A stretch of DNA of 34,743 nucleotides, from contig JAHFFM010000002.1 of assembly GCA_023247935.1 (NCBI GenBank), positions 1 through 34,743 of the forward strand, given 5' to 3'. This document shows, piece by piece, positions 1 through 34,743 of this stretch. The notes below the pieces were generated by a model. The model was not told the origin of the DNA and ran no database searches. It was given only the letters and a program-made list of their open reading frames with translations. Origin of the DNA: Candidatus Omnitrophota bacterium. GTDB taxonomy: Bacteria > Omnitrophota > Gorgyraeia > 2-02-FULL-51-18. How positions within the stretch are numbered: the stretch's first letter is position 1; each line of letters begins with the position of its first letter. A program made the translations under genes and the position numbers.

Positions 1-3000
1 CTTTGAGAGAAATTTTTCCACGAACGAAAAGTTTTTCTAAAGTCAGGTCTCTCATATAAGGAAAAATATTGACCACTCTATTTCCGACTCTTCCTACGAA
101 ACCGGGGATGAGATCCTGTGGGCCTTCATAACTTTTATCTTCGCGTATCTTTCCCAAAGTCCTAATCGCTCGAATGACTCGTCTTTCATTATCGTGCAAC
201 TGTTTGGCAAAATCCGTGAAATCTGAAACTTTGATGACCACGACCTCTCCTTTGGGAAACTTGGCTGCTTGCACCGCCCCCACGTCGGTTCCCTTGATGT
301 TGCCTATAAACTCGCATCGACCCCCGTCCAAAATCTCCCCCACCACTTCCCCGGAAAACCATTGGCGGGATTCGCCAGCCAGCCGCGCGCCTTTCTGGGA
401 GGCTGCGTTATTTTTTCGGATAAACTCTTCTAAAGTTCTATCCCCATCATCCTCATCCGGCACCAAATCCCCTGCATCAATCGCCACAAGTTCACCCGCC
501 CGCGTCACCCTATATTCGGTTGCCACGACAAAACCTGCTAAACGTAAAAGCTCATTAACAGTCAGGAAATCTTTGTGTTGTTCAGGAGTATTAGTATTGC
601 CTCCTAAAATAATTTGCATGACGTACCCCGTGACATCCCCGGACTCAACCACGCCGTAAAACTTGGCGCCGATCCCAAGCCGGTCTAACACCTGGGCATA
701 AATCAACTCTCCTGGAGAAAGGCCTCCTTTTCGATACAACTTCACGGCCACAGGCTGGACACGCCCATCGATTTTTGCCAAGCCTAGAAAAACACCCAAA
801 GAAGAGACAGATCTCTCCTTTTCACTTATTCTTGGCAAACTTCCGAGAGGCGATAAAAGCTTTATCTTTTTAAATTGATCGGGTTTTTGGGCAATAGGAG
901 CATAGGCAATTTCTCTTCTGTGATCCATGGCCCAAGCGACATTTTTAGGAGCTTTGGAAAAATCAGCGTGGTCATTTCTGATTTCAATCCCAAATTTTTT
1001 GAATTGATTGTCGTTGGCGAGTCGCGCAGCGGCAGGAATAGAGCGAGCTCTTACACCCTCTGGAAAACCGACGGATCCGCCGATGAATTGAGATCCTGGA
1101 GAGGTATTGGTAATGTTGTAATTCATCCACTTGAAAGAATCTGGGGGCAAAGCGTTTCTTTTCTCTTCGTTTAAGAGATTTCTCGGAGAACCAATAGAAG
1201 AACGCATGATCACAAAAGTACCTTGGGCATGGGGACTTAATGAAACATACGGTGTGAAATAAGCGCGCTTGGCAACCAGAGTGATGGTGCGAGAGTCTAC
1301 CGCGTTTTTATCTTCTTCACTGATTTCCGCCGGCTTAAAGTGCCATTCAGAAGGTTCCGGCGCCCATCCCCAATGGAGAAAAGCCCGATAAGTCCCGTCG
1401 CTCAAAGATGTTATAAATTGATTTCTTTCGTCCACTGTCGCGAATTGAAGTGTAGTTTTAAAATCTGCCCGTTGATCCTGATATTCCATTGAGCCGCCTT
1501 GCCACGCGAACGAGGATAAAGGCAACACCAGCGCTTCATCGATAAAGCGTTTGTAGTCTTTGATGCCCCAAACCTCGACACTTGGCAATCTCCGTCCGTC
1601 GGGTGTTTCCGTGTATTCGGAGCCGGGACCTTGTTCATGCAACACTTTTTCGTTGCGTAACACGCGCTCAAATACCTTGGCCAATCTCTTGAGACGCTCT
1701 CTATCGAATTTTTCGGAAGAAAATTCAAGCTCAAATTGACCTCTGTCATCAATCGCCAGCATCATCATCTCCGTGGGTTTTGATAAACTGGCTGATTCTG
1801 GCCTGCCATACCCATTAAAATGCGCTTTGATAATTAAGGATTCGTCGTATGACCGAGCATATTGATCAAGAATCTCCAAAACAGCGCTCGGACGCGCATG
1901 AATCCCTCGATGCGACAAAACACGCACCATCTCTGTATAATTCGCCAGTCGCGCGGCGGCTGCTTTGGGTTTGACTGCGGCTTCGAATCTAAAAAATTCG
2001 TTCACCTCTTGAACAAGCCCTTGCAATAATCGCGTGCTTCCATTCCATGAGGCTTGTTCTGCGGCAAAAAATAAACGCGCACTTTCCGAATTTACAACCA
2101 AGAGACTACTAAATCGGGCAAGTGCTTGTTTTATCTCATTAACACTAATTGTTTCTTTTGAGTCTCTAATAGTCCGAAGTAAGTGCGCCTTCCTATCAAG
2201 AATTTCTTGCGAACGAAGGTGTGCCTGTTTTTTTTGGAGGGCAAGCCCTCTCACGCGATTCATCAAAAACGATTCTTTTAGTTCCCGAGCCACTCTTATT
2301 TTTTTGCGTGCCTCCAATCTTGCGGTTCTACTCTCAAGCTCTGCTCTATAAAAAGTGGTTATTGCTTCGCCTGAAAACATTTTAGGAGCAACGCCTCTAA
2401 GAACTTGCTTCATTTTGGTAACAATTTTCAGTTTGTCTCCTGGAGAGATCAGGCGTGGATCAGAAAAAGTATCGTCATTTGTCAGCCTTTGTAGCATTTC
2501 TAGAAAAGGTTGCGCATCCGACACGGCCAGGGCTTTCAATCGAGTCACCAGATCGTACTCAGCATTTCTGGTAAGTTTTCCTTCGCAAAGAAGGATAAAA
2601 TCCGCTAAAACATCATCGGAAGATACCTGTCTTCCTGCTCCCCACGGAAAAGTATCTGCCGCCATCTGATCTGTCACGTCAATCGGATCACAAAAAGCAC
2701 CATCATGAAATAAAACAAAGTGTCGACTAACTTTATTTTTAGTATCGTAATACCATACGCCTCTAGCGTTTACTTTCTTACCCCCAATAGATACCCCGTG
2801 AAAATTCACCCAATAACGTTTTGTTTGGTTAGAGAGCCCAAAGCCGGATAAACGAATCTCGACTCGCTTTCCTTCCAAATTATAGAGGTGATCTGGTTTA
2901 CGATAAGCGATACTTACTAGATCAGCGTCAGAGTTGGGAAAAAACGTGCCGCCATTGGCAAGCCAATAAACATTCCACTGAGCTTTAGCGTTATTCGCCA

Positions 3001-6000
3001 TATGTGTTACTGTTGGGATTTGAGGTAAATGCCAATAACCCACCATGGGTTTACCTGCAACGTTTTGAGTGACAACTTGCCCGTTCTGATAGAGCACTAT
3101 GGAATCTAATGGGATTTCGGAATGCTGTCCTTTTTCTGAAGGCGCCCAAAGCGTGGCCACCCATGCGTCTTTTGCAATCCACGGAGCTCTTTGAATCTTA
3201 AGAATTGGTTTCTCAGCACTACGCCGATATACAAGACGCACATTTCGAGACCAAAAATTAACAGTATGGTCTTTTTGATCTAAAGAGAAAAGGCCTGATC
3301 CCCTCGGGAAAGAATCTTCAGTGATTACCTGGAGCTCCCAAGGAAGATCATCGTGTATAACGCCGGATAAAATCTCCATTTGTAAAAGTTTATCCGGAGA
3401 GGGCGATGAAAAATTCATGTGGCCAGTCACAAATTTTCCATCTCTAACAAAAGGATATCTAGCTGAGACAAAGCGCTTTCCTGTGTACTTACTAACCACA
3501 TGTAACTCAATGTCATAAGCATTGGGACCAAATTTGAAAACAGAGATCGTTGCAGTATCATCTCCTAAATAAATCGGTTTGCCAGTCGCGTAAACCAGAC
3601 CTCTCGAATCACTTTTCTTTTTAAAATACGTCGTTCCTACTTTCAACCTTCCATATTTTTTTCGTAAGGGCAACTGCCCCACCTCTCTCAAGCTAAAGGG
3701 GATCTCCTCATTCAGCTCCATGTACGGCAAAATATCGACAAGCCCCGCTAATCGGGTTACAAGTGTCTGTCCATTCAAAACGCCTTGATGAATTCTTGCT
3801 AAACGCGCGCCGGTGATTCGAGCTACCTCTTGTTTCACAAGACCTGTTTTATCGGCTAATGCAGGCTCACTATAACTTTTCCCGCCCGCCTCTTGATTCA
3901 GCCTTTCGCTTCTATAAAAAAGAGCGATGAGATGATCTTTCACGCTTCTACGATTTACATTAAAGATGGGCTGTTTTAGATAAATCCTAGCGATTTTTTG
4001 GAGATGGAGCGATTTTAATTTCAAAGCTTTATTCAATACTTCACGTTTCAGTTTCTGATCTTGGGTAGAATACGTTTTCGCCAGATAAATGGCTTCGGCT
4101 AATATTTCCTGATAAGCCACAGACCAGTGGCGATCATGAAATTGATCTTCTCTTGGATCAAAAACTTCATTCCCCACCGTTTGGATTTCATCAGATAAGA
4201 TTTGTATCGCCTCTGACCCGCCTTTCAACGAAAGCGTCATGGCCCAGATCCAATAGTGCTCATAATAACCTTCGGCATTCGTGACGATTTTAGATTTGCG
4301 CGTCTCTTCGACATTTGTAAATTCTAGTAGAGCGTCCACATAGTCCAGATAAAGGTCTTCATTCTTCCTCAGGTTTTGTGTAAAAGAAAACTCCAGAGCG
4401 AGACGAACCATCACTCCGGTAGCTTCGTAATTTCCTTGGGCATATTGTGCTTTCATCGAAACCAGTTGTTGAATTCGATCCAAAATATCGTTTTGATGTG
4501 TTTTTGCCAGCCTCAATACCTTTTCCAAAGAAACGTTCGGATTTTTTATAATCTCCCCGACTCTTTTCCGGTGCTTCTCTATCACCGCGTCCACAAACAA
4601 CAAATCGGGACTTGTTTTGGGCGCTTCCGCCAGACGAGCCCCCAGCTTTATCTTCAGTAGAAGTTGATGAGCCAGTAAGGTACTGGGAGGATGTTGACGG
4701 CCAGAGATCACCTGCCCTAAATAACCGTTGATCCAATACCTCGCCCCCTTATCCATTCCGGCTATCATCACCAGGATCTCGGAGGCCGCTTGCATCTCGA
4801 TAGCCTTTTTTCGCGACTGAGATTTAGGCGCGATGGCTACCAGCAGCAAACGGTAAAGAGTTCGTTTGGAAACTTTGCTCTTCCATGCCATCAATAAAAA
4901 GGTCGCGATTTCATTTTTGTAGGGCGGGTAATAATTTTCATTTTTTAAGTGCCCGATCAAAATGTCTACCGGATTATTTCGCCATTCATTTTTTCCTTTT
5001 GTAAAAAATAGAGGCCTTTGAGATTCGTCCTTGTTCTCCCATTCTCTCTGCCATTGCATCAAAAATTCCAAGGCTTCATTGGCGGGTTTCTCCGGAGCAT
5101 TGATTTTTATTTCGCTTAAACGATCTAAAATCTCGTGGAAGGAATCGTGATAACTTGCCAAACGCGCGCCTGCGCTTAAAACTATGGCATCGGGAAGATT
5201 CAATCCATCGGTAGAGTTAACAAAACGGCAAGTGCCAAGATTACGGCCTGAGCTGAAAGCTAAATCATTAGTTTCCCTGATATGCCTTTTGGTAGAAAAA
5301 ATAAAAGTCGCGCTAATAGAGGCGACCACGACTTCTTTGGCGCCACGCCAAAGAAGAGCCGCGGGTAAATAAGGATTCGTTTCGGAGATCCCCTCGACGA
5401 TGAAGGTTTTGTCTTGGACTTCGGCGGGCACCGACATGCCTTCCAAAAGCTCTCGAATTCCAACCGCCACTGGGTTTGCGCTTTTTATGTCGCCCTTTGA
5501 AATTACCGCTCCATCCCCATTATTTCTAGAAGCATACTCCAGTTCTTCCAAGATAACCGGCAACGCTTCTGTTCTAGAAAGGAGATCTCTCGCTTCATCG
5601 AAAATGGTGCTACGCCCTCTCACGCGGTTAGCAGAAACAGAGAGCAGATAAGTATCTTGAAAAAGACAGGCGCACACATAAGCCAATCGAGGCAAACGGG
5701 AATGCCCTGCTTTAAAATTTGCGAATGCATTGTAATCTTTGGCTTGGCAAGTATCTCTCAAAAACTCAAGCTGGCTTTTTGCCGGATTAGATCCTCTTAG
5801 TGACCGCAAAATATAGAACACCAGCGTCTGATCAAAAAAAGAGATGGTTTTTGGGTCATCCACCATCTTCCAGATAGCCGTAAAAGCATCCGCGTCAGTC
5901 GCTGGTTTTTGCGTCCAAGTCCCCTGCCGAATAAGTATTTCAGAAATCAGGTTGATCGCATCCCGATCCGGCGGCGCGATGGAATTTCTTTTCTTATCCT

Positions 6001-9000
6001 TAAAATGAAGCGCTTTTTTAAGAAATACAAGAAACCGTTTGGCTTCCCGTTGACGGCTCAATTCTTCAATCATTCGTATCGCCGCTGATTTTCTCGCAGT
6101 GAGTCGCGCACCTTCCCCAACCCGACCGAATATTTCGGGATGGGCGACAAATTCCGGCTCATTAACAGAGAAAGGACGGCCAACCAACGCGTCCAATCTT
6201 TGTTGGACAAAACCGGTCAACCAAAAATAGTCGTCTGGGTTTCGGCCGCTACCAAAAATAATTTCCCAAGACTTTCCAGAGGGTTTTAGCAAACGATCTT
6301 GATCATCAAATTTCAAAGCGATGGATGCGACATAATCGCCTTTCCAATTCGCCGCGTCATCCCAGCGCGCAGCATTCTTTACCGGCGTGACGCGAATATC
6401 GTATCGGTCTTGTTCCGGCGCCAAATCAAAATGGATCAAATACTCCCGTACAGGCTCTTCTTCCCCGCCTGCAGGGCCGGGCGCGATCCAATAAAAAGAA
6501 GCTAAGCGACGAGGGTCTCCATCCAAAGCCTCGATAAGGCTAGGTGTCGACCGTCGAGAAACCTGCATGACTTTCTGCCAATCTTCAAACCAGTCACGAA
6601 CCGTATCTTCCAACCATTCGTAGGAATTGTGTCCAAATAAGTAGAAGTCATCTCTAAAAATTTCAAGGGGCACGCCGTGTTCATCATTGCGCACCTGAAT
6701 ATACGCTCTTTGGGCTCTATGTTTAAGAGGTAGATTTTTAGGGGATAAATGCCGATGTTTATAAAAAATCAGTTCTTCTCTTCCGCGAGGAATCGGCGCT
6801 TCAGGCACAGGAAACACATAAATTTCATAGCTAGCGAATTCATAGTACCTGGGAAATTGCCATGAATCGTTTGAACGTTCGGGTTGGGAAAGCAGAACAA
6901 TGTAAGATTTGGCTGGATCTTTGGGATCCTGTACTTTTAAATAAATCCGGTAAGGCAAAAGTTCTCCCGCCATAAAAGTCGGTGCGACATAATTGCTCCA
7001 ATTTTTCTTAAGCGCGGATTCGGTACTGGCGTCCAGCTTCGTCTGAAGCTCTTCGGCGCTAATCATGTCTTTGCGGGCGGCCAGTTGTGAAAGCTGATTG
7101 GAAAAACGACCTTGTGCCCGTGGTCCCATGCCTTGAAAGGTGGCATCGGCACGTTTGATAGCGCCCATCAGAGCCTGAAGTTCTGGCTTTGCTTGCAACT
7201 CTTGAGAGACTAGATGGCTGTGAATCACATCGCCAAAATTTTTGTCTAAAAGTCCCAAGGGATCGCTGGCTCCAGGCACTGTTTGGATCGCCTCCCCAAT
7301 CAATATTTTATTGGCGCCCGCGCGGAACTTATTGAGAGCGTCTCTTTCTTTGCCCCAAAGCAACTGGATGCCATTATCCACCACCGTACTAAGGACTGGA
7401 GAAGAATTGCTCGACAAAACACCCGCCTTCGCGCGAGCCATGACGCGAGCGAGAACCGCTGGCTCATTGAACTGAAGAATAAAAGATTCGGCGATCGGCG
7501 CAGCCACTTGTTCTGCCACCACAGCCGCCGGTTCTGTGAGAGTCGACAAAATGCTGGAGGCTAGTGGAGCTGTCACAAACGCCGCCGTCACCCATTGGAA
7601 AAATGTACGGCGACTAATCACCGGATGACGATCCGCGAAGATTTGATAAAGTTTGAGAGTGAATGCCTCCCAGGATGTGTAATCTTTATTCAACAGAGTC
7701 GTCTTCGCCCAACGCGAAATCATAGGCACCATCTCGGAATAAAGTTCTTCGTGACCTTTTAGAAGCGCCTCAAATTGCCCCAAAAGCTCATTGTCGTTTA
7801 TCTCGGGATGTTTTAAAGAGGTTTGATAAATTTTCTCCGCCGCGTCGCCGATCAGTTGACTGATCCGAATCGCTCGCCCCGCCCGAGCCTGCGAATCCTC
7901 CGCCAGCCGTGCGCCGCCCGTCTGCTCATCATCGGGGATTCCAGAGAGGAGGCGCATGCTCTCTTCAAATTTTTCGGCTAAATTTAATATTTTGTCCCCA
8001 TGGGAATTAAATAGTCGTTCGCGTCTTTTGAAATACCTCTGAGCGATTTCTCTATTGTCCGCATCCCCATCGGTTTCTTTATTGCGCTCACCCAATAGAA
8101 TTCTCCAAATCCATCTGTCAAATGCCTCACTGCTCGTTCGGCGTGGAAGCTGGGCATGATAGGCCAAAAGATGCAAAAGACTGAGCATGCGGTCGAGATC
8201 GTCTCTCGAGATCTGTTTTTTCTGCTTAAATGAATCATAAATTTCCCGCACCTCTGTTATTTGCGTGAAATAATTAGCTTCAAAGTAAACCTTGGAAACC
8301 CCCGGCGCGACAACAACAAACTCACGAATCTTATTCAAATTTCGTTCGATACCTAACAAAGCCTCTTCCGCTTTCGCCCAGTCAAGGTCACCAGACTTTG
8401 GTTCCTCCGCCAGCCGCGCGCCGGCTTGAGGCAACTCGGCCATAATAGCTAGCCTAATTTCAGCCCAAGATTCTTTAATTTCCTGAAAAGCCACTTTAAA
8501 ATTGGAGAATTTTCCATTTAAACCGCTTCCACCATCAAATACAACCCAAGGAAAGTAGAAGCTGAGGGCTTGGTAAGGCACGGGTTGATCAAAACTTCCG
8601 TTATAATTCGAGGGGCGATGAGATGAGAAAGATCCGGTGGCAATGGTTTCCCCTATCAATAATTTAGAATCCATAAACTTCACCAAGCCCGCCAATTCAT
8701 CTTTGTGTTCTGCGATAAATTTCCTAAATTCGGTCACGTCATATTGATTGGCGGATTTGATCAGCTGATCCAACAACCCAAGCATGGCGTAGAACCGATC
8801 AGCGTCTAACCATTCACGATAACTTAATTTCTTTTTTACTCTTACTTTGTCATAAATCCAAAATTGAATTCCCGAACCTAAACGCTCCATATCCCCAAAT
8901 CGAGCGCGAATCTGCTCTACTTTTTCTGCCATAGTGGTATTTCCAATTTCAGGCAGTGACTCCGTCGCCGTTGCCAACCGCGCGGCTAGAGGTTTTTTGG

Positions 9001-12000
9001 CGACAATGAAAATATGGCTATTGGGATAAACTTCTCCCCTTTCCATCTCAAAGTCCTTCTTCCATCGGTCTTGCAAATAGGGAGCAATGTACGCTTCGAC
9101 GTGTTCGATTTCAAAATAATCTCCGAGTAGTTCTCTGTACTGGCTTTCCGTCATCTGGCCGGCTGACTCGTCCATATCTCGGTTCCAGAGATCCCCTTCA
9201 AAATAATATTTGCTTAAAAAATCATGCAAGTCGTAGCTTGAAAGGCGAACTTTTTTATGGGAATCGTCCGTATAAGAAAAAGAGATTTTCCGGTGCCGGT
9301 ATTCTTTTACAAATTTCTCAAACTTTTGCTTGGCATATTCCGTTTTTAAAAAAACTTCGACCTCGCGAGGCTCCGGCTTCACACCATCTCTAAAAATCAG
9401 AGTGCCACCCGGTTTGAGCAAATCTTGCGCAAGCTTCAACACGCGCCGACTCATTTCCCGTCCAAAAGAAACGTCGATCTCATGTAGAGTGCTTGAGATA
9501 ATCACCGTGCTGAATTGGCCTTTAAAATCACTGGGAATATTCCACTGCGTCAAATCATGCCTGTAAAATTCGATTTTAGGGTGATTTCTTCGGGCTTGTT
9601 TGAGAAGCTCTTCGTCAAACTCAATCCCAACGACTTTAGCATCAGGTAATTTTTGCTTAACCAGCCCCAAAATATCCCCCGCTGCCGAACCTAGTTCCAT
9701 AATTTGATCTCCGCGGACGTACTCCACCATCCGCGCCTTATCTTTCATTCCCAATAACAAATGCCCGCGCACATCTTGATCAGAAAAATCTGTTGGCTGC
9801 TTAACCAATGGTAATAATTGGACAAGTTCTTTTTGACTGAGTCGTTCAATCGCGGTATGGACTAAAATGTATTTTTTAGAACCTTTCCATAAAAAAGCCC
9901 ATGTGAATATCCCTCGAATAAATCTAAATTCCTTTCGGCTGGTCTTTTCCCGATAACTAAAATATTTCCTTAGCACGTCTTCGTTGACGACCTCCTCTTT
10001 TGTCAAAGAATAATTGAATCCCCAGATAAGCATCGCCTTCCACGCCGCCTTAAAAAAATGATCTTTGGCCAGCGCCATGATGTAGATCACTTCCCGCTCC
10101 GTCTCTCCGTACAAAGTTTCGGGAGCGGGTTGATTCTCCGCTAAACGTGCGGCGGCTTCGATTCCTTGCTTATCCCATGCTTTGCTGACCATTAAAAATA
10201 GCCAGGCGGTGATCTGAGAGAACTCCTTAAAATTTTTAAAATCTCCAATCGTTGAAATAACCCGGTGGGTTTGCTTGTCTAGAGCCATAGAAAGCTCCGC
10301 TGGACTTCCTTCAAAACGGGTATTCTCATAAACCAAATACTTTATAGCGATAACGTCGCGCGCTTCCCCCTCATCTACCGCCACCATCCCTTGAAAACGA
10401 ATCCCTATTTTTTTTCTGCCACCATTCACAGTCAATTCGATTTCAAGAGGCATCATCCAGCCATCGGAATTATCAAATTCTTTGGTAACCCTTGCGGTTG
10501 CCCCCGCCAGTCGCGCGGCTAATTTTCCTGTAATTCTTCCAACCTCCACTTCTAATTGACGATATCTATCCGAGTTTTTTACAAGTGCGATGGTGTGATA
10601 ATAAGGATCGTTTATCACCCGCTCGTATAGATCAAAAATATCTCCTTTTATACTCTCAGGCGCCGCTACAGTAACCGTTAAAAATCCGCCTTCTTTTATC
10701 CCAAGAAGACATAATCCAGTCCAGGAATCCATCCTAGTGAGACGAGATTTATTAGCGGCAAGGACACGTACCCCCGGAATATGGTTAACAAGCTCTGTTA
10801 AACTAACCAGACTTGTGGCAGGACGCCCATGGAGTTTTGGCCAAATAATCTTAAAATCTCTAGACTCAAGCTTCCCCCGCCTTGCCGTCAGCCGCGCGCC
10901 GCCTATTTTTCTAACTTCTAAAGTTAAACCGACTTTAGGAAAAGTCCCGAGCGGGTGTTGGTCTAAAGTAAAATTAAGATCGGCGTCGCTTCTTACGATG
11001 CCTCGAATGGGAGTCGCTTGTTCTTTGCCGTACTCATCGAAAATTTTTCGTATCATCGGACTCATTCTTCGCATGGTTTCTTCGCTGTCACTGATAAAAA
11101 GATGACCATGCTTGGGATTCAGCAGAGGAACAATGGGCGCAAACATGCCGTAGAGCTCTCCTTCGACTCTTCCATTCACCATATTCTGAGTTTCTTCATC
11201 AGCTCCAGGGACAGAAGACATCAATCGAATAGCCATAAGCATCCGCGTATTTCTGGTGACCGCATAATTGGGTACTCCGAACATCAATACATAGTTAAAT
11301 TTATTTTTGCTGGAAGCTTCCTGTAAATCTTGCCAGGAATCAAAATATTGAATGCTTTCGCTGACTTCGAGCTTGCGGTGCAAATGCTCTTGTATTTCTT
11401 GAACCATGTGATCCGTATCAATAGCTGTCACCTCAAGACCGCAGAAAGCCAACAGCGCCGGCATATAGTCCCGCCCACCGGGTCCAACCACCAAAACTCT
11501 TCTGCCTTTTTCTAATTTCATTGAAATCAATTTGAGAATAATTCGCTCTTGCTGAGCTTCATCAAAAATAGTCTCTCTTGAAAGCTGATTGATCTTCCGA
11601 AATGCTTGCCTAAATTCATCGGCGGATACAAGCGGTTTGTCTACCGACAGCCGCGCGCCTTCATTCCAGTCGCGCCCGAGCATATCCATGATGTCTTCTT
11701 GGCCTGTTTTCCATTTGTCTCCGCCATAGTAGTTGATTAGTGCTTTTTCTAAATTTTCGTTGGTATCAGCTACAAATACTTCTGCGTCAATATCCAAACT
11801 TTTGTCTTGAGATTTTAAGTAGCTCTTTGCGGTGATATCGATTGCAATATGATGCTTGCTAGACCAAATATAGGCTACTCCGTGATTCATAAACCTAACC
11901 GGTCCCGTTTGATCTAATTCATCACATCTCAGTATGTCTGCTGCAAAGCCTTTCATTAAACTTCTTAAAAGGTTGGCTAGACTCTGGCTCAGTTCAAAGC

Positions 12001-15000
12001 AATTATTAAGAATGTAGGTCTTCTGTCCTTTTTTCGCTGCTTTCCTCGCCTCATGCCGATGAATTCGCGTCACACCCGCCGCAATTTTTTTTGCGATAGC
12101 CTCATCTAAATTCCCATGAATACGAAGCATTGTTTTTCCAAATTTTCTATCAACAAACGTCCGCTCTCTATTGCCCACCATCCGTACTCCCGCCAGCCCC
12201 TCTTCCGCTGAAACTTTGGAGGCTAGCCGTGCGCCGTGTGCTCTTTCTTCCGGCATTAAAAAGTGTGCTTGGTAAGCCTCAAGCGCCATCCTTCGAATTC
12301 TTTCTGAAATTTTAGGATCCAGCGGGTCTTTGCCTACCACAAACGCTAGAAATTCATTCAATGGCTCTTCGCCCATCATCCGGGCAATCATCTCTGCTTT
12401 TAATTTGAGTTCTCCTTGAGCCTCAGTCCCGCCCCCTTGTGCAAATACATTGGTCAACGTAAACACTCGATCCGGCACAAATACCCCATTCGTCCACGTC
12501 GATTTTAGAGCGGCTTCGACCTCAATAATAATCTCGGCAATTATTTTTTTATGTTCCGCATAATCGTCAAAATATCCCTTCAATAATTTTTCGTCAGGAC
12601 GCAAAATGGCGTTCGCGCTTCCTTCCACATCCTTGGCATTCCGCGCATCCTTTTTGATGGCATAGCTCAGCGCATCGAAATGAGCCAACTCTTCATTGAC
12701 TGTGTCTTGAAGATATTGCCAATAAGCGGCTGGGTAGACGAGACCTTGTTCTCGAAGGGTTTCTTCTAATTGAGTCTGGATTGGAGAGGGATTTTTGTAA
12801 TCCCTGCCATGGAAATGAACATTGATCCAACCGAACGGATTTCTTCGATAGAGAGCTGGGTCGAGAGTGCCGTCTGGCAATTGGTTTTCTTTATCAGCGA
12901 GTATTTCTCTAGCCTTGTCCACCACTTTCAAGTCATGGTCTGCGACAGGGCCGGATACAACGATCACTACTTCATTTCTAGCGGGCGCTGTTTCTGCATG
13001 ACTGTAGATTTCGTAAGGATCATATACAAAATAAGTGGTCACTCGATGCCCATCGGGAGATATCAAGGGGAGTACTTTGTAAATTTTGCTAACAATCAAA
13101 AGTGTTCCCTTTGACTGAGAGACCGACTTCAATAAATATCCTTTAGTAATCAAGAAAGACTTGAAGTCTCCATTAAGGAAATCCCAAAGGTCTTCAACCT
13201 TTAATGAGCTTTTGGAATCAAAAAATCTTTTTGGAAATACCCCCTCTTCATCTATCTCTTTTAAAAGAGGTTCTATTTCTTGACGAAATTGGCTCATCGA
13301 AATCTCTTGAGCCATGCAAGAGATCATCAGCTCCCCTATTTTTGGTGCAAATCTGACATAAAACCACCGAGATGCCGGATCTTCGGCTTTATTTTCTGCC
13401 AAGCGCGCCCCACCCACGCTTCCAAGCGCGCGTAAGACTTTTTTTATTTCAGCGAGTGTCTTTATTCCGATCCCATCGATATCCAGTATTTGTTGGGGTG
13501 TTGCCGATTTGAGTTGGCTGAAATTTTTTATTTTGCCAGCTTTTAATTGCTCGGTTTTGCCGATAGGAAACTCACCAATTTTGGTTTTACCCGCAGGCTC
13601 GTATCTTCCTTGCTGTCTAGCTTCTCTCCATTTCTTAATATTTTCCCAGCGTCGCCATTCCTCCAAAGCGCTCTGTTTCATGGCATTAATGGCTTGCGCC
13701 GAAATACTCCTGCTCTTAGTAGAGAATTTTTTCAGATATTTCTTAGCAATAGACTCTTCGCTTTTATAGGTCGGGGAAATAAACAAGAGCCTTAAAACTT
13801 CTCTAAGCTGAGGACTGAGCCTGAGGAACGATTCTCTATTCCCTGCCTTCCAAGCCTCTACAAATTTTCCAGAAAGCTTTTGATGATATTCGTTTTGCCT
13901 GCTCTCATATTTTTTATCTACCATTTCATACAATTTTTTATAATTGATGGAACGTTTGCGAAAATATTGAGTCAGAGTCGCTCTTTTAATTCCCATAAGC
14001 TTAGCTGCCTCCGAAACTGCAAGGCCTTTGAGGGATTTTTTATGCTTCTCCAGAAGAGCAGGAATTTCAGAGGGCACACCTGGCTCTCCCTTTACGATTC
14101 CATAGTCGGCAGGATCCTCTTCCGGATGTCGTTCAAAATATAAAAAAAGAGAAGGGTTGCTCACCCCCATCAATCTCGCAGCTTCTCTAAAACTGGGCTT
14201 TTCCCGTTGAAGCAATCGTTTATATTTCCTTAAAAGGGGTCCAACAATAGCCCTCTTAGTGGGCTTTTTTTGCACCATTTTTTTCGCCAGCCGCGCACCC
14301 GTTCCCAGCTTCTTATATTTCTCTTTCATCGCTTGCCATGCGGCTTGGTCTTGGATCGGGCCTAATCGCCGCTCCATATCCTTAAAAAATAAATCAAAAT
14401 TAACCCCATTTGAATTTGGGTCTATGTAGCAATAAACCTGACTGGTATGCGCCGATTCTTTTCCCAGAACCGGTAGAAAATTTCTAGTATCGAAATCCAC
14501 GAAGAAGCCATCTCCACCATATCTGTAGGGGAACAGATGGATATTTCTTGGGGACAAAGCGAGACGATTGATATCGTTGGCAAGATCGTAGACCCAACGC
14601 TCTTCAACAGGAGGCAATAGGGGGGCGCTTGATTTCTCAATCCAATCTACGCTCTCAAGGAGTCGTTTTTTAGCTTTTTCCCAACGTGCTAACACTTCAG
14701 AATATCGTGCTGTAAATCGCTCGCGCGTTAAACCTCCGCTCTTTTCGAGATCAAGAATTGCCTTGGAAGTGATGGCGAAATATTGACGAGCGCTAATTCC
14801 CTGTAAATTCTCCGTTCCTCCATAAGCTTGGTGCTTCTTCGCCCAAGCGACCAACTCATCAATATCCTGAGGCTGTAAAAACATCTGAAACTCGGCGTCC
14901 ATATGCGCCAAAACATCCCTGACAGTCCCTACGCGGAACTGGGTTTTAGCAGAATCGATTTTTAAACTTTCATAATTATCAGAGAACCTTTGTCTTCCAT

Positions 15001-18000
15001 TGCCTAGATTGTGTAACAAAGCATTAGCAATAGGATATTCCCTATCTTCGTGAATTAATGTGTAAAGATCTTGCTCATAAATCCTTTTCATTTCAGCGAC
15101 GGCCTCCATACCCTCTTCCCATGCCGTCAGTCGCGCACCGCGGATGATTTCCAGGCGCGTGATGTTCGGCATTTTGACAAATTTGGCAGAGTCCAGACCG
15201 AATTTGGATTTCAACCGGTTCAGATTTAACGTCGAGATACCGGGGCCTTCATCAAAAACAATGATGCGCAGACTGCCACCGACCTCCTCTTGGCGAATAA
15301 TAATGGCTGGATCGTCATACCTAAATTTTTCATTTTCTCCGGTGATCCATGTAGCTTTAAAGATCGATCGAAAAAGTGGCTCGACCTCTTCAAATTTGAC
15401 GCCCTTTATCTTTTCTTCAAAACTTTGCCTTAGAATCGCCAACGAATTTTCCACGAACAACTTGCGCGGCATCCGAACCGTGTAGCCGCCCACATTTCCT
15501 TTTGCCGCCGGAACGTCATAATAATGATAATGATGTTGCGCCACGATTCCCGGCTGCTTTCTCAAGTGGTAGATAAATTGATAGTAATGATTCTTATCGA
15601 CTTGTTTCCGACGCTCAAGCTGCATGGCTTCGATGAGGCGGTCGAAAATCGCTGGATCAAGGGGCTTTTGGTTTTCCTGTCGTATCCGCTTCTGATCTTT
15701 TTTCCAGCGTCTATACAATAAGTCAGACAGAGCCTCAAAATTTTTGCGATTAGAAGCTAGCGGAAATAAATAAGTGTCGACCGAGCCCAAATCATAATGA
15801 ATCTGCACTCTGATTTCACTTCTGTCATTGGGATAGTCAATCTCAAGCATAGCGTTTTCATCGAGAAGTTCGACCTGATAAGACATCATGCCATAATGGT
15901 CGACAACGGTTGCCGGGTAGGGACGGCTCCGAACGAGCTCGACGATTTCCTCGAACGTGAGAAGTTCTCTAGCTGATGTTTTTGGTGTAAGCCCGATTTT
16001 GGAATGAGAAATAGAAACAGGATCTTGAGCAGTCAAAACCACTCCATACGCGTAATTTCTTAAAGCGTTAGCGTCATCTTTGGGTAAAATAAAAACCTGG
16101 GCGTCAAACCCGCGCTGCTTGTAAAAATACCGGATGGTAGCAGGGCTTACCAAGCGATTATGATTGGCCGCCATACGCGATGTAATGGACTGGTCTGTGC
16201 TCCACCAACCTTCCAGTGTTTTCTGCCGACGGATAATTCTATTAAGACGAGCGAGAGAGTTTTCTTTAGGATGCTTGGCAATGTACTCGAAATCCTCATA
16301 GGACGTTCCCCGATGCTGGGTGCCTTCTTGTTGCATTTCTATTCCCTGTTGTTCCAACAACGCATGAACCCGCTTCATCAACTTTTCGTACTGAGTCTTG
16401 TCTTGAACGGTTTTTAATAAGCTTTCGGCCAATCGAGTAATAAACAAGCTCCGGCTCAAATAGCTCTCATGAAAATCATTCCAAATAGTTTCAAGACGAA
16501 GATCGTCACTGCCAGGCGCATCGAACAAAACAACGGCCTTGCCCCCTTGCCTCAAAACTCTTCTCATTTCAACGGCGCCCTGGTGGAGATTCAAATAACC
16601 TTGCGTAAACGAAGAAACAACAAAATCGCAGGAGTTCGTGGCTAAAGGTAGGTTTTCGGTTTGAGTGCGGCGATAGCGAACATGGCGCGCCGGGCTTTTG
16701 ACAAACCGGGTTTTGGGAAACACGTCGATAGCAGTAACCGTGCCGCTGGGTCTCGATTTGGCCATGGCATTCGCGAGCCACAAATGAGGCCCTGAGCCGA
16801 TGTCAGCCATTCTCAAAGGAGTCCCAGGCTCAAACGTTTCCAATTCATGCAGTACAAACCTCTCGAACATCGCCGGGTAATACTGGTCGAAGCGGCGTTT
16901 ATGGTAAGTATTCTCGGGTAAAAAACGCTCTTTCCATCCTTTCATCAACCTAGATGGTAGCGAGTCGTTGCGCAGGGATTCAAATGCTATAGATCCAACA
17001 CCACTCGAAAGCCGCGCGCCGGCTTTTAGTTTCTTCGAAGCTTGCGTTAGATTTTTAATGCGTTGAATACCTTTGGAAGACTGTGCTCGATCATAAATAC
17101 TTAAAATTACTTCTGGGGCTTCCTCTCGTCTGGAGCTCAATACTTGAAAAGCCTGATGGAGCTTACCTTCATACTTAATGGCAAAAAGTAGTGCCGCTTT
17201 TTCAACTTTCTGCACAAAACCGTCGATAACGGCGTCCGCAAATTTTTTAGAGGAATCCACGAAAAGAACCTGTTCGTTCAAAACCACATGAAGAGGTTTT
17301 TTTAGGCGCTGCGCTTCGTCCAGAAGACTGGAAAAAACAACTCCGAGACATCCCTCGATGGATCCTCCAGCGATAATCACATGTAAAATCGGCTGACCGG
17401 ATAATTGTTTCAGAACAGACCGAATCGTTTGATGCATGTGGGTTTCATACCAATGAGCAATAATCCGGTCTATTTGCTTTTTCGTGAAGCCCTGCGATCT
17501 CAGCGTTACTTCTGTCGGCTTTTGATTCGTCCAAAAATAATGACTGCCCTCTTGCCTTAAAAATCCTCTGTCTTTAAGTTTCCGAGTTAAGCTTTGATCA
17601 TGCCCAGGATCAACAAAATAGCGTTCTCCAACATTGTCGCTATAAGTCACTCTTGGCCAGCGCGCGACATTCGTCTCCCCAAAAATTTGAATTCCTGCTT
17701 TCGCCAATGCTGCCATGTTTTCGCCAACAGCAACCAGACCTTCTTCCTCTTCACCGGCCGCAAAATGATTTACAACAAACAAAGCCGCTTTTTCATTTGC
17801 TAGCCGGGCACCTTCTTCCACGCGTCCCAATCTGACGGTGCTGATGGGTTCCATGAGTGAAGCGGCGACTAATGTGTTGGCGTCGGCTAAAGATAATTTG
17901 GAGGCGTCGGCTGTAAGGACTTTTTTATTTCCCGTGAGAGGCTCCAAAAGAATCGATTCGTATTTTTTGCGATTGGTTTCGCCAGTGACGGTTGGAGTGA

Positions 18001-19522
18001 GAACGGCGTAGGAGTAGCCTTGTTCTTTGAAAAGCTTTGTCAGATGTTCGGTGTGATAGCCGCCTGAGATAAGGACGGCGACTTTGGCTTGGTGTTCCGT
18101 AAGAGCGTTTTGGGTTTTTTGAATGAAGGCTAGGTCTCTTTCACCGACCGAAGTGTAAAAATCCCGGAGAGCCAGCTTCGTGTCTTCGAGCGAGCGGTCG
18201 AGCGGAAGCAAATCGTCGAAATAACCTAGTTCCGCGAGTTTTCGATTGATGAATGCTAAATAACGCTCTTCACCAAAATCCGGCTCATTAACTTCAAACA
18301 AATGAAACTCCTCGGAGCTCATTTGAATGCTGTAGGCAGAGCGAAGCAGATTCAAATAGCGATCGATAGCATGGATCAACAATGCGTCATTGCGAGGAGC
18401 CGGAGGCGACGAAGCAATCTCAGTCGAGAAGATTGCTTCGCTCACTTCGTTCGCTCGCAATGACATATCGTAAACTTTCTTTTCTAGAACTTCTGATTCC
18501 GCAATCAGCCTGGCGAGGTCTATTTTTGAAAAGGCTTCTAAGTAATCCAGGTATTCTTTGAGATTGGGGTATTCCCTAGCCTCAACCCCATTCTTCTCGG
18601 CAATAATAAAAGTATTTCGTAAGTAGGAAAATTGAGCAAGCTTCTCCTTGCCTAATTTCCCGGCGCTTTCAAGGTATTCTCGAAGCTCTCGTCCTCCCCC
18701 GCTTTTTTCAATCGCCTCAATGAGCGACGCCTGCTCTAAATTGGCGAGATTAAAATCCATTTTGCTTTCCTGGTCTTGAACCGCTAAAAGTTTTCGGATC
18801 GCTTCAAAACTGGATAAATCGAGATTATTTTTTACCGCCAGCGCCGCCAGCGCTTTAAAATTTTTCTCGGCCGTTTGATTTCTCTCTTTTTCGTATGAGA
18901 TTAGTTCTTCGGGATAAAATTTATTTTTGAGTTTTGCGAGCGAGCTTTGTGCACGACCGATGGATTCCAGCGCATGTTCGCGCTTGCCTGCCAAATCGGC
19001 GTACGCGTGAAGACTTTTCATGTACAGTTCTTTGTCTTCAACACCGATGATTTTCATCGGGTGATCCGAGGTGAGATTGAGATATTCCTGCCCAGCGATT
19101 TCTCCGTCGATTAAAAATTTCTTGGCCAGGCGATCCCAAACTTTGCGAGACGCCATTTTCTTGAGTGCCGTCAGCGTATCATCTTGAGAACCACCTTCCG
19201 ACAACACCAAATCCACTCCATATTTGGACATAATCTCATCCAGCGTTTTGGCGAGATTTTGCTGACCGCTCAGATTGGCGTGAGCGTCTTGGATGTGGAT
19301 GATAAAAACATTTTTGTCGCCACGATGAATTTCTTTAAGCGATGAAAATTGGAGCGGCGCCTCAAAACGCGTGGGGTCAGAAAGGAGCGTGGCCAGCGGC
19401 TTTTCAGGCAAAAGCTTTCCTATATTATCTACCGGCGACGCCCAAGCCAGATCGGATAAAAGAAAAGTAAATACCAAAAGAAAGCTGATAGCCCTAATGC
19501 TTATCGGTTTTCTACTATTCAA
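1..19522 (-). CDS. Giant secreted multidomain protein, 3'-partial (at least 6,507 codons in window; no stop before the window edge)
   Basis: The frame is minus strand with codon first bases at coordinates = 1 mod 3. I hand-translated it from TTG 19522 for more than 570 codons. I spot-checked it at 1-60, 360-840, 9360-9780, 11400-11520, 13440-13500, 13920-14220, 15240-15540 and 16500-16860. All stretches are open and protein-like. An in-frame TAA lies upstream at 19538-19540, and GAAGG sits 7 nt upstream of the TTG. None of the listed minus-strand ORFs is in this frame. Any in-window stop would have produced a listed ORF, so the frame must stay open to position 1. Confidence 0.85.
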   Translation of the reverse strand, partial: MNSRKPISIRAISFLLVFTFLLSDLAWASPVDNIGKLLPEKPLATLLSDPTRFEAPLQFSSLKEIHRGDKNVFIIHIQDAHANLSGQQNLAKTLDEIMSKYGVDLVLSEGGSQDDTLTALKKMASRKVWDRLAKKFLIDGEIAGQEYLNLTSDHPMKIIGVEDKELYMKSLHAYADLAGKREHALESIGRAQSSLAKLKNKFYPEELISYEKERNQTAEKNFKALAALAVKNNLDLSSFEAIRKLLAVQDQESKMDFNLANLEQASLIEAIEKSGGGRELREYLESAGKLGKEKLAQFSYLRNTFIIAEKNGVEAREYPNLKEYLDYLEAFSKIDLARLIAESEVLEKKVYDMSLRANEVSEAIFSTEIASSPPAPRNDALLIHAIDRYLNLLRSAYSIQMSSEEFHLFEVNEPDFGEERYLAFINRKLAELGYFDDLLPLDRSLEDTKLALRDFYTSVGERDLAFIQKTQNALTEHQAKVAVLISGGYHTEHLTKLFKEQGYSYAVLTPTVTGETNRKKYESILLEPLTGNKKVLTADASKLSLADANTLVAASLMEPISTVRLGRVEEGARLANEKAALFVVNHFAAGEEEEGLVAVGENMAALAKAGIQIFGETNVARWPRVTYSDNVGERYFVDPGHDQSLTRKLKDRGFLRQEGSHYFWTNQKPTEVTLRSQGFTKKQIDRIIAHWYETHMHQTIRSVLKQLSGQPILHVIIAGGSIEGCLGVVFSSLLDEAQRLKKPLHVVLNEQVLFVDSSKKFADAVIDGFVQKVEKAALLFAIKYEGKLHQAFQVLSSRREEAPEVILSIYDRAQSSKGIQRIKNLTQASKKLKAGARLSSGVGSIAFESLRNDSLPSRLMKGWKERFLPENTYHKRRFDQYYPAMFERFVLHELETFEPGTPLRMADIGSGPHLWLANAMAKSRPSGTVTAIDVFPKTRFVKSPARHVRYRRTQTENLPLATNSCDFVVSSFTQGYLNLHQGAVEMRRVLRQGGKAVVLFDAPGSDDLRLETIWNDFHESYLSRSLFITRLAESLLKTVQDKTQYEKLMKRVHALLEQQGIEMQQEGTQHRGTSYEDFEYIAKHPKENSLARLNRIIRRQKTLEGWWSTDQSITSRMAANHNRLVSPATIRYFYKQRGFDAQVFILPKDDANALRNYAYGVVLTAQDPVSISHSKIGLTPKTSARELLTFEEIVELVRSRPYPATVVDHYGMMSYQVELLDENAMLEIDYPNDRSEIRVQIHYDLGSVDTYLFPLASNRKNFEALSDLLYRRWKKDQKRIRQENQKPLDPAIFDRLIEAMQLERRKQVDKNHYYQFIYHLRKQPGIVAQHHYHYYDVPAAKGNVGGYTVRMPRKLFVENSLAILRQSFEEKIKGVKFEEVEPLFRSIFKATWITGENEKFRYDDPAIIIRQEEVGGSLRIIVFDEGPGISTLNLNRLKSKFGLDSAKFVKMPNITRLEIIRGARLTAWEEGMEAVAEMKRIYEQDLYTLIHEDREYPIANALLHNLGNGRQRFSDNYESLKIDSAKTQFRVGTVRDVLAHMDAEFQMFLQPQDIDELVAWAKKHQAYGGTENLQGISARQYFAITSKAILDLEKSGGLTRERFTARYSEVLARWEKAKKRLLESVDWIEKSSAPLLPPVEERWVYDLANDINRLALSPRNIHLFPYRYGGDGFFVDFDTRNFLPVLGKESAHTSQVYCYIDPNSNGVNFDLFFKDMERRLGPIQDQAAWQAMKEKYKKLGTGARLAKKMVQKKPTKRAIVGPLLRKYKRLLQREKPSFREAARLMGVSNPSLFLYFERHPEEDPADYGIVKGEPGVPSEIPALLEKHKKSLKGLAVSEAAKLMGIKRATLTQYFRKRSINYKKLYEMVDKKYESRQNEYHQKLSGKFVEAWKAGNRESFLRLSPQLREVLRLLFISPTYKSEESIAKKYLKKFSTKSRSISAQAINAMKQSALEEWRRWENIKKWREARQQGRYEPAGKTKIGEFPIGKTEQLKAGKIKNFSQLKSATPQQILDIDGIGIKTLAEIKKVLRALGSVGGARLAENKAEDPASRWFYVRFAPKIGELMISCMAQEISMSQFRQEIEPLLKEIDEEGVFPKRFFDSKSSLKVEDLWDFLNGDFKSFLITKGYLLKSVSQSKGTLLIVSKIYKVLPLISPDGHRVTTYFVYDPYEIYSHAETAPARNEVVIVVSGPVADHDLKVVDKAREILADKENQLPDGTLDPALYRRNPFGWINVHFHGRDYKNPSPIQTQLEETLREQGLVYPAAYWQYLQDTVNEELAHFDALSYAIKKDARNAKDVEGSANAILRPDEKLLKGYFDDYAEHKKIIAEIIIEVEAALKSTWTNGVFVPDRVFTLTNVFAQGGGTEAQGELKLKAEMIARMMGEEPLNEFLAFVVGKDPLDPKISERIRRMALEAYQAHFLMPEERAHGARLASKVSAEEGLAGVRMVGNRERTFVDRKFGKTMLRIHGNLDEAIAKKIAAGVTRIHRHEARKAAKKGQKTYILNNCFELSQSLANLLRSLMKGFAADILRCDELDQTGPVRFMNHGVAYIWSSKHHIAIDITAKSYLKSQDKSLDIDAEVFVADTNENLEKALINYYGGDKWKTGQEDIMDMLGRDWNEGARLSVDKPLVSADEFRQAFRKINQLSRETIFDEAQQERIILKLISMKLEKGRRVLVVGPGGRDYMPALLAFCGLEVTAIDTDHMVQEIQEHLHRKLEVSESIQYFDSWQDLQEASSKNKFNYVLMFGVPNYAVTRNTRMLMAIRLMSSVPGADEETQNMVNGRVEGELYGMFAPIVPLLNPKHGHLFISDSEETMRRMSPMIRKIFDEYGKEQATPIRGIVRSDADLNFTLDQHPLGTFPKVGLTLEVRKIGGARLTARRGKLESRDFKIIWPKLHGRPATSLVSLTELVNHIPGVRVLAANKSRLTRMDSWTGLCLLGIKEGGFLTVTVAAPESIKGDIFDLYERVINDPYYHTIALVKNSDRYRQLEVEVGRITGKLAARLAGATARVTKEFDNSDGWMMPLEIELTVNGGRKKIGIRFQGMVAVDEGEARDVIAIKYLVYENTRFEGSPAELSMALDKQTHRVISTIGDFKNFKEFSQITAWLFLMVSKAWDKQGIEAAARLAENQPAPETLYGETEREVIYIMALAKDHFFKAAWKAMLIWGFNYSLTKEEVVNEDVLRKYFSYREKTSRKEFRFIRGIFTWAFLWKGSKKYILVHTAIERLSQKELVQLLPLVKQPTDFSDQDVRGHLLLGMKDKARMVEYVRGDQIMELGSAAGDILGLVKQKLPDAKVVGIEFDEELLKQARRNHPKIEFYRHDLTQWNIPSDFKGQFSTVIISSTLHEIDVSFGREMSRRVLKLAQDLLKPGGTLIFRDGVKPEPREVEVFLKTEYAKQKFEKFVKEYRHRKISFSYTDDSHKKVRLSSYDLHDFLSKYYFEGDLWNRDMDESAGQMTESQYRELLGDYFEIEHVEAYIAPYLQDRWKKDFEMERGEVYPNSHIFIVAKKPLAARLATATESLPEIGNTTMAEKVEQIRARFGDMERLGSGIQFWIYDKVRVKKKLSYREWLDADRFYAMLGLLDQLIKSANQYDVTEFRKFIAEHKDELAGLVKFMDSKLLIGETIATGSFSSHRPSNYNGSFDQPVPYQALSFYFPWVVFDGGSGLNGKFSNFKVAFQEIKESWAEIRLAIMAELPQAGARLAEEPKSGDLDWAKAEEALLGIERNLNKIREFVVVAPGVSKVYFEANYFTQITEVREIYDSFKQKKQISRDDLDRMLSLLHLLAYHAQLPRRTSSEAFDRWIWRILLGERNKETDGDADNREIAQRYFKRRERLFNSHGDKILNLAEKFEESMRLLSGIPDDEQTGGARLAEDSQARAGRAIRISQLIGDAAEKIYQTSLKHPEINDNELLGQFEALLKGHEELYSEMVPMISRWAKTTLLNKDYTSWEAFTLKLYQIFADRHPVISRRTFFQWVTAAFVTAPLASSILSTLTEPAAVVAEQVAAPIAESFILQFNEPAVLARVMARAKAGVLSSNSSPVLSTVVDNGIQLLWGKERDALNKFRAGANKILIGEAIQTVPGASDPLGLLDKNFGDVIHSHLVSQELQAKPELQALMGAIKRADATFQGMGPRAQGRFSNQLSQLAARKDMISAEELQTKLDASTESALKKNWSNYVAPTFMAGELLPYRIYLKVQDPKDPAKSYIVLLSQPERSNDSWQFPRYYEFASYEIYVFPVPEAPIPRGREELIFYKHRHLSPKNLPLKHRAQRAYIQVRNDEHGVPLEIFRDDFYLFGHNSYEWLEDTVRDWFEDWQKVMQVSRRSTPSLIEALDGDPRRLASFYWIAPGPAGGEEEPVREYLIHFDLAPEQDRYDIRVTPVKNAARWDDAANWKGDYVASIALKFDDQDRLLKPSGKSWEIIFGSGRNPDDYFWLTGFVQQRLDALVGRPFSVNEPEFVAHPEIFGRVGEGARLTARKSAAIRMIEELSRQREAKRFLVFLKKALHFKDKKRNSIAPPDRDAINLISEILIRQGTWTQKPATDADAFTAIWKMVDDPKTISFFDQTLVFYILRSLRGSNPAKSQLEFLRDTCQAKDYNAFANFKAGHSRLPRLAYVCACLFQDTYLLSVSANRVRGRSTIFDEARDLLSRTEALPVILEELEYASRNNGDGAVISKGDIKSANPVAVGIRELLEGMSVPAEVQDKTFIVEGISETNPYLPAALLWRGAKEVVVASISATFIFSTKRHIRETNDLAFSSGRNLGTCRFVNSTDGLNLPDAIVLSAGARLASYHDSFHEILDRLSEIKINAPEKPANEALEFLMQWQREWENKDESQRPLFFTKGKNEWRNNPVDILIGHLKNENYYPPYKNEIATFLLMAWKSKVSKRTLYRLLLVAIAPKSQSRKKAIEMQAASEILVMIAGMDKGARYWINGYLGQVISGRQHPPSTLLAHQLLLKIKLGARLAEAPKTSPDLLFVDAVIEKHRKRVGEIIKNPNVSLEKVLRLAKTHQNDILDRIQQLVSMKAQYAQGNYEATGVMVRLALEFSFTQNLRKNEDLYLDYVDALLEFTNVEETRKSKIVTNAEGYYEHYWIWAMTLSLKGGSEAIQILSDEIQTVGNEVFDPREDQFHDRHWSVAYQEILAEAIYLAKTYSTQDQKLKREVLNKALKLKSLHLQKIARIYLKQPIFNVNRRSVKDHLIALFYRSERLNQEAGGKSYSEPALADKTGLVKQEVARITGARLARIHQGVLNGQTLVTRLAGLVDILPYMELNEEIPFSLREVGQLPLRKKYGRLKVGTTYFKKKSDSRGLVYATGKPIYLGDDTATISVFKFGPNAYDIELHVVSKYTGKRFVSARYPFVRDGKFVTGHMNFSSPSPDKLLQMEILSGVIHDDLPWELQVITEDSFPRGSGLFSLDQKDHTVNFWSRNVRLVYRRSAEKPILKIQRAPWIAKDAWVATLWAPSEKGQHSEIPLDSIVLYQNGQVVTQNVAGKPMVGYWHLPQIPTVTHMANNAKAQWNVYWLANGGTFFPNSDADLVSIAYRKPDHLYNLEGKRVEIRLSGFGLSNQTKRYWVNFHGVSIGGKKVNARGVWYYDTKNKVSRHFVLFHDGAFCDPIDVTDQMAADTFPWGAGRQVSSDDVLADFILLCEGKLTRNAEYDLVTRLKALAVSDAQPFLEMLQRLTNDDTFSDPRLISPGDKLKIVTKMKQVLRGVAPKMFSGEAITTFYRAELESRTARLEARKKIRVARELKESFLMNRVRGLALQKKQAHLRSQEILDRKAHLLRTIRDSKETISVNEIKQALARFSSLLVVNSESARLFFAAEQASWNGSTRLLQGLVQEVNEFFRFEAAVKPKAAAARLANYTEMVRVLSHRGIHARPSAVLEILDQYARSYDESLIIKAHFNGYGRPESASLSKPTEMMMLAIDDRGQFELEFSSEKFDRERLKRLAKVFERVLRNEKVLHEQGPGSEYTETPDGRRLPSVEVWGIKDYKRFIDEALVLPLSSFAWQGGSMEYQDQRADFKTTLQFATVDERNQFITSLSDGTYRAFLHWGWAPEPSEWHFKPAEISEEDKNAVDSRTITLVAKRAYFTPYVSLSPHAQGTFVIMRSSIGSPRNLLNEEKRNALPPDSFKWMNYNITNTSPGSQFIGGSVGFPEGVRARSIPAAARLANDNQFKKFGIEIRNDHADFSKAPKNVAWAMDHRREIAYAPIAQKPDQFKKIKLLSPLGSLPRISEKERSVSSLGVFLGLAKIDGRVQPVAVKLYRKGGLSPGELIYAQVLDRLGIGAKFYGVVESGDVTGYVMQIILGGNTNTPEQHKDFLTVNELLRLAGFVVATEYRVTRAGELVAIDAGDLVPDEDDGDRTLEEFIRKNNAASQKGARLAGESRQWFSGEVVGEILDGGRCEFIGNIKGTDVGAVQAAKFPKGEVVVIKVSDFTDFAKQLHDNERRVIRAIRTLGKIREDKSYEGPQDLIPGFVGRVGNRVVNIFPYMRDLTLEKLFVRGKISLK
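9385..9715 (-). other. Class I SAM-dependent methyltransferase-like module C within the giant ORF
   Basis: Translated QIMELGSAAGDILGLVKQKLPDAKVVGIEFDEELLKQARRNHPKIEFYRHDLTQW...FSTVIISSTLHEIDVSFGREMSRRVLKLAQDLLKPGGTLIF. This carries the complete motif I / II / III / LKPGG series typical of Methyltransf_11/12/25-type domains. Confidence 0.65.
11270..11500 (-). other. Rossmann/class I methyltransferase-like module B within the giant ORF
   Basis: Translated GRRVLVVGPGGRDYMPALLAFCGLEVTAIDTDHMVQEIQEHL. It has a glycine-rich motif I followed by an acidic residue at the end of beta-2 (AIDTD). Confidence 0.45.
13433..13489 (-). other. Helix-hairpin-helix-like motif within the giant ORF
   Basis: Translated ILDIDGIGIKTLAEIKKVL. 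It has the hxxhxGIGxKTA signature of HhH DNA-binding motifs. It lies just upstream of the GARLA site at 13397-13411. Confidence 0.45.
13960..14190 (-). other. Two helix-turn-helix-like motifs within the giant ORF
   Basis: Translated FREAARLMGVSNPSLFLYFERH and VSEAAKLMGIKRATLTQYFRKR. Both resemble the Fis/HTH_8-type pattern AAxxLGISRxTLYRKL. Confidence 0.45.
15236..15453 (-). other. GHKL (histidine kinase/MutL/Hsp90-type) ATPase-like boxes within the giant ORF
   Basis: Translated FVENSLAILRQ is N-box-like (E-N-S-x-A). About 69 residues later, RIIVFDEGPGIS is G1-box-like (DxGxG). That spacing is longer than usual, so the call is tentative. Confidence 0.3.
16520..16830 (-). other. Class I SAM-dependent methyltransferase-like module A within the giant ORF
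   Basis: Translated sequence: ...PLRMADIGSGPHLWLANAMAKSRPSGTVTAIDVF...NSCDFVVSSFTQGYLNLHQGAVEMRRVLRQGGKAVVLFD. This shows motif I (hhDhGxGxx), an acidic residue at the end of beta-2 (AID), a DFVVS strand and the typical RVLxxGG segment. Confidence 0.6.
19439..19522 (-). other. Sec-type signal peptide of the giant protein (MNSRKPISIRAISFLLVFTFLLSDLAWA / SP)
   Basis: The N-terminus has a basic n-region (R, K, R), a hydrophobic core AISFLLVFTFLLS and an A-W-A motif before Ser-Pro. This was translated directly from the sequence. Confidence 0.6.
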
Positions 19523-19594
19523 TCGTTGACCTTCTTTTTAAAGCAACTATTGGAAGTACCTAGAGTTAGATCGTGCAAGCGATTAACTTGCCAA

Positions 19595-19624
19595 AGTATA
19601 CACGGGAACCCCCTCCATTTTCAA
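19595..19624 (-). promoter_or_regulatory. Candidate sigma70-like promoter of the giant gene (TTGAAA - 18 nt - TATACT)
   Basis: On the minus strand, TTGAAA lies at 19624-19619 and TATACT at 19600-19595. The -10 is about 70 nt upstream of TTG 19522 and next to a strongly AT-rich tract (19620-19712). This is a pattern match only. Confidence 0.3.
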
Positions 19625-19712
19625 ACATTTAGCCAAAATTTATTTGTTTTTAATTTAATCAAAATTAACTAATTATTACAAATTATTAAAATTAATTTCA
19701 AACTCAAATTCT

Positions 19713-19767
19713 GCAGACTAAGGTGTGCAAACTAAGGATGAGCAGACTAAGGATCGACAAACTAAGG
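19713..19767. repeat. Four direct copies of GCA(A/G)ACTAAGG at 14-15 bp spacing
   Basis: Copies are GCAGACTAAGG 19713-19723, GCAAACTAAGG 19727-19737, GCAGACTAAGG 19742-19752 and ACAAACTAAGG 19757-19767. A degenerate fifth copy, ACAAACTAACGG, lies at 19835-19846. Confidence 0.85.
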
Positions 19768-19801
19768 TAGGTCAGGTTTAAACCTGACCTACCTTAGTTT
19801 G
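19758..19801. repeat. Perfect 44-bp palindrome (22-bp arms, no loop, centre TTTAAA)
   Basis: The sequence is CAAACTAAGGTAGGTCAGGTTT|AAACCTGACCTACCTTAGTTTG. I checked it base by base: all 22 pairs are complementary and pairing breaks at 19757/19802. The left arm is the fourth direct repeat copy. Confidence 0.9.
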
Positions 19802-19856
19802 CAGGCCTTGAGTAAGGGGAGTTTCTCATTGCTAACAAACTAACGGTTAAGGGTAG

Positions 19857-19874
19857 CGCAAACTTTAGTTTGCG
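19857..19874. repeat. 18-bp palindrome CGCAAACT-TT-AGTTTGCG sharing the GCAAACT core
   Basis: Read directly from the sequence. Its half-site is the same as in the direct repeats and the 44-bp palindrome. Confidence 0.8.
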
Positions 19875-19960
19875 TAATTCAGGCAGAGTTCAAAATATCC
19901 AGAAACGCCTTACAAGGGCACTGCGATGCAAGACCCGTCGCCGGATCCGGGACGGTTACG

Positions 19961-19989
19961 TTGACTTGAGATAGGGCATTTTGTATACT
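19961..19989 (+). promoter_or_regulatory. Sigma70-like promoter for the nuo operon (TTGACT - 17 nt - TATACT)
   Basis: TTGACT lies at 19961-19966 and TATACT at 19984-19989, with a 17-nt spacer. It is followed by GGAG (20006-20009) and ATG 20016. Confidence 0.5.
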
Positions 19990-20015
19990 GTGCGGATAAA
20001 CTTTTGGAGTTTTTA

Positions 20016-20381
20016 ATGTCTTTGCTTCATGATTATTCGTACGTCCTCGGCTTTCTGATTATCGGAATCGGCTTCGTTGTCGTCAACAGCATCCTCCCCC
20101 TTCTCTTAAGTCCCAAAAGCCGCGGCTCCCGCGCGAACGACCCTTACGAAAGCGGTGAGGTGCCTATCGGTAACGCGTGGATCCAGTTCGACATCAATTA
20201 TTATCTTTTCGCTTTGATTTTTTTGGCATTCGACGTGGAAGCGGCGTTTTTATTTCCCGTACTCGTCGTCTACCGCTCCATGCTGAGTTGGGCGATGTTT
20301 TTAGAAATCGCCTTATTCTTAGCGCTACTGAGCTTCGCGATACTTTACGCCTGGAAAAAAGGACTTTTTGAATGGAAATAA
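20016..20381 (+). CDS. nuoA: NADH-quinone oxidoreductase subunit A
   Basis: It carries the ND3/NuoA signature ...DPYESGE...[25 protein letters not shown] prefer ATG 20016 (GGAG 6 nt upstream) over the track's TTG 20004, which sits too close to the predicted -10. Confidence 0.9.
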
Positions 20382-21040
20382 AAGCCGGCCTCGACCACAA
20401 TCCTGAATATTTGAATACACAGTCGCCCGCACCGGGACTGGTCAACATGTTCCGCGTCGAGGATGTTTTAAATCTGGCTCGCGCCAATTCGCTTTGGCCC
20501 CTCACTTTCGGTTTGGCCTGCTGCGCAATTGAGCTCATGGCCGGCGGCGCTGCGCGTTTTGACATGGATCGTTTTGGATTTGGCGTGTTCCGTCCTTCGC
20601 CTCGCCAAGCAGACTTGATGATTGTCGCCGGCACGATTTCCCGCAAGATGGTTCCTTGTATCAAAACTTTGTATGACCAAATGCCCTCCCCCAAATACGT
20701 GATCGCGCTCGGTGGATGCGCCACCGCCGGCGGACCGTTTAAATTTCCCGGCCAATACGGCATTCTTGAAGGCATCGACAAAATTATTCCGGTGAATGTG
20801 TATGTGCCGGGCTGTCCACCGCGTCCCGAAGCGCTGATCGCGGGCATTATGGAACTTCAAAAACAAATTAAGGCTGGAAAAACGCAAGGCGTCATGTCCC
20901 CGGCTTCTTGCAATGACTCTCAGGATGGCCGTCCCGCGGAATACAAAAACGCGATTTCCCGGGCGGATTTCCGCAAACCCGTTCCACCGCCTGCGCCGCC
21001 AGCTCCTCCCGCAGCGGCTGCCGCTCCGACAGCGAGTTAA
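20372..21040 (+). CDS. nuoB: NADH-quinone oxidoreductase subunit B (N2 cluster subunit) with Pro/Ala-rich C-terminal tail
   Basis: Conserved motifs are [28 protein letters not shown] and [11 protein letters not shown] (Cys ligands). It overlaps the nuoA stop by 10 nt. The tail is [21 protein letters not shown]. Confidence 0.9.
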
Positions 21041-21044
21041 TCCG

Positions 21045-22682
21045 ATGCCCGCCACACAAACCACGATGAAAGATTGGCTTTTGGAAGTCATTAAGCCCGA
21101 AGAATTGAACGAAAAAGATTTTGTGAAGTCGGGCATTCTCTTTGAAGCGATTGTGCCTCAAAATAAAATCGCCGATGTCGCGCACGAATATTTAAAACAA
21201 GGTTATTTCCTAGAATCCCTCACCGCCGTCGATTTTTCCGACTGCTTTGAGCTCGTTTATCATTTCAACCAGTGGGAAAAAACTTCCCGCTCCGTTATCA
21301 AAGTTTTGATCACCAAAGAATCCAATCAAGCCCCTTCGATCAGCTCGGTTTACAAATCTGCGAATTGGTTTGAGAGAGAAATTTTTGACATGTTCGGCGT
21401 TCAATTCACCGGCCATCCCAATTTAAAACGCATTCTGCTTCCCGAAAGCGCTACGATTTTTCCCCTCTTAAAAAGTTTTAAAGGCGAGGCCAAGGGATCG
21501 GACGTCGTTCAATCCTTAAAGCTCATCGAAGAAGATGCCGCCGAATTTGAAGTGCAAAAAAAAGGGCCCGTTGTCCTCGAGAAAAGCAAAAAAAATGCCA
21601 AAGATTATTATTTGAATCTCGGACCCCAACACCCCAGCACACACGGCGTTTTGAGAGTGCTGCTCCATCTTTCCGGCGAACGCGTTCTCGACGGCGAACC
21701 CGTAATCGGTTATTCGCATCGTCATCACGAAAAAATGATGGAGATTCAAAACTATCTGGCTTGCTGGCCTAATTTTGGTCGTCTCGATTATGTGGGCGCC
21801 ATGAGTTACAACTTTGGCTACGCGCTTCTCATCGAAAAAGCGATGGGTGTCACGCCGCCGCCGCGCGTCGAGTACATTCGCGTACTCACCACCGAGCTCA
21901 ATCGTATCGCGAGCCACCTTTTGTGGATGGGCACTTTCTTGCTCGATCTGGGCGCCTTCACCCCCTTCTTTTATTGCTTCGATGATCGCGAACAGATTTT
22001 AGACATTTTGGAAATGGCCACCGGCGAGCGTCTGACCTACGATTATTTCCGTTTCGGCGGTGTGGATCATGACATTCCCGAAGAAACCGTGCCCGCCGTC
22101 AAAGCGTTTATCGCGCATTTCAAAAAACGCCTCAAAGATTACAACGGACTCGTGACTAAAAATATTATTTTCCAAAAACGCACTCAAGGGCTCGGTATCT
22201 TGACCAAAGAACAGGCGCTGGCATATGGCGTAACCGGTCCGATGCTTCGCGCTTCCGGCGTTTCTTACGATTTGCGCCGCCAAGAACCTTATTCCATCTA
22301 TCCGGAGCTTGATTTTGAAGTACCGACGGCAACCGACGGCGACGTTTATTCCCGCTACTTGGTGCGCAACCGCGAAATTGAAGAGAGTTTAAAAATTATC
22401 GCTCAAATCATCGACAAAATTCCGGCGGGTGAATTCAAATCCGGAAAATTGCCGAAAAATGTGCCCAAAGGCGAATACTATTCGGCCGTCGAAGGTGCGA
22501 GAGGTTCTTTTGGCATCTATCTGGTGAGTGATGGCACGTTAAACCCGTACCGGATCAAACTGCGCACGCCTTCTTTCTCTAATTTGAACGCTTTTATCGA
22601 GCTTTTGCCGGGCTGCCTGATTTCCGACGTGATCGCGGTACTGGGCAGCACCGACATTGTACTTCCGGAGATTGATCGCTGA
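21045..22682 (+). CDS. nuoCD: Fused NADH-quinone oxidoreductase subunits C and D
   Basis: The NuoC motif is NWFEREIFDMFGVQFTGHPNLKRILLPE. The NuoD motifs are LNLGPQHPSTHGVLRVLL and RTPSFSNLNAF...DIVLPEIDR. The start is set at ATG 21045, just after the nuoB stop. The track's upstream extension (20913) overlaps nuoB. Confidence 0.9.
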   Translation: MPATQTTMKDWLLEVIKPEELNEKDFVKSGILFEAIVPQNKIADVAHEYLKQGYFLESLTAVDFSDCFELVYHFNQWEKTSRSVIKVLITKESNQAPSISSVYKSANWFEREIFDMFGVQFTGHPNLKRILLPESATIFPLLKSFKGEAKGSDVVQSLKLIEEDAAEFEVQKKGPVVLEKSKKNAKDYYLNLGPQHPSTHGVLRVLLHLSGERVLDGEPVIGYSHRHHEKMMEIQNYLACWPNFGRLDYVGAMSYNFGYALLIEKAMGVTPPPRVEYIRVLTTELNRIASHLLWMGTFLLDLGAFTPFFYCFDDREQILDILEMATGERLTYDYFRFGGVDHDIPEETVPAVKAFIAHFKKRLKDYNGLVTKNIIFQKRTQGLGILTKEQALAYGVTGPMLRASGVSYDLRRQEPYSIYPELDFEVPTATDGDVYSRYLVRNREIEESLKIIAQIIDKIPAGEFKSGKLPKNVPKGEYYSAVEGARGSFGIYLVSDGTLNPYRIKLRTPSFSNLNAFIELLPGCLISDVIAVLGSTDIVLPEIDR

Positions 22683-23662
22683 TGCCATTTCTCGACTCAC
22701 TCCCATTCGTTTTGCGTGAAATCCTCACGATTGTTATTTATGGGACACTGGTCATTCTCTTTTTGTCGGTAAACGCTCTCTTTTTGGTGTGGGCGGAGAG
22801 AAAAGTGTCCGCTCGCATCCAACTCCGTCGCGGCCCCCTGCATGTGGGTTTTGCGGGCATGCTACAAACCGTCGCCGACGCAATCAAACTTCTTTCCAAA
22901 GAGCTGGTGATTCCAAAACAGTCTGATAAATTTGTCTACCTTCTGGCGCCGGTTCTGGTGTTCGCGCCGATTCTCTCGGCGTTCATCATTATGCCGTTGA
23001 GCTCCAACTTCATTATTCGCGACTTGAATGTCGGATTTCTTTTCGCGTTTTCGCTGACCAATATCTCTTTTATTGGGATTTTTATCGCCGGCTGGTCGTC
23101 TAATTCCAAATACGCGCTCTTAGGTTCGATGCGCGCGGTCGCTCAAAATATTTCTTATGAAATTCCTCTTCTTTTATCCACCATGGGCGTTGTCCTGATC
23201 GCTCAAACAATTAAAATGACTGAGCTGGTGAACGCTCAAGCCAATATTTGGTATGTCGTGCTTCAACCCGTCGCCTTTATTATCTTTATCTGTTCGGCCT
23301 TGGCCGAGGCTAATCGCGCGCCCTTCGACATTCCCGAAGCGGAGTCGGAGCTTGTGGCCGGTTTTCACACCGAATATTCGGGCATGCGTTTCGCGCTTTT
23401 CTTTCTTGGAGAATATTCGGCGATTTTCGTGTCTTCCGCCATCGCGACCACCCTGTTTTTGGGGGGTTGGAGAGGCCCTCTGCTTCCCGGACCCATTTGG
23501 TTCTTGATCAAAGTTTATGCCATCGTTCTAGTCATCATGTGGATACGCTGGACATTTCCGCGTTTGCGCAGTGATCAGCTCATGGCCTTTGCCTGGAAAG
23601 TTTTGATTCCGTTTGCACTCGTGAATCTGTTTTTAACGGCGTTAGTTCTGAAACTTATTTAA
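22682..23662 (+). CDS. nuoH: NADH-quinone oxidoreductase subunit H
   Basis: Motifs are AERKVSARIQLRRGP and NRAPFDIPEAESELVAGFHTEYSGMRFALFFLGEY. Its ATG overlaps the nuoCD TGA. Confidence 0.9.
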   Translation: MPFLDSLPFVLREILTIVIYGTLVILFLSVNALFLVWAERKVSARIQLRRGPLHVGFAGMLQTVADAIKLLSKELVIPKQSDKFVYLLAPVLVFAPILSAFIIMPLSSNFIIRDLNVGFLFAFSLTNISFIGIFIAGWSSNSKYALLGSMRAVAQNISYEIPLLLSTMGVVLIAQTIKMTELVNAQANIWYVVLQPVAFIIFICSALAEANRAPFDIPEAESELVAGFHTEYSGMRFALFFLGEYSAIFVSSAIATTLFLGGWRGPLLPGPIWFLIKVYAIVLVIMWIRWTFPRLRSDQLMAFAWKVLIPFALVNLFLTALVLKLI

Positions 23663-24205
23663 ATGATCAAATATTTGAGCGAAGTATTCAACGGTTTTGT
23701 GGGTCTTATTCAAGGAATGGCGATCACTTTGCGTTACGCCGTCAAGAAACCCGTGACGGTCATCTATCCCAAAGAACGCATCCCAATGAAGCGTTTCAAA
23801 GGACCCATCTCTTTTGTCGTGGAACCAAAAAATGGCGATCATTTGTGCATCGCCTGCAATGCTTGCATCAAAACCTGCCCTTCTCGCTGCATGTCACTCG
23901 AAGCCCGCAAATCGGCGGTGGACGGCAAGCGCGTGCTGACTGATTTTAAAGTCAATTACATGCTCTGCAGTCTCTGCAGTCTTTGTATCGACGTTTGTCC
24001 GACGGACGCGCTCCGGCACGATGATCCTAATTACGACATGGTTTCGTTGACTCAAAAAGAATTGGTGATGGATCTTCTGGAGCCTTTCCGCGTGAAGGGA
24101 ACGCCGCTAACCAAGATCCCGACAGTAGACCCTGCGGCGGCTGTCAAACCGGCGGCTCCCGCAGCTCCGGCCACATCTCCTGCTCCGGAGGCGCCAAAAT
24201 CATGA
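23663..24205 (+). CDS. nuoI: NADH-quinone oxidoreductase subunit I (2x[4Fe-4S]) with Pro/Ala-rich tail
   Basis: The two ferredoxin-type motifs are CIACNACIKTCP and CSLCSLCIDVCP. The tail is PAAAVKPAAPAAPATSPAPEAPKS. Confidence 0.9.
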   Translation: MIKYLSEVFNGFVGLIQGMAITLRYAVKKPVTVIYPKERIPMKRFKGPISFVVEPKNGDHLCIACNACIKTCPSRCMSLEARKSAVDGKRVLTDFKVNYMLCSLCSLCIDVCPTDALRHDDPNYDMVSLTQKELVMDLLEPFRVKGTPLTKIPTVDPAAAVKPAAPAAPATSPAPEAPKS

Positions 24206-24696
24206 ATTTAATGGATGTGATCTTTATGGGAGTGGTCGCGATCACCTTAATCGGTGGTATTTTAGCTGTTTCCCTGAGAAATGTTTTTTATAACGCGCTG
24301 TCTTTGATTCTCTGTCTTTTTGGCGTCGCCTGCCTTTTTATTTATTTGAATAGCGAGTTTTTAGCGATCATGGAAGTGATTATCTATATCGGCGCGATTT
24401 CGATTGCGATTATTTTTGCCATCATGCTTTCTCAGCCGGCGCTCTTGCAGCATGAAAAGAGAGAGCCCAAGAAAATATTCAAAGCTTTTCTGGCGAGTGC
24501 CCTGTTGCTTATCGGCTTGGTCAAAATTATCCGCCACACCGCCTGGCCTATTTCTTCGGTGGAAGGCGATTATGGCGTTCGCGCCATCGGCAAGACTCTT
24601 TTAACCACTCAAGTGCTTGGCTTTGAAGCCGTGTCCTTGGTGCTGTTAGTCGCCATTATCGGAGCGCTTGTCATCTCCAGCAAGGAAACACGCTGA
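24202..24696 (+). CDS. nuoJ: NADH-quinone oxidoreductase subunit J
   Basis: It is a hydrophobic ND6-like protein in the conserved operon position. It overlaps nuoI (ATGA) and nuoK. Confidence 0.8.
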   Translation: MNLMDVIFMGVVAITLIGGILAVSLRNVFYNALSLILCLFGVACLFIYLNSEFLAIMEVIIYIGAISIAIIFAIMLSQPALLQHEKREPKKIFKAFLASALLLIGLVKIIRHTAWPISSVEGDYGVRAIGKTLLTTQVLGFEAVSLVLLVAIIGALVISSKETR

Positions 24697-25007
24697 TGAG
24701 CCAATCCCTGCAAAGCTACCTTTTAATCTCTTCGATTCTTTTGGCGACCGGTGTTTTCGGCCTTCTTTTCCGCCGTAATCTCGTAGCGCTTTTGATATCA
24801 CTGGAGCTTATTTTAAATTCCGCCAGCATCAACTTCATGGCCTTCAATAAATTCACGATGCCCGACAAATCAACCGGCCAGGTTTTTGTTATTTTTATTA
24901 TCGCGTTGGCGGCGGCGGAAGTTTGCATCGGCCTGAGCTTGATTTTACTGCTGTATCGCAAGAAAAATTCCATCAATATCGAAGAAGCAAAGGATTTGCA
25001 AGGTTAA
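24696..25007 (+). CDS. nuoK: NADH-quinone oxidoreductase subunit K
   Basis: It has about 100 aa and three transmembrane segments. The ND4L-like motif is SLELILNSASINF. Operon position supports the call. Confidence 0.85.
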   Translation: MSQSLQSYLLISSILLATGVFGLLFRRNLVALLISLELILNSASINFMAFNKFTMPDKSTGQVFVIFIIALAAAEVCIGLSLILLLYRKKNSINIEEAKDLQG

Positions 25008-26873
25008 ATGGATCTAAAACTTCTCTGGATCATTCAATTAGCGCCTCTGGCGGCCTTTTTAACCATTCAGCTTCTGCCGAATGGGCTTAAAAAGTCAGCG
25101 CCCCTTTTGGGAATGTTCGGAGCCTTGACCGCCGCGCTCTCAAGCTCGATTCTTTTTTGGCAACATCGCGAAGCCCAGGGTTTTCCGCTTCAATTCATCT
25201 ATCCTTGGCTACAAATCAATGACAGCATGGCCGTTGTGGGCTTCCTATTAGATCGACTGAATCTTCTGATGATTTGGCTTGTCACTGTCATCGCCTTTTT
25301 CGTCCAGCTTTTTTCTTATTACTACATGGCCGAGGACAAGTCTCGCGCGCGTTACTTCGGTTTCTTAAGTTTCTTCTCATTTTCCATGACAGGACTGGTG
25401 CTTTCCTGCAATCTGCTTCAAACCTTTCTCTTTTGGGAACTCGTCGGTCTTACCTCGTATCTGTTGATTGGTTTTTGGTTTGAAAAACCGAGTGCCGCGA
25501 CCGCCGCGCGCAAAGCTTTCACCATCAATCGCCTTGGCGATTTGGGATTTTATTTGGGCATTATTCTTCTTTTCTTGTCGCTAGGGACTTTAAATTTCAC
25601 GGAGCTGACCCCCGCTTTGCTTCACGCACATTTTTCTCCGCACATGATCACGATTTTAGGCTTGTTGGTATTCACAGGCGTGATGGGCAAATCTGCTCAA
25701 TTTCCTTTTCATAACTGGCTCCCGGACGCGATGGAAGGTCCTACGCCGGTCAGCGCGCTCATTCACTCGGCCACCATGGTCGCGGCAGGCGTTTTTCTTT
25801 TGTCGCGCGCCTTTGGGCTCTTTGGCGCCTCAGAGACCACACTCTTTATTGTCATGACTATCGGCGCACTCACCGCTTTCACCGGAGCGGCTTTGGCGAC
25901 CATTCAACGCGACATCAAAAAAATCATGGCCTATTCGACCATTAGCCAGCTCGGTCTTATGGTGATGGCCATCGGCGCCGGCTCTCCCACCGCCGGCATG
26001 TTTCACCTGACCACGCACGCGTTTTTTAAATCCCTTTTATTCTTAACCGCCGGCGCCTTCATCCACCATCATCACACCAACGATATTTGGGAAATCGGTC
26101 AAAATGGCGGCAAAAAAAATACACTTCCCGTCCTCACGCTTCTGATTGGCCTAGCGTCGCTTTGCGGCCTGCCTCCCTTCTCAGGGTTTTTCTCAAAAGA
26201 CATGATTTTAGAAACACTCAAAGAACACAACCTGTTCTTTTATGGCGTTGCGATCTTTGTAAGCTTCTTAACCGTTTATTATTCTTTCCGCCTGCTGTTT
26301 GTGATTCTTCTTTCCAAAGAAAAACACCAAGCGCATGGCCATGAGGAGCACGCACATCACTCCTCTCCGACACTTACGCTTTCCATGGCATTACCTTTGA
26401 TATCGCTGGCTTCCATCTCGCTTTATATGGGCTATCTGGGCTCCCCTTTAAATCATTCGCTCTTAGCATGGCTCGGACATGAACACGAAGTTCATTTAAA
26501 TATCGAACTTCTTCTGACAACACTGGGCTTGGTCGCCAGCGGCGGCGCGGTCGCTTGGTGGCAATTTAAAAATCCCGAAGCCGCCGAGAAAAAATTAAAC
26601 GACTCCCGTGGATTTATTTTTACCACGCTCTCCAATAAATTTTATATCGACGACCTCTATCAATTTTTAGTGAAAAAGGTGGGGTTGGGGCTCGCCGCCA
26701 TCCTCAACTGGTTTGACCGCAAATTCGTCAACAATATGATGGTCAACGGCACTTCTTATAGAATTTTAGATTTAGGACGTTTGACTTCCGGGCTCCAAAG
26801 CGGACTGCTTCAGGATTATTTGTCAGTCGCGCTCATGGTGGGGATCCTGGTTGTATTTTTTGTAGTACGGTAA
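25008..26873 (+). CDS. nuoL: NADH-quinone oxidoreductase subunit L
   Basis: It is an antiporter-like subunit with motifs WELVGLTSYLLIGFW, GKSAQFPFHNWLPDAMEGPTPVSALIHSATMV and a long C-terminal extension. Confidence 0.9.
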   Translation: MDLKLLWIIQLAPLAAFLTIQLLPNGLKKSAPLLGMFGALTAALSSSILFWQHREAQGFPLQFIYPWLQINDSMAVVGFLLDRLNLLMIWLVTVIAFFVQLFSYYYMAEDKSRARYFGFLSFFSFSMTGLVLSCNLLQTFLFWELVGLTSYLLIGFWFEKPSAATAARKAFTINRLGDLGFYLGIILLFLSLGTLNFTELTPALLHAHFSPHMITILGLLVFTGVMGKSAQFPFHNWLPDAMEGPTPVSALIHSATMVAAGVFLLSRAFGLFGASETTLFIVMTIGALTAFTGAALATIQRDIKKIMAYSTISQLGLMVMAIGAGSPTAGMFHLTTHAFFKSLLFLTAGAFIHHHHTNDIWEIGQNGGKKNTLPVLTLLIGLASLCGLPPFSGFFSKDMILETLKEHNLFFYGVAIFVSFLTVYYSFRLLFVILLSKEKHQAHGHEEHAHHSSPTLTLSMALPLISLASISLYMGYLGSPLNHSLLAWLGHEHEVHLNIELLLTTLGLVASGGAVAWWQFKNPEAAEKKLNDSRGFIFTTLSNKFYIDDLYQFLVKKVGLGLAAILNWFDRKFVNNMMVNGTSYRILDLGRLTSGLQSGLLQDYLSVALMVGILVVFFVVR

Positions 26874-26899
26874 TCGTTTAAAAAATAAAAGGAATCTTG

Positions 26900-28357
26900 A
26901 TGAATTTCCCGATTCTTTCGGCGATGCTTTTGTGTCCGGTTGTCGGACTTTTTATAGTGCTTCTGACACCGCCCCGCTATGAAAACGTGGTGCGTGTTGT
27001 CTCCGTTCTTTCCGCGGCGGCCTCTTTAGCGCTCTCTATCTGGGTGTGTTTAAAGTTTAATGCTCAAGATGCGTCTTTCCAGATGATTGAGCATATCGAA
27101 TGGGTAAAAAGCTACGGCATTCATTACTCCAATGCGGTGGATGGCCTCAATGTCTCGATGTTGCTTCTAACCTCCATTGTTATTTTCTGCGGCACGTTGG
27201 TGTCTTGGACGGTGACCTACCGCGTCAAAGAGTTTTACGCGAATCTTCTGTTTCTAGTGGCCGGTGTGTTCGGCGTGTTCATGACGACTAATCTTTTCTT
27301 CTTCTTCCTTTTTTATGAAATCGCCGTGATCCCAATGTATCTTTTAATCGTGGTGTGGGGCTCCACCAACAAACAATACGCGGCGATGAAGCTGACACTG
27401 TATCTTCTTTTGGGCTCTGCCCTGATGTTCGCGGGCTTTCTTTATATGTACTCCATGCCCGGCGCTCACACCTTTGATCTAGTGGCCATCAAACAGAATG
27501 TTCATTTCTCGTTTGGAATACAAAAGATTCTTTTCGCGGCTCTCTTTTTAGGCTTTGGAGTCCTGGCCGCCTGTTTCCCCTTCCACATTTGGTCTCCGGA
27601 AGGCCATGTCGCGGCTCCCACCGCCGCGAGCATGTTGCATGCCGGGGTTCTGATGAAACTTGGCGGTTTTGGTATTCTTCGTGTAGGCGTTTATCTCTTG
27701 CCGGAAGGCGCGCATTACTGGGCTCCCACGATCGCTGTGTTGGCGCTCTGCAATATCGTGTACGGCGCCATGGTCGCGACCCAGCAAAAAGATCTAAAAT
27801 TCATTATCGGCTATTCCAGCGTCAGCCACATGGGCATTGTACTCTTGGGTATCGCCACCATGACGCCTACCGGCTTTAACGGCGCGATTTTTCAGATGTT
27901 TTCTCACGGCATCATGACAGCCCTTTTCTTCGCCTGCGTTGGATTTATTTATGATGGTTGTCACACCCGCATGCTGGATGAGCTCGGAGGCCTTTCCAAG
28001 CAAGCGCCGCGTATCTCAGCATTTTTCATCATCGCGGGTCTCTGTGGACTTGGGCTTCCGGGGATGGGAAGTTTTATTGCGGAACTTTTGGTCACTGTCG
28101 CGGCGGTTCAAGTGTACCCGGTCATCGGCGCGGTCTCCATCATCGCACTCTTAATCACCGCTTATTACGTCCTAACTGCGCTGCAAAAAACATTTTACGG
28201 GCCTCTTAATGAAACAACGGCTCATCTCAAGGACATTAACTTTTTTCAATTTATTCCAAGAGCTATCCTCGTCGGATGCCTGTTATTTTTTGGAATATTT
28301 CCTCAAATTTTCATTCAGTGGATTTCTGTTTCCACTAAAGCACTCTTAGGAGCTTAA
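26900..28357 (+). CDS. nuoM: NADH-quinone oxidoreductase subunit M
   Basis: It is an antiporter-like subunit with FPFHIWSPEGHVAAPTAASMLHAGVLMKLGGFG. The start is ATG 26900, with AAGGA 7 nt upstream. Confidence 0.9.
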   Translation: MNFPILSAMLLCPVVGLFIVLLTPPRYENVVRVVSVLSAAASLALSIWVCLKFNAQDASFQMIEHIEWVKSYGIHYSNAVDGLNVSMLLLTSIVIFCGTLVSWTVTYRVKEFYANLLFLVAGVFGVFMTTNLFFFFLFYEIAVIPMYLLIVVWGSTNKQYAAMKLTLYLLLGSALMFAGFLYMYSMPGAHTFDLVAIKQNVHFSFGIQKILFAALFLGFGVLAACFPFHIWSPEGHVAAPTAASMLHAGVLMKLGGFGILRVGVYLLPEGAHYWAPTIAVLALCNIVYGAMVATQQKDLKFIIGYSSVSHMGIVLLGIATMTPTGFNGAIFQMFSHGIMTALFFACVGFIYDGCHTRMLDELGGLSKQAPRISAFFIIAGLCGLGLPGMGSFIAELLVTVAAVQVYPVIGAVSIIALLITAYYVLTALQKTFYGPLNETTAHLKDINFFQFIPRAILVGCLLFFGIFPQIFIQWISVSTKALLGA

Positions 28358-28366
28358 GCGACCAAA

Positions 28367-29794
28367 ATGCCGCATTGTCTTTTCTTTTTACCTGAAATAG
28401 CTCTTCTGGGCGTAGCGCTTATCCTCCTATGCCTGATGGTTTCTAAAAAAGAAAGTTCCGTGGACCTTCAGCCCTTCATGGTGCTGTCCAGCATCGCGGT
28501 ATTCGCGACGGTCGCTTATTCTTTTAAATCGTCGGCCGTTTCCACCTTTTATGGCACTTATCGGGTGGATCTTTTTTCGCAAGGGTTTAAAGCTCTTTTA
28601 GCCTTGGCCTTTTTCTTTACCATCGTTTTGTCGGAAGATTTGAACGTCATTCCCAAGCGCTTGAATATCGAATATTACCTCTTTCTGACCACGTCGATGC
28701 TTGGAATGATGATGATCACAAGCTCTTCTGATATTTTGACGCTTTATGTGTCACTGGAGCTTTCCGCATATTCCTTATACCTTTTGTCAGGCTTAAAGCA
28801 GGATAAAAAAGCGTCCGAAGCCAGCGTGAAATACCTGATTTTTGGCGCCGCGACCAGCGGTTTATTCCTCTGGGGAGCCAGTCTCTTGTGCGGCTTGGCT
28901 AAAACAACTTCTCTGGTTGGGATTGCCGTTGCCTCTGAAACGCTCATGACACAGCCGGCATTTCTTCTGGGACTCATCTTTGTCTCCTTCGCGTTTTTAT
29001 TTAAGCTGTCTAATTTTCCTTTCCATTTCTGGGCGCCAGATGTGTATGAAAGCTCGGCGACGCCGGTGACTGCCTTTATCGGCACCGCTTCCAAGGCCGC
29101 GGCGGTCGCGATCTTGATTCGCGTGTTCATGTTCCTCACGCCTACCGGAAATTTTGTCTATTTGTTGGGAGGCCTGGCGTTTATCTCCATGACGATTGGA
29201 AACACCGCCGCCCTACTTCAGAAAGATGTGAAGCGGCTTTTGGCCTACTCGAGCGTCGCGCAGGCCGGCTATCTCATCATTGGTCTTTTGTCGGGAAGCT
29301 TCGAAGGTTTTTCTTCGAGCTTTTTCTACGCAGTCGCTTATGTCCTGATGAACACGGCCGCCTTTTTGGTGGTGCTGATTATTTCAAAAGATTCGAAAGA
29401 AGACAATCCGCAGATCGCTCACTTTGACGGATTGGCCGAGCGTTCACCCTTTTTGGCGCTGATTTTACTTTTAAGTCTCTTGTCGCTGGCCGGTATCCCG
29501 CCACTGGTGGGTTTCACAGGAAAATGGATTCTCTTTTCGGCGGCGATGGAAAAAGGCCATTGGTTTTTGGTGCTATGGGCGGTTTTAAACAGCGTTGTCT
29601 CACTTTTTTACTACCTGACACTTGTCAAACACGCCTATCTCGAAAAACCAAAAAATCACGCGCCGCTAGTGATCTCGGGCTCTTTGAAAGTAACGGGATT
29701 ATTTCTCCTGGCGGCGATTATTTGTTTGGGAGTATTCCCTGATTGTTTGATTCGATTGACGCAGGCAGCCGTTTTAAACGGTTTGATTTGGTAA
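28367..29794 (+). CDS. nuoN: NADH-quinone oxidoreductase subunit N
   Basis: It is an antiporter-like subunit with FPFHFWAPDVYESSATPVTAFIGTASKAAAV. It is the last gene of the operon. Confidence 0.9.
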   Translation: MPHCLFFLPEIALLGVALILLCLMVSKKESSVDLQPFMVLSSIAVFATVAYSFKSSAVSTFYGTYRVDLFSQGFKALLALAFFFTIVLSEDLNVIPKRLNIEYYLFLTTSMLGMMMITSSSDILTLYVSLELSAYSLYLLSGLKQDKKASEASVKYLIFGAATSGLFLWGASLLCGLAKTTSLVGIAVASETLMTQPAFLLGLIFVSFAFLFKLSNFPFHFWAPDVYESSATPVTAFIGTASKAAAVAILIRVFMFLTPTGNFVYLLGGLAFISMTIGNTAALLQKDVKRLLAYSSVAQAGYLIIGLLSGSFEGFSSSFFYAVAYVLMNTAAFLVVLIISKDSKEDNPQIAHFDGLAERSPFLALILLLSLLSLAGIPPLVGFTGKWILFSAAMEKGHWFLVLWAVLNSVVSLFYYLTLVKHAYLEKPKNHAPLVISGSLKVTGLFLLAAIICLGVFPDCLIRLTQAAVLNGLIW

Positions 29795-29797
29795 GAG

Positions 29798-30646
29798 TTA
29801 TTTCCGGCGAACCGTGGTCACGGTGTTGCCTTCAAAAGACGGGATCAGAAGCTCATCCCGTTTTCTATCATAAGAAATATCAGCAGGCGTTCTCAGCCCA
29901 CCCAAATAAGTTGTGATGGTGCCGCGGCCATAAAGCGGGATCCGGTAAATCTCCCCCTTTTGAAAACTGGACACATAAAGATTTCCTGAGGCGTCGTAGT
30001 CAATCCCGTCGAGTCCGTTCAGACCTTTTTTCAATACGTGGACTTTTCCTGTCGACCGTTCGATTTCCAGAATCTCCCCTTTAGTCCAGGTCACCACCAT
30101 CAGATTTTTTGTTTTTGGGTTAAATAGCACGCCGTTCGGGCCACCCAATTCCGGCGAATTGGAATAAACACTGATTTCATAATTTTTGGCGGGGTTTATC
30201 TTGAAAATACGATTGGTCAGCATATCGCTGGTGTACAAAACGCCTTGAGAATCGGCCGTCAAATCGTTCAAAAACTTTGCGCTAAACGAAGAGAAATCCA
30301 CGGTCACAGTGAGCTTGCCGTTTTCTTTATTAAAACCCTTCACGACATCAATATCCGTCACAAACAGCGTTTTCCCGGAAAGCACCAGTCCTTTGGGCGC
30401 GTTCAACACGGCTTCTTTTCCGCCGATAAATTTTTGAATCACAATACTGCCATTAGGATTAATTTTTGAAATGTATCCGTTCCCATCTTTCTCTAGCGGA
30501 CCACCGTTGATATTGGAGACATAATAAGAGCCGTCTTCGGGATCCACGATAAAGCTCTCCGGCGTCTGAAAATTGGAAAGGGTCAAAGCATACGAAGGTT
30601 GAGAAATAAAAAGGGAGAGAATGAATAGAAGAATAAACTTTTTCAT
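29798..30646 (-). CDS. Secreted beta-propeller protein (SMP-30/gluconolactonase/LRE- or NHL-like)
   Basis: The signal peptide is MKKFILLFILSLFISQPSYA. The rest has repeated beta-strand blades with D/N-G-x-hY-V-S/T-D-like motifs (YYVSNINGG, LFVTDID, LYTSDMLTNRIFKI, LYVSSFQKGEIYRI). The start is set at ATG 30646 rather than TTG 30652. It converges on nuoN with a 3-nt gap. Confidence 0.55.
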   Translation of the reverse strand: MKKFILLFILSLFISQPSYALTLSNFQTPESFIVDPEDGSYYVSNINGGPLEKDGNGYISKINPNGSIVIQKFIGGKEAVLNAPKGLVLSGKTLFVTDIDVVKGFNKENGKLTVTVDFSSFSAKFLNDLTADSQGVLYTSDMLTNRIFKINPAKNYEISVYSNSPELGGPNGVLFNPKTKNLMVVTWTKGEILEIERSTGKVHVLKKGLNGLDGIDYDASGNLYVSSFQKGEIYRIPLYGRGTITTYLGGLRTPADISYDRKRDELLIPSFEGNTVTTVRRK

Positions 30647-30652
30647 GCCCAA

Positions 30653-30661
30653 ATTATAGCA
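30653..30661 (-). promoter_or_regulatory. Extended -10 element TGCTATAAT only 6 nt upstream of the beta-propeller ATG (possible leaderless mRNA)
   Basis: The minus strand reads ...CGTGCTATAATTTGGGCATGAAAAAG. No Shine-Dalgarno is visible between the -10 and the ATG. Confidence 0.3.
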
Positions 30662-30674
30662 CGAGGTCTCTGAG

Positions 30675-31879
30675 TTATGAAACCGAAAATAGGAAACCTT
30701 TTAAATAATAGGTTTCTGGGATAAATGGATTGATCGGATGATCGGCAGATTGTTTAAAAAATTTGACCACGCGCATTTCTTTTCGCGTGTCCCAGGCCGC
30801 GTTCAAAGCGGCTTGCATCAAGATATTTTCATCGACGTGATAAGAGCAGGAAAAACCGCCAAAAGCCCGCCAGGATTGAGCAGTTTAAACCCCCTTAAAA
30901 GAATTTCTTTGTAGCCCGTAATGGCTTCTTCCAAAGCCGCTTTTCTTTTCACAAAAGACGGCGGATCCAAGACCACCACATCAAATTTTTTACCTTCGGT
31001 CTCAAGCGATTTGAGTTCGTCAAACGCGTTGGCCGCTTTAAAACGGAGTTTTTCTTCGGAAATACCGTTAAAGCTGCGGTTTTGCTCCGCCTGCTGCAAC
31101 ACATTTTCCTGACTATCGATGCCAAGCACTGTCATTCCTTTCAAGGCCAGGTGCAACGCAAAACCTCCTTGATAACAAAACACATCCAACGCGCTTCCTC
31201 CGGCAAATCCGGCCTTTTCCACCAACTCCGCCAGAAGGACTCTATTTTCTCTTTGATCCAAATAGAAACCGGTTTTGTGACCCTCGGAAAAATTGAGCTG
31301 GTATTTCGCCGCTCCCTCAAAAATAGTGATCTCATCGCCACAAGACTGCTCCACCCATCCCGTTTTCTCCTGGAGCCCTTCCGTCCGGCGGGAGCCTGAG
31401 TCACTCTTTTCGTAAATTCCACGTGAAGGAATTGTGCGTTTGAGCGCCTCCAATATTTGTTCCCGAAAACGCTCCATCCCAAAAGTTCCTAATTGCATCA
31501 CCAGCACTTCTGCGTACTGATCCACAATCAACCCCGGCAGTCCATCCGCCTCGCTGGAAATCACGCGAAAAGCATTGGTATCACTCACAAAACGTTGTCT
31601 AAATTGAACGGCCTTTAAAATTTTCTCGGCAAAAAAATCCGCCCCAAAACCACTCTCTTGCTTATTCGACAAAAGACGAACCGTGATTTCCGACTTCTCA
31701 TTCCAGTAACCGGTTCCCACGCATTTCCCAGTCGAGAGGAAAACATGCGCCAGATCTCCGGGCTCGAGATCCCCTTTTATTTTTTCGATTTGACTGCGAT
31801 AAATCCAAACATGGCCTGACAGCGCGTCAATCCGGCCGGATTTCTTTAAGAACACTTGTCCCACAACCGTTCTATTCAT
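30675..31879 (-). pseudogene. rlmI: RlmI-like 23S rRNA m5C methyltransferase (PUA + class I MTase) interrupted by a 1-nt frameshift in a T5/A5 run (30851-30855)
   Basis: The listed ORF (30818-31879) ends ...LLNPGGLLAVFPALITSMKIS*. From the T-run onward the adjacent frame reads (F)SCSYHVDENILMQAALNAAWDTRKEMRVVKFFKQSADHPINPFIPETYYLKGFLFSVS*, stopping at 30675-30677. That matches the conserved RlmI C-terminus (FSCS...AA...R...Q.ADHP...PE..YLKGF). One extra T would restore a product of about 401 aa. Confidence 0.7.
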
Positions 31880-32337
31880 ATTTTTCCTTCAAATGGTCGA
31901 TGAAATCCATGCGCCTTCACTTGATGCTTCCATAAACTGTCGCCGCTTTCTTTCTTAAATTCTTCCAGCATGGCTGTAAATGTTTCAGTGCTAAGCACGC
32001 TCGCCCCAAATCCACGCGCAATGCGCGAAATCGCCTGATCGCGTGTGACAACCACGAGTCGGCAAACCGCTTTTTTTTCACACAGGTATTTTTCGATATA
32101 GGAATCCGCGGAAACCGCCTGAGAGTATAAAATTTGAAGTGTGGGTGTTTGGAAAGCCTGCCACTCCGCATCATCCCCTTGGCCATCCAAAACCATCTGA
32201 ATCTTTCGTCCGGATGCGGAAGCAAAATTAGCGAGCGCGTGAAGCAGGGACTCACGCGTCACCGCATTATTTTTATGTTTCCGGTTTTTTAAATCGTAAA
32301 GCAGATTATAGCCGTCGATCAGCCATTCTTCCGGCAT
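31876..32337 (-). CDS. NYN-domain / YacP (Rae1)-like predicted ribonuclease
   Basis: WLIDGYNLLY..., MVLDGQG, SADSYIEKYL and LVVVTRDQAI resemble the YacP pattern (DGYN, vFD, ADxxIE, VvTSD). Its stop overlaps the rlmI start (ATGA). Confidence 0.6.
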   Translation of the reverse strand: MPEEWLIDGYNLLYDLKNRKHKNNAVTRESLLHALANFASASGRKIQMVLDGQGDDAEWQAFQTPTLQILYSQAVSADSYIEKYLCEKKAVCRLVVVTRDQAISRIARGFGASVLSTETFTAMLEEFKKESGDSLWKHQVKAHGFHRPFEGKI

Positions 32338-32376
32338 ATGATTTTTCTATTAAGAAAGGAACCTTTAAAAAGAGGG

Positions 32377-32613
32377 CTATTTCTCTTCCATTTTTCGAAC
32401 CAGGTAGGAGTCGAGCAAATCTTTCTTGCTACGCCATCTCCCGCCAATCTTGAACCCTGGAAGCACCCCTTTTTTGAGCCAGCGATACACCGTCATTTCA
32501 TGGACTCCCAAGTACTTGGCAATCTCCTTGGTAGTCATGATCTGCGTGCGCTCGGGTCTTACCGATTCCTTGTACTTTGGTTCCGCACCGTTGCCATTGG
32601 TATTCATAGTCAT
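32377..32613 (-). CDS. Excisionase-family (MerR-like, HTH_17) helix-turn-helix DNA-binding protein
   Basis: MTTKEIAKYLGVHEMTVYRWLKKGVLPGFKIGGRWRSKKDLLDSYL matches the excisionase-type HTH pattern. AGGAG lies upstream. The true start may be the second ATG (32607), given the spacing. Confidence 0.75.
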   Translation of the reverse strand: MTMNTNGNGAEPKYKESVRPERTQIMTTKEIAKYLGVHEMTVYRWLKKGVLPGFKIGGRWRSKKDLLDSYLVRKMEEK

Positions 32614-32633
32614 TTCTCCTGTACTCTGGAGAA

Positions 32634-32662
32634 ATTATAATATAATATTTACTATTTGTCAA
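32634..32662 (-). promoter_or_regulatory. Consensus sigma70 promoter TTGACA - 17 nt - TATAAT upstream of the HTH gene
   Basis: On the minus strand TTGACA lies at 32662-32657 and TATAAT at 32639-32634, with a 17-nt spacer. AGGAG and the ATG follow. Confidence 0.6.
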
Positions 32663-32750
32663 CTTATTTAAGCATTATTTATCATATTTATTTTAAATGA
32701 TAAATAAACAAGTAATAATTAATAATTGTAAATCATTGAAAACAAATAAC

Positions 32751-33488
32751 TTACTTAAAAAGTCCCAAAATGTCCTTGGCCTTGCCCTGGATCAAGTTAG
32801 CGCTATCCCCAGCCAAATTCAATACACCGCCAGCCCCCTCCTTAAAGAAACTCAGATCCGTCAGCTTGGAAAGCGTGGTATGAGTCAGCGCTTCGAACAT
32901 AATCAGGGCTACCAGCGCCTGGGGATTGGTAATATCTCGGTATTCCTTGTTCCGGATATTGATAGGGAATGTCTGGATGCTGGGATTGCCCCCACGGCTA
33001 TAATCCTTATAAACAACGGTTCCAATGGATAAATCGAGCTTATCGATGCGCAGCTTAACCTCCGCGTTTTTCTTGCCGGAAGCTGCCTCTTTTTGACCGC
33101 CTTTGAGTGCGTCAATATTCAACTTACCCTCTTTATCTTTGACCACCACCAGTTCTTTGAGATCAATGCGAACCGCTTCAAAATGGACTTTTCCCGAAAA
33201 AAGAGCCATGGGGTCAAAGTCCACCGTCAGTTCCGGCATATCCAACATCGTTCGATCCTGATAGGAAGAAGGGTTTTGGATGTGTATTCCTTTGAGTTCG
33301 GCGGCACCCTTTAAGAGACTCGTTTTAAAACTCTTAATTTCAACCGGAACATGCGCGACTTGGGAAATTGCGGAGGTGACAGTCGCCTTCAAAATCATAT
33401 CTTTGGCAAAAAAAGCCAAAACAATAACAACTCCAAAAACAATCATGACTTTTCCGAGAGAGCTTTTTTTCTCTGATTTATTTTCCAT
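32751..33488 (-). CDS. Membrane-anchored hypothetical protein (single N-terminal TM; possibly AsmA/DUF748-like)
   Basis: The N-terminal transmembrane segment is GKVMIVFGVVIVLAFFA, followed by a beta-rich soluble part. AAAGGA lies upstream of the ATG. Family assignment is uncertain. Confidence 0.5.
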   Translation of the reverse strand: MENKSEKKSSLGKVMIVFGVVIVLAFFAKDMILKATVTSAISQVAHVPVEIKSFKTSLLKGAAELKGIHIQNPSSYQDRTMLDMPELTVDFDPMALFSGKVHFEAVRIDLKELVVVKDKEGKLNIDALKGGQKEAASGKKNAEVKLRIDKLDLSIGTVVYKDYSRGGNPSIQTFPINIRNKEYRDITNPQALVALIMFEALTHTTLSKLTDLSFFKEGAGGVLNLAGDSANLIQGKAKDILGLFK

Positions 33489-33559
33489 AGCGATCCTTTC
33501 TTAAGCGAATACTAGAGGTGAATTTCCGGGGAAAAACGGGGTAAAACGAAAATCAAATT

Positions 33560-33928
33560 TCAATAAGCGAGTGCTTCATCAATCTTGGCTCTGATCTTCT
33601 CGAGAGAAAGACTCCCTTTTTCAAAAAAAGCGAAATAACCCAATCCTTTGAACTTTTCTTCGACTTCTTCCTCAATACAGCCGGTCACAACAATCACACG
33701 AATCATGGGGTTGATATTCTGAAGGATTGGCAAAAACTTCTCGCCCGTCACAATAGGCATATTAAAGTCCAAGAGCACCACCTTGGGATGATGGCGACGG
33801 AAAGTATTGATCGCGTCCTCGTGATTTGTCGCCATAAAAACATCATAACCGTGAGACTTAAAGTATTCTTTAAGCATCGACGAAAATGCCGGCTCATCGT
33901 CCACGATTAGAATTTTGCCTTTAGACAT
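33560..33928 (-). CDS. Single-domain response regulator (CheY-like receiver)
   Basis: Receiver signatures are ILIVDDE (acidic pair), VVLLDFNMP (phospho-acceptor Asp), VVTG (Thr) and FEKG (Lys). GGGAG lies 6 nt upstream of the ATG. Confidence 0.85.
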   Translation of the reverse strand: MSKGKILIVDDEPAFSSMLKEYFKSHGYDVFMATNHEDAINTFRRHHPKVVLLDFNMPIVTGEKFLPILQNINPMIRVIVVTGCIEEEVEEKFKGLGYFAFFEKGSLSLEKIRAKIDEALAY

Positions 33929-33977
33929 TCAAACTCCCTGTTTTTTCATAAGAATGCGTTCGAGGGATCCAAGGAGT

Positions 33978-34006
33978 ATTATATCGGATTCGACGTAGCA
34001 CGGCAA
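33978..34006 (-). promoter_or_regulatory. Candidate promoter TTGCCG - 17 nt - TATAAT upstream of the response regulator
   Basis: On the minus strand TATAAT lies at 33983-33978 and TTGCCG at 34006-34001. This is a pattern match only. Confidence 0.3.
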
Positions 34007-34052
34007 CCGGAGGGATAGCCCTGTCAAGCGTCTCTCTGAGAGCGACTAAACT

Positions 34053-34268
34053 TTATTTCTTCTTAGCTTCGGGACTTTTATCGATTTCTTTTAAAAGATA
34101 GTTATCCAGCACTTCTTTTTTGGTGCGCCATTGGCCACCCACTTTGAACCCTGGAAGTTTTTTCTCTTTCAAAAGACGATAAACGGTCATGGAATGGACG
34201 CCCAAGTACTTGGCGACTTCTTTCAAAGTCATGATCTGCGTACGCTGTGGTCTCTTTTCTTCGGACAT
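34053..34268 (-). CDS. Excisionase-family HTH DNA-binding protein, paralog of 32377-32613
   Basis: MSEEKRPQRTQIMTLKEVAKYLGVHSMTVYRLLKEKKLPGFKVGGQWRTKKEVLDNYL is about 70% identical (39/56 by hand alignment) to the other HTH protein. I prefer ATG 34268 (GGGGA upstream) over the track's 34337. Confidence 0.75.
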   Translation of the reverse strand: MSEEKRPQRTQIMTLKEVAKYLGVHSMTVYRLLKEKKLPGFKVGGQWRTKKEVLDNYLLKEIDKSPEAKKK

Positions 34269-34391
34269 AAATAAGTTCCCCGTTATGTTAGTTTTGTTAA
34301 TGCTTTTTATTCTGCCACAGATTTTATTAAATTTCAACTAATTTTAATCAGAATTAACAACGGCTAACTTTGGGTGCTTTTGGGGTGGGTT

Positions 34392-34743
34392 TTACGTCCA
34401 GGAGCGGTCTTGAACCCATTGTAGGGCTTGTTCCTTGGTCTGAAGCAGACGTTCCAGCTGAGCTTCTTCCACGGCTTTTAAAATCTTGCCAATCACTGGG
34501 CCTTCCTTATGCCCCAAGTCCAGAATATCTTTTCCGGTGAGTAGTGGCGTCGGCTTAATTTCTTCTTTGGATAAATTTTTGATCTTTTTCTTTAAAAAAC
34601 GCCAATTCGACAGGTCTCCGTGGCTAGCCAAACAGTCCACGCGATGCTGTTCAAGCTCAACGTCAAAGGTCTCGCGTTGAAAGAACTTCTTGAGCGTGCT
34701 TTCTCGCATCTGCTTCACATCTTTAAAGCGCATATGCCCTTCA
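34392..34743 (-). CDS. C-terminal part of a CCA-adding enzyme / poly(A) polymerase-family protein (5'-partial; frame open to window edge)
   Basis: PLLTGKDILDLGHKEGPVIGKILKAVEEAQLERLLQTKEQALQWV matches the conserved C-terminal tail of bacterial tRNA nucleotidyltransferases. The frame remains open upstream of the listed Met (..EGHMRF..). Confidence 0.5.
   Translation of the reverse strand, partial: EGHMRFKDVKQMRESTLKKFFQRETFDVELEQHRVDCLASHGDLSNWRFLKKKIKNLSKEEIKPTPLLTGKDILDLGHKEGPVIGKILKAVEEAQLERLLQTKEQALQWVQDRSWT

Follow-up and report, generated by a model that had tools for sequence, protein, structure and literature searches.

A giant Omnitrophota gene punctuated by a recurring GARLA-type pentapeptide: a putative polyprotein-like precursor of unrelated modules

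Introduction

What is encoded in the first 19.5 kb of a 34,743-nucleotide stretch of bacterial DNA (hereafter the window), and would its product act as one protein or as many? Giant ORFs are already known from Omnitrophota (Seymour et al., 2023, PMC10066038; West-Roberts et al., 2023, bioRxiv 10.1101/2023.11.21.568195; bioRxiv 10.64898/2026.06.07.730766). In these ultra-small, probably predatory or parasitic bacteria, they account for an appreciable part of the small genomes. The literature is undecided on whether the products are single proteins or are cut up, and one published study of Omnitrophota giants states that the cleavage points are unknown and that it was therefore unable to divide the proteins for structure prediction.

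Results

The minus strand of the window carries one uninterrupted frame (2..19522) that runs from a TTG start codon (19520..19522) to base 2. Programmatic translation gave 6,507 codons with 0 stops, in agreement with the preliminary description of this DNA, which had proposed a single open frame here. The start context proposed there was located as well: an in-frame TAA (19538-19540) lies upstream of the TTG, and direct reading of the sequence places a Shine-Dalgarno-like GAAGG (19530..19534, minus strand) 7 nt upstream of it. The N-termini of homologues, e.g., P0003, align from residue 1, and a promoter-like TTGAAA-18-TATACT (19595..19624, minus strand) was identified by consensus match only. 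With only one base (position 1) left over, the frame stays open up to the window edge, and the giant gene is therefore truncated at its 3' end. That it continues past the left edge, as had been claimed, is further borne out by recognizable in-frame domains from residue 29 to ~5950 and by an in-frame motif throughout. The ORF is a concrete case of the genes that are hidden by pipelines discarding edge-truncated ORFs.

A frame of this length might be an artefact, resulting from an assembly chimera, a chance opening or a recoded genetic code. The source contig was not found in the public collections searched, which precludes a check of read support: an exact 53-mer of the left window edge had no match in genome or metagenome contig collections, a look-up of the neighboring NuoH protein returned two shorter contigs (ENA samples ERZ27296333 and ERZ27280176), both without the giant gene, and the last 339 aa of the visible ORF had no relative among metagenome contigs. 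A chance opening of 19.5 kb is nevertheless excluded by the five remaining frames of 1-19522, which contain 222-433 stops each (longest open run 175 aa), and the genes adjoining the giant ORF use ordinary stop codons. Further evidence against an artefact comes from the uniform composition (GC 0.43-0.50 over the whole window), from the same in-frame motif and codon style along the whole ORF, from the same architecture in at least 12 family ORFs longer than 3,850 aa in independent assemblies, and from such giants reported in long-read complete genomes (bioRxiv 10.64898/2026.06.07.730766). On the chromosome, the gene is flanked by housekeeping genes. We regard an artefact as very improbable, and 2..19522 as almost certainly the 5' portion (19.5 kb) of a single, genuine giant gene on an Omnitrophota chromosome.

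The size of the product, and a signal peptide that suggests a surface or secreted location, would also suit a conventional giant, i.e., a tandem-repeat adhesin, an RTX/MARTX toxin or an NRPS/PKS megasynthase. Tandem Repeats Finder detected no nucleotide tandem repeats in 1-19600, the modules match neither each other nor repeat families, and Pfam and NCBIfam searches of the visible 6,507 aa showed no RTX, CPD, condensation, adenylation, carrier, KS or AT domains. These results make a conventional class extremely unlikely, and uphold the earlier view that the gene encodes neither a tandem-repeat adhesin nor an NRPS/PKS.

Among 126 protein matches, the common part consists of the N-terminal ~530 aa only, and the downstream Pfam content differs in each. 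Nearly all organism-named protein matches, and most of the 79 genomic loci kept, belong to Candidatus Omnitrophota/Omnitrophica; the MAGs of the other relatives are auto-labelled and carry the same N-terminal-domain family. Judging from these relatives, the family appears to be restricted to Omnitrophota, and the assignment of the host genome to this phylum, for which giant ORFs are documented and which had been offered as a guess, is right. We count at least 578 family loci among species-representative genomes; a genome carries several paralogues, and lengths range from ~540 aa to >6,500 aa. The shared layout comprises one N-terminal signal anchor, a ~520-aa domain and highly variable cargo, and complete relatives end in a conserved C-terminal tail of ~45-60 aa with a final -AA or -SA. 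At two loci, L066 and L076, a stand-alone N-terminal-domain ORF ends at an in-frame stop and is followed by a long ORF. Read-through was rejected here, as the downstream ORFs are independent, one with a glmS-like start and the other with its own signal peptide.

The chain starts with a predicted signal peptide or anchor (aa 7-29, ISIRAISFLLVFTFLLSDLAWAS; 19436..19504, minus strand), which is conserved in homologues and is the sole strongly hydrophobic, transmembrane-like segment of the visible 6,507 aa in a Kyte-Doolittle hydropathy scan. The family-defining N-terminal domain (aa 29-545; 17888..19438, minus strand) was delimited by homology, alignment A1 and an AF2 model. It shows 23-53% identity to 120 proteins, and the model (pLDDT 85.8) has an alpha/beta core, with six strands alternating with helices, and a ~290-aa helical insertion. 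Across 24 diverse members (alignment A1), residues H76, D79, H81, E109, R462, and H490 are invariant. H76-I-Q-D79-A-H81 (19280..19297, minus strand) contains a candidate for the acid-x-His half of a TIKI 2His/2Glu site, E109 (19196..19198, minus strand) lies exactly 28 residues past H81, and G487-G-Y-H490 (18053..18064, minus strand), where the Pfam ChaN match stops, contributes a second catalytic-type His in a GxxH-like context. The same 28-residue spacing separates H3902 from E3930 in RRSP, with its catalytic set E3900/H3902/E3930/H4030, and H85 from E113 in Bcr135 (PMC6254334). A 2His/2Glu-type set can thus be assembled from D79-A-H81, E109 (+28) and H490, with Asp replacing the first Glu.

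The best Pfam match of the domain is PF04187 (ChaN, Tiki superfamily), obtained for 7 of the 24 members and for the family consensus, in the latter case with 22.6 bits and an E-value of 1.2e-4, below the Pfam gathering cut-off of 27.7; TraB and DUF5694 are further, weaker matches. Foldseek with the whole N-terminal model gave no significant match (best E 0.03). The only alpha/beta enzymes that it returned were EreC (6xcq), Bcr135 (3b55/2rad) and ChaN (2g5g) at E 0.1-1.2, with TM-scores that are low because the 290-aa helical insertion dominates the model. When the alignment of the domain was used as a profile against PDB sequences, coiled-coil noise was all that came up. Overall, the domain is a probable hydrolase of the TIKI/ChaN/erythromycin-esterase superfamily, to which site-specific endopeptidases, e.g., Tiki and RRSP, belong. 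The catalytic residues are kept in distant relatives in which no recurring motif was found, and in stand-alone proteins of 535-620 aa, so the substrate of the domain need not be the motif. That the domain is a protease cutting at the motifs is a tentative suggestion, which we consider rather doubtful.

The GARLA-type motifs, earlier noted merely as a marker of the reading frame, are the giant gene's most informative feature. The pattern [GA]ARL[AST] occurs 20 times in the giant protein, between aa 571 and aa 6378, vs a mean of 0.11 and a maximum of 3 in 2,000 protein shuffles. All 20 copies reported in the preliminary description, from 17812 to 391, were recovered at their positions and in the giant-ORF frame. 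On the minus strand, motif 1 is GARLA (aa 571, 17798..17812), followed by GARLS (motif 2, aa 835, 17006..17020), GARLT (motif 3, aa 1462, 15125..15139), three copies of GARLA (motif 4, aa 1742, 14285..14299; motif 5, aa 2038, 13397..13411; motif 6, aa 2430, 12221..12235), GARLS (motif 7, aa 2622, 11645..11659) and GARLT (motif 8, aa 2875, 10886..10900). Three copies of AARLA come next (motif 9, aa 3002, 10505..10519; motif 10, aa 3124, 10139..10153; motif 11, aa 3513, 8972..8986), then GARLA twice (motif 12, aa 3701, 8408..8422; motif 13, aa 3870, 7901..7915), GARLT (motif 14, aa 4471, 6098..6112) and again GARLA (motif 15, aa 4785, 5156..5170; motif 16, aa 4961, 4628..4642; motif 17, aa 5238, 3797..3811). 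The visible series closes with two copies of AARLA (motif 18, aa 5856, 1943..1957; motif 19, aa 6165, 1016..1030) and with GARLA (motif 20, aa 6378, 377..391).

In most close relatives, a GARLA-type motif is the most over-represented short pattern. Each family protein uses one homogeneous variant, and the variants differ between lineages (GARLA, GARMA, GARxA, GAKLA, GSRLS, SRMA, RMT[DE]R, RFTE, R[AS]SAA, K.SS[AS]G, RTSP, and RSELR among relatives). The N-terminal domain of the family is devoid of the motif, the first copy usually occurs less than ~100 residues past the domain end, and in 13 relatives the last copy lies 9-15 aa before the C-terminus. We consider it very likely that the motif has been selected as an element for recognition or delimitation. 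We also considered, and rejected, a signal peptidase I site ([AST]-G-A|R): the internal motifs are not preceded by a hydrophobic region, and only about half of the copies have a small residue at -1 to the motif.

With the motifs as borders, at least 21 unrelated modules of protein size can be told apart along the product, each closed by a GARLA-type mark. At least 20 of them, of 122-627 aa each, follow the N-terminal domain, and there is almost no internal protein similarity between modules. Three modules are methyltransferase-like, one is of HTH/HhH type and two are weakly HPr-like. Module 3 contains a class I SAM methyltransferase (aa 905-999; 16526..16810, minus strand; Pfam Methyltransf_11, E 4e-10), and module 5 a helix-turn-helix (aa 1831-1867; 13922..14032, minus strand; Pfam HTH_3, E 4e-5) as well as a helix-hairpin-helix-like stretch (aa 1993-2031; weak matches to RNA_pol_A_CTD and HHH_5). 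In module 11, aa 3260-3507 (9002..9745, minus strand) resemble the C-terminal half of a PRK06922-like class I SAM methyltransferase (NCBIfam E 7e-23; profile positions 408-673 of 677), with additional matches to Pfam Methyltransf_12/25. Word-seeded searches returned 0 matches for aa 5860-6507 and one weak match for aa 2434-3704, and most of the cargo is therefore without detectable relatives at that sensitivity; a full HMMER scan with aa 3705-4788 found only five relatives in 1.84 billion representatives.

The edges of the modules coincide with the natural ends of free-standing proteins. The methyltransferase profile of module 11 stops six residues before motif 11. Module 13 (aa 3705-3873; 7904..8410, minus strand) is 36% identical to a module of relative P0124 that is also bounded by punctuation motifs on both sides, and motif 13 aligns with GARLV at P0124 position 988. 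Part of module 14 (aa 3894-4292; 6647..7843, minus strand) is homologous to residues 5-404 of the free-standing, 430-aa protein P0123. Directly after motif 18, module 19 shows an HPr-like fold (aa 5865-5951; 1670..1930, minus strand; Pfam PTS-HPr, E 0.0065, weak and below cut-off), in which the histidine of GIHARP is located 16 residues past the ARL|A junction, which matches free-standing HPr.

At the nucleotide level, the codons of 147 motifs from 17 genes are biased synonymously to GGC-GCG-CGG-CTG: Gly is encoded by GGC in 87/127 cases (background 0.38), Ala by GCG in 94/147 (0.41), Arg by CGG in 79/147 (0.23, p ~7e-16) and Leu by CTG in 68/147 (0.28). Accuracy-driven use of optimal codons at conserved sites would account for the bias only in part: conserved Gly elsewhere leans to GGC as well, but a conserved Arg elsewhere in the protein is encoded by CGC, not CGG. 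The bias points to an extra constraint at the nucleic-acid or translation level, outside the polyprotein model discussed below. Might the motif then be mainly a nucleic-acid element, with conservation of the peptide being secondary? It could serve as a recombination or microhomology junction for cassette swaps between paralogues, or as an mRNA or translation signal, e.g., a programmed pause. The strong motif-specific bias with flanking codons at gene-average GC3, the different codon of conserved Arg elsewhere and the extremely mosaic cargo between paralogues would be in line with such a role. In contrast, the amino acids are invariant while all third positions vary, Leu is encoded by CTN and TTR, position 5 alternates between Ala, Ser, and Thr codons, and the lineage variants are coherent as peptides. 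In addition, raised GC3 does not extend beyond the motif's 15 nt, and RNA structure at the motifs shows no excess once GC-corrected (p 0.2). A primarily nucleic-acid role is thus improbable.

Discussion

For the giant chain, we lean towards a polyprotein-like precursor that would be processed at the GARLA marks. The basis of this explanation is the gene and its family, the domain signature, the motif statistics, the lineage variants, and the match between motifs and protein ends. Its one N-terminal signal would target the chain a single time, after which cuts at the punctuation motifs, or adjacent to them, would yield separate enzymes. The recognizing protease would co-evolve with the motif; it could be the chain's own membrane-tethered TIKI-like domain, or a tail-recognizing protease encoded elsewhere. 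Cleavage itself, the precise bond that is cut, the protease responsible and the topology of export are elements that the model would supply, and on sequence grounds we give roughly even chances to the GARLA motif being a proteolytic processing site.

Alternatively, the protein may be an uncut, membrane-tethered mega-scaffold, with GARLA as an inter-domain linker or as a docking motif for the N-terminal domain, the C-terminal tail or a partner. A scaffold would do without the cleavage that we infer, it would agree with the extremely short inter-module linkers, and the conserved N- and C-terminal parts could associate, closing the chain; published Omnitrophota giants have likewise been treated as possibly intact surface or membrane proteins, with cleavage left open. 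However, five invariant residues are unusual for passive linkers, and so is a concerted change of all copies per protein that differs between lineages. Moreover, a motif copy 9-15 residues before the C-terminus links nothing, and the coincidence of module edges with the natural termini of free-standing proteins argues against a scaffold too. We consider the uncut scaffold possible but on the unlikely side.

In some modules, the motif directly abuts the last secondary-structure elements, and the linkers are so short that access of a protease is not obvious, which speaks against a polyprotein. Likewise, the cytoplasm-type cargo (SAM-dependent methyltransferases, HTH, HPr-like) is a poor fit with a signal peptide and with export of a polyprotein. 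The synonymous codon bias at the motifs, too, is left unaccounted for by a polyprotein.

In its most far-reaching form, which we put forward as speculation, the polyprotein proposal would hold that Omnitrophota make true cellular polyproteins. A self-encoded N-terminal TIKI-fold endopeptidase would cut the emerging chain at a lineage-specific pentapeptide, dozens of unrelated enzymes would be freed outside the cytoplasm or into prey from one signal, and the conserved C-terminal tail would serve as the chain's end mark. Through its fixed codons (GGC-GCG-CGG-CTG), the motif would also act as a translational pause site, or as a recombination junction at which modules are shuffled between paralogues.

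A lineage-specific delimiter at natural protein ends offers explicit candidate cleavage sites, and a specific candidate for the enzyme is at hand in the N-terminal hydrolase domain, for which four catalytic residues can be named. Splitting giants at the delimiter is, moreover, a practical rule for dividing them into modules for annotation and structure prediction. Published descriptions of giant Omnitrophota ORFs, as far as searchable, mention no delimiter motif, TIKI/ChaN-like N-terminal domain or conserved C-terminal tail.

Similar to the multi-enzyme giants of Omnitrophota, the gene described here comes from this phylum and is a very long ORF tiled by many divergent enzyme domains. It shares with them the methyltransferase and HATPase-type "module 1" content, the N-terminal signal peptide, the lack of nucleotide tandem repeats and a largely sequence-unique cargo. 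The ORF class of Seymour et al. (2023) is defined by a length >20 kb; the open stretch in the window measures 19,521 nt, with the frame running past the edge. The domain pattern (PF08241, signal peptide, no tandem repeats) fits the class 1 multi-enzyme giants (bioRxiv 10.64898/2026.06.07.730766), which have at least 10,000 aa and are tiled by many distinct Pfam families of which none dominates; 6,507 aa are visible here. Archaeovorin-type giants are described as having many transmembrane helices, SecA_DEAD, C39 or S8 peptidases near the N-terminus, and glycosyltransferase, glycoside hydrolase and NUDIX content (bioRxiv 10.1101/2023.11.21.568195), whereas the visible 6,507 aa hold one transmembrane-like segment, at aa 7-25, and, in Pfam and NCBIfam searches, no SecA_DEAD, C39/S8, glycosyltransferase, glycoside hydrolase or NUDIX domain.

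With the TIKI/TraB-PrgY/ChaN/erythromycin-esterase superfamily, the N-terminal domain has in common a predicted alpha/beta core and the succession of acid-x-His, 28-residue gap, Glu and His and, as in Tiki and PrgY, it would be membrane-tethered beside a signal sequence. It differs in the Asp at the place of the first Glu, in the ~290-aa helical insertion and in matches that are below significance.

MARTX toxins are also huge polypeptides with variable, unrelated effector or enzyme modules between conserved ends, and site-specific cleavage within short linkers between the domains sets their modules free. The MARTX CPD cleaves after Leu. The delimiter here is a strict pentapeptide. Among the MARTX effectors, RRSP is an endopeptidase with the TIKI fold (PMC6254334). 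In contrast to MARTX, the giant has an N-terminal Sec-type signal with nothing for type I secretion in the window, and Pfam and NCBIfam searches of the visible 6,507 aa showed no RTX/GD-rich repeats and no C80 cysteine protease domain.

In polymorphic toxins, a short conserved peptide (e.g., VENN in CdiA) marks the border between the conserved part and the swappable cargo. Such a delimiter may serve both processing and recombination, with a single border per protein, whereas the giant has at least 20 borders and cargo that is not recognizably toxic.

Viral polyproteins with a 3C- or 3CL-type protease likewise encode many unrelated proteins in one ORF and use a short motif that is uniform per genome and lineage-specific, and in these the motif co-evolves with a protease encoded in the same polypeptide. 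Unlike these, the gene described here is a cellular, chromosomal gene among housekeeping genes, its candidate protease has another fold, and its processing is a proposal. If that processing is real, the giant protein would be a cellular counterpart of viral polyproteins.

The giant reading frame and its genomic context

The preliminary description proposed that one uninterrupted minus-strand frame fills the left part of the window. Translation of the reverse complement of 1-19522 bears this out, with 6,507 codons and 0 stops, against 222-433 stops and a longest open run of 175 aa in the other five frames. As proposed, the gene continues past the left edge: the frame is open to base 2, so that only part of the gene lies in the window. 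Its absence from the source ORF list is due only to the omission of ORFs running off an end, as had been suspected. The start also stands: the TTG codon occupies 19520-19522, GAAGG precedes it by seven bases, an in-frame TAA lies at 19538-19540, and the N-termini of homologues begin at the equivalent residue. A sigma-70-like element (TTGAAA-18-TATACT, 19624-19595, same strand as the giant gene) is a consensus match only. Base composition is even throughout the window, and an assembly artefact is a very improbable source of so long a frame.

The remainder of the window is ordinary chromosome. Divergent from the giant gene lies a nuo operon (nuoA, B, fused CD, H, I, J, K, L, M, N; 20004-29794, plus strand) that lacks nuoE/F/G between CD and H. 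Its NuoB and NuoI products are extended at the C-terminus by Pro/Ala-rich sequence, and long spurious antisense ORFs at 20194-21136 overlap nuoB and nuoCD. Other genes encode an SMP-30/gluconolactonase-like protein, an RlmI-type methyltransferase, a NYN/YacP protein, an AsmA-like protein and a response regulator.

The tentative placement among the giant ORFs of Omnitrophota proved right, as homologues are found in this phylum and giant ORFs are well documented there (PMC10066038; bioRxiv 10.1101/2023.11.21.568195; bioRxiv 10.64898/2026.06.07.730766). Residues 1-2040 matched 126 proteins, nearly all over the first ~530 residues only (23-53% identity), and almost every organism-named match is Candidatus Omnitrophota/Omnitrophica. 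With one genome per species scanned, the N-terminal domain is encoded at at least 578 loci, of which we kept 79, from Omnitrophota MAGs or auto-labelled MAGs bearing the same family. Many MAGs among L004-L082 carry this family, which is otherwise specific to Omnitrophota, under the database names 'uncultured Planctomycetia bacterium' or 'Candidatus Eisenbacteria bacterium', probably a placeholder or wrong taxonomy. One such MAG supplies L004, whose N-terminal domain comes closest to that of the window protein (53% identity) and belongs to an ORF with 16 GARL motifs that runs past 3,858 aa.

Several paralogues occur per genome (isolate 3300053785_196, for example, supplies seven loci). In related genomes the family genes have housekeeping neighbours, and no conserved secretion or protease neighbour was found. 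At some loci with two family ORFs each (L065, L037, L033, L075, L082) family genes stand in tandem on the same strand, either as the tail of one gene upstream of the next N-terminal domain or as two N-terminal-domain ORFs, which suggests local duplication and possible module exchange.

A conserved N-terminal domain probably related to TIKI-type enzymes

The protein has a basic start, one hydrophobic helix (aa 7-29), which is the sole strong transmembrane-like segment in 6,507 aa, and then a domain of ~520 aa. Among 24 diverse aligned members, 18 columns of this domain are invariant, including H76, D79, H81, E109, E146, R462, G487, G488 and H490 (window protein numbering). AlphaFold2 gave a confident model from the 24-member alignment (pLDDT 85.8, pTM 0.80), in which ~290 residues of inserted helices interrupt an alpha/beta core.

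None of the library matches of the domain is formally significant. PF04187 (ChaN, 'Tiki superfamily') was matched by 7/24 members and is the top match of the family consensus (E 1.2e-4; 22.6 bits, below the 27.7 cut-off), followed by TraB/PrgY/GumN and DUF5694. The only alpha/beta enzymes among the Foldseek matches listed are EreC, Bcr135 and ChaN (E 0.1-1.2). These weak matches all agree in direction, as weak evidence. The catalytic set of active TIKI-family enzymes is 2His/2Glu, represented by E3900, H3902, E3930 and H4030 in the MARTX effector RRSP, whose structure has been described, and by the pair H85/E113 in Bcr135 (PMC6254334). The invariant D79-x-H81, E109 and H490 have the same arrangement, with a His-to-Glu spacing of exactly 28 residues. 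From the concordant, sub-threshold matches and this reproduced arrangement, the domain is probably a catalytically intact, remote member of the superfamily.

In a distant clade the domain forms stand-alone proteins of 535-620 aa with intact catalytic residues (L066:2-1663, L067:1692-3344, L069:9421-11103, L071:9719-11581, L076:323-1927, L082:6540-8408). At L066 and L076 a single in-frame stop after the domain ORF is followed by another long ORF; these downstream ORFs are independent genes, one with a glmS-like start and the other with its own signal peptide.

A lineage-specific punctuation motif

All 20 [GA]ARL[AST] (GARLA) motifs reported to share one phase were recovered in place and in the giant frame; shuffling the protein 2,000 times gave a mean of 0.11 and a maximum of 3. 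They split the remaining protein into stretches of 122-627 aa, hereafter modules. There are 0 copies inside the N-terminal domain, and the first lies shortly past its end. The flanks are unconserved, apart from a slight tendency towards small residues or Pro immediately ahead of the motif and Glu directly behind it.

In most close relatives a GAR[LM]A-type motif is the most over-represented short pattern, numbering as many as 16 within 3,858 aa. Family ORFs with the N-terminal domain hold 289 copies in 178,000 aa, compared with 59 in 160,000 aa of other large ORFs at the same loci, mostly family-gene fragments. Each protein uses essentially one form, and the forms differ between lineages: GARLA, GARMA, GARVA/GARxA, GARAA/GSRLA, GAKLA, GSRLS and SRMA, and in more distant members RMT[DE]R, (A)RFTE, R[AS]SAA, K.SS[AS]G, RTSP and RSELR, the sole constant being a basic residue. 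Such uniformity within proteins and divergence between lineages is expected for sites read by a co-evolving recognition partner, and the motif is very probably a selected recognition or delimiter element. The main rival to a precursor that is cut up is a scaffold that would stay whole and use the motif for docking or as a linker; passive linkers, however, are not expected to be uniform in each protein yet divergent between lineages, and we consider the scaffold possible, though rather doubtful.

The motif is also biased in codon choice. In the window gene its Arg is encoded by CGN in 20/20 cases, never by AGR (CGN gene-wide, 63%), its second-position Ala by GCG in 15/20 (32% gene-wide) and its Leu by CTG in 10/20 (14% gene-wide), and two distant relatives show the same pattern. 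The bias towards GGC-GCG-CGG-CTG is seen across the 20 sites of the window (e.g. 17798-17812, 8408-8422 and 377-391) and also at L002:10001-20185 and L003:10001-19936. Pooling 147 motifs from 17 genes gave GGC in 87/127 (background 0.38), GCG in 94/147 (0.41), CTG in 68/147 (0.28) and CGG in 79/147, or 54% (0.23, p ~7e-16). The p-values mix backgrounds from genes of differing GC, which may inflate them somewhat, yet single genes also show the bias. Raised GC3 is confined to the motif codons, with ordinary neighbouring codons. GGC is also preferred for conserved Gly elsewhere, and for the invariant Arg of the N-terminal domain the preferred codon is CGC, not CGG.

The bias points to some extra translational or DNA-level constraint, which may be a pause in translation, a junction for recombination or another cause. 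No excess RNA structure was found at the motifs after accounting for GC. Since all third positions vary, Leu is drawn from both codon families and position 5 switches between Ala, Ser and Thr, amino-acid selection clearly dominates, and a primarily nucleic-acid-level role of the motif is unlikely.

Module boundaries, terminal tail and cargo

Several module edges lie close to natural protein ends. In module 19 an HPr-like GIHARP histidine (weak Pfam match) lies 16 residues past the ARL|A junction, the position of His15 in free-standing HPr. A PRK06922-type methyltransferase match reaches profile position 673/677 six residues short of the motif at aa 3513. A stretch of the large protein P0124 flanked by GARAA and GARLV shares 36% identity with module 13 (aa 3705-3873); as this stretch is likewise bounded on both sides, module and delimiters have been kept together. 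A free-standing protein of 430 aa (P0123) is homologous to module 14, its residue 5 aligning 20 residues past the junction, and two further module matches, to P0016 and P0008, start or end within ~20 residues of a motif.

Complete family members, seen in relatives only, share a C-terminal tail of ~45-60 aa (P0003, P0007, P0012, P0016, P0038 and others; L007, L009, L021, L050). Written as a pattern, the family tail closes with [AT][RKQ][LM]xxxA[VI]G[AS]AA-COOH. In the GARLA clade it ends in -AA or -SA (73/120 proteins), and the distant clade (P0086-P0111) has a homologous tail ending in -SL or -AL. A canonical motif copy comes 9-15 residues before the C-terminus of 13 proteins (e.g. ...LAGARLAAIGRSA), where nothing is left to link, so that the motif marks the end of the last module too. 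The tail looks like a terminal recognition signal.

The recognizable cargo comprises two clear class I SAM methyltransferases and a weak one, an HTH plus helix-hairpin-helix module and two weak HPr-like folds; the remaining cargo has no Pfam or NCBIfam match. Against 5.8 billion proteins, word-seeded searches with two large regions of the cargo returned 0 and 1 matches; for 1,084 cargo residues, a full HMMER scan of 1.84 billion representatives returned 5. As had been claimed, no nucleotide tandem repeats are present, and a conventional adhesin, RTX or NRPS class is extremely unlikely. The cargo of relatives is quite different, with HATPase, GGDEF, kinases, phosphoglucomutase, CsrA, glutamine synthetase, M23 and M48 peptidases, SLT and HEAT repeats. 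This picture agrees with the published long proteins of Omnitrophota ('multi-enzyme', largely sequence-unique).

About 80 residues past its start, module 14 carries a twin-arginine-like motif followed by a hydrophobic stretch (aa 3958-3990; 7553-7651, minus strand; RHPVISRRTFFQWVTAAFVTAPLASS), kept also in P0123 and in the 5,515-aa P0122, which may be an internal Tat-like signal or membrane segment. By eye, a GHKL-ATPase-like box (IIVFDEGPGIS) follows the methyltransferase in module 3 (aa ~1415-1435; 15200-15300, minus strand), and the last two modules (aa 6169-6507; 2-1018, minus strand) contain the kinase-like strings VAVKLYRKGG, VAIDAGDL and VVVIKVSDF; no profile library confirmed either.

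A proposed polyprotein-like precursor

Taken from the sequence, the best-supported reading of the giant gene is a polyprotein-like precursor. Such a precursor would carry one targeting signal and one conserved, membrane-tethered hydrolase domain, followed by many autonomous modules with a uniform, lineage-specific delimiter at every module end, the last included, and a conserved terminal tail would close the chain. Whether the motif would serve as a proteolytic processing site is evenly poised.

Members of the TIKI-type superfamily include esterases as well as Tiki and RRSP, both proven to be site-specific endopeptidases. The N-terminal domain is attractive as the protease, since it would have a TIKI-type endopeptidase fold and lie in the same chain, at the membrane where the chain would emerge. 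As the domain and its catalytic residues persist in the stand-alone proteins and in distant members in which no recurring motif was found, we propose this role only tentatively. Alternatively, a tail-recognizing protease, for example one of the S41/PDZ type, could act in trans on the -AA end.

The export topology of this putative precursor is uncertain. By the positive-inside rule most of the protein would lie outside the cytoplasm, yet the cargo looks cytoplasmic, a puzzle already noted in the literature for Omnitrophota giants.

Comparison with known giant proteins

In contrast to the Archaeovorin type (bioRxiv 10.1101/2023.11.21.568195), the part of the protein present here has no multiple transmembrane helices, SecA_DEAD, C39 or S8 peptidase. 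The description of the 'class 1 multi-enzyme' proteins (bioRxiv 10.64898/2026.06.07.730766) fits, although <10,000 aa are visible in the window. One of these two giant-gene preprints gives the cleavage points as unknown. Neither the delimiter motif and its forms in different lineages, nor the TIKI-like N-terminal domain, nor the conserved tail that brackets the cargo appears to have been described in the open-access papers and preprints searched. The closest functional analogies are MARTX toxins and viral polyproteins; the giant protein belongs to neither family.

Follow-up and report, generated by a model that had tools for sequence, protein, structure and literature searches.

We analysed a window of 34,743 nucleotides, the whole stretch of DNA under study, and found at its start a giant ORF on the minus strand that encoded at least 6,507 aa and whose 3' end lay beyond the window edge. 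The frame was open without stops from 19537 to 2 (6512 codons) and ran past the window start, and a TTG start at 19522 had a Shine-Dalgarno-like sequence, GAAGG, upstream. The locus was chromosomal and adjoined the nuo operon, with viral context absent. Motif sites are given below by open-frame residue; the residue numbers of the original prediction were counted from TTG 19522 and are lower by five. The features were as follows.

2..19522, minus: giant ORF, putative modular precursor (signal peptide, N-domain, at least 20 motif-bounded modules); stop-free frame, TTG start, N-domain conserved in Omnitrophota
19439..19522, minus: predicted Sec-type signal peptide, MNSRKPISIRAISFLLVFTFLLSDLAWA|SP; hydrophobic peak, homologues alike, helix model
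17924..19399, minus: conserved N-domain, about residues 42-533 from TTG; alignments A1-A3, AF2, Foldseek, sub-threshold PF04187
17798..17812, minus: motif site 1, GARLA, residue 576; low-confidence stretch past the N-domain (pLDDT <50)
17006..17020, minus: motif site 2, GARLS, residue 840
16532..16804, minus: SAM-dependent methyltransferase domain within module 3 (PF08241, E 4.3e-10)
15125..15139, minus: motif site 3, GARLT, residue 1467
14285..14299, minus: motif site 4, GARLA, residue 1747
13922..14032, minus: helix-turn-helix domain within module 5 (PF01381, E 4.9e-5)
13397..13411, minus: motif site 5, GARLA, residue 2043
12221..12235, minus: motif site 6, GARLA, residue 2435
11645..11659, minus: motif site 7, GARLS, residue 2627
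10886..10900, minus: motif site 8, GARLT, residue 2880
10505..10519, minus: motif site 9, AARLA, residue 3007
10139..10153, minus: motif site 10, AARLA, residue 3129
9392..9703, minus: SAM-dependent methyltransferase domain within module 11 (PF08242, E 2.3e-11)
8972..8986, minus: motif site 11, AARLA, residue 3518
8408..8422, minus: motif site 12, GARLA, residue 3706; DNA is the exact consensus GGCGCGCGGCTGGCG
7901..7915, minus: motif site 13, GARLA, residue 3875
6098..6112, minus: motif site 14, GARLT, residue 4476
5156..5170, minus: motif site 15, GARLA, residue 4790
4628..4642, minus: motif site 16, GARLA, residue 4966
3797..3811, minus: motif site 17, GARLA, residue 5243; followed by module A, with homologues in other giant proteins
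1943..1957, minus: motif site 18, AARLA, residue 5861
1016..1030, minus: motif site 19, AARLA, residue 6170; aligned with GARLA/GARAA/GGRLA in homologues
392..1030, minus: module 20, residues 6170-6382, minimal protein-kinase-like fold; HMMER, alignment A4, AF2, Foldseek
377..391, minus: motif site 20, GARLA, residue 6383; aligned with GSRLA/GARVA/GARLV/GARMA in homologues

The predicted signal peptide ran from a positively charged n-region through a hydrophobic core to an A-x-A site; homologues shared this architecture, and the AF2 model was a helix over residues 7-28. Only two hydrophobic peaks were found in the giant protein, the signal peptide and one near residue 717 inside a module, and these peaks gave no transmembrane helix array.

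The N-domain (about 500 aa) was modelled by AF2 as an alpha/beta core interrupted by a helical insert of about 310 aa (pLDDT 86.4). Alignments A1-A3 identified as invariant or nearly so HIQDAH (H76, D79, H81), E109, E146, E162, R462-D463 and GGYHT (H490). Foldseek searches with the model returned EreC, BcR135/136 and ChaN as the top non-coiled matches, at E 0.2-1.7 and none significant, and PF04187 matched below threshold in 16 of 52 family members, each time over one C-terminal region (best match 21.6 bits versus a cut-off of 27.7). By sequence and model, the N-domain thus appears to resemble distantly the Tiki/ChaN/erythromycin-esterase superfamily, with every match below significance or gathering threshold. 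Shared traits would be the alpha/beta core with a helical insertion, the C-terminal G-x-x-H (GGYH in the N-domain) and invariant His, Glu, Arg and Asp residues, whereas the N-terminal motif is H-x-Q-D-A-H instead of G-x-x-H and the helical insert is far larger. The superfamily also includes esterases and haem-binding proteins. TIKI1 is a Wnt-cleaving metalloprotease, as cited in PMC8191133.

The pentapeptide and the modules between its sites

The motif [GA]ARL[AST] occurred at 20 sites in the giant ORF, at the positions originally predicted, all on the minus strand and in one stop-free frame. The expectation from amino-acid composition was 0.107, in agreement with the earlier estimate of about 0.1, and 2000 residue shuffles gave a mean of 0.109 sites with a maximum of 2, so that the enrichment persisted against a composition-matched background. 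GARLA alone occurred 10 times (0.02 expected). The original prediction had also listed weaker relatives of the motif. Five further ARL tripeptides were present (LARLI, LARLN, AARLM, TARLE and SARLF), LARLI lying inside the folded N-domain; since about 3.9 ARL were expected by chance, these need no explanation as kin of the motif. Among the 20 window sites there was no conservation in the flanks beyond the pentapeptide itself. The flanks had been called linker-like, which held weakly in the window, where the hydrophobic fraction was slightly lower than at random positions (p=0.015) but mean hydropathy was the same (p=0.43), and clearly across the family, where Pro was enriched 2-2.7 fold at -2 to -5, Ser 3.8 fold at -1, Thr was enriched too and hydrophobic residues were depleted.

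The motif sits at module boundaries, as had been proposed. Site 1 lay past the N-domain, and sites 19 and 20 bracketed the region of the kinase-like module 20 modelled at pLDDT >90 (model residues about 71-280; Foldseek matches to protein kinases, E 1e-4). In the AF2 model the N-terminal helix of this module opened with site 19 as its first turn, and site 20 lay within a helix, where confidence collapsed past the module. An exhaustive HMMER search found module 20 in short proteins and, at many differing positions, in other giant proteins, and in alignment A4 the motif lined up at both of its boundaries in other giant proteins while the position of the module varied. None of about 14 Pfam domain matches spanned a motif site (roughly 4 expected at the observed site density); the claim that recognisable modules lie between sites was borne out for the methyltransferase and helix-turn-helix matches. 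In two relatives, an isocitrate lyase profile started at position 1, 14 aa past a GARLA (L068), and a HATPase_c domain ended 5 aa upstream of a site (L057). The median motif spacing was 289 aa, and segment sizes fit whole enzymes; in relatives, the motif-bounded segments were whole enzymes, their modules including isocitrate lyase, malate synthase, kinases, methyltransferases and CsrA. The modules of the giant proteins were unrelated in fold and shared no other property.

The giant ORF is one of a large family of Omnitrophota paralogs (at least 578 loci), in which a signal peptide is followed by the conserved N-domain of about 500 aa and a variable chain of unrelated modules. The same motif, sought in homologous giant proteins, was found at 217 sites in its strict form and at 255 with Met allowed at position 4 (164 kaa, 80 Omnitrophota loci). 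Database homologues contained 44 sites in 57 kaa, and neighbouring non-giant reading frames about 10 in about 278 kaa. The first site lay 60-135 aa past GGYHT, just beyond the N-domain end, in most members. Lineage variants included GARMA, GSRxA, ARFTE and TDASGAAPQ, and some lineages carried unrelated motifs such as AGLEE; [AST]GLEE flanked this same kinase-like module (module 20 above) in a protein without the N-domain. Arg was the only residue common to all Arg-containing variants (GARL, GARM, GSRx, ARF). L-to-M switches at position 4 did not follow the N-domain tree. A recognisable motif was absent from several long family members (such as L064 and L071) and from module-B-containing giants such as P0057 and P0080. 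The motif is thus real, recurs family-wide, marks module boundaries and varies by lineage.

Rival readings of the motif

What is conserved in the motif is mainly the peptide. Within 3 mismatches of the DNA consensus the gene contained 14 near-matches, all of which were in frame on the coding strand, encoded the peptide and differed only synonymously or within A/S/T; none within the gene was out of frame or antisense. Six sites more than 3 nt off the consensus still encoded the peptide, and every codon for Ala, Arg and Leu was in use across the family, with AGR at 51 of 261 sites. The original prediction of a peptide-level motif instead of a copied DNA element was therefore sustained in its main point, but it overlooked a real codon bias. 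The five codons preferred GGC-GCG-CGG-CTG-GCG; in the window Arg was CGN at 20/20 sites (background 63%), Ala was GCG at 15/20 and Gly was never GGA. The preference was confined to the motif codons in every GC class, with flank GC3 at background, and in low-GC ORFs CGG reached 52% at the motif versus 12% in the background. Because of this bias, an explanation confined to the peptide is incomplete. The bias favours a reading in which selection acts partly or mainly on the nucleotide sequence GGCGCGCGGCTGGCG and the peptide is a by-product; the DNA could be a hot spot of recombination or gene conversion through which modules are shuffled in frame, or a site of RNA processing or of translational pausing. 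No imperfect DNA repeat family in the gene is larger than the motif, 15 near-matches were counted versus 0.87 expected, modules move from one protein to another, and GCTGGCGG is one base off the E. coli Chi sequence. The in-frame placement, the divergent sites and the full use of synonymous codons make this reading unlikely, and L/M/V/F at position 4 and AGLEE are intelligible as peptides but not as one DNA word. The codons also bear on whether translation starts internally, or without a leader, at position 4 (Leu/Met, often CTG/TTG/ATG), so that modules would be translated separately and a small residue after the start would permit Met removal. Position 5 is indeed A/S/T and NTG stood at position 4 in 63-83% of cases versus 35-49% in the background, but the G-ending bias affected all five codons, non-NTG Leu codons occupied 26% of family sites and 7/20 window sites, upstream SD-like sequences were not enriched (4/20 versus 13.5% background), and the unbroken 19.5-kb frame would be unnecessary. 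Of the readings weighed here we consider this one the least credible.

The G-A that preceded Arg at 15/20 sites had suggested C39-type double-glycine (GG/GA) processing with a cut after G-A, and C39 domains are reported near the N-termini of other Omnitrophota giants by West-Roberts et al. (10.1101/2023.11.21.568195). The analogy was not supported: there was no conserved amphipathic leader pattern upstream (information content at -1 to -15 at most 1.1 bits in the window and 0.56 across the family), a C39 domain was found in neither the giant protein nor the neighbouring genes, conservation was strongest on the would-be P' side (R-L-A), and it is Arg and not the G-A pair that is kept, L066 retaining x-A-R-F-T-E without Gly. 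Such processing is very improbable. A stronger competitor, which we nevertheless hold to be doubtful, is that the pentapeptide is a short linear motif that stays uncleaved. It could be a docking or recognition peptide, perhaps one that starts a helix, with one common binding partner for all junctions, for example a chaperone, a scaffold or a factor for export or assembly; or it could set module spacing and orientation in an intact megaprotein. The helical placement of sites 19 and 20 would fit, and by helix propensities the composition of S/T/P-x-S-G followed by A-R-L-A-E combines an N-cap with strong helix formers. A 2026 preprint takes multi-enzyme Omnitrophota giants as intact and membrane-associated (10.64898/2026.06.07.730766), and the protease is still only a candidate. 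On the other side, a generic cap would not be fixed as a single exact sequence some 190 times commoner than expected, nor be swapped wholesale for AGLEE, ARFTE or TDASGAAPQ, the modules that would share it are unrelated folds, and the binding partner is as hypothetical as the protease.

The preferred reading

We give an even chance to the reading that the pentapeptide marks junctions for a factor that recognises its sequence, the likeliest being an endopeptidase that processes a polyprotein. The precursor encoded by the gene would begin with a Sec signal peptide and a conserved hydrolase-like N-terminal domain, followed by a series of enzymes and regulators, each self-contained and unrelated to the others, with G-A-R-[L/M]-[A/S/T] at each module junction. 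A reader acting on the protein at this pentapeptide, and specific for its sequence, would be needed because five residues are sharply conserved inside otherwise unconserved junctions. Its specificity anchor would be Arg, because this residue alone is kept in all Arg-containing lineage variants. The most economical reader would be an endopeptidase cutting the precursor into separate proteins, by analogy with viral polyproteins and MARTX toxins, and we infer cleavage at the motif sites, with G-A|R, R|L or L|A as candidate bonds. The N-domain may tentatively be named the leading candidate for the cleaving enzyme, only because it is the sole constant part of the family and is distantly like a superfamily that includes the TIKI protease. 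If the precursor is cleaved, many products would be co-expressed from one ORF.

Several observations run against this processing reading. Sites 19 and 20 were helical in the AF2 model, and protease sites lie more often in extended loops. Flanks of the window sites were no more hydrophilic than random positions, some long members had no recognisable motif, and the L-to-M switches departed from the N-domain tree. The reading also does not account for cytoplasmic-type enzymes behind a predicted Sec signal peptide.

Comparison with known systems

Viral polyproteins, such as those cut by picornavirus 3C and coronavirus Mpro, carry protease-specific junction sites. The likeness would lie in one ORF for many mature proteins, a short conserved junction in unconserved flanks and a lineage-specific consensus, with cleavage here putative; the giant-protein locus, in contrast, stands in a bacterial chromosome beside the nuo operon, and its module sets are highly variable between paralogues. 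MARTX and clostridial glucosylating toxins are autoprocessed by a cysteine protease domain (PMC2900308, PMC2780291), and the MARTX CPD separates effector domains by cleaving after Leu (PMC2780291). These toxins share with the giant protein a large bacterial precursor, secreted there and predicted to be so here, with a modular array of unrelated domains, and linker processing after Leu would be compatible with G-A-R-L|A. Pfam found neither RTX repeats nor a Peptidase C80 domain in the giant protein, its modules include housekeeping-type enzymes, and its junction, where processing is presumed, is a fixed pentapeptide, whereas the toxins have merely Leu and a small residue.

Polyvalent proteins of phages and conjugative elements contain 2-15 unrelated catalytic domains per polypeptide, including methyltransferases as in the giant protein, and are predicted to be released autoproteolytically by an embedded peptidase, with zincin-like MPTase domains, on mobile elements (Iyer et al. 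2017, PMC5512222). A conserved junction motif is not described for them, and the giant protein differs in being chromosomal and in having its constant domain N-terminal and Tiki-like.

The closest comparison is with the multi-enzyme giants of Omnitrophota, the same phylum as judged from homologues, which likewise have very long ORFs, an N-terminal signal peptide and many unrelated Pfam families along one mostly unannotated polypeptide. The family described here is defined by its Tiki-like N-domain instead of C39/S8 peptidase or dockerin domains, and its giant protein is without a transmembrane helix array. In agreement with the original prediction that no motif of this kind had been described, West-Roberts et al. 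(10.1101/2023.11.21.568195), Seymour et al. (PMC10066038) and the 2026 preprint (10.64898/2026.06.07.730766) mention neither a junction motif that recurs nor a linker code nor cleavage points. West-Roberts et al. proposed in 2023 that Omnitrophota giants are cleaved and stated the cleavage points as unknown; the motif gives the first concrete candidates for cut positions in such giant proteins.

The pentapeptide in the giant reading frame

The window contained a single stop-free frame of 6512 codons that ran off the window start, and its likely start was a TTG with GAAGG upstream. The N-terminus of the encoded giant protein was Sec signal peptide-like, and this was its only strongly hydrophobic stretch apart from a moderate peak near residue 717. 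The neighbors of the gene were a divergently transcribed nuoA-N operon and other chromosomal genes; on the minus strand, downstream, lay an SMP-30/gluconolactonase-like gene, a PUA-domain SAM methyltransferase, and an AsmA/DUF748 protein. Rfam and tRNA scans and an NCBIfam search returned no matches.

Features of the window
19537 to 2, minus strand: giant reading frame, likely TTG start at 19522
392-1030, minus strand: segment 20 (residues 6170-6382), ~210-aa minimal fold, protein-kinase-like, that includes a V-A-V-K strand
7901-10900, minus strand: residues 2880-3879 of the giant protein
14282-17035, minus strand: residues 835-1752 of the giant protein
20004-29794, plus strand: NADH:quinone oxidoreductase (nuo) operon, with the 30-kDa and 49-kDa subunits fused (nuoCD, 589 aa)

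The pentapeptide [GA]ARL[AST] was present in frame at all 20 positions named by the original prediction, whose residue numbers run from the TTG start. The protein's own composition predicted 0.107 such sites, in line with the earlier estimate of about 0.1. Enrichment persisted against 2000 residue shuffles, which gave a mean of 0.109 and a maximum of 2 sites and ruled out chance or composition as the source of the motif; GARLA alone occurred in 10 copies versus 0.02 expected. The Arg was preceded by G-A at 15 sites and by A-A at 5. The weaker relatives that had been listed with these sites proved to be five further ARL tripeptides, for which the chance expectation was 3.9. Positional conservation among the window sites was absent outside the five motif residues.

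At the DNA level, a repeat finder returned the motif as the largest imperfect repeat family of the giant gene (11 copies, 20 nt). A repeated domain or copied DNA segment was ruled out, in that the flanks were unconserved and similarity among copies was confined to about 15-20 nt. The consensus GGCGCGCGGCTGGCG, searched at the nucleotide level with up to 3 mismatches, gave 15 matches versus 0.87 expected. Fourteen were motif sites, all in frame and on the coding strand, differing synonymously or within A/S/T, and no motif-site match was out of frame or antisense, which ruled out a frame-independent DNA element. The remaining six sites were more than 3 nt from GGCGCGCGGCTGGCG and still encoded the peptide. 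GCGCG-type words were otherwise not unusual.

Codon usage at the motif was nevertheless constrained. In the window the Arg codon was CGN at 20 of 20 sites versus 63% in the background, Ala was GCG at 15 sites, Leu was CTG at 10, and Gly was GGA at none. Across 80 related loci with GC contents of 38 to 67%, all synonymous motif codons were in use, AGR among them (51 of 261 sites); GGC, GCG, CGG, and NTG were over-used at the motif in every GC class, with ordinary third positions in the flanking codons. In low-GC ORFs, CGG made up 52% at the motif versus 12% in the background. The GGC-GCG-CGG-CTG-GCG preference was limited to the five motif codons, both at the window sites and at the 261 sites of loci L001-L080. 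GCTGGCGG is a single base from E. coli Chi. We conclude that selection acts mainly on the peptide, as had been proposed from its varying codons; that variation is not free, and a codon preference comes on top of it. A nucleotide-level element, for which this preference speaks and against which the in-frame, coding-strand matches stand, is quite improbable.

Segments between the sites

The original prediction suggested that the motifs may mark module boundaries and stated that the recognizable modules sit between them, and both points agreed with the domain content. Pfam recognized only SAM methyltransferases and HTH in the giant protein, each within one motif-bounded segment, and the two methyltransferase domains, the HTH, and the kinase-like fold of the window occupied separate segments. 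None of about 14 Pfam hits spanned a site, whereas roughly four sites were expected by density (about one site per 300 residues, with ~1,300-1,500 residues covered by Pfam domains). Three window sites fell at the edges of folds that AlphaFold2 (AF2) modeled with confidence. Site 1 came after the conserved N-terminal domain (N-domain), past a stretch of pLDDT below 50. In the model of residues 6101-6512, pLDDT exceeded 90 between about model residues 71 and 280 and fell under 50 to both sides; the first helix opened with site 19 (model residues 70-74) as its first turn, and confidence collapsed at site 20 (model residues 283-287). The expectation of boundary positions was borne out for sites 1, 19, and 20; sites 19 and 20 were modeled as helical.

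Motifs also lined up with the positions of sites 19 and 20 in several homologues. An exhaustive HMMER search of residues 5243-6442 against 1.84 billion proteins gave 37 hits, to two modules. One of these, corresponding to segment 20, was a shuffled module: it recurred in many giant proteins, at widely differing positions, and was found as short proteins too (P0068, P0085). Its conserved core began ~8 residues after site 19 and ended ~15 residues before site 20. Its N-boundary in homologues read GARLA or GARAA (alignment A4) or GGRLA (locus L023), and its C-boundary read GARVA, GARLV, or GARMA (A4) or GSRLA (L023). In P0071, a secreted multi-module protein, the same kinase-like module was flanked by AGLEE.

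The same arrangement was found in relatives, where ICL, malate synthase, ADK, GNAT, HATPase_c, CsrA, and other domains occupied one segment each. In the single ORF L068:9986-21655 (plus strand), malate synthase, isocitrate lyase, 2-hydroxyacid dehydrogenase, and adenylate kinase each stood in their own GARLA-bounded segment, the chain standing behind a signal peptide and the N-domain. The isocitrate lyase match (E 5.5e-108) began at profile position 1, 14 residues past a GARLA. The glyoxylate-shunt enzymes are here part of a putative polyprotein. In L057, a GNAT domain filled a 195-residue segment, and HATPase_c ended 5 residues short of a site. In a census of 125 segments, most had no hit; the others gave 38 unrelated Pfam families, as a rule one to a segment. 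The modules are largely orphan sequences: a word-index search of residues 2880-3879 and 835-1752, which include two methyltransferase modules, found no homologue among 5.8 billion clustered proteins. BLAST with the whole giant protein as query against 130 proteins of the family gave only three module matches.

The motif and the N-domain across the family

A scan of one genome per species placed the N-domain family at at least 578 loci, with several paralogues per genome. Residues 6-1000 as query retrieved 50 homologues, and the named ones were nearly all Candidatus Omnitrophota. They were alike only over the first ~540 residues and fully divergent beyond. Invariant residues were HIQDAH, E109, E162, R462-D463, and GGYHT. 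The AF2 model (pLDDT 86.4) had an alpha/beta core interrupted by a large helical insertion, and its fold ended at ~residue 533. Foldseek returned nothing significant for the N-domain; EreC (6xcq, 6xcs), 3b55, 2rad, and ChaN (2g5g) were among its top hits, with E of 0.2-1.7 and TM no higher than 0.22. The best of its hits with a real fold were erythromycin esterase EreC, the relatives BcR135/136, and ChaN. A PDB profile search with the N-domain gave nothing meaningful. PF04187 (Tiki superfamily, ChaN) was matched below threshold in 16 of 52 members, always at profile positions 132-205 and over the same C-terminal part of the N-domain, the best match (E 2.4e-4, 21.6 bits) lying under the 27.7 cut-off. 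The Tiki/ChaN/EreA superfamily reportedly has paired G-x-x-H motifs and a conserved Glu and Arg (as Bazan et al. 2013 are said to have described). The C-terminal GGYH was invariant here, whereas the N-terminal HIQDAH lacked the Gly. We treated the N-domain as Tiki-superfamily-like, its membership being putative. The TIKI cleavage site, said to be ...S-L↓A-V... (arrow, cleaved bond), was not used as evidence. Seven loci (L024, L027, L040, L069, L072, L075, and L077) encoded ~550-aa paralogues with a signal peptide and the N-domain only and no module chain; these could be trans-acting versions of the domain.

The motif recurred across the family. Database homologues had 44 sites in 57 kaa, and the ORFs of 80 loci (164 kaa) had 217 strict sites, or 255 when position 4 may be Met; other reading frames of the same loci had about 10 sites in 278 kaa, neighboring giant ORFs set aside. 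The family logo was [P/S/T]-x-S-G-A-R-[L/M]-A-E. The original description of linker-like flanks fitted the family, where Pro and Ser were enriched upstream and hydrophobic residues depleted, and only weakly the window, where flanks were ordinary. The first site in most members lay 60-135 residues past GGYHT, just beyond the N-domain, and the median spacing of 289 residues corresponded to the length of one protein. The observation holds up: it is highly significant and extends across a large protein family.

Motif variants by lineage or paralogue
GARMA: L013 (x8), L015 (x6), P0058, P0079
G-S-R-x-A: L062 (x8); position 4 free, G-S-R and the Ala two residues on kept
x-A-R-F-T-E: L066 (ARFTE x6)
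TDASGAAPQ: L076 (x4)
[A/S/T]-G-L-E-E: P0071, P0081, P0062; multi-module secreted proteins without the Tiki-like N-domain

P0071 (= L081:10001-13759) had 8 [A/S/T]-G-L-E-E sites in 1252 aa, including one right after the signal peptide and one on either side of the kinase-like module; it came from the same MAG as the N-domain-only L077. A basal N-domain clade was without the G-A-R motif, and some long members were without any motif. Leu versus Met at position 4 did not co-vary cleanly with the N-domain tree, and only presence versus absence of the motif followed its deep clades. Motifs closely followed by a stop codon (L016, L038) were no commoner than chance. At L016:14252-14254 an in-frame TAA stood 13 codons past a GARLA, and the frame was then open for 2012 codons with four further motifs; explanations could be an error in sequencing, fission of the gene at a junction, or read-through. 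Very long frames, some motif-bearing, ended just upstream of family genes (L020:3-9752, L063:2-4852, L038:2-9064, and L073:1-9897, all plus strand), suggesting tandem arrays of giant polyprotein genes.

Proposed cleavage, its rivals, and known systems

The position of the sites supported a polyprotein-boundary reading, from which we infer cleavage. Five residues held constant in free junctions and swapped for other motifs elsewhere pointed to a sequence-specific reader of the protein. Arg, which alone was kept in all Arg-containing variants, is probably its specificity anchor. We regard a processed polyprotein, with a sequence-specific endopeptidase as the reader, as the likeliest reading, at about even odds; the candidate scissile bonds would be G-A↓R, R↓L, or L↓A. 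The N-domain is the family's sole constant part and is distantly similar to a superfamily of hydrolases, the TIKI protease among them (PMC8191133), which makes it the leading but weak candidate for the processing enzyme.

Several points argued against cleavage. The two helical sites, the ordinary window flanks, the members lacking the motif, and the codon bias all weighed on that side; cytoplasmic-type enzymes behind a signal peptide would be odd; and Pfam scans gave no peptidase in the giant protein or its neighbors. An uncleaved docking or capping motif seems unlikely. The original analogy to C39 double-glycine sites was not supported. C39 leader processing acts at GG, GA, or GS at P2-P1 with a leader helix upstream, the peptidase usually residing on a partner ABC transporter. 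The G-A before Arg may fit that pattern; leader-like conservation was absent at -15 to -1 of the sites and no C39 domain was found by Pfam scans of all segments and 10 neighboring ORFs, leaving C39-type sites very improbable. An SPase I-type A-x-A reading of S-G-A↓R was dropped because no hydrophobic region adjoins. Internal translation starts at the motif, not supported by the analysis, are hardly credible.

The processed-polyprotein reading may be extended to an operon-in-one-ORF strategy of Omnitrophota, in which dozens of unrelated enzymes would be translated as one exported precursor. Its pieces would be released at lineage-specific junction codes (GARLA, GARMA, GSRxA, ARFTE, AGLEE, and TDASGAAPQ) recognized by dedicated endopeptidases that co-evolve with them. 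For the GAR-type family, this enzyme would be the constant Tiki-superfamily domain at the N-terminus, and the preferred junction codons would additionally promote in-frame module exchange. Taken as a whole, this scheme is possible but rather doubtful.

Omnitrophota giant ORFs reach more than 100,000 codons, and their products may be single megaproteins or may be cut up. The junction motif offers candidate cut sites that make this question directly testable, as well as a principled way to split giants for structure prediction and annotation, and it singles out the constant domain at the N-terminus as a candidate for the processing enzyme. Cleavage, if confirmed, would give cells an equivalent of viral polyprotein expression, which relatives would use for such enzymes as isocitrate lyase and malate synthase. 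Together with its putative protease, the motif could possibly serve as a useful orthogonal cleavage tool.

The closest described objects were the multi-enzyme giant proteins of Omnitrophota, in which many distinct Pfam families tile one long polypeptide. The family shared their origin, in that homologues were nearly all labeled Omnitrophota or came from the same MAGs, and it shared the tiling, whereas the window ORF had few Pfam hits and ran off the window start. Cleavage of such giants has been proposed, and missing cleavage points blocked even their computational dissection (West-Roberts et al., 10.1101/2023.11.21.568195). The original remark that no described motif of this kind was known agreed with Omnitrophota giant-protein papers that make no mention of a junction motif (bioRxiv 10.64898/2026.06.07.730766; 10.1101/2023.11.21.568195; PMC10066038), and the finding appears undescribed. 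The giant protein is functionally similar to MARTX toxins, in which the CPD cleaves after Leu in between effectors (PMC2780291); their RTX repeats and Peptidase C80 domain were not found in it (Pfam, E up to 0.01). The polyvalent proteins of mobile elements (PMC5512222) have a functional likeness to the giant protein; they are encoded by mobile elements, whereas the giant gene adjoins the nuo operon, an rRNA-methyltransferase-like gene, and an AsmA-like gene. Viral polyproteins share a functional likeness as well, with one ORF, self-contained units, and a short conserved junction sequence.

Follow-up and report, generated by a model that had tools for sequence, protein, structure and literature searches.

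What becomes of a giant protein that begins with a signal peptide and yet carries methyltransferase and HTH modules of a cytoplasmic type? The question is raised by DNA from Candidatus Omnitrophota bacterium (GCA_023247935.1, contig JAHFFM010000002.1), of which we analyzed positions 1 to 34,743 of the forward strand; this whole stretch of 34,743 nucleotides is called the window. We lean toward the answer that its giant ORF encodes a polyprotein of at least 21 independent modules, putatively cut at or next to each copy of a short junction motif.

The giant ORF and its recurrent motif

The minus strand is stop-free over 6507 codons, from a TTG at 19522 to window base 2, giving a giant ORF (2..19522, minus strand) of at least 6507 aa whose C-terminal end lies beyond the window edge. 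AGAAGG is found 7 nt upstream of the TTG start, and an in-frame stop 7 codons upstream. The conserved C-terminal module of full-length relatives is missing from the window ORF, which the edge cuts. The gene is a cellular chromosomal gene adjoining the nuo operon, and its phylum match to the Omnitrophota giants was judged from NuoCD similarity. A conserved neighboring gene beside giant-protein loci was looked for and not found.

Segmentation by GARLA, alluded to in an earlier sequence-only reading of this DNA, proved to be far above chance: the giant ORF has 20 [GA]ARL[AST] motifs where shuffles predict 0.10 (no more than 3 in any of 2000), each of the remaining five frames has 0-1, and the 4236 aa of the other window ORFs contain none. 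The motifs split the protein into modules with a median length of 278 aa. All are on the minus strand: GARLA at 17798..17812 (junction motif 1, aa 571), GARLS at 17006..17020 (aa 835), GARLT at 15125..15139 (aa 1462), GARLA at 14285..14299 (aa 1742), 13397..13411 (aa 2038) and 12221..12235 (aa 2430), GARLS at 11645..11659 (aa 2622), GARLT at 10886..10900 (aa 2875), AARLA at 10505..10519 (aa 3002), 10139..10153 (aa 3124) and 8972..8986 (aa 3513), and the last nine at 8408-8422 (aa 3701), 7901-7915 (aa 3870), 6098-6112 (aa 4471), 5156-5170 (aa 4785), 4628-4642 (aa 4961), 3797-3811 (aa 5238), 1943-1957 (aa 5856), 1016-1030 (aa 6165) and 377-391 (aa 6378). The modules between these nine (377..8422) are mostly dark to Pfam. 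In the structural model, junction motif 1 is predicted to sit in a segment with pLDDT <50, after a well-modeled module 1.

The motif codons favor G at the third position (Ala GCG 74% vs 41% background, Arg NGG 68% vs 34%, Leu YTG 80% vs 46%), which hints at an extra nucleotide-level constraint beyond the polyprotein reading. The motif could act on nucleic acid, as an internal translation start, or as a site of recombination or RNA processing by which cassettes are shuffled or separated. Besides the strong preference for G, the coincidence of the motif with cassette borders would suit such a role, as would Leu or Met at position 4 and A/S/T at position 5: an internal start would use CTG, TTG or ATG, followed by a residue permitting Met removal. 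We nevertheless regard this as very improbable. Internal starts would not call for a reading frame that stays open over 19.5 kb, among the 20 Leu codons of the window motifs 7 (CTA, CTC, CTT or TTA) are not start codons, Phe variants (GARFA) occur, no GGAGG-like sequence accompanies the window motifs, and 15 nucleotides are too short for homologous recombination. Since Arg persists whether it is encoded by CGN or by AGR, and Gly is spread over all four of its codons, selection on the motif acts on the peptide.

The signal peptide and the modules behind it

The Sec signal peptide that had been proposed at 19439-19522 was upheld by its sequence layout. The predicted Sec-type signal peptide (19439..19522, minus strand, aa 1-28) reads MNSRKPISIRAISFLLVFTFLLSDLAWA, followed by SP; a basic n-region leads into a 15-residue h-region and an AxA site, with predicted cleavage between AWA and SP. 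Homologues carry the identical layout, and the signal peptide stands at the extreme N-terminus in all members of the family.

It is followed by module 1, a conserved N-terminal domain (17918..19438, minus strand, aa 29-535) modeled as an alpha/beta core with a large helical insert. Module 1 resembles the TIKI/erythromycin-esterase/ChaN superfamily. Its pattern of beta-strand-DxH, Glu (+28) and beta-strand-GGYH fits the 2His/2Glu motif of TIKI, TraB-PrgY, ChaN and erythromycin esterase, with D79, H81, E109 and H490 as candidate catalytic residues, and the His-to-Glu spacing equals that of Bcr135 (H85/E113) and RRSP (H3902/E3930). In contrast to that superfamily, the first acidic residue is Asp instead of Glu, and a helical insert of ~270 residues sets module 1 apart. 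The top Foldseek matches include EreC, Bcr135/136, ChaN and HopBA1, none statistically significant (best E 0.25), and no profile match reached significance, with Pfam ChaN giving E 0.043 in 2 of 22 members.

Three class I SAM methyltransferases had been read from the sequence, and two are clear. MT1, placed at 16520-16830, has its core at 16532..16804 (minus strand, aa 907-997) and matches Pfam Methyltransf_11 well above the cut-off (E 4e-10, 40.5 bits, cut-off 21.2). MT3, placed at 9385-9715, is found at 9365..9703 (minus strand, aa 3274-3386), with matches to Methyltransf_12/25/31 above the Pfam cut-offs (E about 1e-10); among solved structures it comes nearest to a small-molecule O-methyltransferase (E 2.5e-6), and it ends 3 residues short of the next junction motif. 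The third, MT2 (placed at 11270-11500), is a Rossmann-like segment (11273..11533, minus strand, aa 2664-2750) whose methyltransferase match is weak: Methyltransf_23 falls under its cut-off (E 0.0019, 18.4 bits, cut-off 27), and the PDB matches include no methyltransferase.

The pair of Fis-type HTH motifs reported at 13960-14190 does correspond to two HTH units, unit 1 (14120..14197, minus strand, aa 1776-1801; HTH_psq E 0.0011, just under cut-off) and unit 2 (13922..14032, minus strand, aa 1831-1867; HTH_3 23.9 bits vs cut-off 23), but the Fis-type label is not supported (HTH_8 only E 0.1). A homologous HTH pair is present in the relative L077. The HhH motif claimed at 13433-13489 falls in an HhH or RNA polymerase alpha-CTD-like segment (13430..13546, minus strand, aa 1993-2031) with weak matches, RNA_pol_A_CTD (E 0.003) and HHH_5 (E 0.012) both being under cut-off; a similar module occurs in the relative P0063. 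The supposed GHKL ATPase (15236..15453, minus strand, aa 1357-1429) is not supported: the one part of the N-box/G1 pair in the sequence is DxGxG (FDEGPGIS), neither the N-box Asn nor the G2 box occurs, the region has no Pfam match and no similarity to the genuine HATPase_c module of a family member, and its AlphaFold model is unusable (pLDDT 40). HPr-like and kinase-like segments and many unknowns make up the further window modules.

Relatives, internal signals and the case for cutting

Alignment across 14 syntenic GTDB Omnitrophota loci is confined to aa 1-570 (40-50% identity), and GARL/ARLA is the commonest 4-mer in nearly all of these loci. A signal peptide and TIKI/erythromycin-esterase-like domain heads 9195 representative clusters of Omnitrophota proteins of 1-7.4 kaa, the domain being invariably N-terminal. 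The bodies of these proteins are non-homologous and cassette-like, hypervariable between close relatives and present as several paralogues per genome, and the motif is the sole body feature that they conserve. Its logo has 5-6 fixed positions with unconserved flanks that are polar-enriched and hydrophobic-depleted; GARM, GTRL and GSRL are lineage variants, and GARFA a Phe variant. The motif never breaks a known domain; such domains stop 3-5 residues ahead of it (MT3 in the window, HATPase_c in P0063, FHA in L032). Homologues of window modules S3, S5, S6, S10, S18 and S20 occupy other positions in other family members; alignments of these shared modules begin near motifs, and cassette borders coincide with the motif. 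The conserved C-terminal module of the family ends in ...[SA]A and has no catalytic-looking conserved residues.

The position of internal signal peptides bears most directly on cutting. Among 30 Tat-type signals inside family bodies, 24, from 20 proteins, start no more than 20 aa behind a motif, where 1.9 would be expected (p=4e-24), and in 20 proteins canonical Tat signals (RRxFLK, h-region, AxA) follow the motif at a distance of 1-16 aa. Sec signal peptides also directly follow the motif in some relatives, and the opening tenth of the interval between motifs is 3x enriched in first hydrophobic segments. Signal peptides function only at free N-termini, and thus the motif is most likely a proteolytic processing site; Tat signals after junctions further imply cutting in a cytoplasm. 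In the window protein no junction is directly followed by a signal peptide, and the single Tat-like motif (aa 3966-3996) lies 95 aa downstream of a junction motif, so the key argument for cutting comes from the relatives.

Alternatively, the product could be a single uncleaved multidomain protein, with GARLA as a conserved flexible linker or docking motif and the internal hydrophobic and RR segments as membrane anchors of a multi-pass protein. Omnitrophota giants have been published as single proteins that combine numerous TM helices with a mixture of enzyme domains, and no processing protease was identified for the window protein. A linker role cannot, however, explain the canonical Tat signals just after the motif, and a pure linker would need neither an invariant Arg nor lineage-specific variants; we consider an uncleaved giant quite unlikely.

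In the polyprotein reading, one chain of at least 21 modules would be translated and later cut at or beside [small]-G/A-A-R-L/M-A/S/T. Module 1 would be a secreted protein, a TIKI/erythromycin-esterase-like hydrolase domain behind a cleavable Sec signal peptide, and that N-terminal signal peptide would serve module 1 alone. The other window modules (two or three methyltransferases, the HTH pair, HhH and so on) would be freed as soluble cytoplasmic proteins, and modules of relatives with their own Tat or Sec signal right after the motif would be exported one by one once cut. Cassettes would shuffle between family members, with the N-terminal and C-terminal modules staying fixed. If the signal peptide acts for module 1 only and not for the whole chain, as it may, the "cytoplasmic" methyltransferase and HTH modules are no paradox. 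From these patterns we infer that cleavage occurs, and likewise its exact scissile bond, its place in the producer's cytoplasm and any protease assigned to it. No enzyme-like part other than module 1 is conserved throughout the family, yet module 1 is predicted to be exported, and a trans-acting protease is equally possible; a predicted periplasmic place for module 1 does not fit cytoplasmic processing. Moreover, the hypervariable cargo suits secreted effectors better than housekeeping cytoplasmic proteins.

A rival reading is a delivered effector polyprotein resembling MARTX toxins. Here the signal peptide would export the whole unfolded chain, which would stay uncut until it reached the inside of a prey or host prokaryote and be cleaved there at GARLA; delivery or activation would fall to the conserved N- and C-terminal modules, freed methyltransferase, kinase, GNAT and HTH effectors would work in the prey cytoplasm, and modules bearing Tat or Sec signals would borrow the prey's export machinery. 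By analogy, the architecture is parallel, with conserved termini, a variable center and Leu-containing sites in unstructured linkers (PMC2900308), and a known MARTX effector is a TIKI-family endopeptidase (PMC6254334). Predatory or episymbiotic lifestyles have been described in the Omnitrophota literature. The signal peptide at the very N-terminus of every member, the hypervariable bodies of close relatives, the several paralogues per genome and a cargo needing cytoplasmic cofactors (SAM methyltransferases, kinases, GNAT, FHA, HATPase_c, HD) agree with delivery. However, RTX repeats, a C80 cysteine protease domain, a pore-forming region and a secretion-system neighbor were all looked for and not found, a nuo operon is present in the window's lineage, and export from the cytoplasm of the producer itself is a simpler account of the post-junction Tat signals. 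We also know of no Sec-dependent route for passing a 6500-aa chain into another cell, and we judge delivery unlikely, if worth keeping in view. The sequence-only reading had offered both delivered cargo and a processed polyprotein: the latter gains from motifs at module borders and from the post-motif Tat and Sec signals of relatives, whereas the premise of whole-chain export is undermined.

Comparison with known systems

Like MARTX toxins, the window protein is a giant bacterial protein, and its family has conserved termini around variable cassettes, whose content in MARTX differs between strains. In MARTX toxins the effectors are freed when unstructured linkers are cleaved at short sites that contain Leu; cutting in the window family is putative. 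The window protein has neither RTX repeats nor a C80 cysteine protease domain, whereas MARTX toxins have no N-terminal Sec signal, use type I secretion and act on eukaryotic targets, and their small-Leu-small site differs from a motif with an invariant Arg before Leu/Met. Viral polyproteins (picornavirus, flavivirus) similarly encode many unrelated mature proteins in one ORF, have short conserved junction motifs in otherwise unrelated flanks and make internal signal sequences functional by processing. Unlike these, the window gene is chromosomal beside the nuo operon, has no recognizable viral-type protease and varies greatly in module content between relatives.

The closest systems are the named Omnitrophota giants, the "multi-enzyme" class (Nielsen & Lui 2026 preprint, 10.64898/2026.06.07.730766) and the Archaeovorin and Dockerin types (West-Roberts et al. 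2023 preprint, 10.1101/2023.11.21.568195). The window protein shares with them the phylum, a very long ORF and an N-terminal signal peptide, and its family shares mixed "cytoplasmic" enzyme domains (including PF08241 methyltransferase, with HATPase_c and GNAT in relatives), sequence-unique bodies and hypothesized post-translational cleavage. The catalogued giants have at least 10-30 kaa, many TM helices, and SecA_DEAD and C39/S8 peptidase domains, none of which was found in the window protein; the window family, in contrast, has 1.2-7.4 kaa, a fixed TIKI-like N-terminal module, a fixed C-terminal module and a defined junction motif. Methyltransferase, HATPase_c and GNAT domains have been published in signal-peptide- or TM-bearing Omnitrophota giants of at least 10 kaa (bioRxiv 10.64898/2026.06.07.730766), a preprint that makes no mention of cleavage, and West-Roberts et al. 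(10.1101/2023.11.21.568195) explicitly call the cleavage points unknown. For signal-peptide-bearing Omnitrophota giants, cytoplasmic-type domains have been reported before; of the junction motif we found no earlier report in the literature. If the polyprotein reading is true, these motifs would supply the giant proteins of Omnitrophota with their first candidate cleavage points.

The giant reading frame and its family

The giant ORF runs on the minus strand from a TTG codon at 19522 to window base 2, 6507 codons without a stop (residues are counted from the TTG); 5´ of this codon lie AGAAGG, at 7 nt, and an in-frame stop, at 7 codons. Since the frame is unbroken up to the window border, the gene exceeds the window and its C-terminus is missing; contigs with an identical NuoH stop short of the giant gene, and the missing end was not obtained from them. 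Neither of the genome and metagenome contig collections scanned contained an exact 60-mer taken from the window start. The ORF finder also called plus-strand ORFs of 60–160 aa antisense within the giant gene (1–19522; for example, 174–659), which are almost certainly spurious. Upstream and divergent lies a nuo operon (20004–29794; nuoA, B, fused CD, H, I, J, K, L, M and N). As nuoE, F and G are not found between CD and H, this locus lacks the NADH-oxidising module. The window NuoCD shares 70–76% identity with proteins from Candidatus Omnitrophota MAGs, some of which are deposited under ‘uncultured Planctomycetia’; an Omnitrophota bacterium is thus the most likely source of the window. Between the giant-gene start (19522) and nuoA (~20004), we noted a 44-bp perfect palindrome (19758–19801; CAAACTAAGGTAGGTCAGGTTT/AAACCTGACCTACCTTAGTTTG), with at least six more CAAACTAAGG/CAGACTAAGG-like 10-mers around it in both orientations. 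This intergenic region (19699–19873) looks like an operator array or a hairpin within the divergent promoter; an Rfam scan gave no match in the window, the palindrome region included.

A giant ORF occupies the same divergent position beside nuo at 14 GTDB Omnitrophota loci. By BLASTP, conservation among these loci is limited to aa 1–570 (40–50% identity), and the bodies are unrelated except for one methyltransferase module. A metagenome scan yielded 306 loci, and a profile search with the N-terminal domain of the family (module 1) matched 9195 representative clusters, 5396 of them at E < 1e-30. The domain is always N-terminal among the matched clusters, in proteins of up to 7364 aa; complete members span ~1.2–7.4 kaa. 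The nuo operon adjoins the family gene in only ~15 of 79 metagenome loci. Two paralogous family genes (L068 and L116), one of them beside nuo, were seen on the same metagenome contig, Ga0209515_10000025 (310 kb), indicating that genomes hold several of these putative polyprotein genes. One JGI protein (P0022; 673 aa, from a contig of 2619 bp) has a NuoD annotation and NuoC/D Pfam domains, yet also aligns with 38% of the giant protein’s N-terminal domain (71% identity). Chimeric assembly, or a gene call spanning the divergent junction of nuo and the giant gene, may account for this.

The bodies carry diverse cargo. Domains found in relatives include GNAT, FHA, DUF218, AAA_5, LRR, HD, a true HATPase_c and an alpha-CTD-like HhH, and HRDxKxxN kinase-like motifs are visible in their sequences. 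Six of the 21 window segments (S3, S5, S6, S10, S18 and S20) have homologues elsewhere in other members, in alignments that start near the junction motifs described below; as read from these alignments, the exchange of modules is cassette-like shuffling. S20, among the few modules common to several relatives (L110, L039, L056 and P0046), and S21 (377–1030 and 2–391, respectively) contain the kinase-like stretches VAVKLYRKG and VVVIKV; neither module has a Pfam match.

Full-length members also share a weakly conserved C-terminal module, which is absent from the window. It finishes with an amphipathic helix followed by A[IV]G[SAT][AS]A-COOH in 101 of 174 fetched proteins (the pattern was drawn from full-length P0042–P0174 and from complete ORFs in L045, L051, L053 and other loci), often with ARL or ARM ~12 residues ahead of the C-terminus. 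This conserved C-terminus could be a sorting, secretion or degradation signal. Neither Pfam nor NCBIfam holds a model for the N- or C-terminal module. We rejected the C-terminal module as the processing protease for now, given no Pfam or NCBIfam match and no conserved Ser, His or Cys. Downstream of 15 complete family genes, no gene proved to be conserved, be it for a protease or for secretion.

The junction motif and the putative cuts

The motif [GA]ARL[AST] (GARLA) occurs 20 times in the giant protein compared with 0.10 times in shuffled sequences (maximum of 3 in 2000 shuffles). The remaining window ORFs (4236 aa) contain none, and the five other frames 0–1 each. It splits the giant protein into 21 segments of 122–627 aa with a median of 278 aa, approximately the size of an ordinary bacterial protein. 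The 4-mers GARL or ARLA are the most over-represented in nearly all of the 14 GTDB loci, with GARM in one, and GARM, GTRL and GSRL appear as lineage variants among metagenome loci. A logo of 147 sites reads [small]-G>A-A-R-L>M-A>S>T, with positions beyond the motif unconserved; in the 8 residues on either side of 1124 sites, hydrophobic residues are depleted and polar residues enriched. Known domains adjoining a motif end 3–5 residues ahead of it, as observed for the window methyltransferase at 9385–9715, the HATPase_c domain of P0063 and the FHA domain of L032. As expected of a processed polyprotein, a short motif is conserved between unrelated modules, at domain borders.

The motif codons prefer G in the third position, with the consensus GGC GCG CGG YTG GCG across the 20 window motifs and 84 motifs in L002–L034. 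In the window, AGA and AGG account for 0 of 20 motif Arg codons versus 37% in the background; in the relatives (84 motifs, L002–L034), GCG accounts for 74% of motif Ala codons versus 41% and YTG for 80% of motif Leu codons versus 46%. This bias exceeds what protein-level selection alone explains, and the clear preference for G-ending codons in both window and relatives is the point in favour of a motif acting at the nucleotide level. We nevertheless consider such action highly improbable: Gly, Arg and Leu are each encoded by varied codons, Phe variants exist, and the reading frame has to stay open. A Shine-Dalgarno or internal-start reading of the motif was rejected on the codon evidence; a general enrichment of Met after the motif, as expected of captured start codons, was not found.

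The placement of export signals in the relatives points to cutting of the chain. The bodies of 200 family proteins (594,000 aa) contain 30 Tat-type motifs; 24 of them, from 20 different proteins, are located no more than 20 aa past a junction motif, where 1.9 would be expected (binomial p = 4e-24). Many modules in full-length relatives open with a canonical twin-arginine signal right after the motif, for example GARFAERQMNRREFLGTAAQSLAALAFISLIPDDASA, GARLAVGRRTFLGGLASAFLITAIPG and GTRLAFNRRDLLKVAAGLGVVFGLAAG; other post-motif modules start with a membrane anchor or a Sec-like signal. The opening tenth of the inter-motif interval has three times as many first hydrophobic segments as expected. 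Tat and Sec signal peptides both require a free N-terminus, and the Tat route carries folded proteins out of a cytoplasm. From this we infer cutting of the chain next to or within the motif, in a cytoplasm, to yield separate proteins. These features directly after a junction are found in the relatives and not in the window protein, which has no signal peptide directly after any junction and, besides its N-terminal signal peptide, only two to three weak candidate hydrophobic segments. A Tat-like signal does occur in the window protein at aa 3966–3996 (7535–7627; HPVISRRTFFQWVTAAFVTAPLASSILSTLT). The closest GARLA is 95 aa upstream of it, and the signal could have decayed, mark a missed junction or be a membrane anchor.

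The sequence-only reading had offered two accounts of the giant protein, as exported effector-like cargo for another cell or as a processed polyprotein. The Tat placement in relatives favours the second, and the signal peptide is unlikely to export the chain as a whole. On these sequence comparisons, we lean towards a polyprotein cut at the junction motifs, with the signal peptide serving module 1 alone. The translated chain would be cut at or beside each motif within a cytoplasm, creating the N-termini of separate proteins; the methyltransferase, HTH, HhH and other modules of the window would be freed as cytoplasmic proteins, and the relatives’ modules with their own signals would be exported after cutting. 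Under the polyprotein reading, the paradox of SAM-dependent and DNA-binding domains behind a secretion signal disappears. A single uncleaved multidomain protein in which the motif is a conserved linker appears distinctly unlikely, as it leaves the Tat signals unexplained.

Module 1 and the modules behind it

The Sec signal peptide claimed for the N-terminus (aa 1–28) is supported by a classical n-h-c layout in the sequence (basic R4, K5 and R10; h-region AISFLLVFTFLLSDL) and by an AWA|SP site, and it is conserved across homologues; a hydrophobic N-terminal segment is present in 136 of 151 family members. An AlphaFold model of module 1 built from a 22-sequence alignment was confident (pLDDT 82.5, pTM 0.76) and has two strand-helix units on either side of a ~270-residue helical insert, with the first GARLA in a disordered segment. 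Invariant or near-invariant residues in this alignment are H76, D79, H81, N83, E109, R462, G487 and H490. Of these, D79, H81, E109 and H490 make up a putative 2His/2acid catalytic motif. The motif Glu lies at exactly +28 from the first motif His in 147 of 151 family members, and GGYH is found in 139 of 151. The DxH...E...GxxH pattern and the 28-residue His-to-Glu spacing are like those of the TIKI/erythromycin-esterase superfamily, in which Bcr135 and RRSP have a ‘2His/2Glu’ pattern with His and Glu 28 residues apart (PMC6254334). EreC, Bcr135/136, ChaN and HopBA1 are within the Foldseek top 40 for module 1, none with significance (EreC, E 0.25; Bcr135, E 0.27; ChaN, E 1.1; HopBA1, E 2.9). The Pfam matches to ChaN (E 0.043) and DUF5694 (E 0.0018) are marginal, each in one to two of the 22 members, and a profile search of the PDB gave chance coiled-coil matches only. 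Given the lack of Foldseek significance and the marginal Pfam scores, we take module 1 to be a probable, not a proven, hydrolase of the TIKI/TraB/ChaN/erythromycin-esterase superfamily.

As the sole enzyme-like part common to all members, module 1 is a candidate for the processing protease, but the export predicted from its signal peptide is at odds with cutting in a cytoplasm. In another Omnitrophota lineage, a stand-alone 500-aa module 1 homologue with its own signal peptide (P0040; L036, 9014–10516) was observed, showing that the domain is able to function without a polyprotein body. The P0040 contig carries Wood-Ljungdahl genes, and the next gene encodes an unrelated 311-aa secreted or TM protein without GARLA.

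To evaluate the domains proposed for the body, we ran a Pfam scan on the entire giant protein and on every inter-motif segment, judged by curated cut-offs. The proposals were borne out in part. Two of three proposed methyltransferases were recovered. The module at 16520–16830 matches Methyltransf_11 (aa 907–997; 40.5 bits against a cut-off of 21.2), has weak likeness to BioC and UbiE, and reads DIGSGPH...AIDV at the Gly-rich motif I and the acidic residue ending strand 2. The module at 9385–9715 (aa 3274–3386) matches Methyltransf_12 (44.7 bits against 30) and Methyltransf_25 (41 against 27), reads ELGSAAGD...GIEFD at the same positions, and has small-molecule O-methyltransferases as its closest solved relatives. 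The third, at 11270–11500, is weak: the motif I-like VVGPGGRD...AIDTD is present, but Methyltransf_23 scored 18.4 bits against a cut-off of 27 (E 0.0019), and no methyltransferase was among its PDB matches.

Two HTH units are supported at 13960–14190, by HTH_3 at aa 1831–1867 (23.9 bits against a cut-off of 23) and by HTH_psq, slightly under its cut-off, at aa 1776–1801 (19.1 against 20.4). Their description as Fis-type is not: the Fis-type profile HTH_8 gave E 0.1 and 12.8 bits against a cut-off of 22 in this region. The pair is a tandem duplicate with 40–43% identity to two units in one relative (L077). The HhH motif proposed at 13433–13489 is weak: a GIG hairpin is visible, but both profile scores are under cut-off (RNA_pol_A_CTD, 17.7 bits against 23.8, E 0.003; HHH_5, 16.5 against 27, E 0.012). 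The GHKL ATPase proposed at 15236–15453 was not recovered, with no match at all in the Pfam scan up to E 1 and –0.8 bits by phmmer against the family’s genuine HATPase_c module (P0063). The region has only a G1 box (FDEGPGIS); SIFKATWIT lacks the N-box Asn, the G2 GxxGxG is absent, and the module stops 39 aa past G1 compared with 66 aa in P0063. AlphaFold from the single sequence of this region (aa 1170–1466) gave an unusable model (pLDDT 39.9). Homologue searches with aa 836–2038 and with segment S3 found no matches, so alignments were not available for the GHKL-like, HTH and 16520–16830 methyltransferase modules. We also noted two weak PTS HPr-like segments, at 1670–1930 (aa 5865–5951) and 10664–10834 (aa 2897–2953), both under the Pfam PTS-HPr cut-off (E 0.0065 and 0.11, respectively), in which GIHARPS and LHGRPAT recall the HPr His-15 site.

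Relation to known giant proteins and polyproteins

No mention of the GARLA motif or of an Omnitrophota polyprotein was found in the full-text literature searched. The motif, backed by the Tat placement, provides candidate cleavage sites that are explicit and can be tested across >9000 sequence clusters. Direct tests thereby become possible of whether giant bacterial proteins are cut and at which points, and the motif offers a rational basis for dividing such proteins before annotation. Should cleavage be confirmed, bacteria would be seen to express ~4–25 unrelated, rapidly exchanged proteins from a single ORF in the manner of viral polyproteins, and an unknown site-specific protease would be implied.

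MARTX toxins combine conserved ends with variable cassettes, and their linkers contain cut sites with Leu (PMC2900308). The parallel in architecture raises the alternative of a MARTX-like effector polyprotein, exported as an intact chain and cut inside a prey cell, which would also suit the hypervariable, cofactor-dependent cargo. We think this unlikely: by Pfam, the window protein has neither the RTX-type repeats nor the C80 cysteine protease domain of MARTX toxins, and no secretion components were found. A version directed against bacterial or archaeal prey, in which the chain is delivered whole and cut at GARLA in the prey cytoplasm, freeing ~20 hypervariable enzymes and DNA-binding proteins, with some modules of relatives hijacking the prey Tat or Sec system to reach its envelope, seems quite unlikely; there, the co-delivered TIKI-like module would possibly be the cutter at the GARLA junctions.

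Omnitrophota giants of at least 10 kaa combining a signal peptide or TM segments with a PF08241 methyltransferase, HATPase_c, GNAT and comparable domains have already been described, and the topological puzzle they pose discussed (10.64898/2026.06.07.730766). Omnitrophota giant genes are a recognised puzzle; according to the key preprint, missing cleavage points block structure prediction and functional reasoning alike. The published giants, of the Archaeovorin and Dockerin types, have SecA_DEAD, a C39 or S8 peptidase, and dockerin or many TM helices in >10–30 kaa. In the window protein, Pfam found no SecA_DEAD, C39, S8 or dockerin domain, and the family examined here differs from the published giants in being shorter (1.2–7.4 kaa) and in lacking SecA_DEAD, C39 and dockerin domains as well as multiple TM helices; its N- and C-terminal modules are fixed, and its junction motif is defined. 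Overall, the family resembles Omnitrophota giant genes, MARTX toxins and viral polyproteins.
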